A DNA stretch of 64,000 bases from IMG/VR virus record IMGVR_UViG_2895532408_000002, positions 1 to 64,000 of that record, one strand, 5' to 3'. The position numbers and the translations under genes were made by a program. The notes under the pieces are model-generated. The model made no database searches, was not told the origin of the DNA, and saw only the letters and a list, made by a program, of their open reading frames with translations. Origin of the DNA: a virus. Lineage: Duplodnaviria; Caudoviricetes. Below are positions 1 to 64,000 of the stretch, in pieces. How positions within the stretch are numbered: position 1 is the first letter of the stretch; every line of letters starts with the position of its first letter.

Positions 1-1239
1 CTAAATAGCTGATAATCTTGAATTTTTGTTTGTGCCATTGGTGTCTCGTGTCGTACTCGTGTCATTTTGGATTTTCTTCTCGTAATCTTCGATGAATTTA
101 CCGTAGTGTCGAAATAGCATTTCTGGCGAAGAGTGGCCCATCCAATTTGCCAACTGCCACAAGTTTATTCCCTCACTGATATGTCGGGTCGCGAAAGTAT
201 GGCGCATTTGATAGGGGTACCGGTATCTTACTTTTGCAGCCGTAAGAATTCGACTCCATTTATGTTTACGAAATGAGTCTGGGTTTATCCGGTTCAACTC
301 CCCCTCTGGCAGTTCCATTCCAAACTTTAAGTTTTTAGGGAACACAAAACCACGACCCAGATAGGAAAGTTCTCTTTGCCGGTTAAGGGCATTCATAGCA
401 CTTTCATTTAAAGGTATGGCACGCTTACCGGCTTTCGATTTGGGACCCTTGATCTCGTTATGTACAATGGCCGCTTTTACGACTAAAGTGTTGTGAATGA
501 AATCAACCTCGTTCCATTTAAGCGCTGACCATTCACTAGGCCGCATCCCTGTATTGAAAACCAGCTCAACGATATTCAGTTCTTCCGGTCTGCAATGCTC
601 ATAGATAGCTTCCACTTCTTGCGGCGTGAACGGGTCAATATCATCGTGGCCACCGTCTAAATCGACCTTGTTATCTTTTTCCACGTAGTTAGAAAGCTTC
701 ACACCGTCGATTGGGTTGGTAGATACCAGTCCGTCGGTTACGGCCTCGGCCAGCGCGGTACGTAAAAAGCTGAACTTGTTTCGCAGGGTTTTAGGTGAGT
801 TCCCAGACTTGAGAACAAAGCTTTTCAAAACTTGTGGGGAAAGTTCGGTTACCGGAATAGGGTGGAGCTCCTTAACCGAGGTCTTAAGTTTTTCGTAGCC
901 TTTAATCGTGGAAGGTGAGAGCCCCCGTTTCTTGACGCTCTCAATATATTCCTCTAAGTACGCTTCAACCGTCTTGCCCCACGCTACCGCGCCACCGAAT
1001 ATTTTCAGCTTTGGTGAGCTCGGGAAGTAATCCGCGTACCGGAAAGTTTCACGTTCGATCTTATTTAATATCTCGCCGCGTAAGTTACCCGCGTATCGGA
1101 TATTAGATTTGTTGACTGGAACCTTAAGGAGTTCGCGACAGCGAACCCCTTTGTATTCGAAGTTAATTTGAATACGGGCTTCTTTGGCCCCAGGCCGAAT
1201 AGTTACCCCGCGAGGGAGTTGCCCCCATTTCTTATCCAT
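1..1239 (-). CDS. int: Tyrosine recombinase (phage integrase) with N-terminal arm-binding-type domain
   Basis: Catalytic motifs TGMR, GPKSK, YQMRHT, MGH, HYG; 412 aa; overlaps xis-like gene. Confidence 0.95.
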   Translation of the reverse strand: MDKKWGQLPRGVTIRPGAKEARIQINFEYKGVRCRELLKVPVNKSNIRYAGNLRGEILNKIERETFRYADYFPSSPKLKIFGGAVAWGKTVEAYLEEYIESVKKRGLSPSTIKGYEKLKTSVKELHPIPVTELSPQVLKSFVLKSGNSPKTLRNKFSFLRTALAEAVTDGLVSTNPIDGVKLSNYVEKDNKVDLDGGHDDIDPFTPQEVEAIYEHCRPEELNIVELVFNTGMRPSEWSALKWNEVDFIHNTLVVKAAIVHNEIKGPKSKAGKRAIPLNESAMNALNRQRELSYLGRGFVFPKNLKFGMELPEGELNRINPDSFRKHKWSRILTAAKVRYRYPYQMRHTFATRHISEGINLWQLANWMGHSSPEMLFRHYGKFIEDYEKKIQNDTSTTRDTNGTNKNSRLSAI

Positions 1240-1451
1240 TGTTCTACCGCTTCTAAGTCAATCCAAAGTTCGCGAATATGGGGTGGCTTAATAGCATGTA
1301 CGCCTTTTACCCAGTGTCCGCGTTTAATTCTCTGTCGTACCGTTTCTATGTCTTCACCAGACAGTTCACAATATTTAGTGAGTGGTACGGTTCTTAGGCT
1401 AGTAGTCACATTAATAGCAACAGGGTAGTTATCATTAGCTGAGTTCGTCAT
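1203..1451 (-). CDS. Excisionase-like DNA-binding protein
   Basis: PLTKYCELSG...RIKRGHW...WIDLEAVEQW resembles lambdoid excisionases; directly upstream of int; ATG follows GGAAATTGACGAT. Confidence 0.8.
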   Translation of the reverse strand: MTNSANDNYPVAINVTTSLRTVPLTKYCELSGEDIETVRQRIKRGHWVKGVHAIKPPHIRELWIDLEAVEQWIRNGGNSLAG

Positions 1452-1524
1452 ATCGTCAATTTCCAAATTTTAAAAGTTATACCCTAAAGGGTAGGTTCGG
1501 CTGGCTTTCACCAGCCTATAAAAG

Positions 1525-3549
1525 TTAAACAGCTACGCGGTTCTCGGCATCGAGTTCTTTATGTGATGCCTGTAAAACCTGTCCGATATGAGGTGTGATA
1601 CGTTGGATACATTGCCATGTGAAGCTGGCTCGTGTGTCGTCCATAGCACTATCAATCTCGTCTAGCATCATTAAAGGTAATACACGGTGGGTTAAAATAC
1701 GACCTAAACCGATTCGCAGTGTTAAATTAGCAAGGTCTTTACCCGAGCCTGACAGCGTTCTTAGCGGCTGGCCATCAACAACAACCTCGAAATCCTGTCC
1801 CACTTCAACGGACTGGAATTCGCCGCCGGTCATTTCACTCATAAGCATAGACGCCACTTTATTAAGTGAAGGCAATAGGTGACTTTGAACCTTAGCTTTC
1901 ACCACTTTCAGTGCTTCACGAGCCCGAGACAGTTCCGATAAACGCGCTTCCTCGGCAGCTACACCTTCAATACTTTTATTATAGGTGGCCAAAGCCTGTT
2001 CGTACTGCCCAGAAAGGTGCTCGTAGTTTGCCCATTCTTGACGGGCCGACTCTAGCTGGCTAATCACATTACGTAAGGTCGCTTCGGTATTCTCAGGGAA
2101 TTGCTGTGTAATACTGTTAAGCGTTTCTTGCGCTTGGTCATACTTCGATTTCGCTTCACCGTAAGCTTTCTTCAAACCTTCAAAATGCGTTGCTTGGCTA
2201 TCATACATCCGCATTTGATTATCAAACTGGTCTTTTATCCGCTTACAGGTACCTTCCCAGTTTTTAGTTTGCTGGTCGTTCATCTGAGAGATATTAGACA
2301 CATGGCTCTTATAGTCCTTGTTCTCTTTCTCAAACTGAAGTATTGCAGACTTCGCCGTGCGAACTTCGTGAAGCGCGGTTCTCAAATCATCAATATTTAA
2401 GCTCTGCAGCTCTTCTAATAGGCTGTCATGCTTCTTGTTTATTTCAATCTGGGTCCGTGTTTCATTCCATTCTTTAACGGTTACGCTTGGGGCCTCTTCA
2501 CGGACTGGTAACTTTTCTAGTTCTTCAATCTCCGCCGACAAATGGAAGTGATGCTTACAGCTCGGGCACTCAATAGTGTGTGAAGCTTTAAGCTCTTGAA
2601 TCCGGTTAAAGCGCTCGTGTTCTGCCCAAGCGTCATAAAGCGGCTGTTGCTCTGGCCAATCTGGGTTAGGTTCACAAGGTTTGTATTGTGCCTCGAGACG
2701 CAAGAACTCAGCTTCAACCTTTACCGCTTTATCAAGGTTATTCTGAAGGTTCAGTTCCACCGTTGTTAACTGAGATACCGTGGTCGGCATACCGTTACTT
2801 AGCGTAGGGAACTCAGGGGCCTTCATCGTAGTGGCTAGAGGTTCGGGCTTGTCTGGGTAAATCGGCTCTTGGGGTGGTACCGGTTTTGTTGGTTCGGTTG
2901 GTACCGATACAGCTTTTGCCGTTAGCCAGTTCTCAAGACTCGTTTTGTACGTAGCCAGGGCGTTCTCAATATCCGCTTTAGGTGTTTGAGGTTGCGTAGG
3001 CGCCACAGGCTCGACCAAGTTCTTTTTGTGCGTATCAATAACCGCACGCAGTTCCCTAATCTCTCCGGCCATATTATTAGCAAGCCCATCCATTTGAGTT
3101 AGGCCAGCAACCGAATCAATCATTTGTTTACGTTCAGTGGGGCGCATATCCGCAAGCGCTTGAATATCTCCTTGAGCGCACCAGTGAGCAATACGAAACA
3201 CATCAAAGCCATAACCTAAGGTTCTAACCACCCACTGATTAACAGGCTTGGTACCACTTACAATAGGCTCACCTTTGTGGTGTACCTCAGACTTAGATTT
3301 GGTACGAGTGATAGTGTAAGTCTCGCCATTGATAGCAATGACAACCTCTACCTTCATTCGCTTGTAATCGCCAGCAATGCCGCGAAGTGCTTTATTACCA
3401 AAGAGGGCAAAGCCCACCATTTCAAAGTTAAGTGATTTACCTTTGCCGTTCGCGCCGGTGATCAACGTTGAACCCGAATTTAGTTCCAACTCGTTTTTAA
3501 TTGTTTTACCGTTCGAGAACGTTAAGTCATATTTAATTGAAGAAAGCAT
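1525..3549 (-). CDS. SbcC/Rad50-like SMC ATPase (recombination nuclease subunit)
   Basis: Walker A GANGKGKS, coiled coil with CPSC zinc hook, signature LSGSG, Walker B LMMLDEID. Confidence 0.92.
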   Translation of the reverse strand: MLSSIKYDLTFSNGKTIKNELELNSGSTLITGANGKGKSLNFEMVGFALFGNKALRGIAGDYKRMKVEVVIAINGETYTITRTKSKSEVHHKGEPIVSGTKPVNQWVVRTLGYGFDVFRIAHWCAQGDIQALADMRPTERKQMIDSVAGLTQMDGLANNMAGEIRELRAVIDTHKKNLVEPVAPTQPQTPKADIENALATYKTSLENWLTAKAVSVPTEPTKPVPPQEPIYPDKPEPLATTMKAPEFPTLSNGMPTTVSQLTTVELNLQNNLDKAVKVEAEFLRLEAQYKPCEPNPDWPEQQPLYDAWAEHERFNRIQELKASHTIECPSCKHHFHLSAEIEELEKLPVREEAPSVTVKEWNETRTQIEINKKHDSLLEELQSLNIDDLRTALHEVRTAKSAILQFEKENKDYKSHVSNISQMNDQQTKNWEGTCKRIKDQFDNQMRMYDSQATHFEGLKKAYGEAKSKYDQAQETLNSITQQFPENTEATLRNVISQLESARQEWANYEHLSGQYEQALATYNKSIEGVAAEEARLSELSRAREALKVVKAKVQSHLLPSLNKVASMLMSEMTGGEFQSVEVGQDFEVVVDGQPLRTLSGSGKDLANLTLRIGLGRILTHRVLPLMMLDEIDSAMDDTRASFTWQCIQRITPHIGQVLQASHKELDAENRVAV

Positions 3550-4574
3550 TATTCAGCCTCCGCGCTTAGGTCCATAAACTGGCCCCAAAGTTGATTGGTT
3601 GTTTCCGTTGAAACGTCGTGTTCTGCCATTGTCGATTTGAAGATGCCTTCTAAGTCAAAGCTATCTAGATTTACTTCCAGTTCGTCGTCTTTATTATCTG
3701 AGACGCGTTTGAAAGTTAGGCTCAAACAATCTACATCCGCAATAGGGGCCTCCGTAGGGAGAAGCGTGACGCGAAGGTTCATATTCTTAAACCTTTCGGG
3801 GTCAGCTTCTAAGGCCTCTGTCGCTTCCTGAAGCGTGGCTGTTATATAAAGCTGGTTAGTTGGGTCCTCAGCATGTGAGTAAGGTTGCATAGAACCGGTA
3901 ACCCAGACTGGCGTATCACCTTCCATAAAAATACGCGGGGTGTGATAGTGGCCAGTGATAACCGCAAGCGCGGTTTGCATTTCTTCAAAAGGGATCAAGT
4001 TATCGGTTGCTGAACTATCTTCACTAAATGCGAGAATATCCCAGTGGCCAAACGCAAAGAACCCTACCGGTGGCTTAATCTCTGCAGCAATCTCTTTCGC
4101 CGTTTTAAACGGGTGCCACGGGTAGAAAACAAAATGCTCTTTATCAATGGTAAGCTTGAGTGCGCTTTCAGCAACTACGTGAATATTAGGAACGTGAGCG
4201 ACAAGCTGTGTAAATACATCAAACGAGCTTTTGAACTGGGTGTCTCTCGAGGCATCATGATTGCCGCGAATTATCACGAACTGACGGTCTGGGTAGTTAC
4301 CCGCCGCAAGACGATAAACGTCGGCCGCAAATAAGATATCTTCTTCCGGCACGCGGAACTTATCAAACAAGTCACCCATACAAACGTGAAGCTTATACCC
4401 TGGCGCAGTAACAATACCCGCAAAGGTATCTTTCACCATTTCTTCGCGCTCACCTTTACGGTGTGTAGGTACGCCAGTATTGAATTTACGGGCTAGGTGC
4501 GGGTCACCTAACGTCTGTACAAAAGAGGGGAGTTTAACTAAATCGTTAAGCGATTCGATTGGTTGCATTTGCAT
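3549..4574 (-). CDS. SbcD/Mre11-like metallophosphoesterase nuclease
   Basis: GDPH, GDLFD, GNHD, GHYH motifs; adjacent to SbcC-like gene. Confidence 0.92.
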   Translation of the reverse strand: MQMQPIESLNDLVKLPSFVQTLGDPHLARKFNTGVPTHRKGEREEMVKDTFAGIVTAPGYKLHVCMGDLFDKFRVPEEDILFAADVYRLAAGNYPDRQFVIIRGNHDASRDTQFKSSFDVFTQLVAHVPNIHVVAESALKLTIDKEHFVFYPWHPFKTAKEIAAEIKPPVGFFAFGHWDILAFSEDSSATDNLIPFEEMQTALAVITGHYHTPRIFMEGDTPVWVTGSMQPYSHAEDPTNQLYITATLQEATEALEADPERFKNMNLRVTLLPTEAPIADVDCLSLTFKRVSDNKDDELEVNLDSFDLEGIFKSTMAEHDVSTETTNQLWGQFMDLSAEAE

Positions 4575-4584
4575 CGTCAATTTC

Positions 4585-4962
4585 CTAAATAATAATCGAG
4601 GGTACTTGTCCCTCGGTAAAGTTAACTCTAATTTTCCAATTTAAAGCTGGGCTAAAGTAAGGCCAGTATTCTTTAATAAAGTTGTCTAACTCTAAGTATC
4701 TGGCTCGGTAAGCCCGTTGTCCTAGGGCATGATCCAAAACCTTATAGGCAGCATTAGGGCTCTTAAGGTCGTTGTAATTCTCACCATCTTCACCAATCTT
4801 AGACGGCGAAAAATCGTTGAGTATTCGCGGTATAAAATTGGAATTTGTTATATGTCCTCTTCGCCACAACAAAACCAGTTTAGCCAGCCGAGCGTTTTGC
4901 CAAATTAAGGTGTTGATCTCGGTTTTAGCATGTAAGGCCCAGCCACAAGTAACCTCAATCAT
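4585..4962 (-). CDS. Hypothetical protein
   Basis: 125-aa ORF filling the operon gap. Confidence 0.6.
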   Translation of the reverse strand: MIEVTCGWALHAKTEINTLIWQNARLAKLVLLWRRGHITNSNFIPRILNDFSPSKIGEDGENYNDLKSPNAAYKVLDHALGQRAYRARYLELDNFIKEYWPYFSPALNWKIRVNFTEGQVPSIII

Positions 4963-4966
4963 AAGG

Positions 4967-5374
4967 TTACCCCCACGTAAATTGGAGCGACGTTATTTCT
5001 TCATAACGCATAGACTTCTTAGGCCAGCTTAGAATTAGGTCCGCGGGGACCTTAAACCAACCATCAATACTTATGAAATGGAGGTAGAAGTAGTAGAGGC
5101 CCCCCGCTTTAGTTACCTTTGTCGCTTCACGCCACTGACGCTTTTCAATTCGAGAGAAATCAAAACGAGGGCTTTCAGAAATACTCTTTACTTCCGCGAA
5201 GGACGTTAAGCCTTTCTGAGTCACAAGAAAATCAGAGGGTTTGGATGAAACAATACGCTTACGAACGCGGGACTTGTTTACATCAGCATGGTCTTCGAAG
5301 CGATATACATGAGCGCCCAGCGCTTTCATATTCTCTTCGAAGATATCTTCAGAGGGTTTACCAGTGTTTTGCAT
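4967..5374 (-). CDS. PD-(D/E)xK nuclease, probable RecU-like Holliday junction resolvase
   Basis: GKPSE...PSDF...AEVKS pattern; size and context. Confidence 0.7.
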   Translation of the reverse strand: MQNTGKPSEDIFEENMKALGAHVYRFEDHADVNKSRVRKRIVSSKPSDFLVTQKGLTSFAEVKSISESPRFDFSRIEKRQWREATKVTKAGGLYYFYLHFISIDGWFKVPADLILSWPKKSMRYEEITSLQFTWG

Positions 5375-5399
5375 CGTCAATTTCCTAATTGTATAAAAC

Positions 5400-5906
5400 T
5401 TATTTTGTTTTATTTAGAGTTAATACTCTTTTGGGTTTATCGGTATTATCCGTCGTGGACTTCTGGCGCATACCACGCCCCACTTTTTGATTTACGATAA
5501 TCCCTTGCTTCTTGGTCTTACGCTTAGCACGCAAGTACATAGAATGTAGTTCAACCATTCGCTTTCTAGCGTAGTCAGATTCAGACTCAGTGACCCTACC
5601 GTCCGGCTTACCCCACAGATTAAAACGCTGGGCTCCGGTGCGAATACGATTAAGGTATTTAATAGAATTAACGTGAAAGCCTATGGCGTCGTACAGCTCT
5701 CTCGAGCTTACTTTCTTCGGAGAGATAACCGCTCGAAGCTGGTCATAAATATCACGACTTAAGGGTTTGTTTGTGAAAATTCTAAATTTATTTTTTCGAC
5801 AATAAGTAACCACCCACAGCCAGCAATGGATAGGTTTTTCAAATTGAAGTTTTTTAGAATTATGTTTAAGGCTGACGCCTTCAATTCCAAAAGTGGCGTT
5901 ATCCAT
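5400..5906 (-). CDS. ProQ/FinO-domain RNA-binding protein
   Basis: KPL...YLNRIRTGAQRFNLWGKPDGRVTESESDYAR matches the ProQ/FinO core; basic tail. Confidence 0.75.
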   Translation of the reverse strand: MDNATFGIEGVSLKHNSKKLQFEKPIHCWLWVVTYCRKNKFRIFTNKPLSRDIYDQLRAVISPKKVSSRELYDAIGFHVNSIKYLNRIRTGAQRFNLWGKPDGRVTESESDYARKRMVELHSMYLRAKRKTKKQGIIVNQKVGRGMRQKSTTDNTDKPKRVLTLNKTK

Positions 5907-5997
5907 GCTCGACTCGTCAATTTATATTTAAAAGGCCCCTAGCGGAGCCTTATAGTTATTATATTATTTAATAGTTATTATGCTTAAGAATAACCCT

Positions 5998-8900
5998 TTA
6001 TGCAACTTTAGTCGTTACCATAAACAGTTTATTATTTAACAAGCTTATTAAGCGGTTTTGTATTTCTGGGTGCAATTTAGAAATATAAGGATGCAATTCA
6101 GAAACTTGCGGTGAACCAGCTAGAGCTTGGAAAACATAGGCTTTCAAATTCCCAGGTATCTCTTCTAGACCCGTAAACATGGTGCTATCTGAAGATTCCT
6201 TCGCTCTTCTCACATCCTCAGCCCAGCGATTAAAACGCTCATCATCTAAATAGTATTTATAAACAGAGCTTAGACCGACACGTTTTTTCTCTCTTCTAAA
6301 CTTCATACCGAACGAAGTAAGTACACGGCGAACGAACTCATGACGCTTCTTGTCAGTATCACACATAGGTATTTTTATACCTTGTAGGATTTCTAAATCT
6401 CTCGAGTGTGCTAATAGAAAATCAAAAGCGCGATCTTTTTCTAAATTCGTTATCTCTCGACCATCATATGTCGGGACGTCATTTAGAAATTCCACGCCTA
6501 AATGGTAGAAGAACCCGCGGCCTAAGCCTTGGTGGTCCGCAAACGCTGTTTTATCTTTATCATGACGCTTTGTATCAAAGCGGTTAATCATATCGATAAG
6601 GAAAAGGTCGTCATTATTAGCCCCTAAGAGTAAGCCCTTACGTCGGCCATTAAGTGCCTGTGTTGACATAGTAACTACATCGTTAAGCTCATCCCCAGCC
6701 TCTAGGCCAAAGAGTCGCGCTTGGCGTTTCTTAAGTAGCTGACGTTGTTCCTCCGCATTTTTCAAAGTCTGGTTATCTAATATTTCAAATTCTTCGTCCG
6801 ATAACAGCTCAGTCTCACGAAGTTTTTGTTTCTCTACTTCTCTAATTTGGTCTGTTAATTCGTCCATCAACATTTTCAAATTGTAGCCTTCTTCAGAGGC
6901 CAGCGTGTAAAGCGTGTTTATCTGATAGCCTTCATTTTCTAAAGCGTTTACCAAGTTTTTAGAAAAGTGATTAAGCTTATTATTTTCAAAACTCTTTAGT
7001 TGGCCATACCAGTCCGACCAACCATGGTCATTTATTTTCAAACGTTCCGTGGCATGGTCGTACTCTGAAATAAATTGAACACAGAGTTTATTATCAATGG
7101 TGTTTCGGTTACCAAAAACCTCTTTTTGAACGATTTCTAAAGGGGCTGTAGGGTAACGTCTCGCATTATCCAAATACATAATGTGATAGTCCGTACACTC
7201 ACGAACGCGACTCATATGCTGCAAGCAATCCGAAGGAAGGTTACCCGCCATTTTAGTAAAGAACGCAAAAGTCTTTTTAAACTTAGCCCCCATTTCTGTA
7301 GCATCAATTGAGTGGCCGGTACCCATAGAAGGGGAGGACATAAAAATATCATCTTCTTTAAGGTTACCATTTAAGTCTCGAATGAAGGCTTGAACGTCTG
7401 GGGTCTGGGAGTTGTTACTGGTGATAGTAATAACTCGGCGTCCCTTCACTTCGGTTATAAAGTGCTCATGCTCAATCTGACCATCACCCCCCAGTTCTTC
7501 AATAATCGTCGCAGCTTTTTTAAGTACATCAACTTTAGAGTTTGAGGCGTAGAATAAGCCCTCGGTTTTAGCTTCGTTGATCAAAGACTCAACAAACGCA
7601 GAGGTATCACCCTTCCCATCGGTATCTTGATACAACGTTACTTGTCGGCCTTGCTCTCGAGCGGGACGATAATTGTTGATAACGACGTTCATTGCACGTT
7701 CTTGAGGAAGAATACCAAAGTCAGGGTCTCTCATTAGGTCCACGAACTCTTTGTTTAAGTCGGCATCCATACAAACTACATACTTAGCGCCAGCGATAAT
7801 CTCGCGAAGCACTTTCAAACATGCCGCCGGTTTATCAACGGTTGTCGCTTTAATTGCACGTACAAGCTGACAAACCTCATCCATAATAACAATGTCGTAG
7901 TTCTGGCCTTGAAGCTTGTATATCGAATTAAGGCAGATACCTAAGCGTTTCTGCATACGTAACGAGTGTAACCGTTCGCTTTCAATTTCATTGTAGTCTG
8001 CAAGATTGAACTGTTTTGAAAGTGAGTTAACTAACGAGATAAGGTGACTGATAGCAATAACTCGGCCTTCGGTATCCTTTACTTGATTCCTAAGCATAAA
8101 CGTTTTACCGGTACCTTTATCGCTTTTCACCAGTGTTATGCCAGGGCGTAGTCTTAGCTCTGGGAGATAGCGCTGGTTAATAACCGTAGCTTTAGAATCA
8201 AATTCCTCAAGCCTAGACTCGGTAGTCTCGGTCTTACTCATAAAGGTCTCAATAGACTCACGCAGCTCAAAGTTTCTCTCACCTTCCACAAACGAGTGTA
8301 TCGTCGGGTTGTAGTCACCGTAGCGGCCAGCGTTGGCGTAGAACTTAGCTTTCGAATAGCCTTTCTCAGGGCGTAGTGGGTCTTGTAATTGGGCACCATC
8401 ATAAAGCGTAGGGTTTAAGAACGCTTCAAGCACGCTAGTTATACGACCATCTTCAAACTCTAGAACATCGGCAGGGTGAAGTATCTTGTTCTCATGCGCC
8501 TTGACTATCTTCATAGCGTCGTCACGAGAAAGCGGCATTTGCGTGTAGTGTGTGGTGTTAACCATTCTCTGAACTTTAACTTCTCTAAATTCAGATACAC
8601 GTTCCATTACGTCTTTAGATTGTTTTTCTAACTCAACAACACGACGAAATTCTTTATCTTGAGTAGGTGTAAAGTCCTTCAGAAGCTTAGTTTTTAATAA
8701 CCGCTTACCCTTACGGTTAATCTCACCTTTCGGTAAATTCTGGTAGAAGTTCTCTTTGGCTCGAATAAATGCGCCAGCTTCAAAACATAGACGTTCTGGC
8801 TGGAAAACTGAGGTATCGAAAACTGTTCGGGGTAGTCGGCCCCCACTCGCGCTCACTTTAATGTGGCCTAGGCCAGCCATCCAGCAACGCTTCTCAAGCA

Positions 8901-9501
8901 TCTTGCCAAATCGAGCAATATCTTCCCCTTTCTCAACCAGCATATAAATATGGAAGCCATCCGCGGGGCGTATTACCTTATCGGTTTCTTTGTCGAATAA
9001 TGACGTAGAGGTACTGTAGGTTCTAATGTAGTCCGTGTTATTTAATTCTAGTTCTGGAACTGCATTATTAAGATGCGTTAGGAATTCCTCAGGACCTTTG
9101 ATTTTTAGTTTTGCGTGTTCGTCTTTGTCGTAATCGAAAAGAACTAAGCTAGGACCTTTTGTGATCATAGATTTTGAAGAACGTGTGCCATATACACCAG
9201 TCTCATCTACGTGAACGGGGTATTGGTATCCTCGACGCTCAAACTCGTTGCTGGTTAGAACCTCAACAAACTCATGTTCCGTATCCATAATGCCAGGAGT
9301 AAAGCACTGGTTATGGTTGAGACTCTTTATAAAGTCCGGCAGTTCAGTTAATGTTAGTTCTACGCGTTTTGCGGTACCTGTCACCATCTTTGGTGCATCA
9401 CTTATAATTTTACCATGCTCCATTCGCAGCTCTTTAGTGAGCACTCCGGTGGAGTTGGTAAAGAGTGTCAGGTAAAACTTTTGTTCTACTTGGTTAGCCA
9501 T
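5998..9501 (-). CDS. Large replication protein: primase-like N-terminus plus origin-binding SF2-type helicase domain
   Basis: KSDKGTGKT Walker A, IMDE, CMDAD, SPSMGTGHSID, QHMSRVR; N-terminal FDYD...GFHIY. Confidence 0.7.
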   Translation of the reverse strand: MANQVEQKFYLTLFTNSTGVLTKELRMEHGKIISDAPKMVTGTAKRVELTLTELPDFIKSLNHNQCFTPGIMDTEHEFVEVLTSNEFERRGYQYPVHVDETGVYGTRSSKSMITKGPSLVLFDYDKDEHAKLKIKGPEEFLTHLNNAVPELELNNTDYIRTYSTSTSLFDKETDKVIRPADGFHIYMLVEKGEDIARFGKMLEKRCWMAGLGHIKVSASGGRLPRTVFDTSVFQPERLCFEAGAFIRAKENFYQNLPKGEINRKGKRLLKTKLLKDFTPTQDKEFRRVVELEKQSKDVMERVSEFREVKVQRMVNTTHYTQMPLSRDDAMKIVKAHENKILHPADVLEFEDGRITSVLEAFLNPTLYDGAQLQDPLRPEKGYSKAKFYANAGRYGDYNPTIHSFVEGERNFELRESIETFMSKTETTESRLEEFDSKATVINQRYLPELRLRPGITLVKSDKGTGKTFMLRNQVKDTEGRVIAISHLISLVNSLSKQFNLADYNEIESERLHSLRMQKRLGICLNSIYKLQGQNYDIVIMDEVCQLVRAIKATTVDKPAACLKVLREIIAGAKYVVCMDADLNKEFVDLMRDPDFGILPQERAMNVVINNYRPAREQGRQVTLYQDTDGKGDTSAFVESLINEAKTEGLFYASNSKVDVLKKAATIIEELGGDGQIEHEHFITEVKGRRVITITSNNSQTPDVQAFIRDLNGNLKEDDIFMSSPSMGTGHSIDATEMGAKFKKTFAFFTKMAGNLPSDCLQHMSRVRECTDYHIMYLDNARRYPTAPLEIVQKEVFGNRNTIDNKLCVQFISEYDHATERLKINDHGWSDWYGQLKSFENNKLNHFSKNLVNALENEGYQINTLYTLASEEGYNLKMLMDELTDQIREVEKQKLRETELLSDEEFEILDNQTLKNAEEQRQLLKKRQARLFGLEAGDELNDVVTMSTQALNGRRKGLLLGANNDDLFLIDMINRFDTKRHDKDKTAFADHQGLGRGFFYHLGVEFLNDVPTYDGREITNLEKDRAFDFLLAHSRDLEILQGIKIPMCDTDKKRHEFVRRVLTSFGMKFRREKKRVGLSSVYKYYLDDERFNRWAEDVRRAKESSDSTMFTGLEEIPGNLKAYVFQALAGSPQVSELHPYISKLHPEIQNRLISLLNNKLFMVTTKVA

Positions 9502-9551
9502 CGTCAATTTAATCCAAATTGTAGCGGCCCTCTAAGTGAGGGCCGACTTCA

Positions 9552-10160
9552 TCAAAGTTTACTTAGGTCTGCAGGGGTATAATCAACAGACTTAAGCACT
9601 TTGCCAGCAGCATAGCTTTTACCATTCAGGTCCGTACTTTCTTCTTTAACCTTTACGGCCCAGAGTGCGGTACCTTCATTTTTATTTTTATTGGTAAGTG
9701 TTACAGGTTTTGCTTCAACACTAACACCTAATGAAGTGTAGTGGTCGAGTGTCGCTTGCACGTTATCATCGTTGCATAGCTTACTCATATTCGAGTGATG
9801 GACGATATCCCATGCTTTGAGGATATCAAACTCCGCCTCCTCGGATGAGGATAGTAGAGTTTCTATAACATTTAATTCCCAAGAGTGTATGGTTTCTAAT
9901 GCACAATTGAACTGAACATACTTGCCAAAAAGTACATATAAACTATCGATAACAGCATCAAGTTTCTCAACCCGATTCGTAGCGCTGAAAAGCTCACGCA
10001 TTTCCTCACGGTATAAGTCGAAGTGTAGGCTTAATGCCTCGGTGGTGTATTCTTCATCTATAGGCAAGTCAAAAGCGGTTCTGAAATCAGTAATATCGCT
10101 GAAAAACTTTTTAAAGATTTCAGGTGTTAAAAAGTCATATTTAATACCGTTAAGTATCAT
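9552..10160 (-). CDS. MazG-like NTP pyrophosphohydrolase
   Basis: EEMREL...LDAVIDSLYV...VHHSNMSKL...GKVLK. Confidence 0.8.
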   Translation of the reverse strand: MILNGIKYDFLTPEIFKKFFSDITDFRTAFDLPIDEEYTTEALSLHFDLYREEMRELFSATNRVEKLDAVIDSLYVLFGKYVQFNCALETIHSWELNVIETLLSSSEEAEFDILKAWDIVHHSNMSKLCNDDNVQATLDHYTSLGVSVEAKPVTLTNKNKNEGTALWAVKVKEESTDLNGKSYAAGKVLKSVDYTPADLSKL

Positions 10161-10249
10161 CGTCAATTTCCTTTAATTTTTAAGTATGAGACCAGCATTA
10201 TAAAAAGTAATCAAGCGAGTTGCTGGTAAACTAACTGGATTTTTATTAA

Positions 10250-10471
10250 TCAGATTAGTCGTCCTGAATCGTTTTTCTCAATGGTAATTAAATCGTTCTC
10301 CGTCTTAGGTTCCTGAAACGGCTCGTAAGGTTCTGAACCTAGGGCCATTTTCTTAGATTGAGCGATTCGCTCTCGTATATAGCGGGGGATAATATAGAGC
10401 GCTGTAATTACCAGCGCTATCCATAAACCCCAAACGTAAAACTCTAGTTCGGTATTCAAAGTTCTCTCCAC
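10250..10471 (-). CDS. Small single-pass membrane protein
   Basis: Hydrophobic FYVWGLWIALVITALYII segment. Confidence 0.6.
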   Translation of the reverse strand: MERTLNTELEFYVWGLWIALVITALYIIPRYIRERIAQSKKMALGSEPYEPFQEPKTENDLITIEKNDSGRLI

Positions 10472-11142
10472 GGTGCAGCGTCCGGCATATCAACTTCTTC
10501 CCAGTTAGGGTCGTCAAACTCCGGTCCTAGTTCCTCAAACTGTGGTTCATTAGCGGATACAACGAACTCAGACATTATCTTGTGAACCAAATCGTAAGTT
10601 AGATCACAATCCGATACCGCACGGTGTAAGGTCCCATTCGGTGTAATACCCTCAAGCGCGGCGGCATCTACTAGCTTAAAGCTGCGGTTGCGACCATGAA
10701 GGTGATTATAGATACGAGCCCTTCTGGAATACTCCGTCATAGCGCAGAAGTATTCTTTGGCGCCAAAGTACCCGTTACAGTTAATATTCCAAGCGGCATT
10801 TGTTTGAACGAGCATCTGAATATCGAAGTTAGCGTTATAGATAATGACGGTTTTTCCTCTCACAGCCTCTATCAGCTTATAGCGAACCTCCGGCCAAGTA
10901 GGTGCCAAAGCACAAGACTGAAGGCTAATGCCGTGAACAGCTTGTGCTTTAGGGTCAATATCCCGAGTAGGGCGTACCAATGTATCAAGCAATACTTTTC
11001 CGGTTAGTCCATCTTTTACCGCAATTTCTACGATTTGATGGCCATGGCCTATACCTGTCGTTTCAGTATCTAAAGTACACCAGTGTTTTCCAAGTAGATA
11101 CGAAAACGGAGCTGGTAAGTTATTTCCGGTTGCTGGGGCCAT
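10456..11142 (-). CDS. DEDDh 3'-5' exonuclease (DnaQ-like)
   Basis: LDTETTG, YNANFD, HRAVSD. Confidence 0.9.
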   Translation of the reverse strand: MAPATGNNLPAPFSYLLGKHWCTLDTETTGIGHGHQIVEIAVKDGLTGKVLLDTLVRPTRDIDPKAQAVHGISLQSCALAPTWPEVRYKLIEAVRGKTVIIYNANFDIQMLVQTNAAWNINCNGYFGAKEYFCAMTEYSRRARIYNHLHGRNRSFKLVDAAALEGITPNGTLHRAVSDCDLTYDLVHKIMSEFVVSANEPQFEELGPEFDDPNWEEVDMPDAAPWREL

Positions 11143-11323
11143 GTTTGTCTCTCAGTAAAGGATGTTGCGGGTTTAGTTCCCGCAACGCATGTTCAAGTAA
11201 TAAGGCGCGTTCTATCTGGCTACTTATTTGTGTGATAAGCCGAGACTTATCACACAAAGAACCACAACAAAACTCAGCCTCAGGAGTAAGCTGTACTATC
11301 ACCCCTGGAATATGCGAACTCAT
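11120..11323 (-). CDS. Hypothetical protein
   Basis: Overlaps both neighbours, consistent with translational coupling. Confidence 0.5.
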   Translation of the reverse strand: MSSHIPGVIVQLTPEAEFCCGSLCDKSRLITQISSQIERALLLEHALRELNPQHPLLRDKHGPSNRK

Positions 11324-14193
11324 GCGGCCACCTCCACAGGGACTAAAGGATCGTGTCCCATAAGATAAGCAACTACATTATGTCGGTATTCCGTGGTGAG
11401 CTTAGTATCTTTCAGTTCCTTTGGAATATACCCTTCAAGCTCCGGTGCTTCATCGAGTTCGACTTGACCGAACGGGGCCTTCGTAGGGTGATACGGCTCG
11501 AGCGTGCGACCAACTGAAACGGTACCATCTAGTTTCAACCAGCTCACTAAGTCAGGGTGACTACACATCACTTCGAGTATGCGTTGACCGAAATCAACAG
11601 CTTGGTCCCATCGTACACTAAATACTAATTCATCGTGAATAGGCATTACGATATCTGCGTCCCATTTTGTATCTGGGGCATTAATCTCGTGCCATAGTTT
11701 GAGCATCGAGCGCTTAGCTAACGTTGCACAACCACCTTGAATTTTAGCATTTACCGCTTGGTTCCCAGCTCGGCGTTGAATCTTCTTAGCGATAAACGCC
11801 CCGAACTGTGACAATACCGGATCGTTATACGCATCCCACTTGGCCGTGAAGTGATAGAACCAATCGTTGGTACCTTCGTATTTGTAACGTCTGTGGCCAT
11901 CGAAGATATCAACGTAACCTTGTACTTCAATCTCGCGCTGGGTGTTTATTCTCCATTGCTCTGCAACAGGGAAGGTATCTCGATAGTTGTCGGTACCCGC
12001 CCACATTTCATCCGACGTCCAACCTAGCTTATCCTGTACCGTCATTAGAGAGCCCGAGTACCAGTAACCGAAGTTAGAAGGTTTACCGGCTGAACCACGC
12101 CACCACTTAGCAACTTCATAAGGTTCAAGCGCGGCGTTTTTAACTGGGTCTATAAGAACTCTGGAATACTGTAGTTTGAACGCTTCTAATTCTGGGCCCT
12201 CGAGGTTCTTCACGCTGGCCAACATTCCCGAAGTAAAATCAGGGTAGAAAACTTTGATTGCTGAGGTTGCCGCGCCTAAATGCAAATCATCGTAAGGTAT
12301 CTGGCCATAAGCCTTCTGGAAGTTAGGGTCTTTACTTAGCTCCCCAATCAACACAAGTTCTACCTGAGACCAATCCACAGCAACCAATAAATGGTCGTCT
12401 CTGTGTGGTAAGAAGAACCCACGAATATAGGTAGACTCACCACGTTTGCTTAGCTGCATCGGGTTAGGGTTCTCAGCGGCCATCCGGCGTGTGTTAAGCC
12501 GCGAACTAATAATCGGGTACATGCGGTCTGTATCAGGGTCCGTAAGTAACAGGTAGTTGGTGATATACAACTTCATTCGCTGTTCTATCTGGGCCAGCTT
12601 GTTAATTGCTGTTATTACTCGCTTGGCTGTCTCTGTCGGGTACTGTTCACAACACTGTTCAGCAAGGACTTGTAACGTTTCGTCCGGTAGCTCGGTTAAC
12701 TGGCCATAGCGTTTCCATTCCTTAATCCAAAACGCAGGGTCCGCGCCTAAACGTTCAGCATATTCAATCAGCTTACCGCGTGCCTCCGCGTCCGTTTTAA
12801 TATCCCCTTTGATATAAACGAACGGCAGATACAGTAAGTCGTGGAATAACGTGCGCTGCACCATGTAATGTGAGAAGTTGCCGCGTAAGTCGAGTTCCTT
12901 CTTCTTGAGCTTGAACTTTTCTTCGGCCATCCAGGGGATCGATACCGGCCCCGCGGTTAGTGTGGCGAAATCGAAGTCCTCAACGGCCATATCTTGGTCG
13001 TATGCTTGTATAAAGTCCGCATAACCCTCTTTTAGAAACAATATCTTGTCACGATAGCGCTGGTACGAAATACCTTCCTTACCGACATACCATTTAGGCT
13101 GTTTCTGATAGAGACGCGGGGCAGGGGCCTCGGGGAACTCTAAGGTTTGAAGTAGTTCGCCTAATTCCTTAATCACTTCTATGTAGTTGGCGCGTTCCGT
13201 TTCACGGCGGGAGAGAACCGCATCTTTATTAACACGCCAGCCTTTTACCCAGCAATCCGAGTAGACGTAGCACATTGGGTTTTCTTGCTCGAAGAAGGTA
13301 CGTAAAACTGCAGGGTTCGTGTTCTGCATGAACTGGCAAAGCCAATCATAAATACGTACACACCAGTAAGCATCGTCCGCCCCATAGTGAAGGACTTCTT
13401 CGCCGGTAAGTAAACCCATATGGGCTTTACCTTGAAGCGCATCTTTAAATGACGTCTGCTTGTAGCCAAAGATACGCTCTGTGATCTGCTTTAGGTTGTA
13501 CCCGTAGTTAATCGACTTCACATACCCATTGTAGCTATGGTCGGCCTTCGACTCTTTGGCCAATACCTTTTGCATAAGTTCTTGTTGGGCGGTATCGAGC
13601 TTTCTAAAGTCTTGAACCCCCGCGAAGGTACGGCGTATCTGAGGGATAAGCTTCTTAATACCTAGTAGGTCCGCTTGTCTAAATGTATTAATATCATATT
13701 GGTCTGAATTGTACGCAGATACCGCCATTTGAAGCGTGTCTACGTAGTTCCAACCTAAATCGATACCTAAACTTTTAAAACACATCGTCCGCTCAAAAGG
13801 ATAGTTATGAATTATCTTCAGCGGATGGTCTGCCATATACTGAACAAAACTACGTATAACATCCGGCGCTATGCGGTTATCTGCATCAGCGTGGGCGGCG
13901 TTTGCATAGTAAACAGTAGTATCCCCTCGGATATACAGAGAAAAGCCCGTCACCGTTGTTCTATTGATATCAAAGACCAGCTTCTTAGGGTTGCGGTAGT
14001 CCTCATCATCTTTGTTTAACTTCATGAATTGGTTCAGGCCTTCGTGCCTGTCAGCGTCATGGGTTTCGATATCGAAACCCACAGGCTGTCCCATCTGGTT
14101 AATTTTAGCTTTGATTTCTTCGAGAACGTGGACGTTACGAGCATCAACCAATTGCTCGACCAGTCCAGTTCTCTCGTTAATTTGCGAGTACAT
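11320..14193 (-). CDS. Family A DNA polymerase with 3'-5' exonuclease domain
   Basis: FDIET exo I; motif A DWSQVEL; motif B KPSNFGYWY; motif C IHDEL. Confidence 0.93.
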   Translation of the reverse strand: MYSQINERTGLVEQLVDARNVHVLEEIKAKINQMGQPVGFDIETHDADRHEGLNQFMKLNKDDEDYRNPKKLVFDINRTTVTGFSLYIRGDTTVYYANAAHADADNRIAPDVIRSFVQYMADHPLKIIHNYPFERTMCFKSLGIDLGWNYVDTLQMAVSAYNSDQYDINTFRQADLLGIKKLIPQIRRTFAGVQDFRKLDTAQQELMQKVLAKESKADHSYNGYVKSINYGYNLKQITERIFGYKQTSFKDALQGKAHMGLLTGEEVLHYGADDAYWCVRIYDWLCQFMQNTNPAVLRTFFEQENPMCYVYSDCWVKGWRVNKDAVLSRRETERANYIEVIKELGELLQTLEFPEAPAPRLYQKQPKWYVGKEGISYQRYRDKILFLKEGYADFIQAYDQDMAVEDFDFATLTAGPVSIPWMAEEKFKLKKKELDLRGNFSHYMVQRTLFHDLLYLPFVYIKGDIKTDAEARGKLIEYAERLGADPAFWIKEWKRYGQLTELPDETLQVLAEQCCEQYPTETAKRVITAINKLAQIEQRMKLYITNYLLLTDPDTDRMYPIISSRLNTRRMAAENPNPMQLSKRGESTYIRGFFLPHRDDHLLVAVDWSQVELVLIGELSKDPNFQKAYGQIPYDDLHLGAATSAIKVFYPDFTSGMLASVKNLEGPELEAFKLQYSRVLIDPVKNAALEPYEVAKWWRGSAGKPSNFGYWYSGSLMTVQDKLGWTSDEMWAGTDNYRDTFPVAEQWRINTQREIEVQGYVDIFDGHRRYKYEGTNDWFYHFTAKWDAYNDPVLSQFGAFIAKKIQRRAGNQAVNAKIQGGCATLAKRSMLKLWHEINAPDTKWDADIVMPIHDELVFSVRWDQAVDFGQRILEVMCSHPDLVSWLKLDGTVSVGRTLEPYHPTKAPFGQVELDEAPELEGYIPKELKDTKLTTEYRHNVVAYLMGHDPLVPVEVAA

Positions 14194-14633
14194 TACTTTG
14201 ACTCGGGCTTCTTGTCATAAATATACCCGCCCTCCGAAAAGGACCCGCACATTTTTGTAACAGTAGGGGGTATCTTCTCGTTCTGTGGGCCTTCGGGTTT
14301 ATTTCTAACTACTACTTCAGGTGCGCTTTCTTCTGGCTTTTCAGAAGGGATGGCTGGCTCATCAAAGAGCCTACCTAACTCGCCCATAACACGCTGTACG
14401 CCCCCCTCGTTATGTTTTGCTGCGAGGTAAGCGTCTTTGAGCGCAATAACTTGTTTAGGGTTAAGGTAGCCCAGCTTATACAACGCTTGATTAATACCCT
14501 CGTCTTGTAAGAAAACAATTTGCTTCGTTATATGATTGAATAACGATTCCTGTCTTGGGAACGCTACGGACTGTTCAATCACTTCATTATTGAACGCGGT
14601 CGTTACATTTATGTCTGGTTTATACTCTGGCAT
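14193..14633 (-). CDS. Hypothetical protein
   Basis: ATG directly after GGAGATTGACG. Confidence 0.65.
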   Translation of the reverse strand: MPEYKPDINVTTAFNNEVIEQSVAFPRQESLFNHITKQIVFLQDEGINQALYKLGYLNPKQVIALKDAYLAAKHNEGGVQRVMGELGRLFDEPAIPSEKPEESAPEVVVRNKPEGPQNEKIPPTVTKMCGSFSEGGYIYDKKPESK

Positions 14634-14644
14634 CGTCAATCTCC

Positions 14645-15535
14645 TTACACTTCATCAGCATCAAGGTTAAACGCCGCTTTAAGGTCCAGCGCTAACGATA
14701 GAAGTGCACTGGCCCCGAGATAAATTTCTGAATCAAGACGCGCTTCCTGTTGGTCCTTAGGAATATCGTCGCTTTCTTCAATCAAGCGGTCTGAGTACTT
14801 GATACGCTTAACAGAACCATCTTCACAAAGCATAGCGGTCAATTGGTCGTCATAACTGACAGCAAGTTTCTGAACGAGCTTGCCTGAGTCTAGGCACAGT
14901 TGAATTTCTTCAGATGCAAGCTCTTGGTTCTTGGCTCGGATAACAGCCTTTGTATCATCCGTGGCTTGAAGCTCAGTCTCTTCGAGCAATTCGAACTTGT
15001 CAGGGTGGCCATTAACAAGCCAGCTTGTTAAGTCTGAAGCAAGAGAGCGTCTTGCGAATGGAACTACCGGTAAACTACCCAGCGCTTTACGAAGTACCGC
15101 AAGGAAGATTTCGGCCTCCCCATCTGAAGAGGCCTTCACGAACACAAGTTTATGCTCTGGGATGATGGTGCCAATGGTTGAGGTTTGATCCGTGAAAGCA
15201 CGCGGAGTTAGCTGGGCTACGATTTGCTCTTTCAAATCTGAGCGTTGCTTCTTGCCAACCGGTGAACCAGTTTCCGCTTCAATCAGCTTAACTTTTTCTT
15301 CTAACTCACGGTTGATAACACGGGCCGGTAGTATCTTGCTCTCTTTTAAAAGCTTAACCGTGTAAATACCTTGAACTTCGTGAGCCAGTAGCGAGCCAAT
15401 AATAGGCGCAAAACCTAAAGAGGCCAGGGTATGTGAACCACAGGGGTGAAAGGGGATTGCCTCTAGCGCTGGGCCTAGGTTAGACAAGTCTACATTTTGA
15501 GTGAGTGAATAAATCTTTGCGTTTTTAAAATACAT
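14645..15535 (-). CDS. rdgC: Recombination-associated protein RdgC
   Basis: MYFKNAKIY...ESKILPARVI...LTPRAF...LRKALGSLPVVP...GKLVQKLA. Confidence 0.92.
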   Translation of the reverse strand: MYFKNAKIYSLTQNVDLSNLGPALEAIPFHPCGSHTLASLGFAPIIGSLLAHEVQGIYTVKLLKESKILPARVINRELEEKVKLIEAETGSPVGKKQRSDLKEQIVAQLTPRAFTDQTSTIGTIIPEHKLVFVKASSDGEAEIFLAVLRKALGSLPVVPFARRSLASDLTSWLVNGHPDKFELLEETELQATDDTKAVIRAKNQELASEEIQLCLDSGKLVQKLAVSYDDQLTAMLCEDGSVKRIKYSDRLIEESDDIPKDQQEARLDSEIYLGASALLSLALDLKAAFNLDADEV

Positions 15536-15544
15536 CGTCAATTT

Positions 15545-15747
15545 CCTGTTTTTAGTTAAGCTGGTAGTTGTTGTTTCATTTCTTCAACATCGGTCATAGC
15601 ATCCCCACAACAATCTCTAAGGCATGGCTTCCAATGTCGTTCTGCGAATTCTTGAACAATCTCTAAGGCTTTCGCAACTTCCTCAAGAGACTCTTTAGTT
15701 TCCGTTGGCATCACCTATACCCTGTTTTTAGTTAAGCTGGTAGTTGT
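15545..15747. repeat. 27-bp direct repeat CCTGTTTTTAGTTAAGCTGGTAGTTGT (15545-15571 and 15721-15747)
   Basis: Two identical copies bracketing a small ORF. Confidence 0.9.
15556..15711 (-). CDS. 51-aa hypothetical protein not in the ORF track (MPTETKESLEEV...QQLPA)
   Basis: Hand translation; fills the gap; flanked by 27-bp repeats. Confidence 0.6.
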   Translation of the reverse strand: MPTETKESLEEVAKALEIVQEFAERHWKPCLRDCCGDAMTDVEEMKQQLPA

Positions 15748-15941
15748 GGGCTGTACGTTGATACCTCACCTTCATACAGTCGCGCTATTTCGTTCCAGTT
15801 TTGTGTACCGTGTGAGCCCCTGGCCGGAAGCATCAAAATACGGTCTTCACAAACGTGACAGAAGCAAGCCCAGTTACTCGCGCCGCCAGCCCCACAATCA
15901 GGGCAGACGACACGGATCATCTTAAGTTCTGATATGTTCAT
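15732..15941 (-). CDS. Small Cys-rich (putative Zn-binding) protein
   Basis: CPDC...CFCHVC; ATG at 15941 preferred over the longer track start. Confidence 0.55.
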   Translation of the reverse strand: MNISELKMIRVVCPDCGAGGASNWACFCHVCEDRILMLPARGSHGTQNWNEIARLYEGEVSTYSPQLPA

Positions 15942-16107
15942 TCTTAAACCCCATGCGATAGAACTTATCTTTAATCGCAACAAGTGTTCGATTTGGGAAC
16001 TCCGATTTAAGTTCCTCGAACGTTGTTTTATTCCTAGCCATTTTAAACAGCTTGGTTTCTTCTTCAGTGGACCAAGCAATCTTTTTCGTTTTTCTATTTC
16101 TCAGCAT
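15922..16107 (-). CDS. Small Myb/SANT-like helix-turn-helix protein
   Basis: WSTEEETKL...FPNRTLVAIKDKF pattern; AAGG upstream of ATG. Confidence 0.55.
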   Translation of the reverse strand: MLRNRKTKKIAWSTEEETKLFKMARNKTTFEELKSEFPNRTLVAIKDKFYRMGFKNEHIRT

Positions 16108-16109
16108 CC

Positions 16110-16268
16110 TTAAAAACCTCTTGAAGGATCATACACGCCTCTAGGCTCTCTGCTCGGGAGGTCCTTTAAACGCTTCCCTGCGGTACCATCACGCTTCGTA
16201 AAACTTGTAACTGGTATGCGGTTCTCTTTGTTCTGAGACTCTTTAAAACGGTCGTATTCTTTACCCAT
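16110..16268 (-). CDS. 52-aa hypothetical protein not in the ORF track (MGKEYDRFKES...SRGF)
   Basis: Hand translation; fills the gap between neighbours. Confidence 0.55.
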   Translation of the reverse strand: MGKEYDRFKESQNKENRIPVTSFTKRDGTAGKRLKDLPSREPRGVYDPSRGF

Positions 16269-16272
16269 AACC

Positions 16273-16479
16273 CTATAACCTCATCCAAGTTTGATAATCT
16301 GCTTCAGTAAGGTGTTCCTCTCGCTCTACTTCTCGCTTCTCATGTTCAGCTAAAGCGCTCTTATGTTCTGAACAAGCGAACTTGCCGGCAAAGCCGTTCT
16401 CGCGGTAAACCGCTCTTTCAGTTTTAGGCTCACAGAAAGAACACCACGGGCCACGCTGATTAGCTTTTAGTTTTTTCAT
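16273..16479 (-). CDS. Small hypothetical protein with CxxC...CxxH
   Basis: WCSFC...ACSEH. Confidence 0.55.
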   Translation of the reverse strand: MKKLKANQRGPWCSFCEPKTERAVYRENGFAGKFACSEHKSALAEHEKREVEREEHLTEADYQTWMRL

Positions 16480-17014
16480 CGTCTTGCTCCTTGCGTAGTT
16501 GTTCAAGGCTTGTTGTTTCAACTCTATGCTCGTGACTTTTAAGCATGTACAGCGGGATATAGCAACTACCGCTCGTGTCGGGATAAAAAGACCCTTCCTC
16601 TACTTTTGCGTATTTAATTTGATCTCCGTTCGTGAAGCCAACATGCACAAGTTCGTTGTTTCTGGCGTCTCGCTCCAACCCCTCAACTTTAGTCACTAAC
16701 TCCTTATGCGATTCAATTAAGGCCTCCGTAATACTTTTCCCTAGCTCAACCTCTACGTTCTCCCGACAGTAATCCCAGATAGGGGTTAGAACCTCCCCAT
16801 ACTCTTTGTTTACTCGGGAGAGGTTTTCCAAACGCTTATTCGCATCCTTTAAAACCTTTTGACCATCCTCAAAGGCTTCGAAAAGGTCCTTATATTCCCT
16901 GTCTTTTTCGTGTAGCTTCGCACTCATTTCATTCAGAAATTCTACAACCCTAGTCATTGGCAATTTAAAATCTTTGCGATAAATAAACCCGTTATAAAAT
17001 TTGTATTCGCTCAC
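16460..17014 (-). CDS. Hypothetical coiled-coil protein
   Basis: 184-aa ORF overlapping both neighbours. Confidence 0.6.
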   Translation of the reverse strand: MSEYKFYNGFIYRKDFKLPMTRVVEFLNEMSAKLHEKDREYKDLFEAFEDGQKVLKDANKRLENLSRVNKEYGEVLTPIWDYCRENVEVELGKSITEALIESHKELVTKVEGLERDARNNELVHVGFTNGDQIKYAKVEEGSFYPDTSGSCYIPLYMLKSHEHRVETTSLEQLRKEQDDEKTKS

Positions 17015-17529
17015 GCCACTTTCTCCTTTTCAAGCTGGTCGTTCTCCCACTTTGATAGGTAATCGAACGCGCCAAGGTTTTCGTAGATTTTTCCAAGAGT
17101 ATCGAGGTCGAGGTTTTCGGTTTCGTCAATAACGGGAATAGCGACCCAGGCCATTGTGATAATATGGAGTGGGTTTTGTTTTTCTTTGAAGGCCACATGA
17201 ACATCGTTCAGGTACTTATTTAAACGCTCATCCGATTGGCGGTAACGCGATTGGAAATAATGAGGTTCACTTACGACGTATTCTTTGCCGTTCTGATCAC
17301 GACAAACCACCGAACACTCGTAATACCAATTGAAACAACCCTTCTCAACACTCTCGGCCACCTCAACCGATACGTTAAGTTCCTCGCCTGTCTTATAGTC
17401 AATAAGCGTGCAATATTTTGTTTCACCTAAAACCATAGCGATAGCAAAGTTCTTCACCCTGTCGCGAACAACGAGGTCCAGATACTTTCGAGGGTTGTAT
17501 TTCTTATTGCGTTTGGCTTTCTTTTTCAT
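17011..17529 (-). CDS. Hypothetical phage protein
   Basis: Basic N-terminus RNKKYNPRK; start-motif variant GGAAATTGACTGATG. Confidence 0.65.
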   Translation of the reverse strand: MKKKAKRNKKYNPRKYLDLVVRDRVKNFAIAMVLGETKYCTLIDYKTGEELNVSVEVAESVEKGCFNWYYECSVVCRDQNGKEYVVSEPHYFQSRYRQSDERLNKYLNDVHVAFKEKQNPLHIITMAWVAIPVIDETENLDLDTLGKIYENLGAFDYLSKWENDQLEKEKVA

Positions 17530-18133
17530 CAGTCAATTTCCGGTTGTCTATCTTCTTGCTTCTGCGCTTTGAGGGTTTATCCCAGTTAAGGCGCCCAACG
17601 TTTGAGTCCACTAAGAGAATCCCTGTGGGGTCCCAGCAGAACCACGCATACTCGCAGCTATCCCCACCTCCACCACTAAAGTCTGGGCGTGGTACCGCGA
17701 CAATAATTTTATCCGGCGGGTTATCCGCCCAGAACTGTTCTCGTTTCTTCGTACCTAAAGCGTTAATCCGCATTAAGAAGCATACGAACCCATGGTCTGC
17801 CACTTCGCTTCGTGCTTTGGTGACGAACGCTTCGAAGAGTGAGAAAGGGGGGTTAGTTACGATAATATCGAAGTGTATTGCGCCGAACTCCGCTTCTAGG
17901 TAGTTCAAGCCTTCTTGAATTTCGCAGTAATACTTTTCGAAATCCGAAGGTACCAAGTCGTAGATATTTCTTTTCAGGCCGCGGCACGGCTCTAGGAACC
18001 GAGCTGGCCTGTTATCATAAGACGCGAAGTGTCTTAGCGCATCCCAGTCGATATGCTTGAATAAAGCCTCAACAAGCTCTCTTGGGGTAGGGTAGTCTTC
18101 GAACTCCGCGACCTTTTTATTTGTGCTACTCAT
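17504..18133 (-). CDS. DNA amino (N6-adenine-type) methyltransferase
   Basis: YPTP, LEPCRG, IVTNPPFS. Confidence 0.85.
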   Translation of the reverse strand: MSSTNKKVAEFEDYPTPRELVEALFKHIDWDALRHFASYDNRPARFLEPCRGLKRNIYDLVPSDFEKYYCEIQEGLNYLEAEFGAIHFDIIVTNPPFSLFEAFVTKARSEVADHGFVCFLMRINALGTKKREQFWADNPPDKIIVAVPRPDFSGGGGDSCEYAWFCWDPTGILLVDSNVGRLNWDKPSKRRSKKIDNRKLTDEKESQTQ

Positions 18134-18164
18134 AATCGTTCTCGAGGGGCCGAAGCCCCAACCA

Positions 18165-18968
18165 CTATAAGTTGATAGGAATTGCTAAAGAGTCAAAAAC
18201 CGCTTTAGCTGCCACCGTGTCTTGCTTACCGATAATGGTGCCAGCGTGAATTTCGCTTTGAGGTACGTGGAAGAAACCGATGATCTTCCAGAACTTCTTC
18301 AGCTCATCACGGCTCTCAACAAATCGAGCAGCCATAGCTTTTGTGAATCCCGCTTCAGCTTCAACTTGCTCCGCTGTAATAGGCTCATCACTTTGCAGAG
18401 CATCTTCTAAGAAGCACTTCGCGGAGTCATTTAGTTTCTGGTACGTTCCATGGCCGAAACGTGCGAGACCCGTAATCGCATCCGATTTATCGCCAACCAG
18501 CGTTTTGTAGAGGCGCATATCATCAGGCTTGAATTCTTTAAGCTTCTCGCTCACGTAATCCATAGTTACCGTGTCGCTAAGCAGTTGGCGAAAATCTTGG
18601 TCGTTACTGTCGATAAAGATTTCAGTTTCAGGTGATTTGGTATTTACCAATTCAGCAATAACATCATCGGCTTCTCGGCCTTCGCATCGAATCTGGATAC
18701 AGCCTGAGTGTGTAAGCACTTCACGGAACTTATCCATGAAGAGATAGAATTCGTCGGTAGAGTCTGAACCGGCTTTATAGGCTGGGTGAATTTCTTGGCG
18801 AGGCTTTTTAGCGTTAGCGCCATCCCAAACCCAGATGAGTGAGCCGTTAGGAGAATTATTTGCACAGGCCTGAACATAGGCAAGAATAGCCCAGTTAGGA
18901 CCCTCACTTTCAAACTTGCGGCGAAGAAGATTGTTACCATCACAAACGTGTAGTTTTAGCTTTGTCAT
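18165..18968 (-). CDS. 5'-3' exonuclease / flap endonuclease
   Basis: DGNN, VWDG, EADDVIA, SNDQDFRQL, LVGDKSDAITG. Confidence 0.9.
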   Translation of the reverse strand: MTKLKLHVCDGNNLLRRKFESEGPNWAILAYVQACANNSPNGSLIWVWDGANAKKPRQEIHPAYKAGSDSTDEFYLFMDKFREVLTHSGCIQIRCEGREADDVIAELVNTKSPETEIFIDSNDQDFRQLLSDTVTMDYVSEKLKEFKPDDMRLYKTLVGDKSDAITGLARFGHGTYQKLNDSAKCFLEDALQSDEPITAEQVEAEAGFTKAMAARFVESRDELKKFWKIIGFFHVPQSEIHAGTIIGKQDTVAAKAVFDSLAIPINL

Positions 18969-19030
18969 ATCGTCAATTTCCGAGAGTAAAAGGGCCGGAC
19001 AAGCCGACCCTTATTAAGTTAATTAAAAGG

Positions 19031-20104
19031 TTATTGTGCTGCGATTTGGCCTTGTGAAGGACCAATCAGTTTGAATTCCAACGTACCCCACTTATACGTG
19101 ATACCTTTTGGTGCCACTGGTTGGTTAGACACTTCAACAATCACTTTCTGACCTAGTAACCCAGCTTGCTTACACGCATTGTGGAAGTTCTGCCAGTTCT
19201 GCCAGCCAGTCTTGGCCGTAGTGTGACCAATCATGATCCCTGCCTGAGCGATAACCGCGCCTTGCTGGTTAGCAATGTCGTTAAGTAAACGCATTGGTAA
19301 CTGAACGCTTGGGAACGGTACGTTTGGCTTTTTAGGGTCCGTAGTGGGGGCGCGGTAAGCTGTTATTACAGCATTCGCCCAAGGTTGACCATCTGAACCT
19401 GTCAAACCGTCGTAGGTGTGAACATAGTTGGTTTGGTCTCCTGTTGGGGTTGGCACCGTCCAGCGAACCATTTGGCAAAGCATATACCCAACGTTCTCAG
19501 TCATATCAATTTCAACCTGGAACGGGTTAAGAAGTGTTGCAGGAGCGCTACCTAAAACCATACCGTGGTAGCTTGGCTTCAACCAGTCTTGAACCAATAG
19601 GTCAGAGTTAGACATGGTATCCATCGACATTTCGCGCTGACCGATAAACTTAGCCAACTCTGGCGGTAAGTTAAGGGGTAGGTCCATGCCAGTGTTCCCA
19701 ACAGGGTTCACAGCCGTAGGTATTTGCTGAGCAGGGGCCGATTGTTGAACTTGCGCGGCTTGCTGAGCTTGTAACTGTTGTTGTAAGTGCTGTGGGATTG
19801 CACTGGTTTGCTGCGTATTAACCGGCGTGGTATTAGCTTGCTGGTTAACAACTTGCGGGTTAGCTTGCTGTGTGGCTTGCTGTGTGGCTTGCTGTGGTGC
19901 GGCTTCCGCAGTCTGAGTATAAGTCTCAGTCTGGTTAACAACTTGAGGGTTAGCTTGTTGCTGCGTAGTGTCGGCTTGTACCGTGTTAGCTTGCTGGTAG
20001 TCTTGACCCACGGCTTGCTGGGTAACTTGGCTTTCTTGCTGCGCAGTAGCGGCTTGAGCTGCGTTATTTTGAGCAGCGGCGATCATTTGTTCAATATTAT
20101 TCAT
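19031..20104 (-). CDS. Replication-cluster protein with long Gln-rich N-terminus, possibly ssDNA-binding
   Basis: Low-complexity Q/A/T N-terminal ~140 aa; function inferred only from position. Confidence 0.45.
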   Translation of the reverse strand: MNNIEQMIAAAQNNAAQAATAQQESQVTQQAVGQDYQQANTVQADTTQQQANPQVVNQTETYTQTAEAAPQQATQQATQQANPQVVNQQANTTPVNTQQTSAIPQHLQQQLQAQQAAQVQQSAPAQQIPTAVNPVGNTGMDLPLNLPPELAKFIGQREMSMDTMSNSDLLVQDWLKPSYHGMVLGSAPATLLNPFQVEIDMTENVGYMLCQMVRWTVPTPTGDQTNYVHTYDGLTGSDGQPWANAVITAYRAPTTDPKKPNVPFPSVQLPMRLLNDIANQQGAVIAQAGIMIGHTTAKTGWQNWQNFHNACKQAGLLGQKVIVEVSNQPVAPKGITYKWGTLEFKLIGPSQGQIAAQ

Positions 20105-20225
20105 CGTCAATTTCCTGATTATGGATTAATTACATTTTGATTGATTACTGTTTGTTCGGCTTTCGCCCTTCGCTTTTCTCCGAAGTTCAGCTATAACGCG
20201 GTTTTATGCGGTATAGATGATAACC

Positions 20226-20507
20226 TTAGCTTATTAATTGACCTTCGTCAACTAATGTTGCAATTTCTTTTTCCGCGTCGTCTAAGAACTTTCTTATTGT
20301 CGCGATACTTTCCGTTGCTTCAGTTAGGAAAGTTTCTAGGTCTTTACCTTTAAGGTTCTGAAGTATTTGCTGCATCTTGAGTAGTGTGTACTCCATCTGA
20401 TGCTCAGCTTGGTCCGAGGGATTTTTCAACGCCTTAGAATAAAAATCTAATTGCGCCTTGATCAGGGCGGGGATAACTTTCAGTTCCGATGGCTCAAACT
20501 GTGGCAT
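20226..20507 (-). CDS. Hypothetical protein
   Basis: 93-aa ORF with GGAG RBS. Confidence 0.6.
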   Translation of the reverse strand: MPQFEPSELKVIPALIKAQLDFYSKALKNPSDQAEHQMEYTLLKMQQILQNLKGKDLETFLTEATESIATIRKFLDDAEKEIATLVDEGQLIS

Positions 20508-20589
20508 TTTTATTCTCCATAACTGTTTGATGGAACGCGTCGGTATACAGCGCGAGTTGTACCGCGAGTGCTACTTTTGTCTTTTGCAT
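20494..20589 (-). CDS. Possible 31-aa peptide (MQKTKVALAVQLALY...)
   Basis: AAGGA RBS; bridges helicase and next gene. Confidence 0.35.
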   Translation of the reverse strand: MQKTKVALAVQLALYTDAFHQTVMENKNATV

Positions 20590-20597
20590 AATGGTCC

Positions 20598-22076
20598 TTA
20601 AGCGGCTTGCATTATTGGGGTTACAAGATCAACCGTTACACCATCTTCAACCTGTGTACGGTCATTCGATTTATTTAACAGTTTTTTAGCTACGTGAAGC
20701 TCTAGGCCACCACGATAGACAAGCAAGGTAATTCTTACGGCTTTCTCTCGAACACCCCGAAGCGCTCTTCGATAGTTCTGGATAAACGTTGTGTCTTGCC
20801 AGTCAAAAGAGGTGAAGATCATGTGATCTACATGACCCCAGTTAAAACCGACTCCGGCAACTTCAGGGCTACAAATCAACACATCAATTTCTCCGTGGCG
20901 GAACTTGTGGTCTATTTCCCCGCGTCGGCTCGTAATACTGCCGTTTATATACTCCGCACGAAGACCCATTTTTTCGCATATCTTCTTATATCGTTTATGG
21001 GCCGCAACAACCGTTTCGAAGATAATTAAGGGTTCTTCGTTGAACTTGTGCGTCTCAAGGTGCTGCATGAGGTGAGCGTCTTTACCGTCAGAGTCGTTAT
21101 GCTTTAAACCGTACTCTTCAGGGCATTGCATGATCTTAAAGCATCGTTGCAGTGTTACCGCTTCGTTCTCAGCTTCTAAGAAATCATCTTCCAGTTCAGT
21201 AATCCCCTTTTGCTTAATGTCATTAAACGCTTTTGCTTGAGACGGTGACATAGTGCACATTTCGGCAACTATGATTTTCTTTTCCTTCCCGTAGGCCTGT
21301 TCATAGGTCACTCGACGACTATGCTTATCAATAAGTTCCTGTAGTCTGTCGTGGTTCTTCCACATAAAAGGCTTACCATATTCATCTAACATGGCGTGCC
21401 ACATCATGAAGTTGTTGTACGTTGGGTAGTACAAGGGATTGATTAACTTTAATCCTGGGTAGGCCGAACACAAACGACCATTAATAAACGTACCGGTCAT
21501 AATCAATAAATCGCCACCTCGTTTCATGTACTGGTACATTTTGTGGGTGCGCTGGGGACCGATAAACGTATTAGGCTTTCTGTAATGTGGTTCGCCATGG
21601 GTACTAAAGCCCAAGTGCCACTCATCACCGCAAAGGTGATACGTGTCTGGGTAACGCTCTACAATCTCTTTATGATTGTTGGCGAAGGCATCGAACCCCA
21701 TCATAAATACTTTGGTTTCTTTGTTCGCAAACTGCTTAGCGCGTTGAGCTGGCGTACCATCTATCACCATAATTTGGTGGGGCTCTAAATCTGACCACAA
21801 CAATAGTTCGTGGTAGTTCTTTACGAGCAAAGATTTCGGCATCGTCCAAATAACACGACCATCTTTAGAATGATGATAAACCCAGAGGCAACCCGCAGGG
21901 GTTTTACCCGTACCGGCCTCGGATAAATCCATAGAACGAGAGTTCGCCAAAGAAAAACCTAAGTGTTCGATTTGATAGGGGCGTAATGACAGTGAATCTC
22001 TTCGGTCATACACATCATTCATATCGAACCAGATTTCGTTAGCTGGCTGCTTTGGTATCTTTTGAATGTTGGTCAT
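20598..22076 (-). CDS. SF2 (SNF2-like) helicase
   Basis: LRPYQ, EAGTGKT, GDEWH, MTGT, GVGFN, QNYRRALR. Confidence 0.88.
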   Translation of the reverse strand: MTNIQKIPKQPANEIWFDMNDVYDRRDSLSLRPYQIEHLGFSLANSRSMDLSEAGTGKTPAGCLWVYHHSKDGRVIWTMPKSLLVKNYHELLLWSDLEPHQIMVIDGTPAQRAKQFANKETKVFMMGFDAFANNHKEIVERYPDTYHLCGDEWHLGFSTHGEPHYRKPNTFIGPQRTHKMYQYMKRGGDLLIMTGTFINGRLCSAYPGLKLINPLYYPTYNNFMMWHAMLDEYGKPFMWKNHDRLQELIDKHSRRVTYEQAYGKEKKIIVAEMCTMSPSQAKAFNDIKQKGITELEDDFLEAENEAVTLQRCFKIMQCPEEYGLKHNDSDGKDAHLMQHLETHKFNEEPLIIFETVVAAHKRYKKICEKMGLRAEYINGSITSRRGEIDHKFRHGEIDVLICSPEVAGVGFNWGHVDHMIFTSFDWQDTTFIQNYRRALRGVREKAVRITLLVYRGGLELHVAKKLLNKSNDRTQVEDGVTVDLVTPIMQAA

Positions 22077-22380
22077 AATGGTTAGTTAATTTCATCAAAT
22101 TAAGTAAATTAATCGTGGCCTGTTGACTGGCCCCTTTCTCGAGCAACGTTACAATCTCTTGTAAATCGTTTTTTAAGTTGGGGAACACTCTCTCAATAGG
22201 AAACTCGGTCTCACGAAGTATTTCGAGTAAAAAGCTCATAGGAACTTCTTTCGTCCCAGATAAGGCCAAAGAAACTTTGGCTTGATTGCTGTTTAGCGCT
22301 TCAGCAATATCTTTCTGGTTGCGACCTTTTTCTCGTATCGCATTCTTCATCAGCGCGAGTCTTTCTGAAAATTTCAACAT
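22039..22380 (-). CDS. Xre-family HTH regulator
   Basis: KGRNQKDIAEALNSNQAKVSLALSG. Confidence 0.75.
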   Translation of the reverse strand: MLKFSERLALMKNAIREKGRNQKDIAEALNSNQAKVSLALSGTKEVPMSFLLEILRETEFPIERVFPNLKNDLQEIVTLLEKGASQQATINLLNLMKLTNHYDQHSKDTKAAS

Positions 22381-22410
22381 GGCTATAGTGTCTCTTATCG
22401 TCAATTATTC

Positions 22411-23103
22411 TTATGCTACTTTGTCAAACGAACGGGTACCTTTGCAGTACTCGGATAATACGTAACTCCCCAAGTGCTCGAGGGGCAAGCTAATTAAATC
22501 TTGTAGTGGCATAAGTTCACTAAGTCTCGTTTCTAAGCGCTGAACGTGCTTAGGGAGCACAATAGAAGAGTCCCCACAAAAGATAACGGTTCGAGGTGAC
22601 GTTCTTGCAGCCGTAGCAAGCTTCAAGACCGATTCATTATCAGTGGTCTTCAAATCAACAAACACCATTGGGTGGATGTTGCTCTTATCGATGTGTTTGA
22701 TCGCGTGGTTCATGCTCACGGCGAATAAAGGCTTAACCCATGTATGCAATGGTGAGTTTAAGCGCTCTAAACACGCAAGCCATACCGCAGCATCCGGCAA
22801 TTGAGCTTCGTCGAGGAAGTAAATACTTCCATTAGGGATCGGTAGCATGGCTTGAACCAAAGGGTCGGCTACAATATTGTTGAATTTGCTTAAGTGAATT
22901 TTACTTAGCTTACGTGTCGCTAAATTCACATTGATATTGTGTGAGCACTGGTTTCGCAGTTGTTTAACTGTAAGGTTTGATTTGGTGCTCAGGCCTATGA
23001 AGTTCCAGCCGTGCGGACAAGTATCTTGGTAGATATAACTAACACCATCGTCCTCGTGGATACCATAGTGCCCGAGGGGTGCGGGTTCTTTTTGCAGTTG
23101 CAT
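22411..23103 (-). CDS. Hypothetical protein
   Basis: ATG after start motif. Confidence 0.65.
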   Translation of the reverse strand: MQLQKEPAPLGHYGIHEDDGVSYIYQDTCPHGWNFIGLSTKSNLTVKQLRNQCSHNINVNLATRKLSKIHLSKFNNIVADPLVQAMLPIPNGSIYFLDEAQLPDAAVWLACLERLNSPLHTWVKPLFAVSMNHAIKHIDKSNIHPMVFVDLKTTDNESVLKLATAARTSPRTVIFCGDSSIVLPKHVQRLETRLSELMPLQDLISLPLEHLGSYVLSEYCKGTRSFDKVA

Positions 23104-23129
23104 CGTCAATTTCCTGATTGTATGAGTAA

Positions 23130-23408
23130 TTAAAAATTAGCTTTGATAATATTTATTACCCCAGTGTTAAAGAATTCTGCCAGATTTTGTAAGTCTGTCA
23201 AAGTTATTTCTTTGGTACCTCGTCGTAAGCGACTGAAACTACTACCAGCCATGCTTAGTTTCTTTCTCAACGCTTCCCCCTCGTCTTCAAAGGTGAAAGT
23301 CGTGTGAAAGTCTATTCGCATCCCAATGGCTTTGTGTAGCGGGGATACAACCTCAAGTTGGAGCGAAACCGGCTCCAACTTGGGTTGGTTTTTAGTGTTT
23401 GACGACAT
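23130..23408 (-). CDS. Xre-like HTH protein
   Basis: LRKKLSMAGSSFSRLRRGTKEITLTDLQNLAEFF. Confidence 0.65.
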   Translation of the reverse strand: MSSNTKNQPKLEPVSLQLEVVSPLHKAIGMRIDFHTTFTFEDEGEALRKKLSMAGSSFSRLRRGTKEITLTDLQNLAEFFNTGVINIIKANF

Positions 23409-23685
23409 TATCGAGATTCGGGACGTCTAAGCCCGTCTTCTGGTAACGCGTTAAACGGTCTTGCATGGCCTCTATCTCCTTCACCAAATTATCTGGATAA
23501 GGTTGAGATACCCCTAGGGCATCGGCCATTGTGTTAGCGGACTCAATATCTTTCAACAACAATTGAAAGTTCGCACTTGAACCCAGATTGCGAAGCTGGG
23601 ACAACTCAGCTTGCACTCTCTTCAGTTTTAAGAGGTAATCCGCTCTCAGGTTTTGTGGCATGTTAGTTAGGTCCTCCAAAGTCAA
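23392..23685 (-). CDS. Hypothetical protein
   Basis: Overlapping operon ORF. Confidence 0.55.
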   Translation of the reverse strand: MTLEDLTNMPQNLRADYLLKLKRVQAELSQLRNLGSSANFQLLLKDIESANTMADALGVSQPYPDNLVKEIEAMQDRLTRYQKTGLDVPNLDNVVKH

Positions 23686-24317
23686 TAAAGTGCTAGGATA
23701 GTTTTTAAATCATAGTGTCTTGCCTGAACTCTCGTTCCAGTTACCGCTTCAAAATGATTTAACGGTAAACGGTACTTCCTAGCAAAGTACTGGCAATATT
23801 CACTACGCTTGGCAAGGTACTTTTGATATAGGTCCCCTTTAATTTCTTCTGGCCTACGTACACCATAGACACTTTCAAAGTAACTATAAACGTGTGCCGG
23901 AAGATGCCAATATCTTGAGGGATAGTGAAACATAGGGTTTGCCCAGTTAAGCGTTTCACTATCCATTGTCTTTTGTTTTCCTGGGGGCCAAAGCGGGTAG
24001 GTTATCAATAAATAATCAGGATAAATTAAACACCACATCATCTTACTGACCTGAATATTTATCTTTTGCCCCTTTACATCAATAACCAGACGAGACTTTT
24101 CTAGTCCCGTCTCAAGGTTCCCCCAAGTCTTTACATGCTGGAAGTCTTCCCGCGCCAACTTAAGTTCTTCATCCCAGTCTAAATCTGGGAACTTATTTGC
24201 AACATAGGCTTTCAGCTTTTTGTAAATAAGGTGAACAAACGGCGCATCAAAAGACTTATCCCAGTAGAACAAGCTACGTTGTAATCGAAAAACATTATCA
24301 CGACGTAGCTGAGCCAT
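23682..24317 (-). CDS. Hypothetical protein
   Basis: 211-aa ORF coupled to the ligase stop. Confidence 0.65.
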   Translation of the reverse strand: MAQLRRDNVFRLQRSLFYWDKSFDAPFVHLIYKKLKAYVANKFPDLDWDEELKLAREDFQHVKTWGNLETGLEKSRLVIDVKGQKINIQVSKMMWCLIYPDYLLITYPLWPPGKQKTMDSETLNWANPMFHYPSRYWHLPAHVYSYFESVYGVRRPEEIKGDLYQKYLAKRSEYCQYFARKYRLPLNHFEAVTGTRVQARHYDLKTILALY

Positions 24318-25492
24318 TACAGGTCCTCACGAATACGGGAATTAGTGATATGACAGGGTTTACCTTCTTTGGTGTATCCAAATGAGAATACGGTGAGTTT
24401 CTTACCAATATTCTTATGACCGTTTACAGCATGATCGTGTTTCTCATTCGCATCCCCAGGCGCCGTAACATCAAACGTTTTACCGTCCTCCGTTTGGCAG
24501 ACATAAATACCGACCTCGGTACCTAGGCGCTTATTAGGTTTACCCTTACGGATACCAATAATTTCAAACTCGGCGTCTTGTTCGTCTTTTCTCTTCATCA
24601 GCGATGAGCTGCGCTTATCCGTTTCGTAAGAGGCATTCCCTTGGCGAACCATCGTGCCTTCATAGCCGTTAGAGGTCCAAGCCTCGTGGTACTTGTCAAT
24701 ACCAGCTTGATCCATAACTTTGTAACACGCCGTTAGACACAGGGTAGGGTAAGAGCTTTCGGTTATACGAGAGTCCAAGTAATCAAATCTATCAGCGTAA
24801 GGAAGACCAAGAACAACATCATAAATATTGTACGACAGGTATTTACTGTCTTCTTGTGGCTTCTTGATAAGACTCGAAATATTTTCAAAGGCTTTACCAT
24901 GGCAGTAAAGCTCACCATCCAACGTTGTGCCATCCCAAATACCTGTATCGTAAAGGAACTGTAAGCGTTCCATGATGTGAACAACCGTAATTGGCTTACC
25001 ACCTCTTGAATAAAGAAATACCTTTTCATCTTGTACGGTTGCAAGGCAGCGGTGGCCATCCATCTTAGGTTGAACAAAAACAGGGAATTCCCAATCTTTT
25101 ACCTTATCAATCGGCTGGGCCAACATGGGTTTTACCAACCCAAGGGCATTTGTTACCGCGGCACCTTCTTCGGGTTGCTCTTCAACATAACCTTTATCGA
25201 GCTGTTTTTTTACTTTACTTTGTGCTTCAAAAACAGCTTGCATAAGTGGCGTGGTTTCGTTGCTGCGGCCAAGGTTCTTGCCTTCGGTGTAATCCGTTAG
25301 GGTTTCAACGCCCTTACCACCTATAACCTTGCAAGAGGTGACAAGCGTGCTGGCAGTCCCATCCGCATTAAGGGTAGTTTTGATATGCCAAGAGCCCACC
25401 TTTCCGCCCGAGTGGACTTTAAAGAGTGTTTGTTCAAAGCGAACGTCGGCATCTAAAGGAGTGGTGCTAGAAGTATTAGCGGGAATATTCAT
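24317..25492 (-). CDS. ATP-dependent DNA ligase
   Basis: QPKMDGHR motif I, LDGEL, YEGTMVR, LMKRK. Confidence 0.92.
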   Translation of the reverse strand: MNIPANTSSTTPLDADVRFEQTLFKVHSGGKVGSWHIKTTLNADGTASTLVTSCKVIGGKGVETLTDYTEGKNLGRSNETTPLMQAVFEAQSKVKKQLDKGYVEEQPEEGAAVTNALGLVKPMLAQPIDKVKDWEFPVFVQPKMDGHRCLATVQDEKVFLYSRGGKPITVVHIMERLQFLYDTGIWDGTTLDGELYCHGKAFENISSLIKKPQEDSKYLSYNIYDVVLGLPYADRFDYLDSRITESSYPTLCLTACYKVMDQAGIDKYHEAWTSNGYEGTMVRQGNASYETDKRSSSLMKRKDEQDAEFEIIGIRKGKPNKRLGTEVGIYVCQTEDGKTFDVTAPGDANEKHDHAVNGHKNIGKKLTVFSFGYTKEGKPCHITNSRIREDL

Positions 25493-25537
25493 ATCGTCAA
25501 TTTCCAAATTTTAAAGTTAAGCCCGTAGGCAGAGTTA

Positions 25538-25566
25538 AAACTACGCTTTCAACTTTTGTATATCAA
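25538..25566 (-). promoter_or_regulatory. Candidate sigma70 promoter of the replication operon
   Basis: TTGATA-17-TAGTTT in the AT-rich divergent intergenic region. Confidence 0.45.
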
Positions 25567-25723
25567 GTCAAAAACGAAGCTACATTATAAAAACACAATT
25601 AGATTGTGCTTTTAATATTTATTAAAAAAATCTACTTTCTTTAATTTATTTAATTGTTTAGAATTTATACGTCTTTATTTTGTAGTAAAAGATTTACACT
25701 ATGGCCCTGATGGAGTATTCGCC

Positions 25724-26044
25724 GTGTCGAAAAAAATTGACGATAACTTAGAACCACCTTGGGAGCTAGAGAGGCGTCGTCTCATAGCTCGTAAATTTAA
25801 AACTATGCGTCAGAATTACCGTCTGACTCAAGAAGAACTAGCTATTGCTGCCGACGTTCACAAGAACACAATCTCAAATGCTGAACGTTACGGCAAAATT
25901 TCATCTGAAGAATTCTATAAATACCAGCAAATTGCGAAGCGTGCTCACATGAAAAAGGGTCTCGGTTCTGTTGTGAGTAAGATTACGCTATCCGACATAC
26001 CATTCTCAGATTTTAAACGCTTTCTAGCGACCTTTTGGGAGTAA
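25724..26044 (+). CDS. Xre-family HTH regulator, candidate phage repressor
   Basis: RQNYRLTQEELAIAADVHKNTISNAERYG; GGAG RBS; divergent from the replication operon. Confidence 0.8.
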   Translation: MSKKIDDNLEPPWELERRRLIARKFKTMRQNYRLTQEELAIAADVHKNTISNAERYGKISSEEFYKYQQIAKRAHMKKGLGSVVSKITLSDIPFSDFKRFLATFWE

Positions 26045-26046
26045 TC

Positions 26047-26805
26047 ATGTACCGTCACTTCTTTACTCGATATGGGGGTAGATTCACACTATTCCTTACG
26101 TCTTTGCTAATTTTTACTTCTGTGTTAAACCGCTTTCTTGTTGAGGGACAGTGGGAATTGAAATCCTTATCTGACTTACTCAGTTATTACGCCGTTATGT
26201 TTTCGTGTATCATTATAGCTGGCGTAATGGTTCGTGGTTTTAACAACCGTATTGTTTTGGCCTTGATAATCATTGCGTCTATTTCAGAGCAAATAATCTC
26301 TAGCCTAATGTTTTCTATAAGTCCCACACTGCATACGGCTATTGCTATGACGTATGTGCCAGGGATTATCACCATGTTTTTGTATCAATATCGGGTACAG
26401 TTCCAGTTTTGGTTGGCAAACAAACTGATCCAATCTGAACGGTTTAGAAATAAAGGATTGTACTTATTAGATAAAACCGAAGACACCAATCTAGGAACAG
26501 CGATAAACATCATTAATAAATTAGGCTGGGTCGTCTGCTTTAGTATTGCGACGTACTATCATATCTTTACGATTCATTTTGGAATTCATGAGACTGGCCC
26601 ATTACTATATGGCTATCGTCTTGTAGATATCGAGTATGCTTTACACCTACCAAGCTTCTACTTTTTGTTTAATATCGTGTTCGTTACTCAGACAATTATG
26701 CTTCTAGGTTTACTCTTCCATGCCAGTATTCAGGAGTTCTATGTTAAGGACCTCGCTGGGTCGATACCTAAGAAACTTGAGGTACTATTTAAAAGAGCGG
26801 CTTAG
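26047..26805 (+). CDS. Polytopic membrane protein (about 6 TM segments), function unknown
   Basis: Six hydrophobic stretches; GGGAG RBS overlaps the end of the HTH gene. Confidence 0.8.
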   Translation: MYRHFFTRYGGRFTLFLTSLLIFTSVLNRFLVEGQWELKSLSDLLSYYAVMFSCIIIAGVMVRGFNNRIVLALIIIASISEQIISSLMFSISPTLHTAIAMTYVPGIITMFLYQYRVQFQFWLANKLIQSERFRNKGLYLLDKTEDTNLGTAINIINKLGWVVCFSIATYYHIFTIHFGIHETGPLLYGYRLVDIEYALHLPSFYFLFNIVFVTQTIMLLGLLFHASIQEFYVKDLAGSIPKKLEVLFKRAA

Positions 26806-26820
26806 CCGCTCTTTTCTTTT
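26791..26820. terminator. Bidirectional intrinsic terminator
   Basis: AAAAGAGCGGC-TTA-GCCGCTCTTTT between convergent genes. Confidence 0.85.
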
Positions 26821-26973
26821 TTAGAAACCGACTGTTGGCTTCTTAGGCTTAAGCGACTTTGTTTTAGGGTTGTCCGCGGGCTTAGGCACAACTACGTTAC
26901 TCTCAACATCAGCCATAGCCATTGTTGAACCCATACCAAGTACTAGCGCGATTGCGAATCCTAATTTCTTCAT
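26821..26973 (-). CDS. 50-aa secreted peptide precursor, not in the ORF track
   Basis: MKKLGFAIALVLGMGSTMAMA|DVESNVVVPKPADNPKTKSLKPKKPTVGF; GGAG RBS; Sec signal n/h/c regions with A-x-A site; stop abuts the terminator. Confidence 0.85.
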   Translation of the reverse strand: MKKLGFAIALVLGMGSTMAMADVESNVVVPKPADNPKTKSLKPKKPTVGF

Positions 26974-27065
26974 TGTGTTTCTCCATAAGAGGTTTAGTTG
27001 TTTTCTATGGAGTCAATTGCAATGCCTGTGCCTAAACGAAAGTCTAAGGTTTCAGGCTATAAGGA

Positions 27066-27116
27066 GTGATATACGAGGCGAAATGTTGCCATAGACCGGC
27101 AACATTTCGATATCAC
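27066..27116. other. Long hairpin separating the accessory operon from the peptide gene
   Basis: CGAAATGTTGCC-7-GGCAACATTTCG with outer GTGATAT/ATATCAC; no U-tract. Confidence 0.6.
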
Positions 27117-27954
27117 TATAGCAGTATTGGTAGTTCTGTTGCCAGTTCGCGACGTTTCAACAGCGGGACTTGGTTTTTTATCCAAGCTTTAATTTTTTCA
27201 ATTCGACTCTCCGCCCGACTTTCTTTGTGTCTAGCTACAATGGCCAAAGCCTCAGATAACGCCCAACCTTCACCGTTAGGGCCAATATACCCCCAGCAAG
27301 ATTCATCAATATCGTGACCTTCAATAACGTAACCATAGGCGTCACCCTCTAGATATGCCGCATATGTTTTTACTTCGCTGTCTAAGAATTCGTAGACCTT
27401 TTGAACACGTTCTTTTGTGAATCGATTAAAACCATACTCTTTACGGGCTTTATCTTTGCTAACGTAGATAAAACCGACTTGGCCAGAATCCCAAGAGCAC
27501 GAGAAACCACCCTATTCATCGTAATACCTGAATGGTCGTATAAGTAAAGCGGCAGGATAAAGTAGTATTTCTCAAGTCTTGCTGCAATCTTCGCCTCAAC
27601 CAATTCTTGGTACGACTTCGTACCTTGAGCATCCCAACTTGTTGAAGGCCAGTTATGTTCGAATCTTTCCAACATAGCTTCAAACCCTGGCTCAACGGCC
27701 TCAACCATCCCAATACGATAGTCGTCGTAGCTTACTGAAGGTTGTTCATCCCCTAAGTTATATCTCCTATGCCAGCAGACCATTGTGCCTACGTTGTCCC
27801 ACTCTCGAGGGCTTTCTATATCTCCATCCCGCTCAATCTTAATAGTGATATCTTTTATCTGTGTCTCAGACTCACCAATCAAATCAAGGGCCTCAAAAGC
27901 TATTCCCAACTTCTGGCAGTTTGTTTTCAGTTGTTTTGTTAATTCAGGGTGCAT
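27116..27954 (-). pseudogene. Hypothetical gene interrupted by a frameshift near 27510
   Basis: LYLYDHSGITMN continues as GFSCSWDSGQVGFIYV in another frame, open to TAG at 27116. Confidence 0.7.
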
Positions 27955-28013
27955 CGTCAATCTCCAACAAGTTAATTACAAAGGGGGGAGAACATTCCCC
28001 CCCTTTTTAAGGT

Positions 28014-28364
28014 TTAAATTTCGGTTTCGGGTTGGGCGTCGTACCAAGCCTCAACAACACGTAAACGAATCTCTTCGGGTATTTCTACCTTGTCCGCACA
28101 ACTCGTTATATATGAGTCTGGTTTCATGTTTTCAGTGAACACGAACAGAGTAGACTTTAGAGAGTTCCTAGCCCTTGACGCGGCCCCCATATCTATATCG
28201 TTATCAATAAAGACAACTTGGGGGGCTATCTCGTTACGATGAGCTTCAATGAACTCTTTAAGGCTCGGGTTTCGCAAACTCATATAACCTCTTACGCAAT
28301 GGCCTATGAAGGTCGCATTGATTTCTTCAAGTATTGCTTGTTTGTCTTGGTTACTAATTTGCAT
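28014..28364 (-). CDS. Hypothetical protein
   Basis: ATG after start motif. Confidence 0.65.
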   Translation of the reverse strand: MQISNQDKQAILEEINATFIGHCVRGYMSLRNPSLKEFIEAHRNEIAPQVVFIDNDIDMGAASRARNSLKSTLFVFTENMKPDSYITSCADKVEIPEEIRLRVVEAWYDAQPETEI

Positions 28365-28566
28365 CGTCAATTTCCTTTTTTGATCGGGTTAAAAATTCGC
28401 TTAGTGTGAGTCCTCGTATATCTTCAATTTGCTTTTGCAAATTCTTAATCGCCTCACTTTTGGCTCGGTGGAAAGTGACCCGTCCATCTTCTAACGCGGT
28501 TGGCATGTAATAGCCCTGCACAATATCTTTTGCCCTCAATAGGGTACCCAGGGATTTTTTACTCAT
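28354..28566 (-). CDS. Hypothetical protein
   Basis: Coupled ORF ending KEIDDAN. Confidence 0.55.
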   Translation of the reverse strand: MSKKSLGTLLRAKDIVQGYYMPTALEDGRVTFHRAKSEAIKNLQKQIEDIRGLTLSEFLTRSKKEIDDAN

Positions 28567-29009
28567 TCGCTGTCCCATCCCCAATTACGCGCTTCAGGGC
28601 AAACTCGCTCGTTTGTTACTGCGCTGTCGGTATAATTACTGAACCACTCGGCTAAAGCCGTTTCATCCAGTTCGGCCAAGGTATCCCAGTTGTAGATGGT
28701 TGTGCTTTCCTGCTCAAGGTAGAAACCATTTTCTTTGATATACTCTTTGCAGTGTTCAATCCATTCGTCCCAGTCTGAAATCCAGTCCATTTCTTCGACA
28801 TTAAGATACGCATTACCGAAAGGACGTCCGTTAATATCGTTGAAGGACTTTTGCCAAAACTCTTCGCTATCCCCGACGTTGCCCTCTAGTTCCGAAATTG
28901 TCTCTTTTAAAACACGAATAATCTCACTCTTCATCTTAGTCGTGTCGTCGGTGGCCTCTCCTGCGTGAGAGAGTGATAATTCAAAATCAAAATTACTAAT
29001 ACGGTTCAT
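28563..29009 (-). CDS. Acidic hypothetical protein
   Basis: ATG after start motif; D/E/W-rich. Confidence 0.65.
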   Translation of the reverse strand: MNRISNFDFELSLSHAGEATDDTTKMKSEIIRVLKETISELEGNVGDSEEFWQKSFNDINGRPFGNAYLNVEEMDWISDWDEWIEHCKEYIKENGFYLEQESTTIYNWDTLAELDETALAEWFSNYTDSAVTNERVCPEARNWGWDSE

Positions 29010-29028
29010 CGTCAATTTCCTCAGTTAA

Positions 29029-30061
29029 TTAAATACTGCCGCAACCTTCAGAGCGGAACGCACCTACAGGCATTTCCCAGTCGTCAGGGTGGCAGAATAT
29101 CGGTAAAAGATATTCGGATTGCTGGGCTTGGGCCAGCGCTGCCGAGTCCGTTATTTCTAACGGTTCGTTGAGTGCCGCTAACTCAGCAATATTTTTCTTG
29201 CTGCGGCTAATGGTTGTGTTGAATTGCTTTTCGTAATCCAACACGGTTTCAAAACGTTCACGAAAGTATTTCTTCATAGTGGCCCATATACTCCCGTGGT
29301 TATAAATACACGCTTGGCAGCTTGAGCGGTTCCAGCCTAAGCGATAGGGGACTGGTGCGACTACACCCGCTTGTTTTAAGGTGTCCCAGACTTTTTGTTC
29401 TGACCACTCGAGAACCGGACGCCAAGCATCAACGTGTCGAGCTGTTCTTCCATACCGAGTATCACAAGCATGAGGTTCTAGCTGATTGTACTTGGCGCGA
29501 TTACTCGACTCTTCACGACGTTCCCCTGTAATCATTAGTGTGCGCTTACCCTTAAATCGGTCTTGGTTATTCAAAGCGCGTCTAGCTACGTCAATTTTGA
29601 GTGCTGAGCTACACCATCTTGTTTGGAGACTCGCGGATTGTTGAGGGAACCTTAAACGGGTAGCGGGTTTAGAACGCTTCAAATCTCTTTCCAGAACCAA
29701 CAAACCGTCTGGTGTTTGCGTGAGTATCGGTTGACTGATAGTGTTTTCTTTCAGCATTTCACCTTCGAAGCCCCCCCTGCAGCCAACTAAAGTACAGCGG
29801 CAGACCCATAGAGGCACAGGCTTTCTTTGCATAGTCTGAAATAAAAGCCCAGTCCATGAGGTTAGAACCTTCACGGCCATCGACTTCATGGTGCCATATT
29901 TCTATTTTCTTTCTGTCTGCACCTTCAGCCAGGATATGAAGTAATGCGGCCCAGCTATCTTTCCCCATAGAGTGACATACGATAATGTGATCGTAGCTAT
30001 CTAGGTCCACGCTTGGCGCATGAAAGTATGTATCATCTTGTAATACTAGTTTCGTTTGCAT
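29029..30061 (-). pseudogene. PAPS-reductase-family (PP-loop) protein split by a frameshift in a G7 run
   Basis: SMGKDS in the 5' ORF; ITGERREES, WRPVLEW, YRLGWNRSSCQAC in the 3' ORF; C7 at 29771-29777, and G6 would restore LQGGFEGE. Confidence 0.8.
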
Positions 30062-30115
30062 CGTCAATTTCCAACAAGTTAATTAAAAAGGGGGGAGAAC
30101 ATTCCCCCCTAAGAT

Positions 30116-30307
30116 TTAGACCAATATCCAGTGGCCTTTAAGTTTGTCTCCTTCAGATACCGCATCCAGAAACCCTTCGGTTTGATTATCTTCTAGGGCT
30201 TTAGAAATCTTGGGTAATACTTCTGCCGTCAACTTCCGGTCTAGGTTTGGGTTTACTTTACCTTTGGCCTTATACATATACCGCCACTCAACTTTTAAGA
30301 TAGCCAT
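30116..30307 (-). CDS. Hypothetical protein
   Basis: 63-aa ORF with GAGG RBS. Confidence 0.55.
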   Translation of the reverse strand: MAILKVEWRYMYKAKGKVNPNLDRKLTAEVLPKISKALEDNQTEGFLDAVSEGDKLKGHWILV

Positions 30308-30309
30308 GA

Positions 30310-30927
30310 CTACGCCTCATACCGCACGATTTTCGTGAAAACCTTACAAGTGCTAAACGTGTCACTAGGTAACGTCTCGATTTCCTCATAACTGGGGTGG
30401 TCGAACGAATTTGGTACCACAGCAATAAGGACCCCTGTGAAGCGGAGTAACTTGCGTGCGGCCTCCATATGCGCTTTTACCTGTTTGAACGGTGGGTTCA
30501 TTATGATTTTTTCATAACGATACCCTGCGTTGTAACGGGCCTCAGCCCAGCTAAGAAAATCTTCGTGGTGCACTAAAGGCACTACACCATCACAATCCTC
30601 GCTACAAAACCGCTGCAGTAAGGCTTGAACTAACGAATACTCACGCTCGACAATAGTTATATCGTCGGCTTGGTGACCCACCGCTTTAACAGCCTGAACC
30701 AAATTACCGGTTCCCCCTGAAGGTTCTAGAACCTTATCGTCGGATTCCAACTCCAACAGCTCGACCATACGCTCAGCTATCGCCGGAGGCGTAACGTGGC
30801 ATTCCGTTGAGGCATGAACCACAACAGGTTTTGGGGCCTCGGAGAACTCGATAGGTTCGAGTTCTACTTTTTCCGGTGCGGTAACATGCTTTGGTTTATT
30901 GGGTCTTACGTAAACAGATGAATCCAT
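30310..30927 (-). CDS. SAM-dependent amino methyltransferase
   Basis: VLEPSGGTG, IIMNPPF. Confidence 0.85.
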   Translation of the reverse strand: MDSSVYVRPNKPKHVTAPEKVELEPIEFSEAPKPVVVHASTECHVTPPAIAERMVELLELESDDKVLEPSGGTGNLVQAVKAVGHQADDITIVEREYSLVQALLQRFCSEDCDGVVPLVHHEDFLSWAEARYNAGYRYEKIIMNPPFKQVKAHMEAARKLLRFTGVLIAVVPNSFDHPSYEEIETLPSDTFSTCKVFTKIVRYEA

Positions 30928-32312
30928 TAGGCTGTCTCCACTTCCACATACTCAAGAGCGGTTGAATTTGGCGCGGCGTGCGTCTTCGAGTCCGTTAGGT
31001 AAACTGCAGACCATTCGCCTTTCCAGTAGTCCTGTCCTTCAGGAACAATACGGCAAACCTTTACTCTGAACTGACCACATGAGCTCGGCTTCACGCCTCG
31101 CTGTTCACTATGGGTAGCTGAGTAATCCGCTTTCGTCATTGAGACGATAGAGTACTTGTTTACGTTGCCCCACATTTTCACCGTCACGCTTTTTACTTCT
31201 TCTGGTGATAGGTTAAGAATCGGTGGAGCCTTAGGCTTAGGTACCGGTACTTCATAGCCCACATCCATCATTAAGTCGCGCCATGCCATTTCTTCAAGTT
31301 CAAGGGTTGAGCCGGTACCAATGTGGATAGGTAGGTCGTTGTCACACTCCACAATCCAGCCAAAGTCCGACTTAGTAGCTTTCGGTTTATCCGCGCCGTG
31401 TGTTCTAAGGAACGTCTGCAATAATGGAGCGGTAATCTTCCCCGTGTAGTACTCGACTTCCCCCAATTGAGCACGTTCGTAAGTAAGACGATTCAAGATA
31501 TGGTTTATCTTGCGGTGTAAGTTTTGGTCGTTCTTACGTTTGGTACCTAACTCAATATTGGCGTCGATAATTTCCAATAAAGGTTTCTTATCTTCTTTAA
31601 TGTCGCGGTAACTATCTGAAATGCAGATATCCCAACGGTAATTCGCAATCATCAAAGCAAAGGCCTTTTGCTTCTCGGCGTCCTCCATACCTTTACAGCG
31701 TTCCCAAAGAGATAAACAATCGCCAGCGGCGTGCAAATAACGCTGTTGCTTACGTAAATCCGTAAGTAGCGTTTTAATGCGACGGTAGATAACGTCAGGG
31801 CGATTTTTGTGGTTAGCGTGAGCAATGGTACCCATCATGCGCCAGTTCCAATAGCGAACCGCTGAGCTGGCTTCCTTGGCGCGTTCTTCGTTTCGCTCTT
31901 GCGCTTCTTGCGCTTTTTGCATTTTACGCTGACTGTGATGGCCCATGAGAATAGGTTGATCACCAAACTCCATACTGTTCGCAGCGGCACTAAAACCTCG
32001 TGCTTGGTCAGCACGCTTTTCAGCAAGGGCTCTTAGACGCTCAGCCTTCACTTCTGCACGTTCGGCCATCGTCGTGTCTTCAGGTTCAATCGTACCGGCC
32101 AAGCGAATACATAAATCTTCCGCTTCAGGGGACCAAGAGGGTTTAACGAAGAGTTCTTGTTTTGGCGCCCAACCAAAGCCCAGTTCCTTAAGCTCGTTAT
32201 AAAGGTCGGTGTCTAAGCGGCAGAGCGGATAAATACGCAACTTGTTATCTTCAGGTGAGTAAGTGGCGCGTTCGATATCTTCGTGTTTTGTAGCAATAGT
32301 TTGATTAGTCAT
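30927..32312 (-). CDS. DUF3560-like protein, coupled to the methyltransferase
   Basis: ATYSPEDNKLRIY...GDQPILMGHHS...YW, a pattern recalled from plasmid/ICE proteins. Confidence 0.65.
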   Translation of the reverse strand: MTNQTIATKHEDIERATYSPEDNKLRIYPLCRLDTDLYNELKELGFGWAPKQELFVKPSWSPEAEDLCIRLAGTIEPEDTTMAERAEVKAERLRALAEKRADQARGFSAAANSMEFGDQPILMGHHSQRKMQKAQEAQERNEERAKEASSAVRYWNWRMMGTIAHANHKNRPDVIYRRIKTLLTDLRKQQRYLHAAGDCLSLWERCKGMEDAEKQKAFALMIANYRWDICISDSYRDIKEDKKPLLEIIDANIELGTKRKNDQNLHRKINHILNRLTYERAQLGEVEYYTGKITAPLLQTFLRTHGADKPKATKSDFGWIVECDNDLPIHIGTGSTLELEEMAWRDLMMDVGYEVPVPKPKAPPILNLSPEEVKSVTVKMWGNVNKYSIVSMTKADYSATHSEQRGVKPSSCGQFRVKVCRIVPEGQDYWKGEWSAVYLTDSKTHAAPNSTALEYVEVETA

Positions 32313-32381
32313 AATCGTCAATTTCCAAATTGTAAAAGTTAATTGAAGGGGGAGAACATTCCCCCTAGCGTTGGTTAGAGT

Positions 32382-32597
32382 TTAAAGGTTTTTGAAATAC
32401 TCCGATTGCTCTATCAAAACGTTAAGTTTTTTCTGGTCTTCAAAGTTTGGCAAGTCTACAGGGCAACCATCACAGTCTATCAATCTGAACTTGCCGTTCT
32501 TTTTGCTTAAGCCCCAAGACACTTTATCAATGTCAAACCAATCAATGGTATCGTCGTCTTGAGTGTAATGTTGCGTTTCAATATGTTTCACTTCCAT
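32382..32597 (-). CDS. Hypothetical protein
   Basis: Single ORF between two dyad repeats. Confidence 0.6.
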   Translation of the reverse strand: MEVKHIETQHYTQDDDTIDWFDIDKVSWGLSKKNGKFRLIDCDGCPVDLPNFEDQKKLNVLIEQSEYFKNL

Positions 32598-32648
32598 ACG
32601 AGTTCCTTTTGTAAAAGTTAATTGAAAGGGGAGAACATTCCCCCCTAG

Positions 32649-33800
32649 TTAAACGGCTGCAGCAATCGCTTTTGCTTCAGCCAGGACCTTTTCTTCTTCC
32701 GCGAGTTCTTCTTCAGATAACTCGATCCCCGCGTCTTTAGCCATTTGATAGTACGTCATTCTCACCGCAACCGCATTACTCTTCATTTTGTAGTCATGAG
32801 ATACGCAGCGATGTTCCCACTTGCCGTTGTCTTTGTCGAAGTAGTGCCAGTTTTTCTCGTTACTCGGGCTACTTTCTTCTAAGAAGTTACTTAGCACTTC
32901 AGGGCCAATTTCAAGTTCTTCCGCTTTTCGAAAGAGCAGGGCCAAAGCCTTCAGTGTCACTGTGAAAGGAAGAATATAAAATTGTCTCGTGAACTGCGCC
33001 GACGGGTGTATATATTCCTTACAAACGTGAGGGTGTGACGTATACAACTGCCGTAGTTTTTGACTGATAAACATTTTGTCTAAGAAGACTTTTAAATATT
33101 CCGCCATGCGCTCCGGTGAGTTGTCTTTACCACAAAATAGCTTGGCAAACTCATTGAGCTGTTTTAATGCCCAGAATTTCTCTGAGTCCCCCGTACAACT
33201 GTTCTTCTCATACTCAACCACCGCACGAATATCCGAAGCCTGTACCGTATCCATCAATGTCGACGCTATCGGGTCCGCGTTGTTGTATGCAATGCGGATA
33301 GAGTCAACCGGTACCTTTTGCATCGAGTTAATATCATGGAATGCCTGTTGTCTTTCCGATAAATCCAGCATCGGGAAAAGCATAATTGATACTTGGCTGT
33401 TTTGAAGCATCGGATACTCTTGCAAAGCAAGCTGAACCCCTTTGGCTCGGTGCTGGCCATCAAACAAAAGCATTTGAGCATCTAGGTCCACACGCAGATG
33501 GCCTATATTTCTATACTGATCCATTTGCACTTCAACGAAGTCAAAGTCTCCCTCCAACGAGCCCACTAAAGGTGGAACGACAAACATCGTATCGTTTTTA
33601 TGGTTCTCGATTAGGTACTTTGCGAACTTCTTAGCACGCGGGACATTTACTAACCGTTGGCTACGTTTCGTAATATCCCAGTGGTCATCTAGTTTCAAAA
33701 GCGAACTCAACTGGCGCAAAGGAATTAGCACTTGGTAAAAAGGTCTTGAACCTTGCACGCCTCGAGAGGCCAGGAGTTTGTATTCAATTTTATCCATCAT
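32649..33800 (-). CDS. DGQHR-domain protein (DndB-like)
   Basis: SQRLVN..RAKK, PPLVGS, FDGQHR, FHDIN. Confidence 0.85.
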   Translation of the reverse strand: MMDKIEYKLLASRGVQGSRPFYQVLIPLRQLSSLLKLDDHWDITKRSQRLVNVPRAKKFAKYLIENHKNDTMFVVPPLVGSLEGDFDFVEVQMDQYRNIGHLRVDLDAQMLLFDGQHRAKGVQLALQEYPMLQNSQVSIMLFPMLDLSERQQAFHDINSMQKVPVDSIRIAYNNADPIASTLMDTVQASDIRAVVEYEKNSCTGDSEKFWALKQLNEFAKLFCGKDNSPERMAEYLKVFLDKMFISQKLRQLYTSHPHVCKEYIHPSAQFTRQFYILPFTVTLKALALLFRKAEELEIGPEVLSNFLEESSPSNEKNWHYFDKDNGKWEHRCVSHDYKMKSNAVAVRMTYYQMAKDAGIELSEEELAEEEKVLAEAKAIAAAV

Positions 33801-33803
33801 AAT

Positions 33804-34031
33804 TTAGTTCTCGTCTATAAAGTCGTCAGGGTCAGCGGTAATTTTCAAGTGAACTTGAACGCGCTTACCTTTGTGTTCAATCGTGGAGAGCCAAACTTCA
33901 ACGTCGGTACCCGTTTCATCAATGTAGTCTTGGGTCAACTCTCCGATCATTTGGTTGAAGTGAGAAGATTCCTCACAGATGATTTGCCCCAGAGTCACAT
34001 CATAACCAGGGTTTTCGCAATGGTTCTTCAT
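33804..34031 (-). CDS. Small acidic hypothetical protein
   Basis: Coupled ORF. Confidence 0.55.
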   Translation of the reverse strand: MKNHCENPGYDVTLGQIICEESSHFNQMIGELTQDYIDETGTDVEVWLSTIEHKGKRVQVHLKITADPDDFIDEN

Positions 34032-34831
34032 GCGGCCACCTGTTTAGTTCGGCCATACGTTTTATGGCGTAGTTCTCGATAACCGTGACTGCTCAAGATA
34101 TTTCTAGTCTCGGAAGTGATAGACCACGTAGAACAGAACTCAGTGCGTAGCCCGATACCTTGATAGTCTTTGCGCTGACCCGCCGTATTTATCATTCGGT
34201 CAACAACCAATAAGTCGTGGGGATATCCCTTCACGAACCATTCGATTTTATTGCCGAACTCGGTTAATACGTCTTCAAAAAACACCATACCCGTGTCGTA
34301 GGCCAGCGTGTCTTTGGCAATAACGAAACTATATAGCGCGGCAAGAAAGATATCGGCATTAGCAATATCGCCACCCCAACGCCAGTCATGGTCTGGATGC
34401 GTCGGCGCTCGAGACTGACTTAGAATTATTCGGTGAGGTTGTGCACTTAACATCAAGTCAGTTAAAGCTTTCGATAAACTCACACCGCGAGGGACAATAA
34501 ATTTCTTACTGCTTTGGTGTAGCTTTACACGCCACTTGTGAGCCGTGCGATTGCCTAAGTTGATAAGTTTTTCACTCATCATTTGTAACTTTTCTTCCCA
34601 GCTCAAAACTGAATACTGCTCGGAATACACACTTACCGCTTGCTTAAGATGAAAATCAAATAACTGGCGTAACTTGTCGTGAAGGTCTTCAACGGTACCG
34701 GTACCATCTGAGCCAAATCGAGAGGTGTTATCTTCTAAGAACTTTACGAAGCGTGGTTGTGTAATCGCGTCAGCAATTACAAATAGCATCGTGGCCGTAG
34801 CCTGTTTATTGATACGTTTAACATCAGTCAT
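34028..34831 (-). CDS. Hypothetical protein
   Basis: ATG after start motif and dyad. Confidence 0.65.
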   Translation of the reverse strand: MTDVKRINKQATATMLFVIADAITQPRFVKFLEDNTSRFGSDGTGTVEDLHDKLRQLFDFHLKQAVSVYSEQYSVLSWEEKLQMMSEKLINLGNRTAHKWRVKLHQSSKKFIVPRGVSLSKALTDLMLSAQPHRIILSQSRAPTHPDHDWRWGGDIANADIFLAALYSFVIAKDTLAYDTGMVFFEDVLTEFGNKIEWFVKGYPHDLLVVDRMINTAGQRKDYQGIGLRTEFCSTWSITSETRNILSSHGYRELRHKTYGRTKQVAA

Positions 34832-34890
34832 GATCGTCAATTTCCAATTTTAAAAGTTAATTAAGAGGGGGGAATATTCTCCCCCGAGCG

Positions 34891-35169
34891 TTACGACTTT
34901 TCAGGTCGTTCGAACTTCTCACCACAATAGCAGCAATGGCTTGCTATTATCGTTATTGAATCTTTCTTAAGATTCTTTTGCGGGGTACCGTCTCGCTTCA
35001 TAGGCCGATACTCGTAGTCAATTTTAGGACTGGTTGGAGCATACTGACCTTCCGCAAGCATATAAGCTCGGCCCTGCCACTCGGCTTTAAAGTCTTCCAC
35101 GTTGTCCGGCAATTGCGCTTTAATATGCTCGGTTACTTTTTCCATCGTTTCTTCAAAACAATTACACAT
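34891..35169 (-). CDS. Hypothetical protein with terminal Cys motifs
   Basis: MCNC...CCYCG. Confidence 0.65.
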   Translation of the reverse strand: MCNCFEETMEKVTEHIKAQLPDNVEDFKAEWQGRAYMLAEGQYAPTSPKIDYEYRPMKRDGTPQKNLKKDSITIIASHCCYCGEKFERPEKS

Positions 35170-35180
35170 CGTCAATTTCC

Positions 35181-35423
35181 TTAGCTTGCAGCCCGTATCG
35201 GGCTATGGGGGGTTACTTCATACCAATCGTAGAGCTTCATAGTCTCTCGACTATAATCTCGCTCCCACGTTCGGCCATTTGCATCTACTAAACAGTAAGG
35301 CACTTTACGTCGCTCACACATGCTGTCGGCGTGCTCTTTTGCCTTATCCGGACTCGGAGCAAAGAACTCTTGAGTCCGTCGCTGATGTGTGAACCTGTCG
35401 TGATACACCAGTTCGTACTTCAC
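35181..35423 (-). CDS. Hypothetical protein
   Basis: GTG start with AAGGTGG upstream. Confidence 0.55.
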   Translation of the reverse strand: MKYELVYHDRFTHQRRTQEFFAPSPDKAKEHADSMCERRKVPYCLVDANGRTWERDYSRETMKLYDWYEVTPHSPIRAAS

Positions 35424-36323
35424 TTAAGCCACCTTGTCTAATTTTTTACTTTGTTGAAAATAGCGGTACAACTCGCCGCCTACCCATTCACCTTTCGGCA
35501 CTGACACACCATTACCAATCTGGCGATATGCTGACGTAGCCGATACTGGGAACGTAAACCAGTCTGGTACTCCCTGCAGCCTCGCATACTCACGCACCGA
35601 GTAAGGACGAACACCCATTGGGAATCGCTTGTCAGCAACCAAGCGCGTCGATTTGTCCTTGGCATAGTGAGCGACACACGTTGGCGCTAAATCCCCTTTG
35701 CTCGGGTCGCTGATTATTGGGAGGTCGCGGTACTTACCCGTCATTCTCGCTTTAATAGCACTAGGCAACGTTACTTCTGGGTCATGCTCGACAATCTCAG
35801 CCAGCGTCACCGGACGACAGTTCTTAGGGGGGCGAATTTCAAATGGTCTGCGGGTACCAAAAATAATCAGACGATCTCTTCGCTGGGGTAACCAATGCTG
35901 GGATTGCACCGGGCAAAAAACGTGAACATAGTAATCCGGCAACTTTGTCATAGCCTCCATTACTAGCGGGAACGCTCTCATTCCTGGCACATTTTCAACC
36001 ACGTAAGCATCGGGCTTGCGAATGGCCAAGTGACGCAAAGCATGAAGGAATAAATCGTCACCCGTTCTTACACCATGAATATCACCTATCGTGGAATATT
36101 TGGTGCAAGGGTAGGTGAAGATCATGGCATCACATTCTTCTTGGTTTAACACCAGCTCTTCGGTCAAGTCGCATTGTTTGATATGGTGGCCAATATTCTC
36201 GCGATACGTCTTAACAGCATCGTTATCAATTTCAAAAGCTTGGTTTATTGTTAAACCCGCGTTTATTAGCCCAATATCCATAAGGCCGGCACCACAAAAA
36301 TAACTGTTTACATTTATTTGCAT
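35424..36323 (-). CDS. DNA cytosine-C5 methyltransferase
   Basis: FCGAG, YPC, VENV, QRRDR, RLQG, QIGNGV. Confidence 0.93.
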   Translation of the reverse strand: MQINVNSYFCGAGLMDIGLINAGLTINQAFEIDNDAVKTYRENIGHHIKQCDLTEELVLNQEECDAMIFTYPCTKYSTIGDIHGVRTGDDLFLHALRHLAIRKPDAYVVENVPGMRAFPLVMEAMTKLPDYYVHVFCPVQSQHWLPQRRDRLIIFGTRRPFEIRPPKNCRPVTLAEIVEHDPEVTLPSAIKARMTGKYRDLPIISDPSKGDLAPTCVAHYAKDKSTRLVADKRFPMGVRPYSVREYARLQGVPDWFTFPVSATSAYRQIGNGVSVPKGEWVGGELYRYFQQSKKLDKVA

Positions 36324-36353
36324 CGTCAATTTCCAAATTTAAGAGTTAATTGT

Positions 36354-36899
36354 TTAACTACCGTCGCGATTCCTACGGCGCTTTCTCTCTTCGTACATAT
36401 ACTTCTTGGCTTGGGTGTCGCAGAACTCATTTACCGCTGAGCGTTTATTACCATACCCGCTATGGCCTTTAACCCACTTCCACTTTATGTACTTCAGTTT
36501 CAAGTGTTTTAAGTTCTCCGTCATAACTGGCTTTAGTTTTCTGATTGCTCCTTGGCAATCCGACTGGATTACTAAAACTTTCCCCTCCCAGCTAAAACCT
36601 GTGTTAAAGGATTTATTGCGTTGAGCGTGAGTTAAGGTGTGGATAACAGCACAAATCTCAGCTTCTTCGGCGTTATTACATTGGTCGAGAATCCCACCTA
36701 CACGAAAGGTTCTTGGCGGGAATCCCGCTTTTACCCAACCACCAAAACCCCCCGCTTTTGTTTTTGGGCAGAAACTAGCATCACAGAACAATGTGATAAA
36801 CAAGTCTCGGTTATCAGGCTCAGCCTCAGGGTGCGAAACAATCGGTTCGCTGCTTGTTACGTCCCAAGGTGGAGCGTCAGGATCAAAGTCTTTGAACAT
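36354..36899 (-). CDS. Ribonuclease HI-like protein
   Basis: FCDAS, AEICAV, QSDCQ, WVKGHSG...NEFCD. Confidence 0.85.
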   Translation of the reverse strand: MFKDFDPDAPPWDVTSSEPIVSHPEAEPDNRDLFITLFCDASFCPKTKAGGFGGWVKAGFPPRTFRVGGILDQCNNAEEAEICAVIHTLTHAQRNKSFNTGFSWEGKVLVIQSDCQGAIRKLKPVMTENLKHLKLKYIKWKWVKGHSGYGNKRSAVNEFCDTQAKKYMYEERKRRRNRDGS

Positions 36900-36905
36900 A
36901 ACTAA

Positions 36906-37832
36906 TTACTCGTGTCTAAATAAATCAGAACCCGACTTAACCGGTGCCTTATGGCTGGCACGGTGCTCAAGACTTGGGGCCGGTTCAATCGGCTCAAGTG
37001 ACATTACCTCGGCCAGCGTATCGCTATTTTCTCGAAGCCAATCCAAAAGAACCTCCCGTTTTCGAGCATCCGTTTGGGCTTTTGTTACACTCGGCGGCAT
37101 TAAGAGAGGTAAATCATCTACGTTAAGCTTTTCTAATACGTTATTCGCTCTAGCTATACTCATAACGTGTCCGAGTGAGTTTGCTATGGCCCCCTCGCTA
37201 TCATCATCTAATGGACCAACATTGAATTGTGGGGTAACTCGGTATTCACCATCAGGTATTAACCAACGGAACTCATCCCAAATTTCGAGAAACTGCTCGT
37301 CTAACTTAGCGACACGCTCATCTGTAGTTAAAGCTCTGGCCGGTTGAGACCCCGCACGATTAGTATATTGCTTTGGTTCAGGCTTACGTTTGAGAAAACC
37401 CGTACCCTTACCATTAATCACAAATATCTCGCTACGTACCATTGATAGAATATCTGAATAAGATTGAGCAAAATCATAACCACTAAAGGCTACAGGTTCA
37501 GAGCCCCCGTGTGTTAGGTGGGCATGATAAATGTAGTAACCCATTGTGATATCCGCCTCGTTGGTGAATGCTGTTAATATTGCATTCGCGGTCTCGGGGC
37601 ACATTAACGGGATAGTGGTAGAGAGACTATTCTGGGTTACTTCTTCAACCGCGATAAGTGTTTCGTAAGTGTTACTTGAAGCGGGTTTCTTCATTTCAAC
37701 TAACTTATTGTGAACTTGCTTTTCTTCGTAATCCGTCAAGTTACTCAGCGCTTCGCCAAGTTTCTCTTTGTTCCAAACAATCATTCGTGCCTCTACTACG
37801 ACACCGTTACCTAATTTAAAACCTTTTTTCAT
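36906..37832 (-). CDS. Hypothetical protein
   Basis: 308-aa ORF after start motif. Confidence 0.65.
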   Translation of the reverse strand: MKKGFKLGNGVVVEARMIVWNKEKLGEALSNLTDYEEKQVHNKLVEMKKPASSNTYETLIAVEEVTQNSLSTTIPLMCPETANAILTAFTNEADITMGYYIYHAHLTHGGSEPVAFSGYDFAQSYSDILSMVRSEIFVINGKGTGFLKRKPEPKQYTNRAGSQPARALTTDERVAKLDEQFLEIWDEFRWLIPDGEYRVTPQFNVGPLDDDSEGAIANSLGHVMSIARANNVLEKLNVDDLPLLMPPSVTKAQTDARKREVLLDWLRENSDTLAEVMSLEPIEPAPSLEHRASHKAPVKSGSDLFRHE

Positions 37833-37876
37833 CGTCAATTTCCTAAGTTAATTCCAAAGGGGGAGAACATTCCCCC

Positions 37877-38065
37877 CTAAATCACGCTAATTATTACTGC
37901 TTCACGGTTAAAACATTCCGAGCAGATATTCTTGCTCGAACCCATTAACTCAAGTTCCATTTCTATTGCACGGCGTCTCGAGTCACTTATCTTTGACTGG
38001 CACTTTGAACAGTGCGCGTCAGCCTTTGCAGGGGTGAGGTTTTGAAAGTTAGGGATACTACTCAC
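37877..38065 (-). CDS. TraR/DksA-type C4 zinc-finger protein
   Basis: CSKCQSKISDSRRRA...CSEC; AAGGAG RBS. Confidence 0.55.
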   Translation of the reverse strand: MSSIPNFQNLTPAKADAHCSKCQSKISDSRRRAIEMELELMGSSKNICSECFNREAVIISVI

Positions 38066-38089
38066 CGTGTTTTCTCCTTATCGTCAATT

Positions 38090-38350
38090 TTAATCGTTAG
38101 GTTCTAGGTCTAAATACAACTGCCAGCGGAAACCGGCCGACGTTACAAAAAATAGTAACTGGCCTGTTTGGTCGCAGTATTCTTTTCTACACGTTTCCTC
38201 AAAGGAATCGCACTGAATAAATGTCTTGTCGAACTCAGTAATAGCTTCAACGCGACCATGAAATATCTTCGGAGGCCAGAAACTAAATTCCTCGCTCTCC
38301 GGCTTACGACACACGATCATGTGGACGTTTTTATTCTTCTTCTTTGGCAT
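38090..38350 (-). CDS. Hypothetical protein
   Basis: Start MPKKKNK with GGAGG upstream. Confidence 0.55.
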   Translation of the reverse strand: MPKKKNKNVHMIVCRKPESEEFSFWPPKIFHGRVEAITEFDKTFIQCDSFEETCRKEYCDQTGQLLFFVTSAGFRWQLYLDLEPND

Positions 38351-39227
38351 CTTCAAAGTCCTCCAAACGTTCGTTCCAGTCTTCTTGATACAGCGAGAAG
38401 AAAATAGCTTGTAGTGCGGTATCATCCGCCAAGCAAACGGCTTTACCCGCACCCCCACAATCAGCATCTAGCGCTCGACTCAATTCATCGGCACAAGTGA
38501 TAGTGAGAACCGGCACTTGGTTTTCCGCTTCAGGATCATCAGGGTCAACCCACTCAAGGTTTTCCATGATGTAGTCGTGAATGCTGTACTTACCTTCTAC
38601 GAATTCCATCCAGCCCCATTCTTCATCCGCTAGAATATAGCGGATGGGCATACCTGAACTGACTCTTTCGGGGATGTTGTAGAATGCAATATCTTTATCC
38701 GCCAAAATCTCTTCGGAGGTGTAACGGTGTGGGTGTGGCTGTTTTCTTTCTTCCACCCCCAAAAGACCATCTAATAACAACGCCAGCACATGCTTCATAA
38801 ACTCCAACGCTTCAGACGCGGTAGGTGTTTCGGTTCGTAGATGCGTGAATCGTTGGGACTCCTGAGGTAGATACTTTTCCGCCGCATCCCTTCTTAGGTA
38901 TTGGGACCCCGCAACAATCGCATCCGCAACCTTACCTATTTCATGGTGTAAAGCCCAAAAAACTTGCTCGGCAGCTATTTGGCTTCGAAAATCCTCAGTA
39001 TCAATATCTAGGAACTTCTGAATTTCTGGTGTTACGGCCCCATAGCCAGCAACACAAGCCGGAGTACCACAGGTGTGAATATCTTTCGCTTCATTAGCCA
39101 CCATTTCACTGCCAAAATAAGAAATCATTTCCAAAGGCAACTCCGCCTCAACCACTTTCTCCATCGTTGTGATTAACATGCGGAGTAGGGGGAACCGAGG
39201 GTTTACTTTTGGTGGTTGGTTATTCAT
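38331..39227 (-). CDS. Hypothetical protein; N-terminal domain paralogous to 40287-40769
   Basis: DIHTCGTPACVAGYGAV motif shared. Confidence 0.7.
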   Translation of the reverse strand: MNNQPPKVNPRFPLLRMLITTMEKVVEAELPLEMISYFGSEMVANEAKDIHTCGTPACVAGYGAVTPEIQKFLDIDTEDFRSQIAAEQVFWALHHEIGKVADAIVAGSQYLRRDAAEKYLPQESQRFTHLRTETPTASEALEFMKHVLALLLDGLLGVEERKQPHPHRYTSEEILADKDIAFYNIPERVSSGMPIRYILADEEWGWMEFVEGKYSIHDYIMENLEWVDPDDPEAENQVPVLTITCADELSRALDADCGGAGKAVCLADDTALQAIFFSLYQEDWNERLEDFEDAKEEE

Positions 39228-39441
39228 CGTCAATTTCCTCAGCAATTTTTCCCGCTTCCAGTAACTTGCGGTACTTAAGTACGTTCTCGGGGGAATAGTC
39301 CATAAGACCAAAGGACTTTTTACCCGTTTCTAAACAAAGCGCAGGGCCGTAAACATTTAGGTTTATCGACTCAAGGTAAGTGATAACTTCAATAAGCGTC
39401 TTGTTTCTGGGACGCTTTATCTTCGAGGTGTCTTCACTCAT
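39220..39441 (-). CDS. Hypothetical protein
   Basis: Coupled ORF ending EEIDDE. Confidence 0.6.
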   Translation of the reverse strand: MSEDTSKIKRPRNKTLIEVITYLESINLNVYGPALCLETGKKSFGLMDYSPENVLKYRKLLEAGKIAEEIDDE

Positions 39442-39926
39442 TACTCTTCCCCTTCAGGTAAGGTTGCAAGGTAGGCCAAAACATCGTCTTGTAGAGCGAG
39501 AACGTTACGTATCTTCTGCTCGTTCGCTTCGATAAAGCCGGTTAAGTCGTTGGGTGTCTCCCCGCCAAAGTCCACGCGGCCATCACCCATACGGTCCTCG
39601 ATGTTCAGTTGCTTGCAGTAGCGTTCGGCTTGCTCGTAGGTGGTGCAGTCTGGAACGTGGGTTTGATCTTCCGTACAGACGTCAAACAGCACGCGAGGTT
39701 TGATAAAGAAGGGGCCTTCATCACATTCGATTTTGTGATCTTTAACTTCACCATGCACCACACCTGAGAATAACTGCTCACTTTCGTAGATTCGCTGGCA
39801 CTCTTGCTTTAGGGCATTTATCGTTTGCCTAGCGTCCTCTAGTTTCTTTTGCAACGACTCTATAACGTCCACTAGTTCGTCATTACGGAAGTTTTTCAAA
39901 TAGTTATTTCTGTCAATTTCACTCAT
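39441..39926 (-). CDS. Hypothetical protein
   Basis: Start MSEIDR after start motif. Confidence 0.6.
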   Translation of the reverse strand: MSEIDRNNYLKNFRNDELVDVIESLQKKLEDARQTINALKQECQRIYESEQLFSGVVHGEVKDHKIECDEGPFFIKPRVLFDVCTEDQTHVPDCTTYEQAERYCKQLNIEDRMGDGRVDFGGETPNDLTGFIEANEQKIRNVLALQDDVLAYLATLPEGEE

Positions 39927-40074
39927 CGTCAATTTCCTTAAAGTCACAATAAATTGGCCCTTCATCAGGAGCCATAAAGTCAATTTCTGGGTCGGTAGCA
40001 AACTCACAATGCTCAACCGATTTATACCCGTCACCTAGCATGGTGCCACCACACTTTTTGCACACTTGGCGCAT
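39919..40074 (-). CDS. 51-aa Cys-containing protein not in the ORF track (MRQVCKKCGG...KEIDDE)
   Basis: ATG directly after GGAGATTGACG; hand translation. Confidence 0.7.
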   Translation of the reverse strand: MRQVCKKCGGTMLGDGYKSVEHCEFATDPEIDFMAPDEGPIYCDFKEIDDE

Positions 40075-40114
40075 CGTCAATCTCCAAAAGAGGGGGGGAA
40101 TGTTCCCACCCTAG

Positions 40115-40294
40115 TTATCTAAAAAAGCTCACGTTCTGACAAAACGCATTTACCATTTTTAGGGTCTTGTCTGTGGCTACACTTTCTAACACTCGAATAG
40201 CGGCAATTACCCCACGCTTGCTGTCTTCAAATCGCAAGATATGAAGTATCTTTCCCGTATCCAGCTCCGAGATAACCCACATCGCCTCATTCAT
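40115..40294 (-). CDS. Hypothetical protein
   Basis: Coupled ORF. Confidence 0.5.
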   Translation of the reverse strand: MNEAMWVISELDTGKILHILRFEDSKRGVIAAIRVLESVATDKTLKMVNAFCQNVSFFR

Positions 40295-40769
40295 CTTCCG
40301 CTTCCTCACGTTTCCAGCGTTTTAGTTCACGCTCTTTGAAGGCCAGCACATGCTTCATATAAGTTAGGGCGTCCGACGCAGAGGGATTAGGCTTCGTTAT
40401 ATGATTAAATCCAAGTTCAGTTTCAGGTAGATAAAACCCTGCAAAAGTCCCTCGCTCTTCATAGTGGCTACCAATTATCGACCACGCTAAATCCCCAATT
40501 TCGTCAAGTAACGAATCACTTACGTGCTCAGCCGTTTCCCTCGCTCGGAAATAGGGCATATCAACCTCAAGGAATTTCTGAATTTTAGGATTAACCGCTC
40601 CATACCCAGCAACACACGCTGCCGTACCACAAGTGTGAATATCTACGGACTGGTCAGGGATTTCCTCATTCTCAAAATATGTTTGAATATCAAACGGCAG
40701 CTCAGACGCAACCACTTGTTCCATGGTCTCGATTAATAGTCTTAGCAGGGGAAAATTACCGGTACTCAT
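40287..40769 (-). CDS. Hypothetical protein, paralog of 38331-39227
   Basis: DIHTCGTAACVAGYGAV. Confidence 0.7.
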   Translation of the reverse strand: MSTGNFPLLRLLIETMEQVVASELPFDIQTYFENEEIPDQSVDIHTCGTAACVAGYGAVNPKIQKFLEVDMPYFRARETAEHVSDSLLDEIGDLAWSIIGSHYEERGTFAGFYLPETELGFNHITKPNPSASDALTYMKHVLAFKERELKRWKREEAEDE

Positions 40770-41254
40770 AAGTCACCTCTCTGGGCAAGCGAAACCGTCG
40801 GAGAACCCTTACCCTTACCCACCACCAAATGATCGAGTAACGGCACATCGATAGCCGACAGTGCTTGTTTAATCTCTTGTGTCAAACGAATATCCGCTGT
40901 GCTTGGCTCGGGATGGCCCGAAGGATGGTTATGCGCGATTATCAACGCCGCAGCATTCAGCTCTAAAACACGACGAATAATCTCACGAGGGTAAACCGAG
41001 GCCGAATTTATCGTACCTTCAAACATTATTTCACCCGCAATCAAACCGTGTTGAGCATCAAGGAACACGCAAAGAAAACGTTCGCGAGAACCCTCAGACA
41101 GTAGTAAGGAACAGTATTGCTTGCTGGCCTCAGCATTGGAGATTTTGTAGCGGCCATAATGGTTAGGCTGTTTCTCACGAATGATGTTTAGCGCTCGAGT
41201 GATAGCGCGTTTCTCAGTAGGGGTGTAAGGACCACAATCAGTTAGTTTAGTCAT
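40766..41254 (-). CDS. RadC-like JAB-domain protein
   Basis: ERFLCVFLD, GTIN...VYPREI, AHNHPSG..EPS.AD, LLDHLVVG. Confidence 0.92.
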   Translation of the reverse strand: MTKLTDCGPYTPTEKRAITRALNIIREKQPNHYGRYKISNAEASKQYCSLLLSEGSRERFLCVFLDAQHGLIAGEIMFEGTINSASVYPREIIRRVLELNAAALIIAHNHPSGHPEPSTADIRLTQEIKQALSAIDVPLLDHLVVGKGKGSPTVSLAQRGDL

Positions 41255-41327
41255 AGTCGTCAATTTCCAATTTTTAAAAAGTTAATTACCAAAGTTTTCG
41301 AACAAAGGGGGGAACATTCCCCCCCTC

Positions 41328-41822
41328 TTAGGCGACGTCTTTCGCTCTTACCTCGAGCATGGCCAGAAGATAATCGGCGTAGCTAATGAAATCATCCAGA
41401 TACTCACTACCCAGATACAACCACGCAAAACGTTTAATACTTGCAAGGTCAAGTCCTATACCTTCAGCCGAATACCGGCGAATGTGGATATTGACCCCCA
41501 AGAGCGAATCAATCAGCAACGAGCCCGCTTCAAAATCATCCAGCACAAGACTCACTTCTTCCACCAAGGCACAGATAAACGCGGATTCAATTAACATCCA
41601 GTGCGAATACTTCCAGCCCATCAAGGACCGAATCTTCGCATCACGGACACAGTAACCCTCAATCGTCGTGTGTGGTGTGTCTTGGGTTATCGGCTTGAGG
41701 TTCTGAATCGAGGCCCGAGAGCCTTCGTCTTCACCTTCGAGCGTCATAGCCAAACGACCACAGTTTCTCGCCGTATGTGCAACCGCAATCATACGCCGGA
41801 AAATAGGCAGATTTTTACTCAT
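41328..41822 (-). CDS. Hypothetical protein
   Basis: ATG after motif variant GAGATTGACGATT. Confidence 0.6.
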   Translation of the reverse strand: MSKNLPIFRRMIAVAHTARNCGRLAMTLEGEDEGSRASIQNLKPITQDTPHTTIEGYCVRDAKIRSLMGWKYSHWMLIESAFICALVEEVSLVLDDFEAGSLLIDSLLGVNIHIRRYSAEGIGLDLASIKRFAWLYLGSEYLDDFISYADYLLAMLEVRAKDVA

Positions 41823-41853
41823 AATCGTCAATCTCACTAATTGTCGGGTTAAA

Positions 41854-42240
41854 CTATGCCGATTCTCGGGCCGCAGCGCCACTACACGAAGACTTCTCGG
41901 TGAATTCGTCCTTACCTAGCACCTTCTCCATTGCACCCGCTGAGGATGCGATAGAGGCCGCGCATTCAACACCACAGTTAAAACCAAAATCCACGAGTTT
42001 TTCGACCACTGAAAAGTCCAGGCCGAGTTCTTGACTCAGCGCTTGAGTACGACGGTGCATTTCACCGAGGTCGTCCGTGCCCTTCAGAGCGTCGGATTTT
42101 CGGTAGAGACCAATGAGACATTCGATTTGCTTGGCTTTCATCTGCATGACAGCTTCAGCAATCTCACGCTGGGTTTGGCGCATGAGTTCACGAGGGGAGG
42201 GAGCAGTCTGGTTTACAGGCTGGGGGATGGTTGTAGTCAT
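41854..42240 (-). CDS. Hypothetical protein, first gene after the 42.3-kb promoter
   Basis: ATG after start motif. Confidence 0.65.
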   Translation of the reverse strand: MTTTIPQPVNQTAPSPRELMRQTQREIAEAVMQMKAKQIECLIGLYRKSDALKGTDDLGEMHRRTQALSQELGLDFSVVEKLVDFGFNCGVECAASIASSAGAMEKVLGKDEFTEKSSCSGAAARESA

Positions 42241-42301
42241 ATCGTCAATTTCCTAAGTTAATTAATCGGCTCACGCCGTAACACCCCGAAGGGCGGATTT
42301 A

Positions 42302-42330
42302 GTTATACAAGGGCAAAATGCCCCCGTCAA
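42302..42330 (-). promoter_or_regulatory. Sigma70-like promoter driving the leftward accessory operon
   Basis: TTGACG-17-TATAAC. Confidence 0.65.
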
Positions 42331-42828
42331 TTGCAATGGTCTGATTAGGACCAAAAACACAATTTTGGTGTGGTTCAAATTCACAGGGTTTTGTTGGTCG
42401 TTGCGACAGTGAGGACCACCCGTGAATTCAAAATCCCTGTCGCGCAAAAGTTACAGCTCGTCACGCAAAGGTCGTTTGCCAGATCACTGCGGCTTGCAGC
42501 AAGTCACAAGGAGGAACACGGACAACGCTTGTAAATAATCCTTGGCTACGAATTAAAACGAAAGCGAAGTTTTTAAAAGTATACTTCTTAAAAAATGTTC
42601 CCAGTAAAATATATAAATGTACATTTAATAACGAAAGTTTGTGGGAACATTTTTGTCACCGGCTCTGTAGGCCTTATCCACCACGGCATTGCGAGTAATA
42701 AATACCCTCACCGAAGTTACGCGTAACTGGTCAAATTTCGCACAGCTACAGGCCGCATTCTACCGTTCGAGCATTTCGCAAAAAACGCTGAGAAAGTTTA
42801 TGAGAACACAAAACCTAAGTTATTGAAT

Positions 42829-43137
42829 CTAGGCCCTTAAATTGGTCTTGTGTGTGACTTTTAAGGGTTCTGCACAGGTTACGTCAAAAAGTTTACGGGA
42901 ACAGGTGTTAACTGGCTCGGGAATGTCTGTTTTGGCCAGTCTAATTGTTGTGCTCATTTCGCAAACTAACAACATTTGGTGATGCTTTGCTACGCGCTCG
43001 GGGTCCAAATTACCTAGCTGTAAGAGTGTCACACCTTTCAATTCTAGCGTGCCAATCTCGTATTGTAGCGTGCCGTATTGGAGGACAACCACTGGCTTAG
43101 GCCAGCCAAAATATACCGAAACGTTATTAAATTTCAT
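42829..43137 (-). CDS. Hypothetical protein
   Basis: Start MKFNN after start motif. Confidence 0.55.
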   Translation of the reverse strand: MKFNNVSVYFGWPKPVVVLQYGTLQYEIGTLELKGVTLLQLGNLDPERVAKHHQMLLVCEMSTTIRLAKTDIPEPVNTCSRKLFDVTCAEPLKVTHKTNLRA

Positions 43138-43461
43138 CGTCAATTTCCTGTCAAAAAGTGTCCAAAATTGTCTCAAAATGGGGGAGAATGTTCCCCCCTT
43201 TAGGCTCTTAACCTATCTCAAAATGGGGGAGAATGTTCCCCCCCTTAGGCCCTAAAATCGGGCTCGGTTTTGAGGTTAAGGCAAATACCTGTGGCCTTAA
43301 ATTACTTTACACGACCCTTGTATAGGTCCTATATTCTCATGCGAGAAGCTTGGGGAGAGGGTTGAGGGTTGGAATCGGCCCTGCTCCTATTTCCGCGCTG
43401 TCAACACTTGATTCGAATTTTTCGATTCTTTTTATCGAACCAAAAACCACCAGCCTAGATT

Positions 43462-43722
43462 TTAGATTCTATTTTTTAGAATGAATCCGCCTTTCCACCA
43501 GCAAAAGCGCACTTCCACCAGCCGAAAATGACTTCTTCTATCGTGAGCTTCATCCCACAAACTGAAAATCGAGATCAAGAACAGCGGAATACTAGCGTAA
43601 CTAGGTACACCTATTAGGCCCAGGCCCTCGGCACTCGAAATGAGGACCGTGAACCCAGCCACCAGCGTGAGAAAGTGCACCATAAACGCAATAAATAAAG
43701 CTATATCTGTACGTTTAATCAT
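43462..43722 (-). CDS. Small two-TM membrane protein
   Basis: Two hydrophobic segments; motif variant GGAAATTGATGATG. Confidence 0.6.
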   Translation of the reverse strand: MIKRTDIALFIAFMVHFLTLVAGFTVLISSAEGLGLIGVPSYASIPLFLISIFSLWDEAHDRRSHFRLVEVRFCWWKGGFILKNRI

Positions 43723-43735
43723 CATCAATTTCCTT

Positions 43736-43918
43736 TTAGTTGAACAAGTGTGGTTCGGTAAAATATAAATCCCGAATATTCTCTTCAGTTAAGACTTTTA
43801 CGTGCTTTTTTAATTTAGAAAGTAGAATGGTTCGTGTGTATGGGCCATCGTGAATAACAAACCCTGCCCTTTGCTTACCATGCGGGCCCATGAGTAGCTT
43901 GCTTTGCACTGTAATCAT
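43736..43918 (-). CDS. Hypothetical protein
   Basis: Motif variant GGAAATTGATGATG plus dyad upstream. Confidence 0.6.
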   Translation of the reverse strand: MITVQSKLLMGPHGKQRAGFVIHDGPYTRTILLSKLKKHVKVLTEENIRDLYFTEPHLFN

Positions 43919-44150
43919 CATCAATTTCCTTGTATCTGGGGGGAATGTTCCCCCCTAAAAATCGCCGCGACAGTCACGGCCCTGTAGTTGCCCAAATTCC
44001 CTTCGCGCCAATTGCTATAACAATCCACCAGCCTAGACCCTAGAAACGAGGCCCTAGGCACGCAATACGCTAATAAAGAACCGCGTATACCCACCAGCAC
44101 GCACATCATGTATATGATGTAGGCACGCGCTTAATAGCTTCGCGAAAAGT

Positions 44151-44189
44151 AAAAAACCGATTAGTACTAGCCGTACTAATCGGTTTTTT
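44151..44189. terminator. Bidirectional intrinsic terminator
   Basis: AAAAAACCGATTAGTAC-TAGCC-GTACTAATCGGTTTTTT. Confidence 0.85.
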
Positions 44190-44231
44190 ATTTCTCGAAT
44201 TGAGGGGGGAATGTTCCCCCCCTTGGTCCGC

Positions 44232-44951
44232 TTACTTGGTCAATTGCTTTTCGATATCCTTTTGAATATCTAGCGTTAATGCAAGCATAGCTTTGGCAAC
44301 TTTTGCGCGGTGAGTCTTAGGTAAACCAGCCGCGTCTAGGGCCTCAAGTTGGTGATTGATCAATGCTTGAGTGTGATCCTCAAGCTTAGAAACTAGGGCC
44401 TGAACCGCACTTGTTACATTGTCGTCCGCTGCACGTTTAGCCGCGCCCCCCTCTTTATCCTTGCCTTTTACCGGCTCGTTTTTCGCGTCCTTGCTTGGCT
44501 TTTCTTCTTTCGCGTTAGCCGGTAAATAACCCTCTAAAAAGGCCAACCATTCCACGCGCCCTTGTGGAGCAGTACCCGCGCCGTAAATATCCGCGCTTAA
44601 TACCTTGTCACCTATTTGCGCAAAAGTGCCGTTTAATTCGATGGTTTTGATAGCGTCGAAAAACTTGGTTAGATATTGGCGGTTATCATTTACGAATTTC
44701 ACGTAAGTTTTCCAATAGCCTTTCGCCTGATTGTATAGGCGTGAGCTATCGCGGTTAGCTTTTGTACGTTGGTTAGCTGGCACGCCGTACAAGTCGCAAC
44801 AAAGCGCAATATTAGCGCCTTTTTCCATGTTGTGTGCTACGGCATAGCAAGCGATAGCCATTTTCACGGCTGGCACACGTAGATCATTCTTATCAGCAGT
44901 AACAAGCGCAGAAGCAAAAACAGAAGCGTTAAAAGTGGTGGTAGTAGTCAT
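44232..44951 (-). CDS. Hypothetical protein, monocistronic, probably very early
   Basis: Own candidate promoter, dyads on both sides, terminator downstream. Confidence 0.7.
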   Translation of the reverse strand: MTTTTTFNASVFASALVTADKNDLRVPAVKMAIACYAVAHNMEKGANIALCCDLYGVPANQRTKANRDSSRLYNQAKGYWKTYVKFVNDNRQYLTKFFDAIKTIELNGTFAQIGDKVLSADIYGAGTAPQGRVEWLAFLEGYLPANAKEEKPSKDAKNEPVKGKDKEGGAAKRAADDNVTSAVQALVSKLEDHTQALINHQLEALDAAGLPKTHRAKVAKAMLALTLDIQKDIEKQLTK

Positions 44952-45038
44952 TATCGTCAATCCTTAAAAGTTAATTTGTTGGTGGGGGAATGTTCCCCCC
45001 TCGAGTCAGTAAGTCGCTACTTGCCCCGAGTTGTATTC

Positions 45039-45068
45039 ACTATATAAGGGGGGGTAGATTTTATGCAA
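45039..45068 (-). promoter_or_regulatory. Candidate sigma70 promoter
   Basis: TTGCAT-18-TATAGT. Confidence 0.5.
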
Positions 45069-45146
45069 GAAAATGGGGCGATATAGTGGGGTGGTCATCA
45101 CACGCCACCTGAAAAATTTTTGGAATTTTGGAAGGTTATAGCTACT

Positions 45147-45257
45147 ACCCTCAACCCTAGAACCGAGAACCGAGAACCGAAATCCTCAACCCTCAACCCG
45201 AGAACCTAGACCCAAGACACAAAAACTCAATCCTAGACCCGAGAACCTAGACCCAAA
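45147..45257 (+). repeat. Array of about 16 degenerate heptamers (ACCCTCA/ACCCTAG/AACCGAG/AACCTAG/ACCCGAG)
   Basis: 7-bp periodicity over 111 bp with strong A/C strand bias. Confidence 0.8.
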
Positions 45258-45287
45258 AGTGAACCTTAGGAATATAAAACGAGTAGT

Positions 45288-45323
45288 AAAAGAAAACCCC
45301 GAGGGTTGGGCCACTCGGGGTTT
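45288..45323 (-). terminator. Intrinsic terminator with no convincing CDS upstream
   Basis: Minus strand AAACCCCGAG...CTCGGGGTTTTCTTTT. Confidence 0.75.
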
Positions 45324-45520
45324 GAGACGTTCAACGTAATCAGAGGTCGTTGTGCGTAGGATAAGCTTGAAACTAGGTATGTATACAGGAGTACAAAAGT
45401 TAGAACAGCTTTATCGTCAATTTCCAGATTGTAGGAGTGGTTAAGGTGTCGAGCCCCCACTCGGTTGATTAGCCTTTAAAGGTGTATGTGCATATACAAG
45501 ACTTTATTTGCTGTCAACGC
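45288..45520. ncRNA. Candidate regulatory small RNA carrying an orphan copy of the start motif (strand unresolved)
   Basis: TTATCGTCAATTTCCAGATTGTA at 45411-45433 with no start codon; flanking hairpins; terminator; TTGACA and TTGACC boxes on the minus strand. Confidence 0.45.
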
Positions 45521-45719
45521 CAACTAAAGTATAAAATTTTTCTTAAGTGGTCAAGCCAGTAAATAGGGGTTTACCCCCCGTATTCATAGGATAAGCTTAA
45601 AGCATTAAGCTCTTCAGCATGATTCTAAACACACAATTAAACTGTGTTTACCTAAGAATACAAATAGACAAACTGAAGCGATTTACACACACCCTAATTG
45701 TGTGAACGAAAAATTAAAA

Positions 45720-45751
45720 AAGCCAAAAATAATTTAAATTATTTTTGGCTT
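45720..45751 (-). terminator. 32-bp perfect palindrome, probable terminator of the primase gene
   Basis: AAGCCAAAAATAATTTAAATTATTTTTGGCTT followed by a T-run on the minus strand. Confidence 0.6.
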
Positions 45752-45798
45752 AATAAGGTTTTGATTGTTTAGTGTCCGGTTATTGGCCTATCCGTGGC

Positions 45799-48309
45799 CT
45801 ATCCGTGGCCGTTTAGATGAATGTCTAATCCGTAATATTGAATCACTAAACGGTTTTTTGAATCGCGTCCTACGACTTGGAGAAACTGGTATAACGTGCT
45901 CAGCTCTTTCGTTCTGCGATAGAATTCACCTTCATCTACGACAGCCCCGTTTTTAAACTCCCTCACAGAGGCAGCATACAAGGTATATAAATCTCTACCG
46001 GAAATAGACGGTAGTGCTTTTAGTTCTTCTAGCAGCTCTTCTTTAGGCAGCGATTTAAGGACCGCTATCATTGAATCATCAGAAAGCTCAATGTAGCCCG
46101 AGGCCTCAAAGAAGTAGCGAACGTTGTTATTCATCTGGCCGAGTTGCCGCACAAGCTCATGGTGTGAGTCTGGTAGCGTATAGTCTCTTTGATTCACCAA
46201 TCTCGGGTAAGCTTGCAAGGCCCACGAAATGATTTTGTCTTTTTCTTCCGCGACAATCTTATTGCCAATATCCAGTTCTTGTTTCCCTTTCGGGATGGGC
46301 TTGTTCGTATTAAGTATCAACCAACGACGAGTAAACCCCTCGGAGAAATCTTTTGTCTTCGGAAGATGATTTGAGGCAAACCAATGGGTGGCCATCGGTT
46401 GCAAAGTGTTATGTTGATTTATGTTTCGCTTCAAAGTGATTTCATTCCCATCGACGATATCTTTAAAGCGCTGGCTGTTAATCGGTTCGTTTTCAGAGAG
46501 TTCCCCGCACAGGTTCAACAGCTTGTTTGATAGTGCGGCCAGTGCGTCATTATCACCCCACTTGTTAGGCGGGAGCGAAACGCGCTTTTGAGGGGGGACA
46601 AGGCCACGGATGATATTTAGTATCTGGCTCTTACCCGACTTTGGGGTTCCGTGAAGTAAGATAGCCCGTTGAAAAAGAGTGCCGGTGTTGAAGAACGTTG
46701 CGGCCATGGCCTCTTGCAACGCCAGGATGTTATCGCTCTCTTCGTCGCTGGCCCAAATGTCCGTGATAAAGTTATAGAGCTTTTCAGGCGGGTAAATCTG
46801 TTCGGGGTCGAAAGTAAACGGAAGTGTGTATGTCAGCCCCATATCGGGGTCGTGTGGGAGTAGCTGAAGATGAGAGTTTACGAACCCGTTATTGAAGTTC
46901 ACCCCAACAGCATTGACGCGTCTAAGCGGCAGGGCCAGTTTGTTTTTGATGGCCATAATAATCGCTTTCGTGTTACGCGTACCTTTGTCTGTGAAATTCG
47001 ACGGGAAGTACCGGTCTATAATTTCGCTTATCTCATAATCCTCCACGGGAGCCCAATGTGTTCCAACCCAGCGACATAATCTATGTGGGTCAATGCCCGA
47101 ATCAAAACGATGTTCGGTTTGGCTAGATAGAAATTGTGTGAGGATAGTCACGATGGCCGGAAGGTCTATAACGCCACGCGCTTGTTTTCTTAAGCTGGTT
47201 ATTTGGCTATCCATCTTCGTCATGTTTAGCTTCATCCCAGACTGTCTAGAGATATATCGTTTAAGTTGGTCTATCTCTAGCTTTGTTACGGTGAAGGAAC
47301 GAGCGATTTCCTCCATGGCCGACTGGCAAGCGCTAAGCATTTGGGTTTCATTCCCGATGGCATCCGACATTTTATCGAAAACGAACTGTTGCAACCCTTG
47401 ATATGTATACTGAGCATCCTTTGAAGTGAAGGGAATGGCGTACCGGTCCTTCATACTGGCGCCAATATTGACGTCCCAGTGTGGCGGGAGGCGAAGATTG
47501 TAGTACATCCGAACTTGATGGATGAGTGAGTAAAAGGTTTGGAAATAGGCGTCTTTTTGATGATTTGGCGGTATTTCGTCAAAATTTTGCGAAAAACTGT
47601 TATAAAGCGCATCAATTTCCTGCAAAACAGGTAAAAGATAGGTGTTTTTGTCGCAATTTAGTAAAAAATCGTAGCAAAAATGCGTCAAGTAGGACCGCAT
47701 ATTTACGTCTAATTGGCCTAGCGTGTGTAATTTTGTCCTTGCTTCATGCTGATATTGCTCTTTTTGAAACTCGACCTCGGGCAAAATCTCCTGCAAGACG
47801 TCCATGATGTGATGCGGCTCGAATACCGGTAGGTTGTCTATTACGTCTTTTGTGGGTACCTGTGTGGGGGAAGTGAGTACCACAAACGTGTCTTCCGCAA
47901 GGAAGGAAAGCAAACTTCCCTCGAGGCCCGAGCCGTGAACGGTAAATGATTTTAAAGAGTCACTGCAGGGTGACGGGGCAGGGGCTTTAAAAATCATGTA
48001 ATGGTTGTTTGACTCGGAGACCAGCCAAAAACTTGATGGTAGCTTATGTGACAGTGAAAGCTTTAAATCGGATTGTTTATGATCGAGCCTAACCGCAACA
48101 AGACAAGATTCACTCTCGTCTTTTAAGGCCTGACCTAGGGCCACACCGCAAAGCTTATCCGCATGTGTCGCTTGCCAGTTCTTTTGGTGTAACTCTTGGG
48201 TCGCTTGCAGTATTTTATCACTTGGGATAGCTGGCAACTTTGACGTTTTAAATATTGGGATGGTTGGCACACCCACAGCAAATAAGGCTTTCGATAATAA
48301 ACTATACAT
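45799..48309 (-). CDS. P4/D5-family primase-helicase (SF3), N-terminal primase domain possibly degenerate
   Basis: VNFNNG, HGTPKSGKS, CGEL, FASNHLP, GFTRRW. Confidence 0.85.
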   Translation of the reverse strand: MYSLLSKALFAVGVPTIPIFKTSKLPAIPSDKILQATQELHQKNWQATHADKLCGVALGQALKDESESCLVAVRLDHKQSDLKLSLSHKLPSSFWLVSESNNHYMIFKAPAPSPCSDSLKSFTVHGSGLEGSLLSFLAEDTFVVLTSPTQVPTKDVIDNLPVFEPHHIMDVLQEILPEVEFQKEQYQHEARTKLHTLGQLDVNMRSYLTHFCYDFLLNCDKNTYLLPVLQEIDALYNSFSQNFDEIPPNHQKDAYFQTFYSLIHQVRMYYNLRLPPHWDVNIGASMKDRYAIPFTSKDAQYTYQGLQQFVFDKMSDAIGNETQMLSACQSAMEEIARSFTVTKLEIDQLKRYISRQSGMKLNMTKMDSQITSLRKQARGVIDLPAIVTILTQFLSSQTEHRFDSGIDPHRLCRWVGTHWAPVEDYEISEIIDRYFPSNFTDKGTRNTKAIIMAIKNKLALPLRRVNAVGVNFNNGFVNSHLQLLPHDPDMGLTYTLPFTFDPEQIYPPEKLYNFITDIWASDEESDNILALQEAMAATFFNTGTLFQRAILLHGTPKSGKSQILNIIRGLVPPQKRVSLPPNKWGDNDALAALSNKLLNLCGELSENEPINSQRFKDIVDGNEITLKRNINQHNTLQPMATHWFASNHLPKTKDFSEGFTRRWLILNTNKPIPKGKQELDIGNKIVAEEKDKIISWALQAYPRLVNQRDYTLPDSHHELVRQLGQMNNNVRYFFEASGYIELSDDSMIAVLKSLPKEELLEELKALPSISGRDLYTLYAASVREFKNGAVVDEGEFYRRTKELSTLYQFLQVVGRDSKNRLVIQYYGLDIHLNGHG

Positions 48310-48313
48310 TCGG

Positions 48314-48802
48314 TTACTCCTGATTAAGTACGAGTTTCATTTCGTCTATAAACTCAGATTTTTGCTGCGGTGTTAGATAGCGCTCCATGCTATCGAGGAT
48401 AAAGGTTTTGAATACACCAAATTGTTTTATACCTGAGGCGCGTTCTTGAACGTCGAGGATTTTTTCCATTAATGACACCATGGTCCGAAAGGTACTGGTC
48501 ATTTCACTGGTGTCGCTTTTATTCAGCGCGGTTTTGAAGCTTTTCATATCCCGATAAAGTTGTAACGCTTCGGTTTCAAAATCCGGTATGGAATCCAAAT
48601 CCTCAATCTCTTGGGCTGCAACGGTCATGCCATCGTTGGAGTTGGGGCTAAACAGTAGGGCGAGAAATTCTATCTCGTTGGGTTCGTAGGGACAGTCTTC
48701 ATCCTCGAGGTAGGTGGGGTCGTCTTGGATAAGTTTTTTCCACGTATTCAGCGTTGTGAAAAGGTTCGGGGTGAACTCAGGATAGAATTTGGGTGTTTTC
48801 AT
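48314..48802 (-). CDS. Hypothetical protein, possibly terminase small subunit
   Basis: Divergent from terminase; helical; function from position only. Confidence 0.5.
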   Translation of the reverse strand: MKTPKFYPEFTPNLFTTLNTWKKLIQDDPTYLEDEDCPYEPNEIEFLALLFSPNSNDGMTVAAQEIEDLDSIPDFETEALQLYRDMKSFKTALNKSDTSEMTSTFRTMVSLMEKILDVQERASGIKQFGVFKTFILDSMERYLTPQQKSEFIDEMKLVLNQE

Positions 48803-48846
48803 CGTCAATCTCCGCATTGTTATAGGTTAAATATCATACCGCAAGA

Positions 48847-48875
48847 TTGCCTGTATAGTCAGTAAAGCGTAATCT
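48847..48875 (+). promoter_or_regulatory. Candidate promoter of the morphogenesis operon
   Basis: TTGCCT-17-TAATCT. Confidence 0.5.
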
Positions 48876-48914
48876 AGGCGAAAAATAGACTAATTGACGA
48901 TAATTGGGGTAGCT

Positions 48915-50696
48915 GTGGCTAATCAGTTTTTAATGGATTTGTACTCGACTGCCGAAGGCCGGTACAACAAAGATTCAAAAGATATGACGCATGGGGATTG
49001 GATGTGTGCCAACACTTCACTCAACAAGCGACCCTTTAGTTTTGAGCGCTACCCCTTTCAAAAACAGATTGCGGATGATATGCACCCCAGTCTAGATTGT
49101 ATAAAACCTTCTCAGGTTGGCCTTACCGAAATACAGATTCGTAAAGCGCTGGCAATACTAAGCCGAACACCCAACACCTCTTTGATTTACACCATGCCTA
49201 ATGAGCGAATGTTTAAGCGTATTTCAAAAGCGCGTATTCAGCCTTTGATTAACTTTGACAAAGCGTTTCGTCAGGAGAGTGGGGACAAAACAAAGCAATC
49301 GATGGACCTTATGCGAATTGGTACCAGCTTTCTTTACGTCACGGGTTCTGCAGAGGCCGACGCCACGAGTATCAACGCGGACTTTGTTTTTAACGATGAG
49401 ATTGATTTAACAGACCCGTCGATGTTGTCACTCTTTAACTCTCGTCTACAAGGCTCTGACCATCGTGTAAACCAGCGTTTTAGTACGCCGACCTATGAGG
49501 GTGTAGGCGTTGACAGGGGATACAGAAGGAGCGACCAACATGAGTACGTGATCAAGTGCCGTTGCTGTAATCATTACCAAATACCGGTATTTAGCCGAGC
49601 GTTCGTAGAAGTTGATGGTCTTCCCGATGATTTGGAAAAATTCGAAGATATCTCGGATAACCTAATTGACTCTGGCCAGCTCGATATTCAATCCGCACGC
49701 GTGGTTTGTGAAAAATGCCGGAAGCCCCTGAACCTTGCGGACTATGAAAACCGTGAATGGGTTGCAAAATACCCGAGTCGGGTACTCAACCGTGGTTATC
49801 GTATCCGCACGTTCTCTACCCATAGACTCGACCCCCAGTATTGTTTCGCTCAATTATTTGATTACAAGTCGAATGACAACCTGAAGGGCTTTTACAACAC
49901 AGTAAAAGGGGAACCCTACAACAACGAGGACCAGAAGCTTTCGTTAAGCCAGATAAAACTCGCTATGGGTAGCCCTGCTATTCCCGAGCCGAGACAGGGG
50001 GAACCTCACTTTATAGGTATTGATATGGGGGTAACGTGCTATATCGTTGTTGGTTGCGGTATGGACCCTAGAAAGATGCGTATTATTCTCGCCACGTACT
50101 GTCATATCGACCAATTAAGGGGGCTAGTTAAGAAGCTAGATGAGCAATACAAATTTGTTGGTGGTGGTCTAGATAGGTACCCTTACACGCCCACGAGTAA
50201 TGATATTAGAAATGGTAGCCTAGGGCGGATTATGCCGGTTCACTACACGAAAAGTAAGGAAGTGGCCGAAGAGAAGAATGCCTTAGGCGAAGTGGATTAT
50301 ATCAAGGTAAACAGAACGGATATGCTGGACCATGTGGCCACAGGCTTAAGAAACTTAACGTGGTCGATTGAAGGTTACACCAGTAACCAAGATAAAATTG
50401 AATCTCATCTTCAAGATATGATCCGAGAGGAAGTTGAAGAGGAACAAGCCGTTTGGGTTAAGCTTTCTGGCAAGGACCACTTCTTTCACGCTATGGCCTA
50501 TCTCGCGTCAGCCGTTTCTTACAAAATCGTGAAAGACGGACTTGAAGGCTGGGTTAACGTAAATACGGATTTCTCGAACGCTGGTCATGGTGGAGGTATC
50601 ATTCTAGGCCAACAAGATAATGATATCTTTGGCACAACCGACTTAATCGGTTATTCTTCCAGCAATAACCCGACAAAAATAATTCGTCGGTACTAA
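48915..50696 (+). CDS. Terminase large subunit (GpA-like)
   Basis: KPSQVGLTE, FNDEID, FSTPT, CxxC pairs, IGIDMG nuclease motif, DHFFHA. Confidence 0.88.
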   Translation: MANQFLMDLYSTAEGRYNKDSKDMTHGDWMCANTSLNKRPFSFERYPFQKQIADDMHPSLDCIKPSQVGLTEIQIRKALAILSRTPNTSLIYTMPNERMFKRISKARIQPLINFDKAFRQESGDKTKQSMDLMRIGTSFLYVTGSAEADATSINADFVFNDEIDLTDPSMLSLFNSRLQGSDHRVNQRFSTPTYEGVGVDRGYRRSDQHEYVIKCRCCNHYQIPVFSRAFVEVDGLPDDLEKFEDISDNLIDSGQLDIQSARVVCEKCRKPLNLADYENREWVAKYPSRVLNRGYRIRTFSTHRLDPQYCFAQLFDYKSNDNLKGFYNTVKGEPYNNEDQKLSLSQIKLAMGSPAIPEPRQGEPHFIGIDMGVTCYIVVGCGMDPRKMRIILATYCHIDQLRGLVKKLDEQYKFVGGGLDRYPYTPTSNDIRNGSLGRIMPVHYTKSKEVAEEKNALGEVDYIKVNRTDMLDHVATGLRNLTWSIEGYTSNQDKIESHLQDMIREEVEEEQAVWVKLSGKDHFFHAMAYLASAVSYKIVKDGLEGWVNVNTDFSNAGHGGGIILGQQDNDIFGTTDLIGYSSSNNPTKIIRRY

Positions 50697-50714
50697 CAAT
50701 TTGGGAAATTGACG

Positions 50715-52175
50715 ATGGCCGGAACAATACTTAGCAAGCTCAAGGTAATTGTGCCTAATCGGTTTAAGCCGAAAGGGAGTACACAAACTGCGACCTATAA
50801 CGCAGAAAACAATACGGAAGTCCTATCGCTCCCAGATTATCGGGAACACTTAGAAGATATTTATTCAAGTCGAGTTTCGGATAACTCACAAGAACTCATC
50901 ATGAAGCTTGTTAAGTCCGATCCTGACGCTTCAGCAGCCCTAGGTGCGTACTTAACCACTGCCGGAAGCGCTATCCCTTATATTGTTGTAAAAGACCCTG
51001 ACGGAGCGATTGACCGCGACGGGGCCAAGATAGTCAATGAGCTTATTGAAGCCCTCGAGACCCGTCGGGATTATTCTAAAGGTTACTTAAGACCTAAAAC
51101 GCTTCGAGAACTCTCCGAAGAGTTCCGCTATATGTTATTGGCCCGTGGCGGTATAGGGTGTGAAACCGTATTTGGGGACCAGCTTCAATTAACTGAGCTT
51201 CGTAATATTGATATGGCCAGTATTCGATGGCAAGAGAAAGAGCCAGGGAAAATGGTACCTTGGCAAGACCAAGGCGGCGGGGACCCAATAAAGATGGATA
51301 TCCCGTCGTTCTTCGTAGCGTGGTACCGAAAGTCACCTATAGAAGCCTATGGCCATAGCCCATTTGTTAGCGCAATTAATACCATGGCAGCAAGGCAACA
51401 GGTGATTAATGACTTGTATCGAATCATGCAAGTTACAGGGTTCCCGCGAATCGCTATCAAGGTACTTGAAGAAGTCTTGGTGAAAAATGCCCCCGCGGAT
51501 GTTAAGGCCGACGCACAAAAACTAAGAACCTATATTTCTCAACGCCGCCAAGAGATTGGAAGCGCGTTTGCTTCGCTGCGTCCAGACCAAGCGATGGTTC
51601 ACACCGACAGTGCGGAAGTCTCAATGCTGAATGAAAAGAACCCTGCTACAGGGATTAAAATTCAGGAAGTGATTGATACGCTAAACGCGCAAAACCAAGC
51701 CGGTTTAAAGACGATGGCTACGGTATTAGGGAGAGGCGAATCAGGGGTGAATACAGCTACGGTTGAAGCGAACTTATTTGCTAAAGCAGCGGATAGTTTG
51801 AATGAACCTATCGGAGAAATCCTCGGTAGTATGCTGACGATGGCCTTGCGTATGCAGGGGTCAGAGAGTCGAGTTATTGTTAGGTTCCCGAATATTGATT
51901 TGCGCTCAGAGCTTGAGCTAGAGGCACAATTGAATTTGAAATCTAACCGCTTGCGCACGGACCTGAGTGATGGCTTGATAACAGACGATGATTATCATAT
52001 CGCCATGTATCGTCGAATCCGTCCTGACGCTGTACCGGAGTTGAGCGGGACTGGTTTTATTGGTGGCGCTATGGAAGTAGACGCTGAAAAAGTGAGCCCT
52101 AATTCTGACCCACAAGGACGCTCAGTTAGTCGCGCTTCAGACAAAAGTGCGAAGTCTAACGCTAACCAGTCTTAA
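50715..52175 (+). CDS. Portal protein
   Basis: 486 aa directly after terminase; position and size. Confidence 0.7.
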   Translation: MAGTILSKLKVIVPNRFKPKGSTQTATYNAENNTEVLSLPDYREHLEDIYSSRVSDNSQELIMKLVKSDPDASAALGAYLTTAGSAIPYIVVKDPDGAIDRDGAKIVNELIEALETRRDYSKGYLRPKTLRELSEEFRYMLLARGGIGCETVFGDQLQLTELRNIDMASIRWQEKEPGKMVPWQDQGGGDPIKMDIPSFFVAWYRKSPIEAYGHSPFVSAINTMAARQQVINDLYRIMQVTGFPRIAIKVLEEVLVKNAPADVKADAQKLRTYISQRRQEIGSAFASLRPDQAMVHTDSAEVSMLNEKNPATGIKIQEVIDTLNAQNQAGLKTMATVLGRGESGVNTATVEANLFAKAADSLNEPIGEILGSMLTMALRMQGSESRVIVRFPNIDLRSELELEAQLNLKSNRLRTDLSDGLITDDDYHIAMYRRIRPDAVPELSGTGFIGGAMEVDAEKVSPNSDPQGRSVSRASDKSAKSNANQS

Positions 52176-52194
52176 GGTTAATTTTTAATCGGGC

Positions 52195-52223
52195 TTGGCA
52201 ACGCGATTGAAAAGCCCTAAGAT
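52195..52223 (+). promoter_or_regulatory. Candidate promoter for head genes
   Basis: TTGGCA-17-TAAGAT. Confidence 0.45.
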
Positions 52224-52250
52224 AATCGAAAATTTGGATGGAAATTGACG

Positions 52251-53417
52251 ATGGCTAAACGGCTAACCCTCACTGAGCGTATAAAATCGCTTATCACCGC
52301 AGCCGCGGGTGATGAAATAGACTTTTCGCAGATTGCAGCGTATGAGAGCGTTGCGGCATCTACTCGTCCAATCAATCAACCAAGCACAGCGTATCATGGC
52401 GCACAAATGACAGAAGGCTTTCTGTCCCAGATGGCGGCGTATTACAAAGAAGAAAGCGTTCCTATTCAGGTCATGCATAATGGCCAGATGCTCCCTGTGG
52501 GTAAAGTATTCGCTGCAGATACCTATAGCGCCGATGAAGGCCACACCAATTTAAACGTTCTTTTCTATGTGGATGCTCAAGGACCTTACGCCCGAGATAT
52601 TGACCTTTCTATTCTCGATGAGGTTTCTGTGGGTGCGGCCCCCAATCACGCATATTGTTCGGAATGTAGTTTCGACTATATGGCCGAAGGTAACGAAATG
52701 AGTTTCTGGTTTCGTGAATGTGACAACGGCCATCGAATCGGTGAGAACGGAACCCACCTTCGCTTAACCGACCTCCGTGCTTGGAAAGAATTATCACTCG
52801 TGAACAAAGGCGCGAGTAATAAACCGAAGATACTTGGCTCTGCCAAGCAACGTCTGGGCAAAGACGCATATAACCAGCTTGCCGCTTCGAGTTCTCCTGA
52901 AGCCGTACAGTACAGTTATATGACTTGCTCCCCCACTCAAAGTGAAACAACAGGTGAAACTATGGATTTATCAGCATTAACAAACCAAGTTTCTACGTTG
53001 TCCGCAGCTAACGGCAAGCTAGAAGTTAAACTCGAAACGGCAGAGGCAGCGCTTACCGCTTCTCAGTCGGAAGTTGCCGCGCTGAAAGGACAAGTAGAAG
53101 AACTAAATACGAAGATTGAAAGCGGTTCTGAGACCAAACTTCAATCTGATCTTTCAGCCGCTCAAGCGCAACTTGAAACGGCGAACAAAATTGTCGGCGT
53201 GTTCGATGAACAACTCAAACTAGCTGTTGTTGCAGCGGGTTTAACTTTGGCTGACAACGCCAGCGCGGACGAAAAAATTGAGCTTCTAAAACAAGCTCAA
53301 ATTAAACTGGCAGCAATTCCACGCGGCGGCGTAGGTAAAGGTGCGGATGCACCGGTAGCCGACGACGTTCTGGTTCTTTCTGCCGCGCATAACAGTGCGT
53401 TTGTTTCTAATCGATAA
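52251..53417 (+). CDS. Prohead protease / scaffold
   Basis: MHN...PVGK, EVSVG, ELSLV..GA; coiled-coil C-terminus. Confidence 0.75.
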   Translation: MAKRLTLTERIKSLITAAAGDEIDFSQIAAYESVAASTRPINQPSTAYHGAQMTEGFLSQMAAYYKEESVPIQVMHNGQMLPVGKVFAADTYSADEGHTNLNVLFYVDAQGPYARDIDLSILDEVSVGAAPNHAYCSECSFDYMAEGNEMSFWFRECDNGHRIGENGTHLRLTDLRAWKELSLVNKGASNKPKILGSAKQRLGKDAYNQLAASSSPEAVQYSYMTCSPTQSETTGETMDLSALTNQVSTLSAANGKLEVKLETAEAALTASQSEVAALKGQVEELNTKIESGSETKLQSDLSAAQAQLETANKIVGVFDEQLKLAVVAAGLTLADNASADEKIELLKQAQIKLAAIPRGGVGKGADAPVADDVLVLSAAHNSAFVSNR

Positions 53418-53428
53418 GGGGAAGAGTC

Positions 53429-53821
53429 ATGCAAATTGGCGATTTACAACATAAGGGTATCCGCACTGAATCCGCGGCAGCATCTTTTTATCTAGATGCC
53501 TCAATTACGGGTTTCGCGGACGTTGGTAAACCTGTGTGTATCACAGGCAACTTTGAGGTGGGCTTTGGTGCTGCGGATGCTGAGATTATTGGCTACCTAG
53601 AATCATACGAAGACCGTGAAGTTGAAAATGTAAAAATGGGTGCGGTCTCTTGGCATATGTGCGCCGAGTTTGAATACGCGGGTACAGCTCCAACAGTGGG
53701 TGGCCACGTAGTATCAAACGGTGACGGTAAGGTAAAGGTTGCCGGAGCTGGGGCGGGTCGCAACGTAGTGGTTACCGCCGTTGATACCACAAATAACATG
53801 GTATCTGTGATCTTCCGTTAA
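53429..53821 (+). CDS. Head decoration protein
   Basis: 130-aa Gly/Val-rich protein between protease and capsid. Confidence 0.6.
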   Translation: MQIGDLQHKGIRTESAAASFYLDASITGFADVGKPVCITGNFEVGFGAADAEIIGYLESYEDREVENVKMGAVSWHMCAEFEYAGTAPTVGGHVVSNGDGKVKVAGAGAGRNVVVTAVDTTNNMVSVIFR

Positions 53822-53863
53822 TTCGGAAGATTAGAACCAGAAATAAAAATTTGGAGATTGACG

Positions 53864-55069
53864 ATGCAAACAGCAAATCTTAGTCAGATTAAACGCGCCC
53901 CACTTGATGTGGTTCTGGCGGGTATCAATAGTGAACACAGCGACGATTCGATTCGTGCCGGTGTTAAGCTGGTACAAGCAGCAAAACAATACGGTATTAA
54001 CGTTCGTGACTACCTAAACTTAGCGGTTGACGTTCGTGCGTCAAACGATCCTGAAAAGGGTAAAAACTTCCGTTTAGAGAATGGTAACTTTATGACCGGC
54101 TATCAGGCCGCGATTGTTGAATTAAACCTACCGTTCAAAAACTCGTTTGAGCAAGGTATTACCCTTCAAGCGGCAGCGGACACCTTTAGTGCACGCCCAG
54201 GGTCTCGGGCACTTTTCCCAGAAGTTATCGATGATATGCTTCAGTGGAATACGCGCCAAGATATGTTCGAGTCAACGGCCCCGATGGTCGCTCAGACTCG
54301 TACTATCACGGGTAACGAACTTATTACTACAGCCATTTTTGACGACCAAGGCCAGTTGAATACTTCGCCTATCGCTGAACTTGCGAACATTCCGATGCAG
54401 ACTATCAAAAGCTCTGATAAGTCGGTTAAGTTCTTCAAGCATGGCTCAGGTATCCGTACCTCATACGAATTCGAACGTCGTGTTAGCCTAGACATTCTTA
54501 CGCCATATGCTGCTCGTATTGCGCGTAATAAAGAAATCAGCAAAGTGAAGATGGCAACCTCGCTATTGATCAATGGTGATGGTGTTCACGAAGCGGCAGA
54601 AGTGGTAGCAGCTTCTAACTATAAAGATTGGGATGCGGCTAAAGGCCTTAAAGGTAACTATGTTGCCTTAGCGGACTTCTTGGCGCAACGTGCTCGTAAA
54701 GGCGTACCGGTTGATACTATCGTAGGTAACTACGATATGTGGCTAGAACTGTTCCTAATGTTCTTACCTACTCAACCTAACGGTAAGTCTACCTCTGAAA
54801 TTCTTCAGGAGAACGGTGGTCCTCGCGTGGCTCTGGCCATGGACTTCTTAAGCGGTGTTAACTTCCATATTTCAAGCTCAGCCCCTTCAGGTAAGCTGAT
54901 TTGTTATTCGAAGGCTGACACGCTGGAAGAACTTATCGAAGCGGGTTCTGTACTGTCTGAGTCTGAGACAGCAATCAAGAACCAGTCGATTACTTACGTG
55001 AAAACTGAAAACTCAGGCTATCGCCTAGTTTACGGTGATACTCGCGTAATCTTCGATACTGCGGCCTAA
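53864..55069 (+). CDS. Major capsid protein
   Basis: 401 aa; LFPEVI, IAELANIP, KHGSGIRTSYE HK97-like segments; followed by a hairpin. Confidence 0.8.
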   Translation: MQTANLSQIKRAPLDVVLAGINSEHSDDSIRAGVKLVQAAKQYGINVRDYLNLAVDVRASNDPEKGKNFRLENGNFMTGYQAAIVELNLPFKNSFEQGITLQAAADTFSARPGSRALFPEVIDDMLQWNTRQDMFESTAPMVAQTRTITGNELITTAIFDDQGQLNTSPIAELANIPMQTIKSSDKSVKFFKHGSGIRTSYEFERRVSLDILTPYAARIARNKEISKVKMATSLLINGDGVHEAAEVVAASNYKDWDAAKGLKGNYVALADFLAQRARKGVPVDTIVGNYDMWLELFLMFLPTQPNGKSTSEILQENGGPRVALAMDFLSGVNFHISSSAPSGKLICYSKADTLEELIEAGSVLSESETAIKNQSITYVKTENSGYRLVYGDTRVIFDTAA

Positions 55070-55076
55070 CCAAATA

Positions 55077-55098
55077 TAGCCCCCTTAAAAGGGGGCTA
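55077..55098 (+). terminator. Hairpin after the capsid gene
   Basis: TAGCCCCCTT-AA-AAGGGGGCTA; weak U-tract. Confidence 0.5.
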
Positions 55099-55114
55099 AT
55101 TGGAGAACTTATCA

Positions 55115-55498
55115 ATGAAAAAGATACTCGCTGAAACCACTAAGTCTTTTATGCTAATGACGCGTTTTGGAATTATTGAAGCGTTCCGCCCTTCGGTAAT
55201 AGGCCATTGCACGGAAGTGGACCAGTTTGTTTCACAGCAGCAAGTAAAAGTGCTGGATAACGACTTGCCAGAAAACGCCACGGACGAAGAGTTCAAAAAG
55301 TTCTTAGACTCTCATGAGGGTGACTGGGAAACTGCACTGGAAAATTTCAAGCTAAGCCTTAAAGGTGTTGAAGAGACGGAAGAAGGGGATAAGGAAGACG
55401 CTGATAAGGAGACGGACGAAGGGGATAAGGAAGACTCACCAGAATCAGAACCCGCACCAAAGAAAACTACGACTCGCACAACTAAAGCGAAGTCTTAA
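55115..55498 (+). CDS. Hypothetical protein with acidic repetitive tail
   Basis: GGAG RBS; ET(E/D)EGDKED repeated. Confidence 0.65.
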   Translation: MKKILAETTKSFMLMTRFGIIEAFRPSVIGHCTEVDQFVSQQQVKVLDNDLPENATDEEFKKFLDSHEGDWETALENFKLSLKGVEETEEGDKEDADKETDEGDKEDSPESEPAPKKTTTRTTKAKS

Positions 55499-55507
55499 GG
55501 AACAACA

Positions 55508-56194
55508 ATGTTAAGTGTCCCAAATAACGAAATGTTAATGCTGACAGAGTTTCAAATAGGTGACTACACCTATTTGCCGGACTTTGGGACCGTAAGTGTC
55601 TCCCTCAAGGACCATGAGGGCGTTGAGGTGCATTCAATGGATGTACCTTTTGATGCTGATTACAGCATCCCTCAAGATATCCTGAAAGTCAGCAGCAGTG
55701 ATATCTTGAGCTTTTTTAAGTTGACGGTTAAGTTCACCAGTGAAAATCGCCAACGTATTTATACGGATATTGTTCGGGTTCATACGGATTTTATGTTTAC
55801 ATCCACACCCTCTAATCTAAGAAGCCTTATAGGGCTATACGAAGAAGAACTCCCTGATAGTGAGATTGATTTTATTTACTCGTTCAATGAGCTGGTAAAT
55901 GAACTTGGCCAAGGCCTACTTGATGATACAAACGCTCGTATCAACAAGTTAATTTTGCTACATGAAGCTGTGCGCCACCTTCCTGCGTTAGGACTGAAAA
56001 CTCTAAAGTCTAATGAAATTGACGACACTAAGAAGTCTCGACTATCCAATGTTGATATAAAATCCGTGCAGGACTCTATTACATCCCAGTATTGGGCTCA
56101 CAAATTAACGTTTGAGTCTGTGGATCAATTCCCGCAAGACCCAATCCTTGAATTTGTGGCCCGAACTGACCCGTTCACAGGTGAAGACGCATGA
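55508..56194 (+). CDS. Putative head-tail connector
   Basis: Position in morphogenesis operon. Confidence 0.5.
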   Translation: MLSVPNNEMLMLTEFQIGDYTYLPDFGTVSVSLKDHEGVEVHSMDVPFDADYSIPQDILKVSSSDILSFFKLTVKFTSENRQRIYTDIVRVHTDFMFTSTPSNLRSLIGLYEEELPDSEIDFIYSFNELVNELGQGLLDDTNARINKLILLHEAVRHLPALGLKTLKSNEIDDTKKSRLSNVDIKSVQDSITSQYWAHKLTFESVDQFPQDPILEFVARTDPFTGEDA

Positions 56195-56673
56195 ATATCT
56201 TTAGCTCGTATTATCGCGACAACCTTAAGCTGGTTGCGCGTACTACGAAGCCCAGTGAAAGTTTTCGAAGTCTGGTACCTGTTAGGGTTCTGGTTCATAT
56301 ACCAAAGCGCTTTAGGGTTAGGGCGGGGGATATTATTCGTAAAAATGAACACACAGCGTTTCTACTGGCCGAACATCATGCTTACGGTTTAAATAACGTT
56401 TTTCTCGGTTTGTCTATTAACGCTGAAGCTGAGGTTATCTATTCTATTCGGGTCCGCCATCCTGTTACGGGGTTGGAGACCAATGGTTTTAGTACGGAAA
56501 GCGAAACCCTTCCCTGTGTTCAAGAAATAGAAACCCCGACGGAGGTAAAAGGCCTTACCGTCTCACAAGAGGTCTTTTACTTTGGCACTGAAATACCTAA
56601 GGACGCCAAAGTAAACGGACGAACGGTAACCAAGGTTACACCCGTTTCAGGGGTTTACCGCGTAGAGGTGTAG
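56191..56673 (+). CDS. Putative head closure / neck protein
   Basis: Position; beta-rich. Confidence 0.45.
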   Translation: MNIFSSYYRDNLKLVARTTKPSESFRSLVPVRVLVHIPKRFRVRAGDIIRKNEHTAFLLAEHHAYGLNNVFLGLSINAEAEVIYSIRVRHPVTGLETNGFSTESETLPCVQEIETPTEVKGLTVSQEVFYFGTEIPKDAKVNGRTVTKVTPVSGVYRVEV

Positions 56674-56676
56674 GCA

Positions 56677-57585
56677 ATGTCGGTTACCGCGGATTTTCAA
56701 GCCCAGTTCGAAGCGCTCGTCACAGGCTTAACGGAAGGCGAAACCGCTTTCGTTAGAAGTGAAATAGAGTCGGCTACCGTATCCTTTCTGAATAATGTTT
56801 TCACTTCGTTAGCGGCCATGATCAGTGCTATGTCGAAGGAAGCCGAAGTCATACAATACGCGCCTAATGCGTTTGGTTATGAAGGAACGAGTAAACGTAT
56901 TACTTCACGCTGGCAAATTCGCAAAAATCTAGGCCTAGGTAAAAAGCCTTTAACTAAAGAGCCTATGTTGTTTCGAGGCCTTAGTGAGAAAAAGGGTAAA
57001 ACTTCACTGGTTGAATTGCTTAAAAGATTAGGAAGCAATAACGACACCGGAGCAAAGCTTTATACTGGGCTTGGTGGACTATCGTTGTCTCCGGTGGCTA
57101 CCGGAACCTCAGCTTTAAAGCCTGGGCTTAAATATTCCAAGTGGGCGGGTAAAGCTTATAACCCACGAACCCGAGAATATGTCGCTTGGAAAGATGCGGT
57201 TATTCCGGCAGTAAACCATTACTTGAGGCAAGGGGCTGTTAGAACTAGCACAGGAACTACATTAGGCCCCAACGCGAGGGTCTCGGTTGAAGGAAGAAGA
57301 GGCCAGATATCAATACAGCGTGCCTTAGTTGAGGGCTTGGCCAGTGCGGGTATCAACGTGAGTTTTTTATCTAAGCTCAACAGTTTTCTTGGAGCTAAGT
57401 CGGATTTCGATGATCTTGCAGACATACTCGAAACGTTAGGCTTAATTGACCAAAAAGAGAGAAATAAGATAGGTCACTTGCATAAATACAAGCACGCTAT
57501 TTTATTACCCTACTTTGGCGCCTTACTGTCTAGCACAGGAAAAAATTCTTTAACCGCGTATCTAAAACGAGAAGGTGTCCTATAA
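56677..57585 (+). CDS. Putative neck / tail completion protein
   Basis: Position. Confidence 0.45.
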   Translation: MSVTADFQAQFEALVTGLTEGETAFVRSEIESATVSFLNNVFTSLAAMISAMSKEAEVIQYAPNAFGYEGTSKRITSRWQIRKNLGLGKKPLTKEPMLFRGLSEKKGKTSLVELLKRLGSNNDTGAKLYTGLGGLSLSPVATGTSALKPGLKYSKWAGKAYNPRTREYVAWKDAVIPAVNHYLRQGAVRTSTGTTLGPNARVSVEGRRGQISIQRALVEGLASAGINVSFLSKLNSFLGAKSDFDDLADILETLGLIDQKERNKIGHLHKYKHAILLPYFGALLSSTGKNSLTAYLKREGVL

Positions 57586-58044
57586 ATGGCGCAGTATATT
57601 AATATCCAAGCCTCACTACTTCGGTTCTGCAGCGATAATGCCAAACTAATGCGTACTTTGGTGGGCACTGAATTTAAGAGCCTTAACCTCGATGCCTTTT
57701 CAAATGAAGATGATTTACCGGATGGGGACTTCATTGGTATAGAGGATTTAGCGGTACAGTCTTCTAGCGACGATACGCCTTTAGATACGCTTTCGGCAGC
57801 AGTAACGATTAGTACGGTATCCGACACTAACAATATGAGACTAACGAAAGTCGTAGATCATATTTTTGAATGCCTAAGGCCGAGTAAAGCTTTTACGTTA
57901 TTTGATGAAAAAAATGGCGCGAGAAGGGGAAATATTACCTGTATGAATATGACCCAAATACTCCCCGTTCAAGACGGAAAGAATTCTCGGGTTATCCAAT
58001 CGATAATTTTTCAGGCTTCAGCTTTAGACGAATCAATAAAGTGA
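57586..58044 (+). CDS. Putative tail terminator
   Basis: 152 aa before the tail tube gene. Confidence 0.5.
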   Translation: MAQYINIQASLLRFCSDNAKLMRTLVGTEFKSLNLDAFSNEDDLPDGDFIGIEDLAVQSSSDDTPLDTLSAAVTISTVSDTNNMRLTKVVDHIFECLRPSKAFTLFDEKNGARRGNITCMNMTQILPVQDGKNSRVIQSIIFQASALDESIK

Positions 58045-58352
58045 GTTAGTCCTAAGTCGCGCAAGCTGGCGCAAACAGCGATTTGAAAAGCTTGTTGACG
58101 AGTGTATAGTGTTCGTTGGCAGTACTGATCAAGACGATTCAAAACTTTTTTGGGTAGTCTTAAGGTAAAGCTTTTTGATGATGCCGACTTAGGAACAATA
58201 CGCATATCGATTGGACTTAAGTTATTGTGTAAAAAGTGGTCTAATAAGACGCGCAACTTGTCCGCATCCGATTCACCCTCAATAGGGGCTTTAGATGCGG
58301 TCTCAAAAATGTTCGTGGGTGTGATGATTGAAATTGGTGTAAGTTTTGCCAT
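58011..58352 (-). CDS. Probable ribbon-helix-helix regulator on the opposite strand
   Basis: GAAGGAGG RBS; SFTLRLPKKVLNRLDQYC...TRQQAF. Confidence 0.6.
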   Translation of the reverse strand: MAKLTPISIITPTNIFETASKAPIEGESDADKLRVLLDHFLHNNLSPIDMRIVPKSASSKSFTLRLPKKVLNRLDQYCQRTLYTRQQAFQIAVCASLRDLGLTHFIDSSKAEA

Positions 58353-58407
58353 GTTTCATCCTCCTTCAGCAAGGTATCAATAATAACCTAAAATTTGGAG
58401 ATTGACG

Positions 58408-59238
58408 ATGGCTGGTGAAGCTAAAACAACTGATTTTATGTTGGGTACTGCCACTGTAATGATTGGTAACCCAGAAGACCTCTATAAACTTAACCCAGAA
58501 GAGCATTCTGTGGGCCTAGTTAAGAATTTCACAATCGAAGCAACAAAGGAACGTTCAGACCTTACCCAAGGCCGAACTAACGATGTTGTCTTTACCCTAA
58601 CAACAGGTGCCACAACTCGAGGCACATTCGAAATGTACGAATACACTGAAAAGAACCTTGCGTATGCTTTAGGTCTAGACGGTGGTGAACTTACTTCACC
58701 GGAAGGTGATGCTCATGTTGTAAAAACGGCGGCATCCTTTTCTTCGGGTAGTGTTAGCTTGGCATTAAATGACGGTACTGGTCAAAATATTGCCGTAGGT
58801 AGCTGGGTGAGTGTTCGTGACCCAATTTCTGAAAATATTGTTCTAGCTATGGTGACAAATGTGTCTGGAATAACTTCAGGAACCGCTACAGATGCAACAA
58901 TCGAAGTTGAAGTCCCCGATTCAAATATGACTTGGGCTGTTCCGGCTGGCGCTTACGTATCTTTAGTAACGGTACTTGATGTTGGTTCAACGGATGTAGA
59001 CCGTGACTTTGCCGCGAAGGTTCAGGGCCAGTTAGCTAATGGTAAGTGGATCACACTTCTTATTCCTAAGATGCGCGTGTCTTCGGGTCTTACTATGGCG
59101 TTTGGTACTGATAACTTTGGCAACACGCCTTTCGAGTTTACACCTCTTAAAGTTACACCTTCAGATACTTACTATGCACCGTTCAAAGGTACCTCTGGTA
59201 AGTTGGTCCATGACTCAGTTACAAGTGCACTAGCGTAA
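58408..59238 (+). CDS. Major tail tube protein
   Basis: FMLGTATVMIG...VGLVKN...TPFEFTPL; followed by terminator and chaperone genes. Confidence 0.75.
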   Translation: MAGEAKTTDFMLGTATVMIGNPEDLYKLNPEEHSVGLVKNFTIEATKERSDLTQGRTNDVVFTLTTGATTRGTFEMYEYTEKNLAYALGLDGGELTSPEGDAHVVKTAASFSSGSVSLALNDGTGQNIAVGSWVSVRDPISENIVLAMVTNVSGITSGTATDATIEVEVPDSNMTWAVPAGAYVSLVTVLDVGSTDVDRDFAAKVQGQLANGKWITLLIPKMRVSSGLTMAFGTDNFGNTPFEFTPLKVTPSDTYYAPFKGTSGKLVHDSVTSALA

Positions 59239-59264
59239 ACTAGCGACGTTTAAAAACTGTTTAG

Positions 59265-59288
59265 AAGGCCTCTTCGGAGGCCTTTTTT
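59265..59288 (+). terminator. Intrinsic terminator
   Basis: AAGGCCTC-TTCG-GAGGCCTT-TTTT. Confidence 0.85.
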
Positions 59289-59301
59289 AAGGAAATTGAC
59301 G

Positions 59302-59649
59302 ATGAGTGATAATCCCGCCACAAGATTTAATCTACGCGTTAATGATGAAGATAAAGAAGTCTTTATGAGCTTTGCGCTATTAAACACTATCACGGGGTAT
59401 TTCCGAAGCGCTGAAGAGCTAGACCAAATCCTATTAAACCCCGAAATTCGCAACAGCATCATTACGGAATTACTTTCTGAAAGAAATGAGAATGGTCGTA
59501 TCACTAAGAACTTTGATACGACAAAAATGGTCGTTGACCACGATGAAGTTCTCGACTTGTTAGAATGGGTAGCGGAGCACGTTGAGAATTTTTTTATGAA
59601 GGCTCTCCAACGGGCCAAGCAAAGGATGAAAAAGAAGCAGACCATTTAG
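59302..59649 (+). CDS. Tail assembly chaperone (G-like)
   Basis: Between tail tube and tape measure; T7 slippery run near the end. Confidence 0.7.
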   Translation: MSDNPATRFNLRVNDEDKEVFMSFALLNTITGYFRSAEELDQILLNPEIRNSIITELLSERNENGRITKNFDTTKMVVDHDEVLDLLEWVAEHVENFFMKALQRAKQRMKKKQTI

Positions 59650-59960
59650 AGGTCTTCAACACTTGGTACCTAAAGCTGTCTTTCGAAGAACAGTTGTGCT
59701 TTGTTTTTGAGACCGTACCAAGTCAGCTTCAAAAGATATTTTGGTCCTACAGTAACCAAGATATAAAGGTTAAAACCAAGCTTATGCTTGGCTTAAAGAC
59801 TGTCACAATGACTCAAGAGTATGTGACGTTATTAAATGCCGCTGGGACTATCTTCGGGAAAAAAGAAAGTGGTTCAGGCACACCCAGACGCAAAACTACG
59901 AGCACGGTACCAAAAGATGAAATAGAAGCTGAGGCCCGAGCAAGAGCCGTTTTTGGGTAA
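59586..59960 (+). CDS. Tail assembly chaperone frameshift extension (GT-like)
   Basis: -1 frame is open from 59586 to 59960 and lacks a good independent start. Confidence 0.65.
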   Translation, partial: EFFYEGSPTGQAKDEKEADHLEVFNTWYLKLSFEEQLCFVFETVPSQLQKIFWSYSNQDIKVKTKLMLGLKTVTMTQEYVTLLNAAGTIFGKKESGSGTPRRKTTSTVPKDEIEAEARARAVFG

Positions 59961-59979
59961 CAATTAGGGGAAATTGACG

Positions 59980-62900
59980 ATGGCCGGCAGCACTGGATCA
60001 GGCAACACCATTAGAAGTACGTTACTTAACTTTACGGTAGACCCGAAATCAAAAAAGGTAATTGAAGAACTTACTCGGGAATTCGAAAAGCTAGAGCGTG
60101 TCACACAAGCGGCAAGCCAACAACTTCAGGCAAACATAAAGGCTATAAAAGACACGCCCCAAGGTCGCTCTGAATTAGCCCAGAATGCTAAAAATGAAGT
60201 AAATACCCAGCGCAAAATCTTAAATGAAAACCAAAAGAATGCGCGTGCGCTTCTAGACCAAATAGCCTTAACCGTTGGGAAGGGTCTTAATCCTCAGCAA
60301 CAGCAAGAACTATTGAAGGGGCTCAATCAAGCCTTTGGGGAAATTACAGGTCGCTTCACTAAACAGGCCCAAGCGCAAGCCAAGAAACAAGCAAAGGACC
60401 TTGCGGACTATTACGATCTTCAATTTCGCAAAAACCCTACGGTCCCAAAAGGTAACCCACTCTACAAGTCTCGAGTAAACACGCTCAGTGAAAGTGAATT
60501 GCGTTCTGGTATCCAAAGGCAAAAGCTTTTACGTAGCGGGGCTCAAAGTGCGCTTAACGACGCTATTCGACTTGGGGATACCAGTCTTGAGAAGAAAGCA
60601 CAGGGAGCATTAAAGAAACTTGAATCGGGTCTGGTTGCGGCAGAGTCCCGCCTGAAGAAGTTTACCGACGCCGCTAAAAAAGCTGAAGTAGCCCAAGATA
60701 CACAAGCAAGAACCGTAAGACGAACTCTTAAATCTTACAATGATGATGAGTTTCGATTAAACCCTACGGTAGCCAAAGGCCAGAAAGTAAAAGCTTCACA
60801 AATCGCTACGTTGAACCGAACGCAACTCGAGGATGCGATTGCACGAAATAAGGTTTACGAGAATGCTGCCCGTAAAGCGCTTAAATCTAGTCTCGCGCCA
60901 GAAACGAGAAATAAGACTTTAGAGAACAACGCGGGTAAAGCCCTTAAAGAATTAGAAGCCTCAACCAAGCTTGCTCAGGCTCGACTTAAAGAATTTGCTG
61001 AAGCTGCCGCCGAAGCCAAACGCGCTGAAAAAGCAGCAATGAAAGCTCAGCGTCCAACCACTCAAGTTACCGAACAACAACGCGTAGCGCGACGTATTGA
61101 GCAAATACAGCAAGCAAGAACTAACCAGCGCTTAGATGGCGGAGCCCAGCTATTTAGAAACCAAGGACAATTGCTGCGTAACTATGCGGTAATGGGTGCC
61201 GGTGTGGGTGGCCTTGCAACGTCCGCTACGTTCTCAACCGAGTTAGATAGACAGTTCAAACAACTACAATCCATTGTGAACCTCACCAATGAGGAAATGG
61301 AAGAACTCTCTAAAAATCTAATCGATGTATCAGAGAAAACCAAGTTTACAGCCACAGACGTCGCGGATGCGGCCATTACGCTCGGTCAGGCTGGCCTAGG
61401 TCAAAATGATATCCAAAACGCGATAGAGGGCGTTACGCTCTTCGCTACAGCGGTTGGGTCGGACTTAAAAAGTGCCGTGGACCTAGCGACCTCAACATTA
61501 GGGGTATTTAATAAAGACAGTTCGCAGATGATCAACATCGTAGACAAAATGACTACGGCTGTGAACAGCTCTAAATTGAACCTCGATAAGCTTGCGCTAG
61601 GCCTACAGTATTCAGGTAACCTTGCGGCCCAGTCGAATGTGACGTTTGAAGAAACCGTTTCTGCTCTTGGCGCCATGGCTAACTCAGGTATTCGAGCGGG
61701 TTCTACACTTGGTACCGGTCTTAGACAGATTATTATTTCTCTGCAGAAACCTTCCGAGTCCTTTACCGAGATTGTACATAACCTCGGGCTTTCAATGTCG
61801 GACCTAGATATTACGACTCACGGTTTGATACCGGTAATGAAGACACTGGCCGAGAGTGGCTTTACCGTTCGTGACGCTATGGAGAGTATGGAAGTACGTG
61901 CGGCATCGGCATACGGAGCTTTTGCTAACAATATTAGCGTAGCGGAAGACTTAAGCGAACAAATGCGTATTGGTGGCTCTGCGGCCCGTGCGAACGACAC
62001 GCAAATGGAAGCTTTAGCTAACCAGCTAGACCGCTTAGGCTCAATCAGTAAATCGATTGTCTATGAGTCGATGGAACCGTTACTCGATACTATTACTAAG
62101 CTAACAGAGAAAACCGCTGACTTCCTTTCCGTGGTACGAGACCTCGGCCCTATTCTCAGTGCCTTAGCGGTACCCGCGTCGATACTCGGCGGCGTGCTGG
62201 CCACACGAAGCGTTCTTCGTTTAGGGGCCGGACTATTGGGCGGCGTAGATATGCTGACCGGCGGGAAAGGTAAAGGCAGTACAATTGCTAGGCTTGCTAA
62301 GGTTGCCTCGAGTAGGGGCTTAGGAACTGCGGCCGGTTTTGCAGCTCGGGCAATACCTGGGGTTGGTCTTGCTACTGCGGTAGGTACCGCAGGAGTTTAT
62401 GGTTATCAATACCTCGATGGCCGAGCCCGTGCAAATGACCGCGTGGATAGCACGCAAGCCGCTTTAAACCGTGGCTCTTCAGAAACGAAGGTTTACGAGG
62501 ACCAGCTTAAAAAAGTCGGGTCAGCTATAGATACGCTTATTCTAAAGCAAAATGACCTTACCGATAACAAATCCTTACAGCGCGAGATACGTCGACTTAA
62601 TGATGAGTTCCGTCAACAAGGCTTATATATCGATGATTCGATAAACAGCTACGACAAACTTATTACTAAGATGAAAGAGTTTGAGGACGCTACGAGAGAC
62701 GGAGTAGGGTACCTTCAAACACAGAACCGAAATAACTTCGTAGATAACTCCCAAGCTAAATTAGATGAGTTGTTTTCAATCGGTTTCTTTGATTCATCTG
62801 AACGTAAGCTTCTAGCGAATGAAGGCAATCCTAATGTAAGCGTGGGTAGCGGTAAGACCGCAACCTCTCGTGGCCGGTTCGCGAGTCGAGGAAATGTTTA

Positions 62901-64000
62901 TCGAAGCTTGATAGACACGGCCTTACCTAATTTCGGTGAAGACCTCGCAGGGATTAATGATTTAATCCGCAATATAAACCCAAGTGAAACGGGCGCATAT
63001 GGCCGCGCACAAGAAGCCCGTACTCAAACACGAGCCTTACAAAGCCAACTATTCAACATTCTTAATCAATCGCCTCAGGAACTCGATAACCTTATGGGGC
63101 AGTTTGGCTTGTCTGGGGAAGCGCGGGACAAAGCCGAGGAATATATCAATAACCTTGCTCAAGAAATGCTTAACCGAGCAAATACGTTACTTGAAGTTGA
63201 GAACAACCAGAAGCAATATGATTCGTTAGACCCTGAGTTAAAGAAAGAAGAGCGTAGAATTTCGGCAATCGTCTTAAAGAACCGTCGCGAACTTTTAAAC
63301 GACATTGCAGAGACGAGTGAGGAAATAAATGCTCTTACGGAAAAGAACACAAACTACGAGACCAGCGATTATCTCGGGACCTTTAAAGATATAAACACAT
63401 TGGTTCGAGAACAAATACAGGGGTTACTTGAAGACGAGAAGAACGCTTTAGCTGAATTAGAAGCTGAAGGCGTTGCTAACCCCCGACTGGTCTTGCAAGA
63501 ACAGGGTTATTACCAAGCGGCAGGGGAGGCCCGAGGCAAGTTAGAACGTTCACTACAATCCGCTGCGAAAGATGCCCGACCCGACGCCAATTTATACTAT
63601 CCCGCGAGACTGGCGGAGTTAGATAAAGAAATCGATGTGCTTCGCGACCAACTACGTCAAGTCACGGATCGCGATAAATCCGATGAAGTAAAAGCTAAGC
63701 TTAAGGAAATAAACCTTGAACGTGAGCGCGTGGCCAACGAGCAGGATACCTTGTTTGCGGCTATAGATGGGAACTCCCCTGTATCGGTGGCCCAGCGAGA
63801 TAGAGAGTTAAATGCACGCGTAACGCTAGGCAATCAACAGTTTGACACTATTCAAGCGAAGACGTTTGCGCGAAGCCGTTTAGAACGTTCGATTGGTGAG
63901 CAACAGGACCTCGATGTTAGAGACTTTAAATTATTAGGGGATGATGATGAGCTGTCGCGTTTACTCTCGGATGTAATAGGTGAAGAACGGGCCGAGATAA
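59980..64000 (+). CDS. Tape measure protein (TP901-type core), truncated by the window end; absent from the ORF track
   Basis: ATG after start motif; long open frame with LGQAG...MANSGIRAGSTLGTGLR; Ala/Gln/Leu-rich. Confidence 0.88.
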   Translation, partial: MAGSTGSGNTIRSTLLNFTVDPKSKKVIEELTREFEKLERVTQAASQQLQANIKAIKDTPQGRSELAQNAKNEVNTQRKILNENQKNARALLDQIALTVGKGLNPQQQQELLKGLNQAFGEITGRFTKQAQAQAKKQAKDLADYYDLQFRKNPTVPKGNPLYKSRVNTLSESELRSGIQRQKLLRSGAQSALNDAIRLGDTSLEKKAQGALKKLESGLVAAESRLKKFTDAAKKAEVAQDTQARTVRRTLKSYNDDEFRLNPTVAKGQKVKASQIATLNRTQLEDAIARNKVYENAARKALKSSLAPETRNKTLENNAGKALKELEASTKLAQARLKEFAEAAAEAKRAEKAAMKAQRPTTQVTEQQRVARRIEQIQQARTNQRLDGGAQLFRNQGQLLRNYAVMGAGVGGLATSATFSTELDRQFKQLQSIVNLTNEEMEELSKNLIDVSEKTKFTATDVADAAITLGQAGLGQNDIQNAIEGVTLFATAVGSDLKSAVDLATSTLGVFNKDSSQMINIVDKMTTAVNSSKLNLDKLALGLQYSGNLAAQSNVTFEETVSALGAMANSGIRAGSTLGTGLRQIIISLQKPSESFTEIVHNLGLSMSDLDITTHGLIPVMKTLAESGFTVRDAMESMEVRAASAYGAFANNISVAEDLSEQMRIGGSAARANDTQMEALANQLDRLGSISKSIVYESMEPLLDTITKLTEKTADFLSVVRDLGPILSALAVPASILGGVLATRSVLRLGAGLLGGVDMLTGGKGKGSTIARLAKVASSRGLGTAAGFAARAIPGVGLATAVGTAGVYGYQYLDGRARANDRVDSTQAALNRGSSETKVYEDQLKKVGSAIDTLILKQNDLTDNKSLQREIRRLNDEFRQQGLYIDDSINSYDKLITKMKEFEDATRDGVGYLQTQNRNNFVDNSQAKLDELFSIGFFDSSERKLLANEGNPNVSVGSGKTATSRGRFASRGNVYRSLIDTALPNFGEDLAGINDLIRNINPSETGAYGRAQEARTQTRALQSQLFNILNQSPQELDNLMGQFGLSGEARDKAEEYINNLAQEMLNRANTLLEVENNQKQYDSLDPELKKEERRISAIVLKNRRELLNDIAETSEEINALTEKNTNYETSDYLGTFKDINTLVREQIQGLLEDEKNALAELEAEGVANPRLVLQEQGYYQAAGEARGKLERSLQSAAKDARPDANLYYPARLAELDKEIDVLRDQLRQVTDRDKSDEVKAKLKEINLERERVANEQDTLFAAIDGNSPVSVAQRDRELNARVTLGNQQFDTIQAKTFARSRLERSIGEQQDLDVRDFKLLGDDDELSRLLSDVIGEERAEI

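Follow-up and report, generated by a model that had tools for sequence, protein, structure and literature searches.

What reads a motif of 13 to 14 nucleotides that stands at the start codon of nearly half of the genes of a phage? The question is raised by a marine siphophage, whose closest named relative is Pseudoalteromonas phage KB12-38, and of whose 75,951-bp genome (G000, contig G000:C1) bases 1-64000 form the stretch analysed here, called the window. We consider this phage temperate because it carries a tyrosine integrase gene:

1-1239 (-), tyrosine integrase gene (Pfam Arm-DNA-bind_2 and Phage_integrase); start context inspected, no box

A preliminary description, made without database searches, had inferred that one trans-acting factor, sRNA or protein, binds the motif and thereby controls translation throughout the phage. 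We propose that the motif is the target of a phage-wide antisense sRNA regulon repressing translation, which is likely the best reading; all the evidence is computational, so that expression, direction of control and role remain inferred.

With at most two mismatches, GGAAATTGACGAT is matched 44 times in the window for 1.9 expected (100 dinucleotide-preserving shuffles gave a mean of 1.94, sd 1.14, largest 5, and none reached 44), and ATTGACGA is the most frequent 8-mer genome-wide, with 46 copies. A census took the sites that differ from the 13-mer by at most two mismatches or that contain the 8-nt core unchanged, a start being counted when an ORF of at least 40 codons had its start codon 0-18 nt away; genes were called by our own simple heuristic ORF caller, which is not a curated annotation. 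The window contains 49 such sites, 41 of them followed at 0-18 nt by a start codon in the same orientation. The main sites are listed below; they come from both the motif scan and the census unless otherwise indicated.

1452-1464 (-), start box, 0 mismatches, ATG 2 nt on; gene 1203-1451 (82 aa)
4573-4585 (-), start box, ATG overlapping; metallophosphoesterase gene 3549-4574
5373-5385 (-), start box, ATG overlapping; gene 4967-5374
5913-5925 (-), displaced degenerate box, core kept, no GGA, ATG 8 nt on; leads the ProQ/FinO gene (census)
9500-9512 (-), start box (TTAAATTGACGAT), ATG overlapping; primase/helicase gene 5998-9501
10159-10171 (-), start box, ATG overlapping; gene 9552-10160
14632-14644 (-), start box, GGAG variant; gene 14193-14633
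15534-15546 (-), start box; RdgC gene 14645-15535
18969-18981 (-), start box, ATG 2 nt on; 5'-3' exonuclease gene 18165-18968
20103-20115 (-), start box; gene 19031-20104
22397-22409 (-), core copy, no GGA, 18 nt ahead of ATG; gene 22039-22380 (census)
23102-23114 (-), start box; gene 22411-23103
25493-25505 (-), start box, ATG 2 nt on; DNA ligase gene 24317-25492
25732-25744 (+), box copy within codons 3-7 of HTH gene 25724-26044 (motif scan)
27953-27965 (-), start box, GGAG variant; gene 27382-27954
28363-28375 (-), start box; gene 28014-28364
29008-29020 (-), start box; gene 28563-29009
30060-30072 (-), start box; ORF 29759-30061 (100 aa)
32314-32326 (-), start box, ATG 3 nt on; gene 30927-32312
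34833-34845 (-), start box, ATG 3 nt on; gene 34028-34831
35168-35180 (-), start box; gene 34891-35169
36322-36334 (-), start box; C5 DNA methylase gene 35424-36323
37831-37843 (-), start box; gene 36906-37832
38080-38092 (-), core copy, no GGA, upstream of the gene's own AAGGAG, GTG 16 nt on; gene 37877-38065 (census)
39226-39238 (-), start box; gene 38331-39227
39925-39937 (-), start box; gene 39441-39926
40073-40085 (-), start box, GGAG variant; ORF 39919-40074 (51 aa)
41256-41268 (-), start box ending GAC, ATG 3 nt on; gene 40766-41254
41824-41836 (-), start box (TGAGATTGACGAT), ATG 3 nt on; gene 41328-41822
42241-42253 (-), start box, ATG 2 nt on; gene 41854-42240
43136-43148 (-), start box; gene 42829-43137
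43721-43733 (-), start box, C>T variant (GATGAT); ORF 43462-43722
43917-43929 (-), start box, C>T variant; gene 43736-43918
44953-44965 (-), shortened box (GGATTGACGAT), ATG 3 nt on; gene 44232-44951 (census)
48801-48813 (-), start box, GGAG variant; gene 48314-48802
48889-48901 (+), core copy, no GGA, 15 nt ahead of GTG; large terminase gene 48915-50696 (census)
50704-50716 (+), start box; portal gene 50715-52175
52240-52252 (+), start box; gene 52251-53417
53853-53865 (+), start box, GGAG variant; major head protein gene 53864-55069
58397-58409 (+), start box, GGAG variant; gene 58408-59238
59291-59303 (+), start box; gene 59302-59649
59969-59981 (+), start box; tape-measure-size gene 59980-65292, which extends past the window end
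65888-65900 and 67959-67971 (+), two more start boxes past the window end (motif scan)

The ATG overlaps the final AT of the motif in 28 sites; the start lies 2 nt on at four (genes starting at 1451, 18968, 25492 and 42240), 3 nt on at five (32312, 34831, 41254, 41822 and 44951) and 8-18 nt on at four (5906, 22380 and, with GTG, 38065 and 48915). Eight sites are devoid of start codon: an orphan copy without mismatch (45413-45425, -), the one within the HTH gene, two core copies inside genes (17122-17134 and 56014-56026) and four chance-like matches with two mismatches (28420, 46000, 53431 and 60416). Each of the 41 start-linked copies reads in the direction of its gene; they occur on both arms and lead replication, accessory, head and tail genes. 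Box-led genes represent 41 of the 82 genes called in the window and 43 of the 90 genome-wide; their upstream gaps are longer than those of the other genes (median 59 nt versus 3 nt; at least 10 nt for 41 of 43 versus 17 of 47), so that box-led genes do tend to come first after a gap. The boxes and where they lie are thus shown, and the corresponding claims of the preliminary description all held: a shared motif at some 40-45 gene starts, in every module and on both strands in the sense of the gene, mostly at the first gene after an intergenic gap, with a copy inside the first codons of the HTH gene and with displaced starts, to which we add those at 42240, 34831, 41254 and 41822.

The motif might act on DNA, as the site of a phage DNA-binding protein, as a -35-like TTGACG element or as a modification site linked to Dnd or a methylase. 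TTGACG is present within the core, the variant ATCGACGAT is almost palindromic, and the phage encodes DndB, PAPS-reductase-like and C5 methylase genes. Against this, the start-linked copies never depart from the sense of their gene and hold a constant register with its start codon, a -35 box overlapping ATG would start transcription within the gene, and the wobble-type tolerance described below (T or C only where the RNA has G) is a signature of RNA pairing and not of a DNA site. We find this explanation very unlikely.

A candidate reader of the box was found downstream of the tape-measure gene, with one tail gene in between and another after it:

65716-65832 (+), predicted sRNA gene, outside the window, 1.7 kb past its end (promoter, fold, terminator, anti-box)

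Its sigma-70-type promoter (-35 TTGACA at 65716, 17-nt spacer, -10 TAGTAT) fits 10 of 12 consensus positions. The predicted RNA of about 83 nt (about 65747-65829), whose 5' end is set from the promoter alone in the absence of expression data, has a 5' hairpin, an unpaired centre and a terminator made of an 11-pair hairpin and a U tract. The centre bears at 65779-65791 the exact complement of the motif, hereafter the anti-box; this is the only perfect box copy that opposes the local gene direction, and no ORF follows it on the - strand of this locus. The complementarity covers GGAAATTGACGAT(A) and part of the flanks, and typical boxes pair with the RNA across 13-18 contiguous bases. Genome-wide, 69 sites can form an uninterrupted run of 11 or more Watson-Crick or G-U pairs with the 30-nt centre, versus 13.1 +/- 6.3 (maximum 34) for 200 shuffled centres counted likewise. 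In the fold prediction, the mean unpaired probability of a 12-nt centre is 0.95, versus 0.38 elsewhere in the RNA. These signals, the predicted fold and the complementarity to the box are shown; that the RNA is made is inferred.

Departures from the consensus box also follow the RNA. Copies lacking GGA upstream of their own ribosome site extend their match in 3' (GATAA..), as the RNA sequence predicts: at the terminase gene the 3' flank GATAATT also pairs, giving 14 contiguous matches and -38.8 kcal/mol. For the copy within the HTH gene, the complementarity likewise runs 3' of the core (duplex of -34.8 kcal/mol). At box-led starts of the window, all nine single internal substitutions (positions 3-12, 0-3 nt from the start) would retain a wobble pair with the RNA, seven being A>G facing U and two C>T facing G. 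Certainly the A>G variant is not clean evidence of wobble, because it also improves the Shine-Dalgarno element.

A homologous sRNA unit occupies the same position in seven further lineages compared in full and in the close relative G002, i.e. in G001, G002, G005, G006, G007, G008, G009 and KB12-38; this conservation is shown. The promoter hexamers and the distance between them are conserved, but not the sequence of the spacer. A covariance model trained on close relatives detects G005 (E 1.2e-8), G006 (9.7e-7) and G007 (4.7e-4); it missed the G008 RNA and scored that of KB12-38 at only E 0.35, so that these two homologues rest on position, signals and anti-box. In the model-fitted alignment of nine RNAs, 99.5 % of the cells pair versus 88.2 % in shuffles, and 10 of 22 pairs change on both sides versus 3.9 +/- 1.4 (0 of 500 shuffles reach the observed count; slid controls give 0-1), these pair counts being derived from an alignment fitted to the structure. 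The centre is predicted unpaired in G006, G007 and G008 (0.92-0.94); in KB12-38 and G009 it is predicted mostly paired with the RNA's own 5' end (0.23 and 0.08).

The conserved unit bears on a second alternative, in which the box would form the last part of the leader of a repeated intergenic cassette (hairpin, AATTAACTT and box), spread by recombination or gene conversion, without any trans-acting reader, the mirror copy being an inverted relic. Many boxes at 27.9-45 kb do come after a G-run/C-run hairpin and AATTAACTT, relatives have similar hairpin families and, read on the - strand, the sRNA terminator hairpin stands just upstream of the box copy, as in a cassette. On the other hand, conserved replication, head and tail genes are box-led without hairpin or AATTAACTT, and the 13-nt unit alone is, we infer, too short for homologous exchange. 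Besides, in each of the eight lineages compared the mirror copy retains, on the + strand, a sigma-70-type promoter whose spacing does not change and a terminator with a U tail, and its helices co-vary. We find the cassette explanation unlikely.

The antisense reading is also supported by the changes shared by box and RNA, which are shown: in eight lineages, wherever the start motif differs, the RNA centre differs correspondingly. KB12-38 has the box GGATTGAC(N)ATG and the RNA centre complement TTTGGATTGACAATATG; G009 has AGGATTAACAAACATG at about 44 starts and the centre complement TTAGGATTAACAAACATTG; in G006 the box is one A shorter and the RNA one U shorter. At one position, where the RNA has A (G000, G005, G006 and G008), 106 boxes have T and 4 have C; where it has G, which pairs with U or C (G001 and G007), 21 have T and 26 have C. 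The co-variation at the second codon is weak. When the mean predicted duplex energy is computed for 8 RNA centres against 8 box sets, the cognate assignment comes out lowest, its value being reached by only 1 permutation in 40,320. Only five of the eight box sets nevertheless have their cognate RNA as the best of the column: those of G000, G006 and G008 score better, by as much as about 2 kcal/mol, with the RNA of a neighbour, so that the co-variation is carried mainly by G001, G007, KB12-38 and G009, the cognate not being the best partner inside the GGAAATTGACGAT group. As the lineages are related and the box sites inherited, the permutation and Fisher figures are descriptive and not independent-sample probabilities. 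Portal, head, tail and other orthologues bear the box of their own lineage, whereas at the same genes the RNA-less relatives G003 and G004 use ordinary ribosome sites that vary. What all RNAs of the lineages of GGAAATTGACGAT type retain is the complement of AAT(T/C)GACGAT; the earlier proposal that the conserved element is the spacer, and not the Shine-Dalgarno part, also held.

Two further rivals meet this pattern. A phage protein might bind the box on the RNA and repress or activate translation in the manner of T4 RegA; the mirror copy at 65.78 kb would then be incidental. The box is located where such repressors bind, it remains intact as a unit at genes whose ATG lies 2-3 nt further on, and many proteins of this phage have no known family. 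A protein reading the sense RNA would not bind the complement, however, and this complement is kept in a promoter-terminator unit in all eight lineages compared, tracking every box change. A search for the RegA family found no match in the phage genome; it found none in the control genomes either. This rival appears unlikely.

The box could also be a translation enhancer private to the phage and recognised by the ribosome itself, whether by pairing with rRNA outside the anti-Shine-Dalgarno, by S1 or because the phage modifies the ribosome; phage messages would gain priority, and the sRNA would be a secondary add-on or irrelevant. The correctly spaced GGA or GGAG, the A/U-rich spacer and the position before operon-leading genes, which need independent initiation, speak for it. 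Against it, the box differs among related phages (GGAAATTGACGATG, GGATTGAC..ATG, GGATTAACAAACATG), the sRNA-less relatives do with ordinary sites at the same genes, and an enhancer gives no reason for a mirrored RNA gene nor for a T/C pattern following the A or G of the RNA. The absence of an S21 gene, not found in the phage by a search whose control was positive in six genomes, counts against it too. We hold it to be improbable.

Returning to the antisense sRNA, two other loci could take part in its action:

5400-5906 (-), ProQ/FinO-domain protein gene, 168 aa, candidate sRNA chaperone (Pfam, PDB)
45295-45545 (-), conserved non-coding unit: promoter-like TTGACC..TATACT, box copy, terminator

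The first product matches Pfam PF04352 (E 5.4e-12, 46.1 bits for a cut-off of 27) and ProQ in PDB 5nb9 (E 2e-5). Its gene is present in the six near-complete motif genomes searched (CheckV 89-100 %), is annotated in KB12-38, and is absent from the two complete motif-free relatives searched. This co-occurrence is shown; ProQ as a partner of the RNA is inferred. The second locus, which contains the perfect orphan copy and whose terminator is a stem at 45295-45312 followed by a T run, is conserved in G002 and G001 with compensatory terminator changes; in a relative's copy the box has C where that phage's sRNA has G. It is possibly a decoy or sponge RNA.

In the mechanism that we propose, the box would be a private start box, composed of a weak Shine-Dalgarno (GGAA or GGAG), a fixed spacer (ATTGACG) and the start codon, and a single trans-acting antisense sRNA made by the phage would pair with all its copies. 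The duplex would cover the Shine-Dalgarno, spacer and AUG of about 43 cistrons, most of which open a small operon. As this would block 30S binding, the RNA should repress translation; repression rather than activation is thus an inference. The ProQ/FinO protein would probably stabilise the RNA through its terminator and aid duplex formation, and the box copy without start might titrate the RNA. With about half of the genes box-led, an sRNA gene that is their exact mirror and an RNA chaperone of the ProQ/FinO type, a single RNA could probably switch off the translation of most phage genes simultaneously. What for is more doubtful. In the lysogen, the RNA might silence translation of the phage's lytic programme, and of related phages that enter the cell; the box/RNA pair would then define an immunity group. 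This role, our best guess, is inferred and more likely wrong than right. A purely lysogenic role fits poorly, since the ProQ gene sits in the lytic leftward operon, and a global repressor that also hits head, tail, ProQ and HTH genes has no obvious logic yet.

The trans-acting factor of the preliminary description is thus supported, on computational grounds only, and an sRNA is named as the candidate: its gene is conserved, RNA and box change together in eight lineages and a ProQ/FinO protein is encoded. No account of this box/sRNA system was met in the literature searched. The analogy formerly drawn with the start-associated sequences of cluster K mycobacteriophages held only in part, as the likeness is one of position and the elements are unrelated. 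The closest known systems to the proposed regulon are RocC/RocR and FinO/FinP.

The genome of which the window forms bases 1-64000 (G000) is a single 75,951-bp virus record, rated by IMG/VR as a provirus and 94 % complete; we infer from sequence alone that it is a temperate phage of the siphovirus type. The leftward block is long and comprises genes for replication, recombination and accessory functions (products: SbcC-like, primase/helicase, DNA polymerase, RdgC, 5'-3' exonuclease, helicase, ligase, DndB and C5 methylase), and its rightward structural block, from 48.9 kb, holds the large terminase, the portal, the major head protein and a 1,770-aa gene of tape-measure size. By protein search the closest named phage is Pseudoalteromonas phage KB12-38 (major head protein 58 % identical), Achromobacter phage JWF, Xylophilus phage Lumi and Caulobacter phage Seuss being more remote; searching the phage collection by megablast with 12 kb of the window gave no match, and no tRNA was found in the window. 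Two genes outside these descriptions are:

1-1239, left end: tyrosine integrase gene
25724-26044, + strand: HTH gene, the only rightward regulator-like gene, with a weak HTH_3/HTH_31 match below the Pfam cut-off

On the - strand, the PAPS-reductase-domain, DndB and C5 cytosine methylase genes (29029-29889, 32649-33800, 35424-36323) make up a DNA-modification set, which also shows in the annotation of KB12-38.

The start box GGAAATTGACGAT is present in 44 copies in the window when up to two mismatches are allowed; shuffled sequences contained 1.94 +/- 1.14 copies, 5 at the most, and none of 100 reached 44. ATTGACGA is moreover the most frequent 8-mer of the genome. In a census of 49 sites, 41 are in the sense of a gene that starts 0-18 nt past the motif: in 28 of them motif and ATG overlap, while the start is shifted by 2-3 nt in 9 and by 8-18 nt in 4. 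The other 8 have no start. The preliminary description had claimed such a motif at the starts of some 40-45 genes, with displaced copies and one copy within the HTH gene; all of this held. According to our own simple gene caller, from which the gene totals come, the box leads 41 of the 82 genes of the window and 43 of the 90 of the genome. The median upstream gap is 59 nt for box-led genes against 3 nt for the others, and it reaches 10 nt or more for 41/43 of the former against 17/47 of the latter; box-free genes have ordinary GGAG, AGGAG or GAGG sites and are mostly coupled to the preceding gene. At the start of 17011-17529 (- strand) stands GGAAATTGACTGATG, a decayed box that differs by one substitution and one added base; it was left out of the count.

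That the box could be a promoter of the T7-like phage type was also considered; this reading was set aside as the copies are too numerous and their register to the ATG is fixed. A pairing with 16S rRNA outside the anti-Shine-Dalgarno sequence was likewise set aside, without a host rRNA for comparison. Searched in 596 Gb of genome contigs, the 14-mer box gave scattered single matches, as chance predicts for 14 bases, and these carry no information on a host. One 20.5-kb contig of an Anaerolineales MAG (L141) has two exact copies on the same strand, 255 nt apart (2302-2315 and 2557-2570), and is possibly a fragment of a related phage.

One perfect copy of the box opposes the direction of the local genes. 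It lies 1.7 kb past the window end, in the 214-nt gap that separates the next tail gene from the one directly behind the tape-measure gene, and no ORF follows it on the - strand. On the + strand around it we found a promoter-like TTGACA-17-TAGTAT (10/12 consensus positions), then an 11-pair hairpin and a T run:

65779-65791, - strand: mirror copy of the box
about 65,747-65,829, + strand: predicted sRNA

Folding predicts that the centre of this RNA is open, between a 5' hairpin and a terminator; the unpaired probability is 0.95 for the centre and 0.38 for the rest. The centre is complementary to GGAAATTGACGAT, to the ATTT 5' of the box and to the AATTAGG 3' of it; at the 41 start sites of the window 13-18 contiguous bases match, the G of the ATG facing a U as a wobble pair. 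Genome-wide, 69 sites form at least 11 contiguous pairs with the centre, versus 13.1 +/- 6.3 for shuffled centres. Rfam gave no match at gathering score in the window, nor on the sRNA locus when E values as high as 1 were admitted. Promoter- and terminator-like signals, folds predicted in 9 lineages (G002 among them) and co-varying helices predict, in the absence of transcript data, a small RNA that is non-coding and ends in an intrinsic terminator hairpin and a single-stranded 3' tail, the element that FinO domains bind.

The variants of the box can be read against this RNA. GGAG recurs in seven start-linked copies, TGAGATTGACGAT at 41836 included, and GATGAT in two; each would retain, in predicted pairing, a wobble pair with the sRNA. 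Other copies lack GGA and stand upstream of their own ribosome site: they are those of the terminase gene, 38092, 22409, 67959, the orphan at 45425 and the HTH gene. Most of these GGA-less copies lengthen the sRNA match on the 3' side (GATAA/GATAATT), 67959 adding only one base; this extension tracks the sRNA sequence and follows no ribosome-site rule. For the HTH gene, where the box lies within the first codons, the predicted pairing is longer than usual (-34.8 kcal/mol), and for this reason the candidate repressor might itself be a special target of the sRNA, a possibility that rests on predicted pairing only.

Relatives were drawn as a graded series from head-protein searches of IMG/VR, and ten were read through: nine IMG/VR records (G001-G009; seven at CheckV 89-100 %, two fragments of about 45 %) and KB12-38. 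The sRNA unit was found at the same position in G002, G001, G005, G007, G006, G008, KB12-38 and G009, whose head proteins are 97 %, 86 %, 70 %, 69 %, 67 %, 66 %, 58 % and 56 % identical, in that order, to that of our phage. Every conserved unit has a sigma-70-type promoter (16-17-nt spacing), a 5' hairpin, an anti-box complementary to the box and a terminator with a U-rich tail, and the hairpins vary in sequence among lineages while their pairing is retained. G003 and G004 have neither an enriched start word nor such an sRNA.

A blastn-short search with the G000 sRNA matched in G001 and G002 only. A covariance model built on the closest five finds the units of G005 (E 1.2e-8), G006 (9.7e-7) and G007 (4.7e-4), reaches only E 0.35 for KB12-38 and misses G008. 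When nine RNAs are fitted to the model, 99.5 % of the cells pair, and 10 of 22 pairs show changes on both sides; shuffles give 3.9 +/- 1.4 (0/500 reach the observed count) and slid controls 0-1. These pair counts use the covariance-model alignment, which leans towards structure; on a plain MAFFT alignment of the 9 sRNAs, where the hairpins are misaligned, RNAalifold found no structure.

Two further observations were made on relatives (L118, L120 and L285). Tandem repeats of 30 nt (ACTAAGGACGGTGCT... units) occur in the 86 % relatives, at about 11540-11650 in L118/L120, inside a gene that directly follows the head-protein gene, and in several relatives the commonest words include (CA)n/(TG)n runs.

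The central argument is that the start box differs between lineages and that the sRNA centre changes with it. In G001 both ATTGACG and ATCGACG boxes occur (19 with T, 16 with C) and the facing position of the sRNA is a G, as it is in G007 (2 T, 10 C); in G000, G005, G006 and G008 the sRNA has an A, and of their boxes 106 have T and 4 have C. An A can pair with U only, a G with U or C; this asymmetry between A-type and G-type sRNAs is the one that RNA pairing predicts. In G006, one A is missing from many boxes and one U from the sRNA. More distant lineages have other boxes: that of KB12-38 is GGATTGAC(N1-7)ATG, at about 32-36 starts, and the complement of its sRNA centre is TTTGGATTGACAATATG; that of G009 is (AACCATT)AGGATTAACAAACATG, at about 44 starts, and the complement of its sRNA centre is TTAACCATTAGGATTAACAAACATTG. 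Genes that are orthologous across the lineages (portal, scaffold position, head, tail and tape measure) are preceded in each lineage by its own box, and the motif-free G003 and G004 have there ordinary, varied ribosome sites.

When 8 sRNA centres were combined with 8 box sets, the mean predicted duplex energy was lowest for the cognate assignment, i.e. for the identity among 40,320 permutations. The cognate sRNA comes first in 5/8 box sets; in the other three (G000, G006 and G008) it is narrowly beaten by that of a neighbour sharing the box type. Co-variation of the second codon with the 5' flank of the sRNA centre is weak. As the lineages are related, the permutation and co-variation figures describe a pattern and should not be taken as true probabilities. 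Without a constraint from pairing it would be difficult to account for the joint change of dozens of sites and one distant RNA gene; we judge such a constraint likely, the pairing being inferred without data from cells.

A candidate partner of the sRNA is encoded by the same genome:

5400-5906: gene of a ProQ/FinO-domain protein (Pfam PF04352, E 5.4e-12, 46.1 bits, cut-off 27; E 2e-5 against ProQ of PDB entry 5nb9)

The domain was found in 6/6 of the near-complete motif genomes searched (CheckV 89-100 %: G000, G001, G002, G005, G008 and G009), is annotated at the same place in KB12-38 and is absent from G003 and G004, which were searched likewise; G006 and G007, 45 % fragments without the ProQ region, were kept out of the count. 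Members of the FinO family bind those terminator hairpins that carry a 3' tail and help antisense RNAs to pair at ribosome sites, and phage-encoded ProQ/FinO proteins are known, their function being undescribed (PMC9977716). The partnership of the sRNA with this protein is inferred from co-occurrence only, neither binding nor genetic data being at hand.

Altogether, these data, all of them computational, suggest that, most likely, the box is what an antisense sRNA encoded by the phage recognises, acting with the phage ProQ/FinO protein. The preliminary inference, a binding site shared by one trans-acting factor, sRNA or protein, is thereby supported and can be sharpened, with good likelihood, to this antisense target. 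Pairing would cover the Shine-Dalgarno element, the spacer and the AUG and so block initiation, repression being the direction seen for FinP, RocR and ProQ-dependent sRNAs (PMC9977716); silencing of operon-leading cistrons would silence the coupled downstream genes too. The sRNA appears to have a constitutive promoter, and its location in the tail region is, as far as can be inferred, like that of "moron" genes expressed in lysogens; both suggest an action in the lysogen and on superinfecting kin. A purely lysogenic action is disfavoured by the presence of the ProQ gene in the lytic operon and by the head and tail genes being predicted targets as well.

For the antisense reading, two sRNAs are particular, since their centre is predicted to pair with the RNA's own box-like 5' end (unpaired probability 0.23 in KB12-38 and 0.08 in G009):

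G009, 12300-12385, - strand: self-paired sRNA
KB12-38 (MF098558.1), 13808-13891, - strand: self-paired sRNA

This might be a built-in lock opened by the chaperone, or simply the result of a wrongly assumed 5' end; both remain possible.

One box copy without a start codon belongs to a unit of its own. The non-coding unit around the orphan box (45413-45425) comprises a terminator and a promoter-like TTGACC..TATACT. The unit is kept in G002 and G001, where the terminator shows compensatory changes, and in G001 its box has a C, which fits the G-type sRNA of that phage. We infer that it could possibly serve as a decoy, or sponge, RNA for the sRNA. Start-less copies that may be comparable were noticed in KB12-38 (41505) and in G009 (40081, and 70769 directly before a hairpin).

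A bolder reading can be put forward, which we hold to be less likely than not: a single programmable sRNA, with ProQ/FinO, would gate the whole lytic programme at translation, silencing every box-carrying operon-leading cistron, both of the resident lysogen and of related phages that enter it; immunity specificity would reside in the pair of box and RNA, and the start-less copy at 45.4 kb a decoy lifting the block at induction. The specificity would then diversify by co-variation, A-type RNAs reading U boxes only and G-type RNAs U and C boxes, and KB12-38 and G009 would represent shortened or rewritten boxes. If this were true, it would be a second, post-transcriptional layer of immunity, of a kind undescribed for any phage.

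Other elements were noticed near the boxes. Between 27900 and 45000 (- strand) a G-run/C-run hairpin (GGGGGGAA..TTCCCCCC type), followed by AATTAACTT, stands before many boxes, in a leader of about 50 nt:

for example upstream of 27965, 30072, 32326, 34845, 37843, 43929 and 44965, - strand: hairpin and AATTAACTT leader

The elements of the leader are separable, since the gene 32382-32597 has the hairpin and AATTAACTT without the box. Relatives have hairpin families of their own: GGGGGCATGTGCCCCC in G005, GGGGTAACGTTACCCC in KB12-38 (18-20 copies) and GGTCCCGGAAACGGGACC in G003 (14 copies). At 45600-45720 (- strand), in the non-coding DNA between the primase-like gene and the start-less unit, lie the CACA-N7-TGTG-like dyads cacacaattagggtgtgtg and acacagtttaattgtgtg; a similar dyad, ACAAT-N3-ATTGT, overlaps the -35 and the spacer of the sRNA promoter in G000, not in G001. 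Both kinds of dyads could perhaps be operators for the HTH protein.

If the antisense reading is true, one RNA of about 80 nt controls the translation of about half of the phage genes through a start-site tag that the phage has written itself; this would far exceed in size every self-directed sRNA regulon known from mobile elements, and would be a first job for phage-encoded ProQ/FinO proteins. By analogy, it offers a possible answer to the purpose of start-associated motifs, a question open for cluster K mycobacteriophages since 2011. The co-variation of box and RNA would provide a natural set of orthogonal sRNA-target pairs and suggests an RNA-based specificity of immunity. KB12-38 being cultured, with its Pseudoalteromonas host, the sRNA reading is testable in practice. 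In the literature searched in full text, judged mainly on titles and abstracts, a phage sRNA mirrored to a genome-wide start box is undescribed.

A motif described earlier that resembles it in placement is the start-associated sequence (SAS) of cluster K mycobacteriophages, temperate siphophages: 13 nt at many start codons (PMC12699233; also PMC3203893), with a function still unverified in a 2025 paper (PMC12699233). Here too a conserved 13-nt motif stands directly upstream of many starts (41/49 sites), and the resemblance is one of placement only. The SAS consensus GGGATAGGAGCCC (PMC12699233) is unrelated to GGAAATTGACGAT, the two not matching within two mismatches; the SAS belongs to phages of actinobacterial hosts, lies mostly outside the structural module and is accompanied by the ESAS, paired imperfect 17-nt inverted repeats (PMC12699233), and the relevant passages of that paper do not mention a complementary sRNA.

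A protein could also act at many starts: RegA of T4 represses many phage messages at their initiation regions, with a loose sequence specificity and for early genes only. The RegA family (PF01818) had no match in the genome, and none either in 14 control genomes; no S21 gene (PF01165) was found in the phage, this control being matched in 6/14 genomes. Among phage RNAs, c4 of P1/P7, the CI RNA of P4 and sar of P22 hold down lytic or anti-repressor functions by pairing, and differences in RNA-target pairing define the heteroimmunity of P1 versus P7. These RNAs have one or few targets in one operon, and that of P4 acts on termination, not on initiation; for none of this type is a target box shared by half of the phage genes known, nor a partner among phage ProQ/FinO proteins.

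FinP/FinO, which act on traJ in F-like plasmids, and FopA/Inc show an antisense RNA covering the element's own ribosome-binding site and silencing costly functions (PMC9977716). As in FinO/FinP, a mobile element here has a FinO-family protein and a predicted antisense RNA against its own ribosome-binding sites; FinP however acts in cis, opposite a single target, whereas the phage sRNA would act in trans, far from dozens of target genes. In Legionella pneumophila, the FinO-domain protein RocC binds the terminator hairpin and 3' tail of RocR, which pairs with several mRNAs and represses their translation (PMC9977716). The phage likewise encodes a protein with a FinO/ProQ domain and, by prediction, a single sRNA ending in a terminator, whose many presumed targets have a start-site box in common. 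Whereas RocR acts on four mRNAs of a host competence regulon, the phage sRNA would act on about 43, the element's own genes; the phage system differs also by its uniform Shine-Dalgarno-spacer-AUG box, its being phage-borne, its unrelated sequence (Rfam is silent) and the absence of bench data. Without belonging to a curated RNA family, the system is closest in mode of action to RocC/RocR and FinO/FinP, of which it would be a very large-scale version: the kind of control is known, and its scale is new.

Follow-up and report, generated by a model that had tools for sequence, protein, structure and literature searches.

We analyzed a 64,000-nucleotide stretch of DNA (the window) from a phage record that is classified as a provirus. 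The window belongs to a temperate, integrase-bearing, siphovirus-like Alteromonas phage of about 76–80 kb. The integrase is encoded at 1–1239 of the window and was also found in four of five related records. Matches of the ligase to Alteromonas podophages had suggested a lytic N4-like phage, and this was ruled out because the phage has an integrase, a tape-measure protein and structural genes of the siphovirus type. The G+C content of the genome is 0.449, and most genes of this phage are preceded by the start motif GAAATTGACGAT. The locus under study contains three genes. An Xre-type helix-turn-helix (HTH) gene (25724–26044, plus strand, GTG start, 106 aa) is followed on the same strand by the gene of a predicted inner-membrane protein with six transmembrane (TM) helices (26047–26805, within an ORF from 26035; 252 aa). 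They face a gene on the minus strand that encodes a peptide precursor of 50 aa (26821–26973). An earlier reading of the sequence only had described these three ORFs in the same way and had proposed that they form a peptide-sensing lysis/lysogeny module. The same reading called the HTH and membrane genes the only convincing rightward genes. This was borne out, since a greedy map of 1–48817 shows, as other plus-strand ORFs, only two that shadow minus-strand genes and six of 38–45 aa. Eight related genomes were surveyed for the membrane and peptide genes, hereafter the cassette; six of the eight carry it and two do not.

The HTH protein of the window is borderline when it is compared with Pfam alone (HTH_3, 21.9 bits at a cut-off of 23; HTH_31, 22.3 bits at a cut-off of 27; both E ~2e-4), and its assignment to the Xre type becomes clear when its homologues are included. 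The homologue of a cassette-less sister phage (L014) scores 26.8 bits for HTH_3, above the cut-off; the six-frame match passes only together with its neighbours. The best PHROG for the protein is phrog_7950, "transcriptional repressor" (7e-6). Its closest solved relative in a profile search against the PDB (E 2.4e-4) is C.BclI, a controller protein of a restriction-modification system and not a phage repressor. It is the sole HTH protein encoded on the plus strand, and there are two weak HTH_3 matches on the minus strand. The absence of an S24 domain from the HTH protein, and of the autocleaving repressor type, was confirmed: PF00717 matched none of the five phage records, three of which are 100% complete, and controls matched in 11 of 14 genomes. 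A single HTH domain of about 100 aa without the S24 autocleavage domain is likewise found in controller (C) proteins and in short phage repressors of the Xre type; in the HTH protein here, the C-terminal part of about 40 residues has no family assignment. The AF2 model was poor (pLDDT 50.3) and could not be used for a fold search. The gene has a pN/pS of about 0.05. All relatives found are 68–95% identical and belong to one Alteromonas phage lineage, and DNA and protein searches of a phage collection (50,697 phage records in the case of the HTH protein) gave no matches to the locus, the membrane protein or the HTH protein. Both cassette-less sister phages (L014 and L015) keep the HTH gene in the same place at 68% identity. 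The HTH protein is thus not a component specific to the membrane protein–peptide pair, and its distribution among the related phages points to a backbone regulator of the phage. Most likely, the HTH protein is the maintenance (prophage) repressor, of Xre type and without the S24 domain.

Between the ligase/replication operon on the minus strand and the HTH gene on the plus strand lies a divergent control region (25508–25723) with a G+C content of 0.31. The AT-rich gap noticed earlier is therefore real, and G+C is 0.31–0.32 across 25400–25849. Few parts of the locus are as well conserved as this region. In six aligned genomes, the share of invariant columns is 0.92–0.95 at 25486–25575 and 0.92 at 25606–25695. 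A sigma-70 promoter scan gave no plus-strand site in the control region and no promoter for the HTH operon. The control region contains a 17-bp palindrome, ACACAA-N5-TTGTG(C), at 25593–25609, which is a candidate operator; its arms are conserved and its spacer is altered in three related loci (L003–L005). A perfect copy adjoins the HTH gene in the genomes G001–G003. Two further palindromes, of the form ACACA-N7-TGTGT, are located at 45631–45647 and 45687–45703, in an intergenic region after the primase terminator, and may serve a second leftward promoter as operators. Equivalent sites lie about 17–20 kb from the HTH gene in G001–G004. In total there are eight distinct sites, compared with 0.84 matches expected by chance; the three fully palindromic ones are all intergenic, within control regions, and relatives have them at conserved positions. 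The HTH protein may act on the palindromes of both regions. However, the 17-bp palindrome is absent from the equivalent gap between the HTH and ligase genes of L014, though the HTH protein of L014 has an identical recognition helix, and this makes the link between the HTH protein and the operator weak. It is possible that a protein other than the HTH protein binds the palindromes.

Every homologue of the membrane protein begins with MY.HF, so the start was placed at the ATG at 26047, 2 nt past the HTH stop. There is no terminator between the two genes, which the earlier reading had called coupled. Hydropathy and the positive-inside rule gave six helices with both termini in the cytoplasm (N-in/C-in), in line with the estimate of about six TM helices. 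AF2 predicts a helical structure (pLDDT 72). The conserved motifs GFNNR, EKTE(D/E)TN and QE.YVKDL.G..P are predicted to be on the cytoplasmic side, and conservation across the family peaks in cytoplasmic segments. Identity to distant homologues is 0.83 in loop 2, 0.59 in the N-tail and 0.45 in the C-tail. For the large periplasmic loop 5, identity is 0.92 within the clade with the invariant peptide tail and 0.37 to distant homologues. The gene has a pN/pS of about 0.15 and a pN of 0.11. The family comprises five clusters among 1.84 billion representatives. Searches of Pfam (E ≤ 0.1), PHROGs, PADLOC and NCBIfam gave no family match. Fold searches did not rise above helical-bundle noise (Foldseek, best E 0.62 for PDB and 0.088 for BFVD; VIA, best Z 7.7), and the best ESM Atlas score, 0.88, was to an unnamed cluster and not usable. 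By these comparisons the membrane protein represents an orphan family. Distant homologues with 30–39% identity (P0008, P0010 and P0011) were seen only in assembled public runs. Scans of genome contigs gave no matches to them, nor did a viral scan with P0008, and family-alignment scans of viral and metagenome sets returned the close lineage only.

The peptide gene is preceded by GGAGA 6 nt ahead of its ATG, which agrees with the good ribosome-binding site described earlier. By rule, the precursor has the n, h and c regions of a Sec signal peptide (residues 1–21) with cleavage at AMA|D, which would give the mature peptide of 29 aa ending in KKPTVGF, as predicted before. This mature part is Lys/Pro-rich and cationic. 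There is no Cys, and a lipoprotein or spanin reading was ruled out on this ground. In the mature part, pS is 0.64–0.75, pN 0.03–0.045 and pN/pS about 0.05, with 13–15.5 synonymous and 2–3 non-synonymous changes in 29 codons; for the peptide gene a pN of 0.02 was also obtained. This pattern shows the gene to be genuinely protein-coding. Synonymous divergence is very low in the signal-peptide codons, and RNA structure was ruled out as its cause (z 0.30). The gene can be called unannotated, as the earlier reading did, in a relative sense only: the peptide is already in public protein sets, with one variant on 453 contigs. The best ESM Atlas score, 0.79, was to an unnamed cluster and not usable. 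One check proposed earlier was whether the peptide co-varies with the extracytoplasmic loops of the membrane protein. The C-terminal 11 residues, SLKPKKPTVGF, turned out to be the same in all 12 variants (12 of 12), which come from one narrow lineage, while the membrane protein diverges.

The convergent genes have a common intrinsic terminator hairpin at 26791–26815 (plus strand), an 11-bp stem with six G-C pairs followed by CTTTTTT, invariant in four of four aligned sequences. The claim that it is bidirectional holds for the plus strand, where the T-run follows; on the minus strand only TTTT follows the hairpin. The sigma-70 scan gave no promoter for the peptide gene. A predicted sigma-54-type −24/−12 element, GGCAC-N5-TTGC, is located on the minus strand at 27019–27032, and 46 nt separate its end from the downstream ATG of the peptide gene. 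Against the consensus used, TGGCAC-N5-TTGCW, the window reads aGGCAC-AGGCA-TTGCa. This is the sole match in the window, with 0.42 expected by chance and at least one match in 36 of 100 shuffles, so that it is not significant alone. Each of the 15 loci that carry the cassette has the element once and in the same place, and L001, L014 and L015 lack it; its spacer varies among relatives, and GGCAC and TTGC are kept. The Sigma54_activat domain was found in none of the five phage records, so a host activator would be needed. Further upstream, an inverted repeat, AAATGTTGCC-N7-GGCAACATTT (27081–27107), is unique in the window. Its arms are invariant, six of the seven loop bases differ in relatives, and no T-run follows it on either strand. 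It may be bound by an enhancer-binding protein or, alternatively, form an RNA hairpin downstream of the 288-aa gene.

The membrane gene, the terminator and the peptide gene with its control region together make up an accessory insert of about 1.07 kb (26045–27115), bounded by the stop codons of the HTH gene and the 288-aa backbone gene. L014 and L015 have only 2 nt between the stop of the HTH gene and that of a 281-aa gene, so that the HTH gene there directly faces the next backbone gene. The G+C content of the insert is 0.36–0.39, compared with 0.449 for the genome, and both cassette genes have ordinary Shine–Dalgarno sites without the phage start motif. The two genes are present together in the window and five distinct relatives, and both are absent from G004 and G005, as whole-record searches showed, with G001–G003 as positive controls for the peptide. 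These five relatives are 92–95% identical to one another, so the evidence on selection and co-occurrence amounts effectively to a single deep comparison and a single presence/absence event. The longest contigs of the membrane and peptide clusters are equal in size (194254, 187918, 128418, 23813, 3817 and 3098), which suggests the same pairing on further contigs, including those of the 73–75% clade. Among the genomes and contigs that could be checked, none carried one gene of the pair without the other. The peptide travels with the membrane protein as a pair, and the HTH gene is not tied to the cassette. Since the three genes are not co-conserved, L014 and L015 having only the HTH gene, the reading as a peptide-sensing lysis/lysogeny module fails the test that had been set for it. 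The alternative named alongside it, a moron or superinfection exclusion, reads better, with the membrane protein and the peptide as an optional pair.

Morons are described as independent units in the available part of PMC3594210. The insert resembles prophage morons in being optional, in having its own terminator and in its deviating composition. It is present or absent at a gene boundary between collinear phages and has its own predicted transcription signals. It is best read from its sequence as a separate two-gene cassette, horizontally acquired and inserted behind the repressor gene. One may also suppose that it is two unrelated morons on one piece of DNA, and that the membrane protein, the peptide and the HTH protein act independently. 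The genes are convergent and have separate promoters of predicted different types, their divergence is unequal (pN 0.11 for the membrane gene and 0.02 for the peptide gene), and a single presence/absence event was observed. However, every checkable genome or contig has both genes (the window, five of five relatives and the matching longest contigs in the 73–75% clade), and we consider independent action unlikely.

If the two genes do act together, they could be a toxin and its immunity protein. The Lys/Pro-rich cationic peptide would be a bacteriocin-like weapon or a self-acting envelope toxin, freed when some of the lysogens lyse, and the six-TM protein would protect the lysogen. A small cationic exported peptide does adjoin a multi-pass membrane protein here, and they are gained and lost jointly. 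Being coupled to the repressor gene, the candidate immunity gene would be on in every lysogen, and the peptide appears to be under separate conditional control. There is a precedent in SdpC and SdpI, a toxin and its membrane immunity protein (available part of PMC2910880). However, Pfam, PHROGs and further sequence searches showed no similarity of the peptide to known bacteriocin or microcin families, and the Pfam scan of eight neighbouring proteins and 53 further window ORFs found no genes for peptide processing, transport, export or maturation. The strong purifying selection also differs from the diversification often seen in toxin–immunity pairs. We know of no evident exit for a 29-residue periplasmic peptide from a Gram-negative cell except lysis. 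Thus, a toxin–immunity function seems to us quite improbable.

In the Sdp system of B. subtilis, the available part of PMC2910880 describes the genes of a regulator and a six-TM protein in one operon, a convergent gene of an exported peptide, and a conserved cytoplasmic loop between TM4 and TM5. The locus here has the same layout, a regulator-then-membrane operon with a 2-nt gap, convergent with an exported-peptide gene across one hairpin, and likewise a conserved cytoplasmic loop between TM4 and TM5; the first likeness is a feature of layout only. By analogy, the exported peptide could bind the periplasmic face of the six-TM protein, whose conserved cytoplasmic motifs would then keep the Xre repressor at the membrane. 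Operon expression would rise or induction would be favoured, and a host sigma-54 signal would in this way be coupled to the phage switch. The cytoplasmic position of the conserved motifs, the conservation of loop 5 within the invariant-tail clade and its loss in distant homologues, and the joint gain and loss of the peptide and the membrane protein are consistent with such a relay. Against it, the HTH protein works without the pair in sister phages, and the peptide tail is constant while the membrane protein varies. The membrane protein matched no Pfam family at E ≤ 0.1, and thus not that of SdpI, for which Pfam presumably includes a model. The regulator is of Xre type and exists without the pair, whereas SdpR is of ArsR type; SdpC is processed from a larger precursor with helper genes, whereas the peptide here is of 50 aa and predicted to be Sec-cleaved; and SdpC and SdpR–SdpI are from B. 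subtilis, whereas this cassette is on a phage of a Gram-negative host. We therefore regard a relay of this kind as very improbable. Equally doubtful is its consequence, that envelope or population information would be fed into immunity or induction in a Gram-negative prophage.

The arbitrium system (AimR-AimP-AimX), as far as the available part of PMC11945551 goes, has been described for Bacillus phages only, and peptide control is ascribed there to Gram-positive hosts. The likeness to the peptide here is that a phage encodes, close to a lysogeny regulator (here a probable one), a short precursor that begins with a signal peptide (here a predicted one) and has a conserved C-terminus (same part of PMC11945551). 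The earlier observation that nothing in the window looks like RRNPP was upheld, and no TPR or RRNPP family was found by Pfam among the eight neighbouring proteins and the 53 further window ORFs. The arbitrium peptide gene lies downstream of the regulator gene, whereas the gene here is convergent with it. In arbitrium the C-terminal end is the signal and varies from one phage group to another; here it is invariant among relatives, all from one narrow lineage, and so would not mark specificity among them. In addition, an outer membrane is present here, no import or processing route was seen, and the HTH protein works without the peptide in sister phages.

We lean, with modest confidence, towards the explanation that the locus is a probable prophage repressor with a co-transcribed, moron-like envelope cassette behind it, serving superinfection exclusion or another lysogenic conversion. 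In phage lambda, rexAB follows cI in the immunity operon. The HTH gene here would be transcribed against the early genes from the conserved AT-rich control region, and its product may act on the ACACAA-N5-TTGTG palindromes there and at the second early promoter region about 20 kb off. The membrane gene would be read through from the repressor gene, so its product would be made in the lysogen, like that of rexAB with cI. The peptide gene, with its own sigma-54-type promoter and a host enhancer-binding protein, would be expressed only under some host signal; Sec would carry its product into the periplasm, and cleavage would leave the 29-residue Lys/Pro-rich form. The cassette may thereby alter the envelope of the lysogen. 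Superinfection exclusion appears to be its most likely function. Prophage inner-membrane exclusion proteins, including P22 SieA and HK97 gp15, block DNA entry (available part of PMC10883804). By analogy, this cassette resembles lambda cI-rexA-rexB, HK97 gp15 and P22 SieA in having an accessory membrane gene behind the repressor gene on the strand expressed in the lysogen. They lack an exported peptide with a predicted sigma-54 promoter, which is present in this cassette. It counts against an exclusion function that Pfam, PHROGs, PADLOC and NCBIfam showed no sequence similarity of the membrane protein to known exclusion or defence proteins, and that the fold searches gave nothing above helical-bundle noise.

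Were the Sdp-like relay to hold, peptide-based phage decisions would reach beyond Gram-positive hosts, by a circuit unrelated to arbitrium. If the ordinary reading is true, the locus carries one more prophage moron, yet one in which an orphan membrane family is paired with a sigma-54-controlled periplasmic peptide. The phage lineage is common in marine Alteromonas. On this reading, the cassette would be a candidate for a new function, in exclusion or conversion, in a host of ecological importance.

The parent virus record (75,951 bp; the window covers its initial 64 kb) is classed as a provirus and is 94% complete. PHROG and Pfam scans placed a tyrosine integrase at 1-1239 (- strand) and showed that genes for replication, recombination and DNA modification occupy a long leftward block, which includes SbcCD, a primase-helicase, a DNA polymerase and a ligase (24317-25507). 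The structural genes (terminase, portal, major head protein and tape-measure protein) run rightward from 48894 on. By terminase, the closest named phages are siphoviruses of about 80 kb, for example Pseudoalteromonas phage KB12-38 (50% identity). By homology the host is Alteromonas, because protein WP_282765387.1 of A. macleodii matches the HTH protein at 94% identity. The related 80-83-kb records are complete and two carry terminal repeats; an integrase is present in four of the five related records. The record studied here ends inside a tail-fibre-like ORF of at least 706 aa that is still open (73834-75951, or 9834-11951 of L021, a stretch of this record); therefore the provirus is truncated on the right. 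A tRNA search of 64001-75951 gave no hit. A DNA-modification cluster at 29029-36329 (-) encodes PAPS-reductase-like, DndB-like (PF14072, 9.8e-52) and DUF3560 proteins and three DNA methyltransferase-like proteins, and is probably an anti-restriction module. The phage also encodes a ProQ/FinO-domain protein (5400-5906, -; PF04352, 5.4e-12).

The sequence-only reading had proposed that an HTH gene (25724-26044, +), a membrane-protein gene (26047-26805, +) and a secreted-peptide gene (26821-26973, -) form a peptide-sensing lysis/lysogeny module. We confirmed the three ORFs at these positions, and the first two are the sole credible rightward genes within 1-48817. It turned out that the three genes are not co-conserved, and on this test, which the proposal itself had set, the three-gene switch fails. 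Searching with an HTH homologue of 68% identity brought up two sister phages, L014 and L015 (records of 75,962 and 65,125 bp), which have the same ligase-gap-HTH layout and keep the HTH gene without the membrane gene or the peptide gene. In both, the stop of a convergent 281-aa backbone gene lies 2 nt past the HTH stop. In whole-record searches, the membrane protein was absent from the related phage records G004 and G005, and the peptide was found in three of the five records (G001-G003) and not in these two. Thus, the HTH gene belongs to the backbone, and 26045-27115 (about 1.07 kb) is an insert comprising the membrane gene, a terminator, the peptide gene and its control region. The G+C content of the insert is 0.36-0.39, compared to 0.449 for the genome. 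The membrane and peptide genes accompany each other in the window and in each of the five distinct relatives that bear this cassette, and matching lengths of the longest contigs suggest that the 73-75% clade carries them as a pair too. One copy of the whole cassette (homologues P0003, P0051 and P0066) was also seen on a 194,254-bp contig that bears the name Tenacibaculum sp. KUL113 (Bacteroidota), although all else links this phage lineage to Alteromonas; the name may be a mislabel or reflect a mixed culture. Next to the insert, a 288-aa backbone gene of the relatives (27116-27960, -) is split in the window by one frameshift near 27512, so that residues 3-156 and residues 158-288 are read in different frames (85-88% identity); the break is an assembly error or else marks a pseudogene.

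Most genes of the phage carry GAAATTGACGAT, usually as (A/T)G-GAAATTGACG-ATG, directly at the start codon on the coding strand, for example at 25493-25504 (-), 42241-42252 (-) and 50705-50716 (+). Allowing up to two mismatches, the window has 52 copies against 7.25 expected, and the entire genome has 58. ORF lists contain many "TTG" starts that are in fact this motif read as codons. The motif is reminiscent of the start-associated sequences of cluster K mycobacteriophages. The motif is absent before the membrane and peptide genes, both of which have ordinary SD sites; together with the low G+C, these features fit acquisition of the insert from elsewhere. Codons 3-7 of the HTH gene (25733-25744, +) contain a one-mismatch copy followed by AAC instead of ATG, and a degenerate version lies at the same position in L014.

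The peptide gene has GGAGA 6 nt upstream of its ATG. The proposed Sec-type signal was borne out by rule, with classical n/h/c regions, AMA|D and no Cys, which predicts a mature peptide of 29 residues. The proposed bidirectional terminator shared by the convergent genes (hairpin 26791-26815) is good on the + strand and weaker on the - strand. To assess selection, we used an alignment of the window and five relatives (L006, L007, L008, L010 and L012), which are 84-87% identical to it and 92-95% identical to one another and therefore amount to essentially one deep comparison. The pN/pS was about 0.05 for the HTH protein, 0.15 for the membrane protein and 0.05 for the mature peptide (pS 0.64-0.75, pN 0.03-0.045). 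Over the 29 codons of the mature peptide there were 13-15.5 synonymous changes versus 2-3 non-synonymous ones; this excess shows that the small ORF is protein-coding and under purifying selection. Synonymous change is almost lacking from the codons of the signal peptide (pS just 0.07-0.14) and from the gene's 5' region (26911-27037, -, for both), and no stretch of the locus is more conserved than 26888-27037. An RNA fold was rejected as the cause of the low synonymous change in the signal-peptide codons (z 0.30).

On the peptide strand, a sigma-54-type element GGCAC-N5-TTGC (27019-27032, -), the sole match in the window, ends 46 nt upstream of the ATG. Alone it is not significant (0.42 expected in the window; at least one in 36 of 100 shuffles). 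One copy stands in the same place in all 15 cassette-bearing loci, which come from the window plus five distinct relatives, and none in the three loci without the cassette; GGCAC and TTGC are kept while the spacer varies. A sigma-54 activator domain is encoded in none of the five phage records, so the activator would have to come from the host. A unique inverted repeat at 27081-27107, with invariant arms and a variable loop, could be the site of such an activator or a hairpin ending the upstream gene.

The HTH protein is a borderline but real Xre-type HTH: its HTH_3 score is 21.9 bits (cut-off 23), a 68%-identical homologue scores 26.8 bits, and it matches phrog_7950 "transcriptional repressor" (7e-6) and the profile of controller protein C.BclI (E 2.4e-4). 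As the earlier reading had noted, there is no S24 repressor; the domain occurs in none of the five related records. We lean slightly towards the HTH protein being the prophage repressor. It is the only rightward regulator, and a conserved AT-rich gap separates its gene from the divergent early operon. This gap holds a candidate operator, the palindrome ACACAA-N5-TTGTG (25593-25609), whose arms are kept and whose spacer is changed in relatives. Two more palindromes just past the primase terminator (45631-45703) and a weaker one at 42357 also count for this role, and equivalent sites are present in G001-G004. Against it, the L014 gap lacks the palindrome, yet the recognition helix is identical; the promoter scan found no promoter for the HTH gene; and there are two weak HTH matches on the - strand (22207-22347 and 23163-23234). 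The intergenic region 45500-45760 after the primase gene contains a strong - strand terminator hairpin (45721-45752), the two palindromes and GTCAACGCCAACTAAAGTATAAAA, a block conserved across three phages, and is probably a regulated early promoter region.

The membrane gene starts at the ATG at 26047, 2 nt past the HTH stop and preceded by GGGAG; all homologues of its product begin with MY.HF. Six helices, with the N- and C-terminus both in the cytoplasm, are predicted from hydropathy and the positive-inside rule, and AF2 models the protein as helical (pLDDT 72.4). When 1.84 billion representatives were searched in full with HMMER, five clusters matched, with 30-39% identity for the most remote; a word-index search matched seven proteins. 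No match was found in Pfam, PHROG, PADLOC or NCBIfam, nor in PADLOC and NCBIfam for three distant homologues, and fold searches returned only noise. By these searches the protein is an orphan. Across the family, the best-conserved segments are cytoplasmic: GFNNR, the N-tail and the QE.YVKDL.G..P tail. Periplasmic loop 5 (28 residues) has an identity of 0.92 inside the clade with an invariant peptide tail, but of 0.37 to distant homologues. This would loosely fit an outer face specific to the clade and an inner function that is conserved.

The arrangement of the HTH and membrane genes matches the layout of lambda cI-rexAB. It is also like that of morons (PMC3594210), and inner-membrane prophage proteins blocking DNA entry are precedents (PMC10883804). 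The sdpRI/sdpC locus (PMC2910880) has a regulator gene, a 6-TM gene and a convergent exported-peptide gene, an order mirrored here; no family match to Sdp proteins was found, and the regulator is of another type. Arbitrium (PMC11945551), which the sequence-only reading had mentioned, does not fit this locus. The membrane gene and the peptide gene are a real, conserved and unexplained add-on of this phage.

Follow-up and report, generated by a model that had tools for sequence, protein, structure and literature searches.

The temperate marine phage analysed here carries, immediately downstream of its primase-helicase gene, a conserved unit for a predicted non-coding RNA of about 230 nt, termed sRNA-1, which bears a copy of the phage's own gene-start tag at a place where no protein can start. 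We think it likely, judging from sequence comparison, that this RNA is a decoy, that is, a target-mimic sponge for a small antisense RNA directed against the tagged gene starts. The unit occupies positions 45288–45521 on the minus strand of the window (the whole 64,000-nt stretch of DNA that was analysed), its 5' end being placed from the −10 element and its 3' end from a U-tract. The anatomy of both RNA genes, their conservation and complementarity, the lack of a conserved frame and the covariation of tag, antisense RNA and decoy are all results of the sequence analysis.

The tag consists of GGAAAUUGACG followed after 0–3 nt by AUG and is found on about one third of the cistrons. At 45411–45433 the plus-strand letters are TTATCGTCAATTTCCAGATTGTA; read on the gene (minus) strand they are TACAATCTGGAAATTGACGATAAAG, with no ATG downstream, and this orphan copy is the sole match to the motif 15-mer without a mismatch. 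The window holds 47 matches with three or fewer mismatches to the 15-mer, compared with a mean of 2.54 and a maximum of 7 in 100 dinucleotide shuffles. When a relaxed pattern (GG[AT][AG]AT[TC]GA[CT]G) was counted over the 75,951-bp genome, an ATG lay within 0–3 nt of 35 of the 38 copies. The three exceptions are the orphan, a copy at 47620 that is out of frame within the primase gene, and a copy at 65791, beyond the window, that is the opposite strand of the partner sRNA described below. An earlier note on this DNA had called the orphan the only intergenic copy without a gene start, which holds within the window but not, given the copy at 65791, for the whole genome. Its other observations on the tag were borne out: the orphan is identical at 20 of 21 positions with each of the copies at 23114 and 32326, and the gene-start variants GGAGATTGACG (six copies) and GGAAATTGATGATG (two copies) are present. 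At gene starts the tag spacer is more conserved than a Shine-Dalgarno (SD) sequence requires. The A-to-G change in GGAG also strengthens the SD sequence.

Promoter-like and terminator elements were located in the window and compared among relatives. A −35-like hexamer, TTGACC (45549–45554, minus strand), lies within a TTGACCA that is invariant in all nine aligned sequences, and a −10-like TATACT with its start region, TATACTTTAGT (45523–45533, minus strand), is likewise invariant in the nine sequences of alignment A1, while the 15-nt spacer between the two varies. The TTGACC-15-TATACT previously proposed as a promoter at 45554–45528 on the minus strand is thus present and conserved; the TTGACA noted near 45515 is present but not conserved in the distant clade. 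A spacer of 15 nt is unusual, and a consensus sigma-70 scan made no call at this promoter because it takes only 16–18-nt spacers. The TATACTTTAGT 11-mer also occurs at the homologous RNA locus of the distant genome G006, and nowhere else in G000 or G006. The 3' end is formed by an intrinsic terminator (45288–45323, minus strand), detected by a terminator scan and in the alignment, with a stem of 10 GC-rich pairs (CCCCGAGUGG/CCCUCGGGG) followed by UUUUCUUUU; alignment pairs 208/227 and 209/226 stay paired despite two-sided changes (C-G to U-A and G-C to C-G). Both flanking hairpins described earlier were found, CCCCGAGTGG/CCCTCGGGG (45297–45320) followed by TTTTCTTTT, and GAGTGG/CCACTC (45435–45462). 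The latter, GAGUGG...CCACUC in the minus-strand RNA, stands just 5' of the motif in the window sequence; relatives have another hairpin at this position (GGGAGC/GCUCC or CCCC/GGGG), and since it cannot be aligned across relatives it was left out of the covariation analysis. Clades differ in the length of the unit, which is about 200 nt for L005 and its relatives and about 180 nt for the clade of L007.

Upstream of the RNA unit lies the primase-helicase gene (45799–48309, minus strand; DUF5906, E 5e-11; PHROG DNA primase families, E about 5e-38), which served as the synteny anchor. Its operon is closed by a terminator with a 14-pair stem followed by TTTTAATTTT (45720–45751, minus strand), and the RNA unit is therefore separate from the primase operon. 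Between the two, upstream of the RNA promoter, a sequence pattern reveals two CACA-N7-TGTG dyads (45632–45646 and 45688–45702), the first of which overlaps a promoter-like site at 45650–45622 on the minus strand. These dyads are possible operators, common to the HTH-gene region at 25594. After the RNA unit comes a G/T-rich array of ~7-nt repeats (45147–45258), and beyond the array a block that is nearly invariant between clades.

The RNA region was present in 8 of 8 IMG/VR loci and 10 of 10 metagenome loci, which together represent 15 distinct records and 10 distinct RNA sequences, the window's included; all 15 distinct related records that cover the region have the orphan-bearing unit. The earlier note had allowed for relatives that keep the start motif without the orphan and for an open reading frame in relatives at the orphan's position. 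No relative of either kind was found, the orphan being retained in every one of the 8 and 10 loci. Between the window and L007, 17 of 19 motif positions are identical, compared with 18 of 88 and 31 of 84 positions in the flanks; the motif is an island of conservation between flanks of 20–37% identity. A protein-coding gene start was rejected, since the 10 distinct sequences share no reading frame over the unit and none of them has an ATG, GTG or TTG at the usual start position. The open frames of the unit extend through the terminator, and indels shift the frame from clade to clade, so that a given conserved nucleotide falls in one frame here and in another there. Conservation is seen in the promoter-like and terminator elements and not in any frame. 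The orphan-bearing unit appears to be a transcription unit and no relic, with a predicted RNA as its product. In the window, a 64-codon frame with a GTG start (45266–45460) covers the motif; this 64-amino-acid frame had no Pfam or PHROG match.

Database searches at the locus returned little else. The window gave no Rfam match at the gathering score, and a permissive Rfam search of 44950–45810 produced only a chance CRISPR-DR8 match on the terminator (E 0.46; 18.6 bits, the gathering score being 39). These searches gave no grounds for assigning the locus to a tRNA or to an established RNA family, and that reading was rejected. Public phage records contained no nucleotide match to 44000–47000 (near search) or 44900–45800 (distant search). 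Scanning IMG/VR with the pattern CCAAAAATTTTTCAGGTGG recovered the eight known relatives and one chance match in a coding region (L018), and scanning it with the promoter pattern recovered known relatives and 11 chance matches, all without a tag copy. In a scan of species genomes, the sole match was a 3-kb MAG contig with a primase N-terminus.

The predicted partner of the decoy is a conserved sRNA of about 78 nt (UUAUCGUCAAUUUCC) encoded on the plus strand at genome positions 65751–65829, outside the window, with a TTGACA-17-TAGTAT promoter and a terminator; it was found in five of five related records. Its anti-tag, to the letter the complement of the tag, lies in the linker between a 5' hairpin and the terminator and has a predicted unpaired probability of 0.94–0.96 in the four records in which the sRNA 5' end is correctly placed. 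The linker forms contiguous helices of 14–19 bp with 32 of 36 tagged gene starts and helices of at least 14 bp with only 2 of 67 other starts. Helix length against the unpaired linker was used as the score in place of full-length RNAduplex energies, which were uninformative: the means were −29.5 for tagged genes, −23.4 for other genes and −18.7 for a shuffled sRNA, with overlapping ranges. A tail gene adjoins the partner sRNA, and a single-protein scan with this tail gene found close relatives only.

As for the decoy itself, its start-codon-less tag copy UGGAAAUUGACGAUAA (45411–45426, minus strand; core 11-mer at 45415–45425) makes 16 Watson-Crick pairs with the partner linker, and in sister clades the helix reaches 19 bp. 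The decoy is not the longest match of the sRNA in the genome, as four gene starts have 17–18 pairs, and it ranks about 6th to 11th among 38 sense-strand sites. The predicted unpaired probability of the motif is 0.49–0.60, compared with 0.42–0.46 for the whole RNA, which suggests only moderate accessibility within the decoy RNA. With a single site per RNA, sponge action would need high abundance. Pairing leaves two conserved parts of the RNA unexplained: an invariant ACAAU just 5' of the motif, which has no complementarity to the partner sRNA, and the 3' domain (AAGCUUAUCCUA ... GUCUCAAACCC). Both suggest that another function or factor is involved.

In two lineages, the tag, its antisense RNA and the decoy show joint changes (U-A to C-G). 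For the L007 clade, the decoy sequence is GGAAAUCGACGA and that of the sRNA CGUCGAUUUCC, which amounts to a U-A to C-G change. The L007 decoy set against the window's sRNA gives at most 7 bp; the helix with the clade's own sRNA is only 12 bp, below that of many gene starts. Tags with C at the covarying position number 0 of 38 in G000 and 0 of 35 in G001, with none in G002 or G003, and in these genomes the sRNA has A. By comparison, they make up 11 of 29 tags in G004 and 10 of 23 in G005, where the sRNA has G, which can pair with C or U. The difference between 0/73 and 21/52 gives a Fisher p of 5e-10, for counts that are not phylogenetically independent and a sample of few independent clades. 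Taken with the distant lineages below, the sequences show that decoy–sRNA complementarity has been maintained in evolution (L007 clade, G012 and G006).

Lineages whose primase is only 33–35% identical have a homologous RNA downstream of the primase, and this RNA keeps whatever stretch the lineage's own antisense sRNA covers. In G006 it has four tandem sites of 9, 9, 10 and 10 bp to its own sRNA, following a shifted core, and in G012 the tags (AATCGACGATG), the sRNA core (AUCAUCGUCGAUU) and the decoy (UCGACGAUGA) correspond, with 10 Watson-Crick pairs. The distant copies keep the AUG without the GGA, the reverse of the window copy, which keeps the GGA without the AUG. The 30-nt repeat that holds the four G006 sites can also be read as a frame of 22 codons lacking an SD sequence, and G011 and G012 have AUG-bearing frames, again without an SD sequence, in their homologous RNA; small peptides from the units of G006, G011 and G012 are possible. 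MAFFT did not bring the G006 TATACTTTAGT into register with the other sequences, so the case for homology of this locus is made by synteny and by three shared signatures that occur only there. An exact search for TATACTTTAGT in G011–G013 found none, although downstream of the primase both G011 and G012 carry target copies in a unit that ends in a terminator. The order of RNA, repeats and conserved block also recurs in G006, G011 and G012. Pseudoalteromonas phage KB12-38 has a differing tag (GGATTGAC), and the best non-self match of its sRNA is a start-less copy (22 bp). Start-less copies also occur in mRNA leaders of KB12-38 and G006.

The phage also encodes a ProQ/FinO-domain protein (5400–5906, minus strand; PF04352, E 5.4e-12; score 46.1 bits, cut-off 27), a candidate RNA chaperone. 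The gene was found in four of five related records searched, the record without it being only 81% complete. It is present in G000, G001, G002, G004 and G006, is annotated in KB12-38 and is absent from G007–G010; of these last, G007, G009 and G010 were examined and none has the tag, and an antisense copy, sought in G007 alone, was not found there. The decoy RNA ends in a terminator hairpin and the U-tail UUUUCUUUU, the feature that the FinO domain binds as outlined in PMC9977716. The phage protein is the probable matchmaker of the decoy and the antisense RNA.

In the mechanism that we propose, the linker of the partner sRNA would pair with the tag over the SD sequence and AUG of about 35 phage mRNAs and, since it would cover both elements, ribosome binding would be blocked. 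The decoy RNA, which bears the tag yet cannot start a protein, carries the stretch by which this trans-acting sRNA recognises its mRNA targets; it would pair with the antisense sRNA, assisted by the ProQ/FinO-family protein, and titrate it away from the tagged mRNAs. Titration of this kind would make translation of the lytic programme switch at a threshold. We infer the production of both RNAs, the block of translation by pairing, its relief by the decoy and the timing of each from this arrangement. A broader proposal is that a three-part RNA code of tag, a single sRNA masking all tagged starts and an unmasking decoy, assisted by the ProQ/FinO protein, governs most of the lytic programme; we advance it tentatively, as a possibility about which we have more doubt than confidence. 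Shared CACA-N7-TGTG operators may also connect the two RNA genes to the lysis–lysogeny repressor. Since all three elements of the code covary between clades, it could define RNA-based immunity groups among related phages.

Alternatively, the RNA may have a job of its own and be a regulated target, its motif being a docking site for control by the antisense sRNA, much as RNA I controls RNA II in ColE1 priming or as in P4 CI/seqA-seqC control. That job could be as an origin transcript or primer precursor by the repeats, or as a leader or attenuator of the downstream early operon. The unit does lie directly after the primase-helicase gene and ahead of the G/T-rich ~7-nt repeats and the near-invariant block, an order retained in G006, G011 and G012; its 3' domain is conserved beyond pairing needs, and start-less copies are also found in the mRNA leaders of KB12-38 and G006. 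We nevertheless regard this explanation as unlikely, considering that a strong terminator (10 GC-rich pairs and UUUUCUUUU) stands between the RNA and both the repeats and the following operon and that the number of sites varies by lineage (1 or 4), as is typical of titration. A good deal less probable is a decoy function directed at the ribosome or at a tag-reading protein and independent of the antisense sRNA, for which a translational repressor like RegA of T4 or a pair like CsrA and CsrB would be the analogue. The GGA and the ACAAU context kept by the window-clade copy, a context that several real starts share and that is not complementary to the sRNA, would fit such a decoy, as would the conservation of the tag spacer beyond SD needs at gene starts. 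However, the homologues in G006, G011 and G012 keep only the sRNA-covered stretch, without GGA, the window RNA offers one GGA site where CsrB-type sponges offer many, and the conserved positions are explained by covariation with the sRNA.

Could the site instead act as DNA? The motif lacks symmetry, always faces the same way with respect to transcription, contains TTGAC and lies about 100 bp downstream of a promoter, all of which recall an operator-like site for a phage DNA-binding protein, comparable to the asymmetric stoperators of Cluster A mycobacteriophages as mentioned in PMC3203893. The fixed 0–3-nt gap to ATG in 35 of 38 copies points to a role at the RNA level, however, as do a complementary sRNA that shows compensatory changes and a motif in which wobble-compatible states alone are tolerated. 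We regard a DNA site as very improbable. Still less can be said for the view that the copy is without present function, whether as a gene start in decay or as a very small or unconventional ORF. The 64-codon GTG frame covers the motif in the window, but it is not conserved, there is no usual-place start codon in the 10 distinct sequences, its translation matches nothing in Pfam or PHROG, the motif is conserved far above its flanks and the unit stays non-coding in lineages as distant as those with a primase 33–35% identical. Least credible of all is the first of two readings offered in the earlier note, in which the orphan locus itself produces a plus-strand antisense sRNA. The plus strand there does read UUAUCGUCAAUUUCC; it has only TTTGAG after the hairpin, a scan of 44900–45900 detected neither a plus-strand promoter-like nor a terminator-like site, and every conserved signal lies on the minus strand. 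The idea of an antisense sRNA survives in the dedicated gene predicted at 65751–65829, with its canonical promoter, open linker and terminator, and not at the orphan locus. The second reading, a minus-strand sponge, fares better: a unit of about 230 nt agrees with the conserved promoter and terminator, the compensatory terminator changes and the absent frame, while the sponge role is a prediction.

The target-mimic sponge that we favour has relatives in kind among known systems. SroC, the ChiX decoy, 3'ETS-leuZ and CsrB/RsmZ are RNAs whose binding sites compete with mRNAs for a regulator, and the four tandem sites of G006 resemble this bacterial class in the use of titration. Most of these sponges are host RNAs or fragments produced by processing. 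RNAs of the CsrB type capture a protein by means of many GGA loops, in contrast to the window RNA, which has one site and a predicted pairing with RNA. A CsrB/RsmZ-type protein sponge, with many GGA motifs in loops, was rejected for the unit, which has one tag copy here and no GGA in distant homologues.

Dedicated sRNAs with chaperones of the FinO/ProQ family are known from FinP/FinO, RocR/RocC and the plasmid mimic RocRp, and as in the phage, a mobile element there encodes a FinO-domain protein together with structured, terminator-ended sRNAs (outlined in PMC9977716). By the same account, RocR acts in trans on several mRNAs by translation block, as proposed for the antisense sRNA, and RocRp is a second RNA that enters a circuit by imitating another, as the decoy would; however, RocR has four targets compared with a tag over a third of the genome, and RocRp mimics the regulator, whereas the second RNA of the phage mimics the target. 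AgvB and AsxR, prophage-encoded anti-sRNAs of enterohaemorrhagic E. coli (Tree et al. 2014, PMC4104026), are described as small, phage-borne, terminator-ended RNAs into which an mRNA target sequence has been copied, like the decoy. According to the same description, AgvB has 51–60 nt, is Hfq-dependent and aims at a host core-genome sRNA through a 7-nt consensus, whereas the decoy has about 230 nt, a ProQ/FinO protein as its candidate chaperone and the phage's own sRNA as its predicted partner. Unlike AgvB and AsxR, the decoy mimics a start tag common to about 35 phage genes, and no sequence relationship to them was detected (no Rfam match).

Temperate phages also use antisense immunity RNAs, among them P4 CI and P22 sar. 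P1/P7 c4 is of this kind, and c4-type RNAs are reported to pair around the ribosome-binding site of a phage mRNA and block its translation for lysogeny or immunity (PMC12197685, in summary). They act at one or a few sites in one operon, whereas the targets here lie scattered along both arms of the genome. Processing of the very transcript under their control yields c4 and CI, whereas both RNAs here have their own predicted promoter and terminator. We know of no separate decoy RNA gene for c4, P4 CI or P22 sar.

The tag itself has a counterpart in the start-associated sequence (SAS) of Cluster K mycobacteriophages, with the consensus GGGATAGGAGCCC located 3–7 bp before start codons (Pope et al. 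2011, PMC3203893). As characterised there, SAS is like the tag an asymmetric, SD-including motif of about 13 bp shortly before many start codons, mostly ATG, with conserved positions unable to pair with 16S rRNA, and a single site in opposite orientation is mentioned for four phages (PMC3203893). Sequence, host and phage group differ, SAS is confined to the non-structural half of the genome, and the account of it in PMC3203893 describes no antisense or decoy RNA. Identity with SAS was rejected, as the motif here (GGAAATTGACG, 0–3 nt before ATG) is not the SAS consensus; the likeness is one of kind only.

In the passages of the literature that the searches covered, no phage sRNA against a shared start tag is described, nor a decoy of one. 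Pope et al. left open, in their discussion of SAS, if a phage RNA or protein reads it, and the present finding offers a concrete answer to what reads conserved 'start-associated' motifs in phage genomes. Tag, anti-tag and decoy together could serve synthetic biology as a portable regulator, and the U-A to C-G covariation supplies ready-made compensatory mutants. Phage-borne ProQ/FinO genes, which have had no clear function, would gain a role. If the proposal is true, a temperate phage gates the translation of dozens of its genes by one RNA–RNA titration pair, which would replace or supplement protein repressors and provide a simple, ultrasensitive and evolvable switch.

A stereotyped tag, GGAAATTGACG on the gene strand, precedes the ATG of many genes of this phage by 0–3 nt. 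The genome carries 38 relaxed copies, 35 of them directly followed by ATG, and at three or fewer mismatches the 15-mer form gave 47 matches in the window against 2.54 expected. When 103 greedily picked ORFs were scored for the best 11-mer match before their starts, 36 had 0–2 mismatches (25, 8 and 3, respectively) and the others had 3–8. This bimodal distribution indicates that the tag marks a discrete class, about a third of the cistrons, and tagged cistrons are present on both genome arms. Many intergenic gaps among the gene cassettes of 27950–45000 run from a G-run/C-run hairpin (e.g. GGGGGAACATTCCCCC) through AATTAACTT(T)(T)AA to the tag; the UUAACUUU of these leaders is presumably akin to the 'epsilon' enhancer of T7 gene 10, and their counterpart in the cultured Pseudoalteromonas phage KB12-38 is GGGGTAACGTTACCCC plus TTAAACTAAAAC. 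A tag-like copy, GGAAATTGATG, also lies within the primase-helicase gene (47610–47620, minus strand), its ATG being out of frame with the gene.

The record (75,951 bp; the window covers its first 64 kb) is classed in IMG/VR as a provirus, 94% complete. It encodes a tyrosine integrase (103–627, PF00589), an HTH protein scoring under the Pfam cut-off, and DNA polymerase A, ligase, helicases and a Herpes_ori_bp-like protein for replication. The primase-helicase gene occupies 45799–48309 on the minus strand, and the large terminase, at ~48.9 kb, is the first gene of the rightward head and tail arm. Since KB12-38 is the closest cultured phage by terminase (51.6% amino-acid identity) and an Alteromonadaceae MAG has a 93% identical primase fragment on a 3-kb contig, the host is probably a marine gammaproteobacterium.

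The earlier note had singled out an orphan motif copy in a structured non-coding locus, as a candidate antisense sRNA or sponge RNA. The copy at 45415–45425 (minus strand) is indeed followed by ATAAAGCTG, with no start codon. The gap of 840 bp that holds it separates the primase gene from a 239-aa gene of unknown family, and the copy falls inside a predicted ~230-nt RNA (45288–45521). Relatives covering this region were 8 IMG/VR loci (primase 72–93% identical) and 10 metagenome loci, or 15 distinct records, and the copy is present without ATG in all 15. In gene-strand order, the alignment reads: the terminator of the primase operon; two CACA-N7-TGTG dyads; an invariant TTGACCA, 14 variable nucleotides and an invariant TATACTTTAGT; a variable 5' part of the RNA, with a hairpin differing by clade; the motif block ACAATyTGGAAATTGACGA; a 3' domain; and GTCTCAAACCC, then a GC-rich hairpin with TTTTCTTTT. 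When the window is compared with the clade farthest from it in this set, 17/19 positions of the motif block are identical, against 18/88 and 31/84 in the flanks. In the RNA's terminator, pairing is retained at two pairs despite changes on both sides, and single-sequence folds had a modest to clear stability advantage over shuffled sequences (z = −2.0, −2.3 and −5.6). We take the orphan to be part of a conserved predicted transcription unit, whose putative promoter has an odd spacer of 15 nt. The 12-mer AAGCTTATCCTA occurs twice on the minus strand, just upstream of this promoter (45598–45587) and inside the RNA (45368–45357), and a near copy, AAGCTTATTCTA, is found in the homologous RNA of the distant relative G006.

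The non-coding character of the unit was borne out as well. At the usual distance, 0 of 10 distinct sequences have a canonical start, and 1-nt and 2-nt indels between clades shift the frame, so that the conserved 3' nucleotides are read in different frames. The open frames extend through the terminator, and the 64-codon frame of the window had no family match in Pfam or PHROG. A coding gene was ruled out on these grounds; Rfam returned no family match for the RNA.

A candidate partner is encoded outside the window, on the plus strand between two tail genes (genome positions 65716–65831; 517–632 of locus L044). Its promoter, TTGACA-17-TAGTAT (65716–65744), is followed by an anti-tag, UUAUCGUCAAUUUCC (65777–65791, plus strand), and by a terminator with an 11-pair hairpin and a U-rich tail. 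The predicted ~78-nt RNA folds into a 5' hairpin, an open linker and the terminator, with a predicted unpaired probability of 0.94–0.96 for the anti-tag in this genome and three relatives (G000–G003). The locus was found in 5/5 related records, and its terminator shows a compensatory change from CCUCAGC/GCUGGGG to CCCUAGC/GCUAGGG. Contiguous helices of 14–19 bp with the partner linker, lying over the Shine–Dalgarno sequence (SD) and AUG, are predicted for 32 of the 36 tagged starts. For the 67 other starts the helices are mostly of 8 bp or less, the longer ones (18, 14, 13, 12 and 12 bp) belonging to partial tags. The putative terminase start region (48889–48906, AATTGACGATAATTGGGG), which is without GGA, is predicted to form an 18-bp helix (16 Watson–Crick pairs) with the sRNA that reaches into its 5' hairpin. 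Located 3' of the sRNA gene are an inverted repeat (TTGAAAAATATTCAA), another −10-like TATACT and a tagged tail-gene start; the predicted fold suggests that the anti-tag of a read-through late mRNA could also fold back on this start in a cis role. A half-dyad related to CACA-N7-TGTG, GACAATAAAATTGTG, lies in the promoter spacer (65718–65732) and is not kept in the L007 clade of relatives.

The RNA carrying the orphan can form 16 Watson–Crick pairs with the partner linker in the window; the L004, L006 and L011 clades have 19 such pairs and the L007/L008 clade has 12. In the window genome it offers one site only, of moderate predicted accessibility, and its helix with the sRNA is not the genome's longest. 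In the L007/L008 clade the orphan RNA reads GGAAAUCGACGA and the antisense RNA CGUCGAUUUCC. Where the antisense RNA has A, tag copies with C number 0/38 (G000), 0/35 (G001) and none in G002 and G003; with G in its place, to which both C and U can pair, they number 11/29 (G004) and 10/23 (G005). This association gave a Fisher p of 5e-10, for copies that are not phylogenetically independent and counts that take in the decoy and the sRNA complement. The predicted 5' end of the orphan RNA, GGCGUUGA (45514–45521, minus strand), has 8 Watson–Crick pairs to nt 45–52 of the sRNA and would be a second contact; this stretch is not kept in the L007 clade and has an alternative pairing within the RNA, with UCAAC(G)C.

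Wider relatives came from a terminase-profile scan (30 loci). G006 (terminase 59% and primase 34% identical) encodes a ProQ-like protein; its tags have ATTGACGATGA in common, at variable SD distance, and the core of its antisense sRNA, which is encoded at the same tail position, is UCUCAUCGUCAAUUU, a stretch displaced onto the AUG. The unit after its primase shares the signatures TATACTTTAG, AAGCTTATYCTA and GGGTTTTCTTTT, confined to this locus in both genomes, and contains four tandem 30-nt repeats, each with GACG(A/G)UGAG or UGACGAUGAG, forming 9, 9, 10 and 10 bp with the sRNA core and having no GGA ahead of them. At 43840–43990 of G006, one leader alternates four SD-less target copies with four GTGTGACACC repeats, and one of these copies is a perfect 17-bp match to the antisense sRNA. 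G012 (primase 35% identical) has AGGAATCGACGATG as tags, an sRNA whose core, AUCAUCGUCGAUUUAU, is flanked by a 5' hairpin and a terminator, and, after the primase, a terminated unit with UCGACGAUGA, which makes 10 Watson–Crick pairs to the sRNA and is without SD. G011, a 17-kb fragment that does not include the sRNA region, has two SD-less copies in the unit after its primase. No primase homologue was found in KB12-38. Its tag is GGATTGAC (34 copies, one of which is the sRNA gene read on its other strand), and AUAUUGUCAAUCCAAAUAG is carried by an sRNA encoded at the tail position. Apart from its own locus, this sRNA is matched best, over 22 bp, by a start-less copy that sits in an mRNA leader, ahead of the gene at 41568 and its real, tagged start; the sRNA region and the leader are both unannotated in the published record (L051 and L052, MF098558.1; 41330–41570 and 13780–13905). 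In G007, G009 and G010 (terminase 43–50% identical) we found no ProQ match and no such tag, and a local leader motif of G007 had no antisense copy.

These lineages bear on what the RNA is for. The ability to initiate is not preserved, AUG being absent from the window clade and SD from G006, G011 and G012. Judged from the sequences compared, what the lineages preserve is complementarity to the antisense RNA of the respective phage, a pattern that favours pairing with that RNA and speaks against a ribosome decoy or a relic. Alternatively, the RNA could itself be a regulated target, an origin transcript or leader next to a repeat array. Two conserved parts are left unexplained, the ACAAU on the 5' side of the motif and the 3' domain. 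The array (45147–45258, right after the RNA's terminator) consists of ~7-nt units, GGTTCTC, GGGTCTA and GGGTTGA, G/T-rich on the gene strand, and could be an origin or other protein-binding array; arrays varying in unit and length occupy the same place in relatives, including G006, G011 and G012. Beyond it, a ~140-nt block (44990–45135; CCAAAATTCCAAAAATTTTTCAGGTGG ... TTTTCTTGCATAAAATC.ACCCCCCCTTATATAGTGAAT on the gene strand) varies hardly at all, even in the clade with a 72%-identical primase. It contains neither a strong sigma-70 match nor a family hit, and probably serves to control the leftward early operon.

No printed description of a tag, antisense and decoy system was found in the literature searched. 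The closest in function, going by the available portions of the papers, are the prophage anti-sRNAs AgvB and AsxR (PMC4104026) and FinO-family pairs such as RocR/RocC (PMC9977716). The closest motif class is that of the start-associated sequences (SAS) of Cluster K mycobacteriophages, whose reader the source leaves undecided; four of these phages have one opposite-orientation SAS each, not linked to a gene start (Pope et al., PMC3203893).

We propose that the antisense RNA would mask the tagged starts and that the decoy RNA would titrate the antisense RNA. The ProQ/FinO-family protein that the phage itself encodes (5400–5906, minus strand; PF04352) may promote or stabilise the pairing; according to the excerpted text of PMC9977716, proteins of this family bind terminator hairpins as well as 3' tails. 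Dyads of the CACA-N7-TGTG type lie at 25594, 42358, 45632 and 45688 of the window (and 22927), the one at 25594 beside the HTH gene (25724–26044). As the two upstream of the decoy promoter resemble that one, the decoy may be induced along with the early genes, a timing that we infer, and may thereby lift the block that the antisense RNA would keep up in the lysogen.
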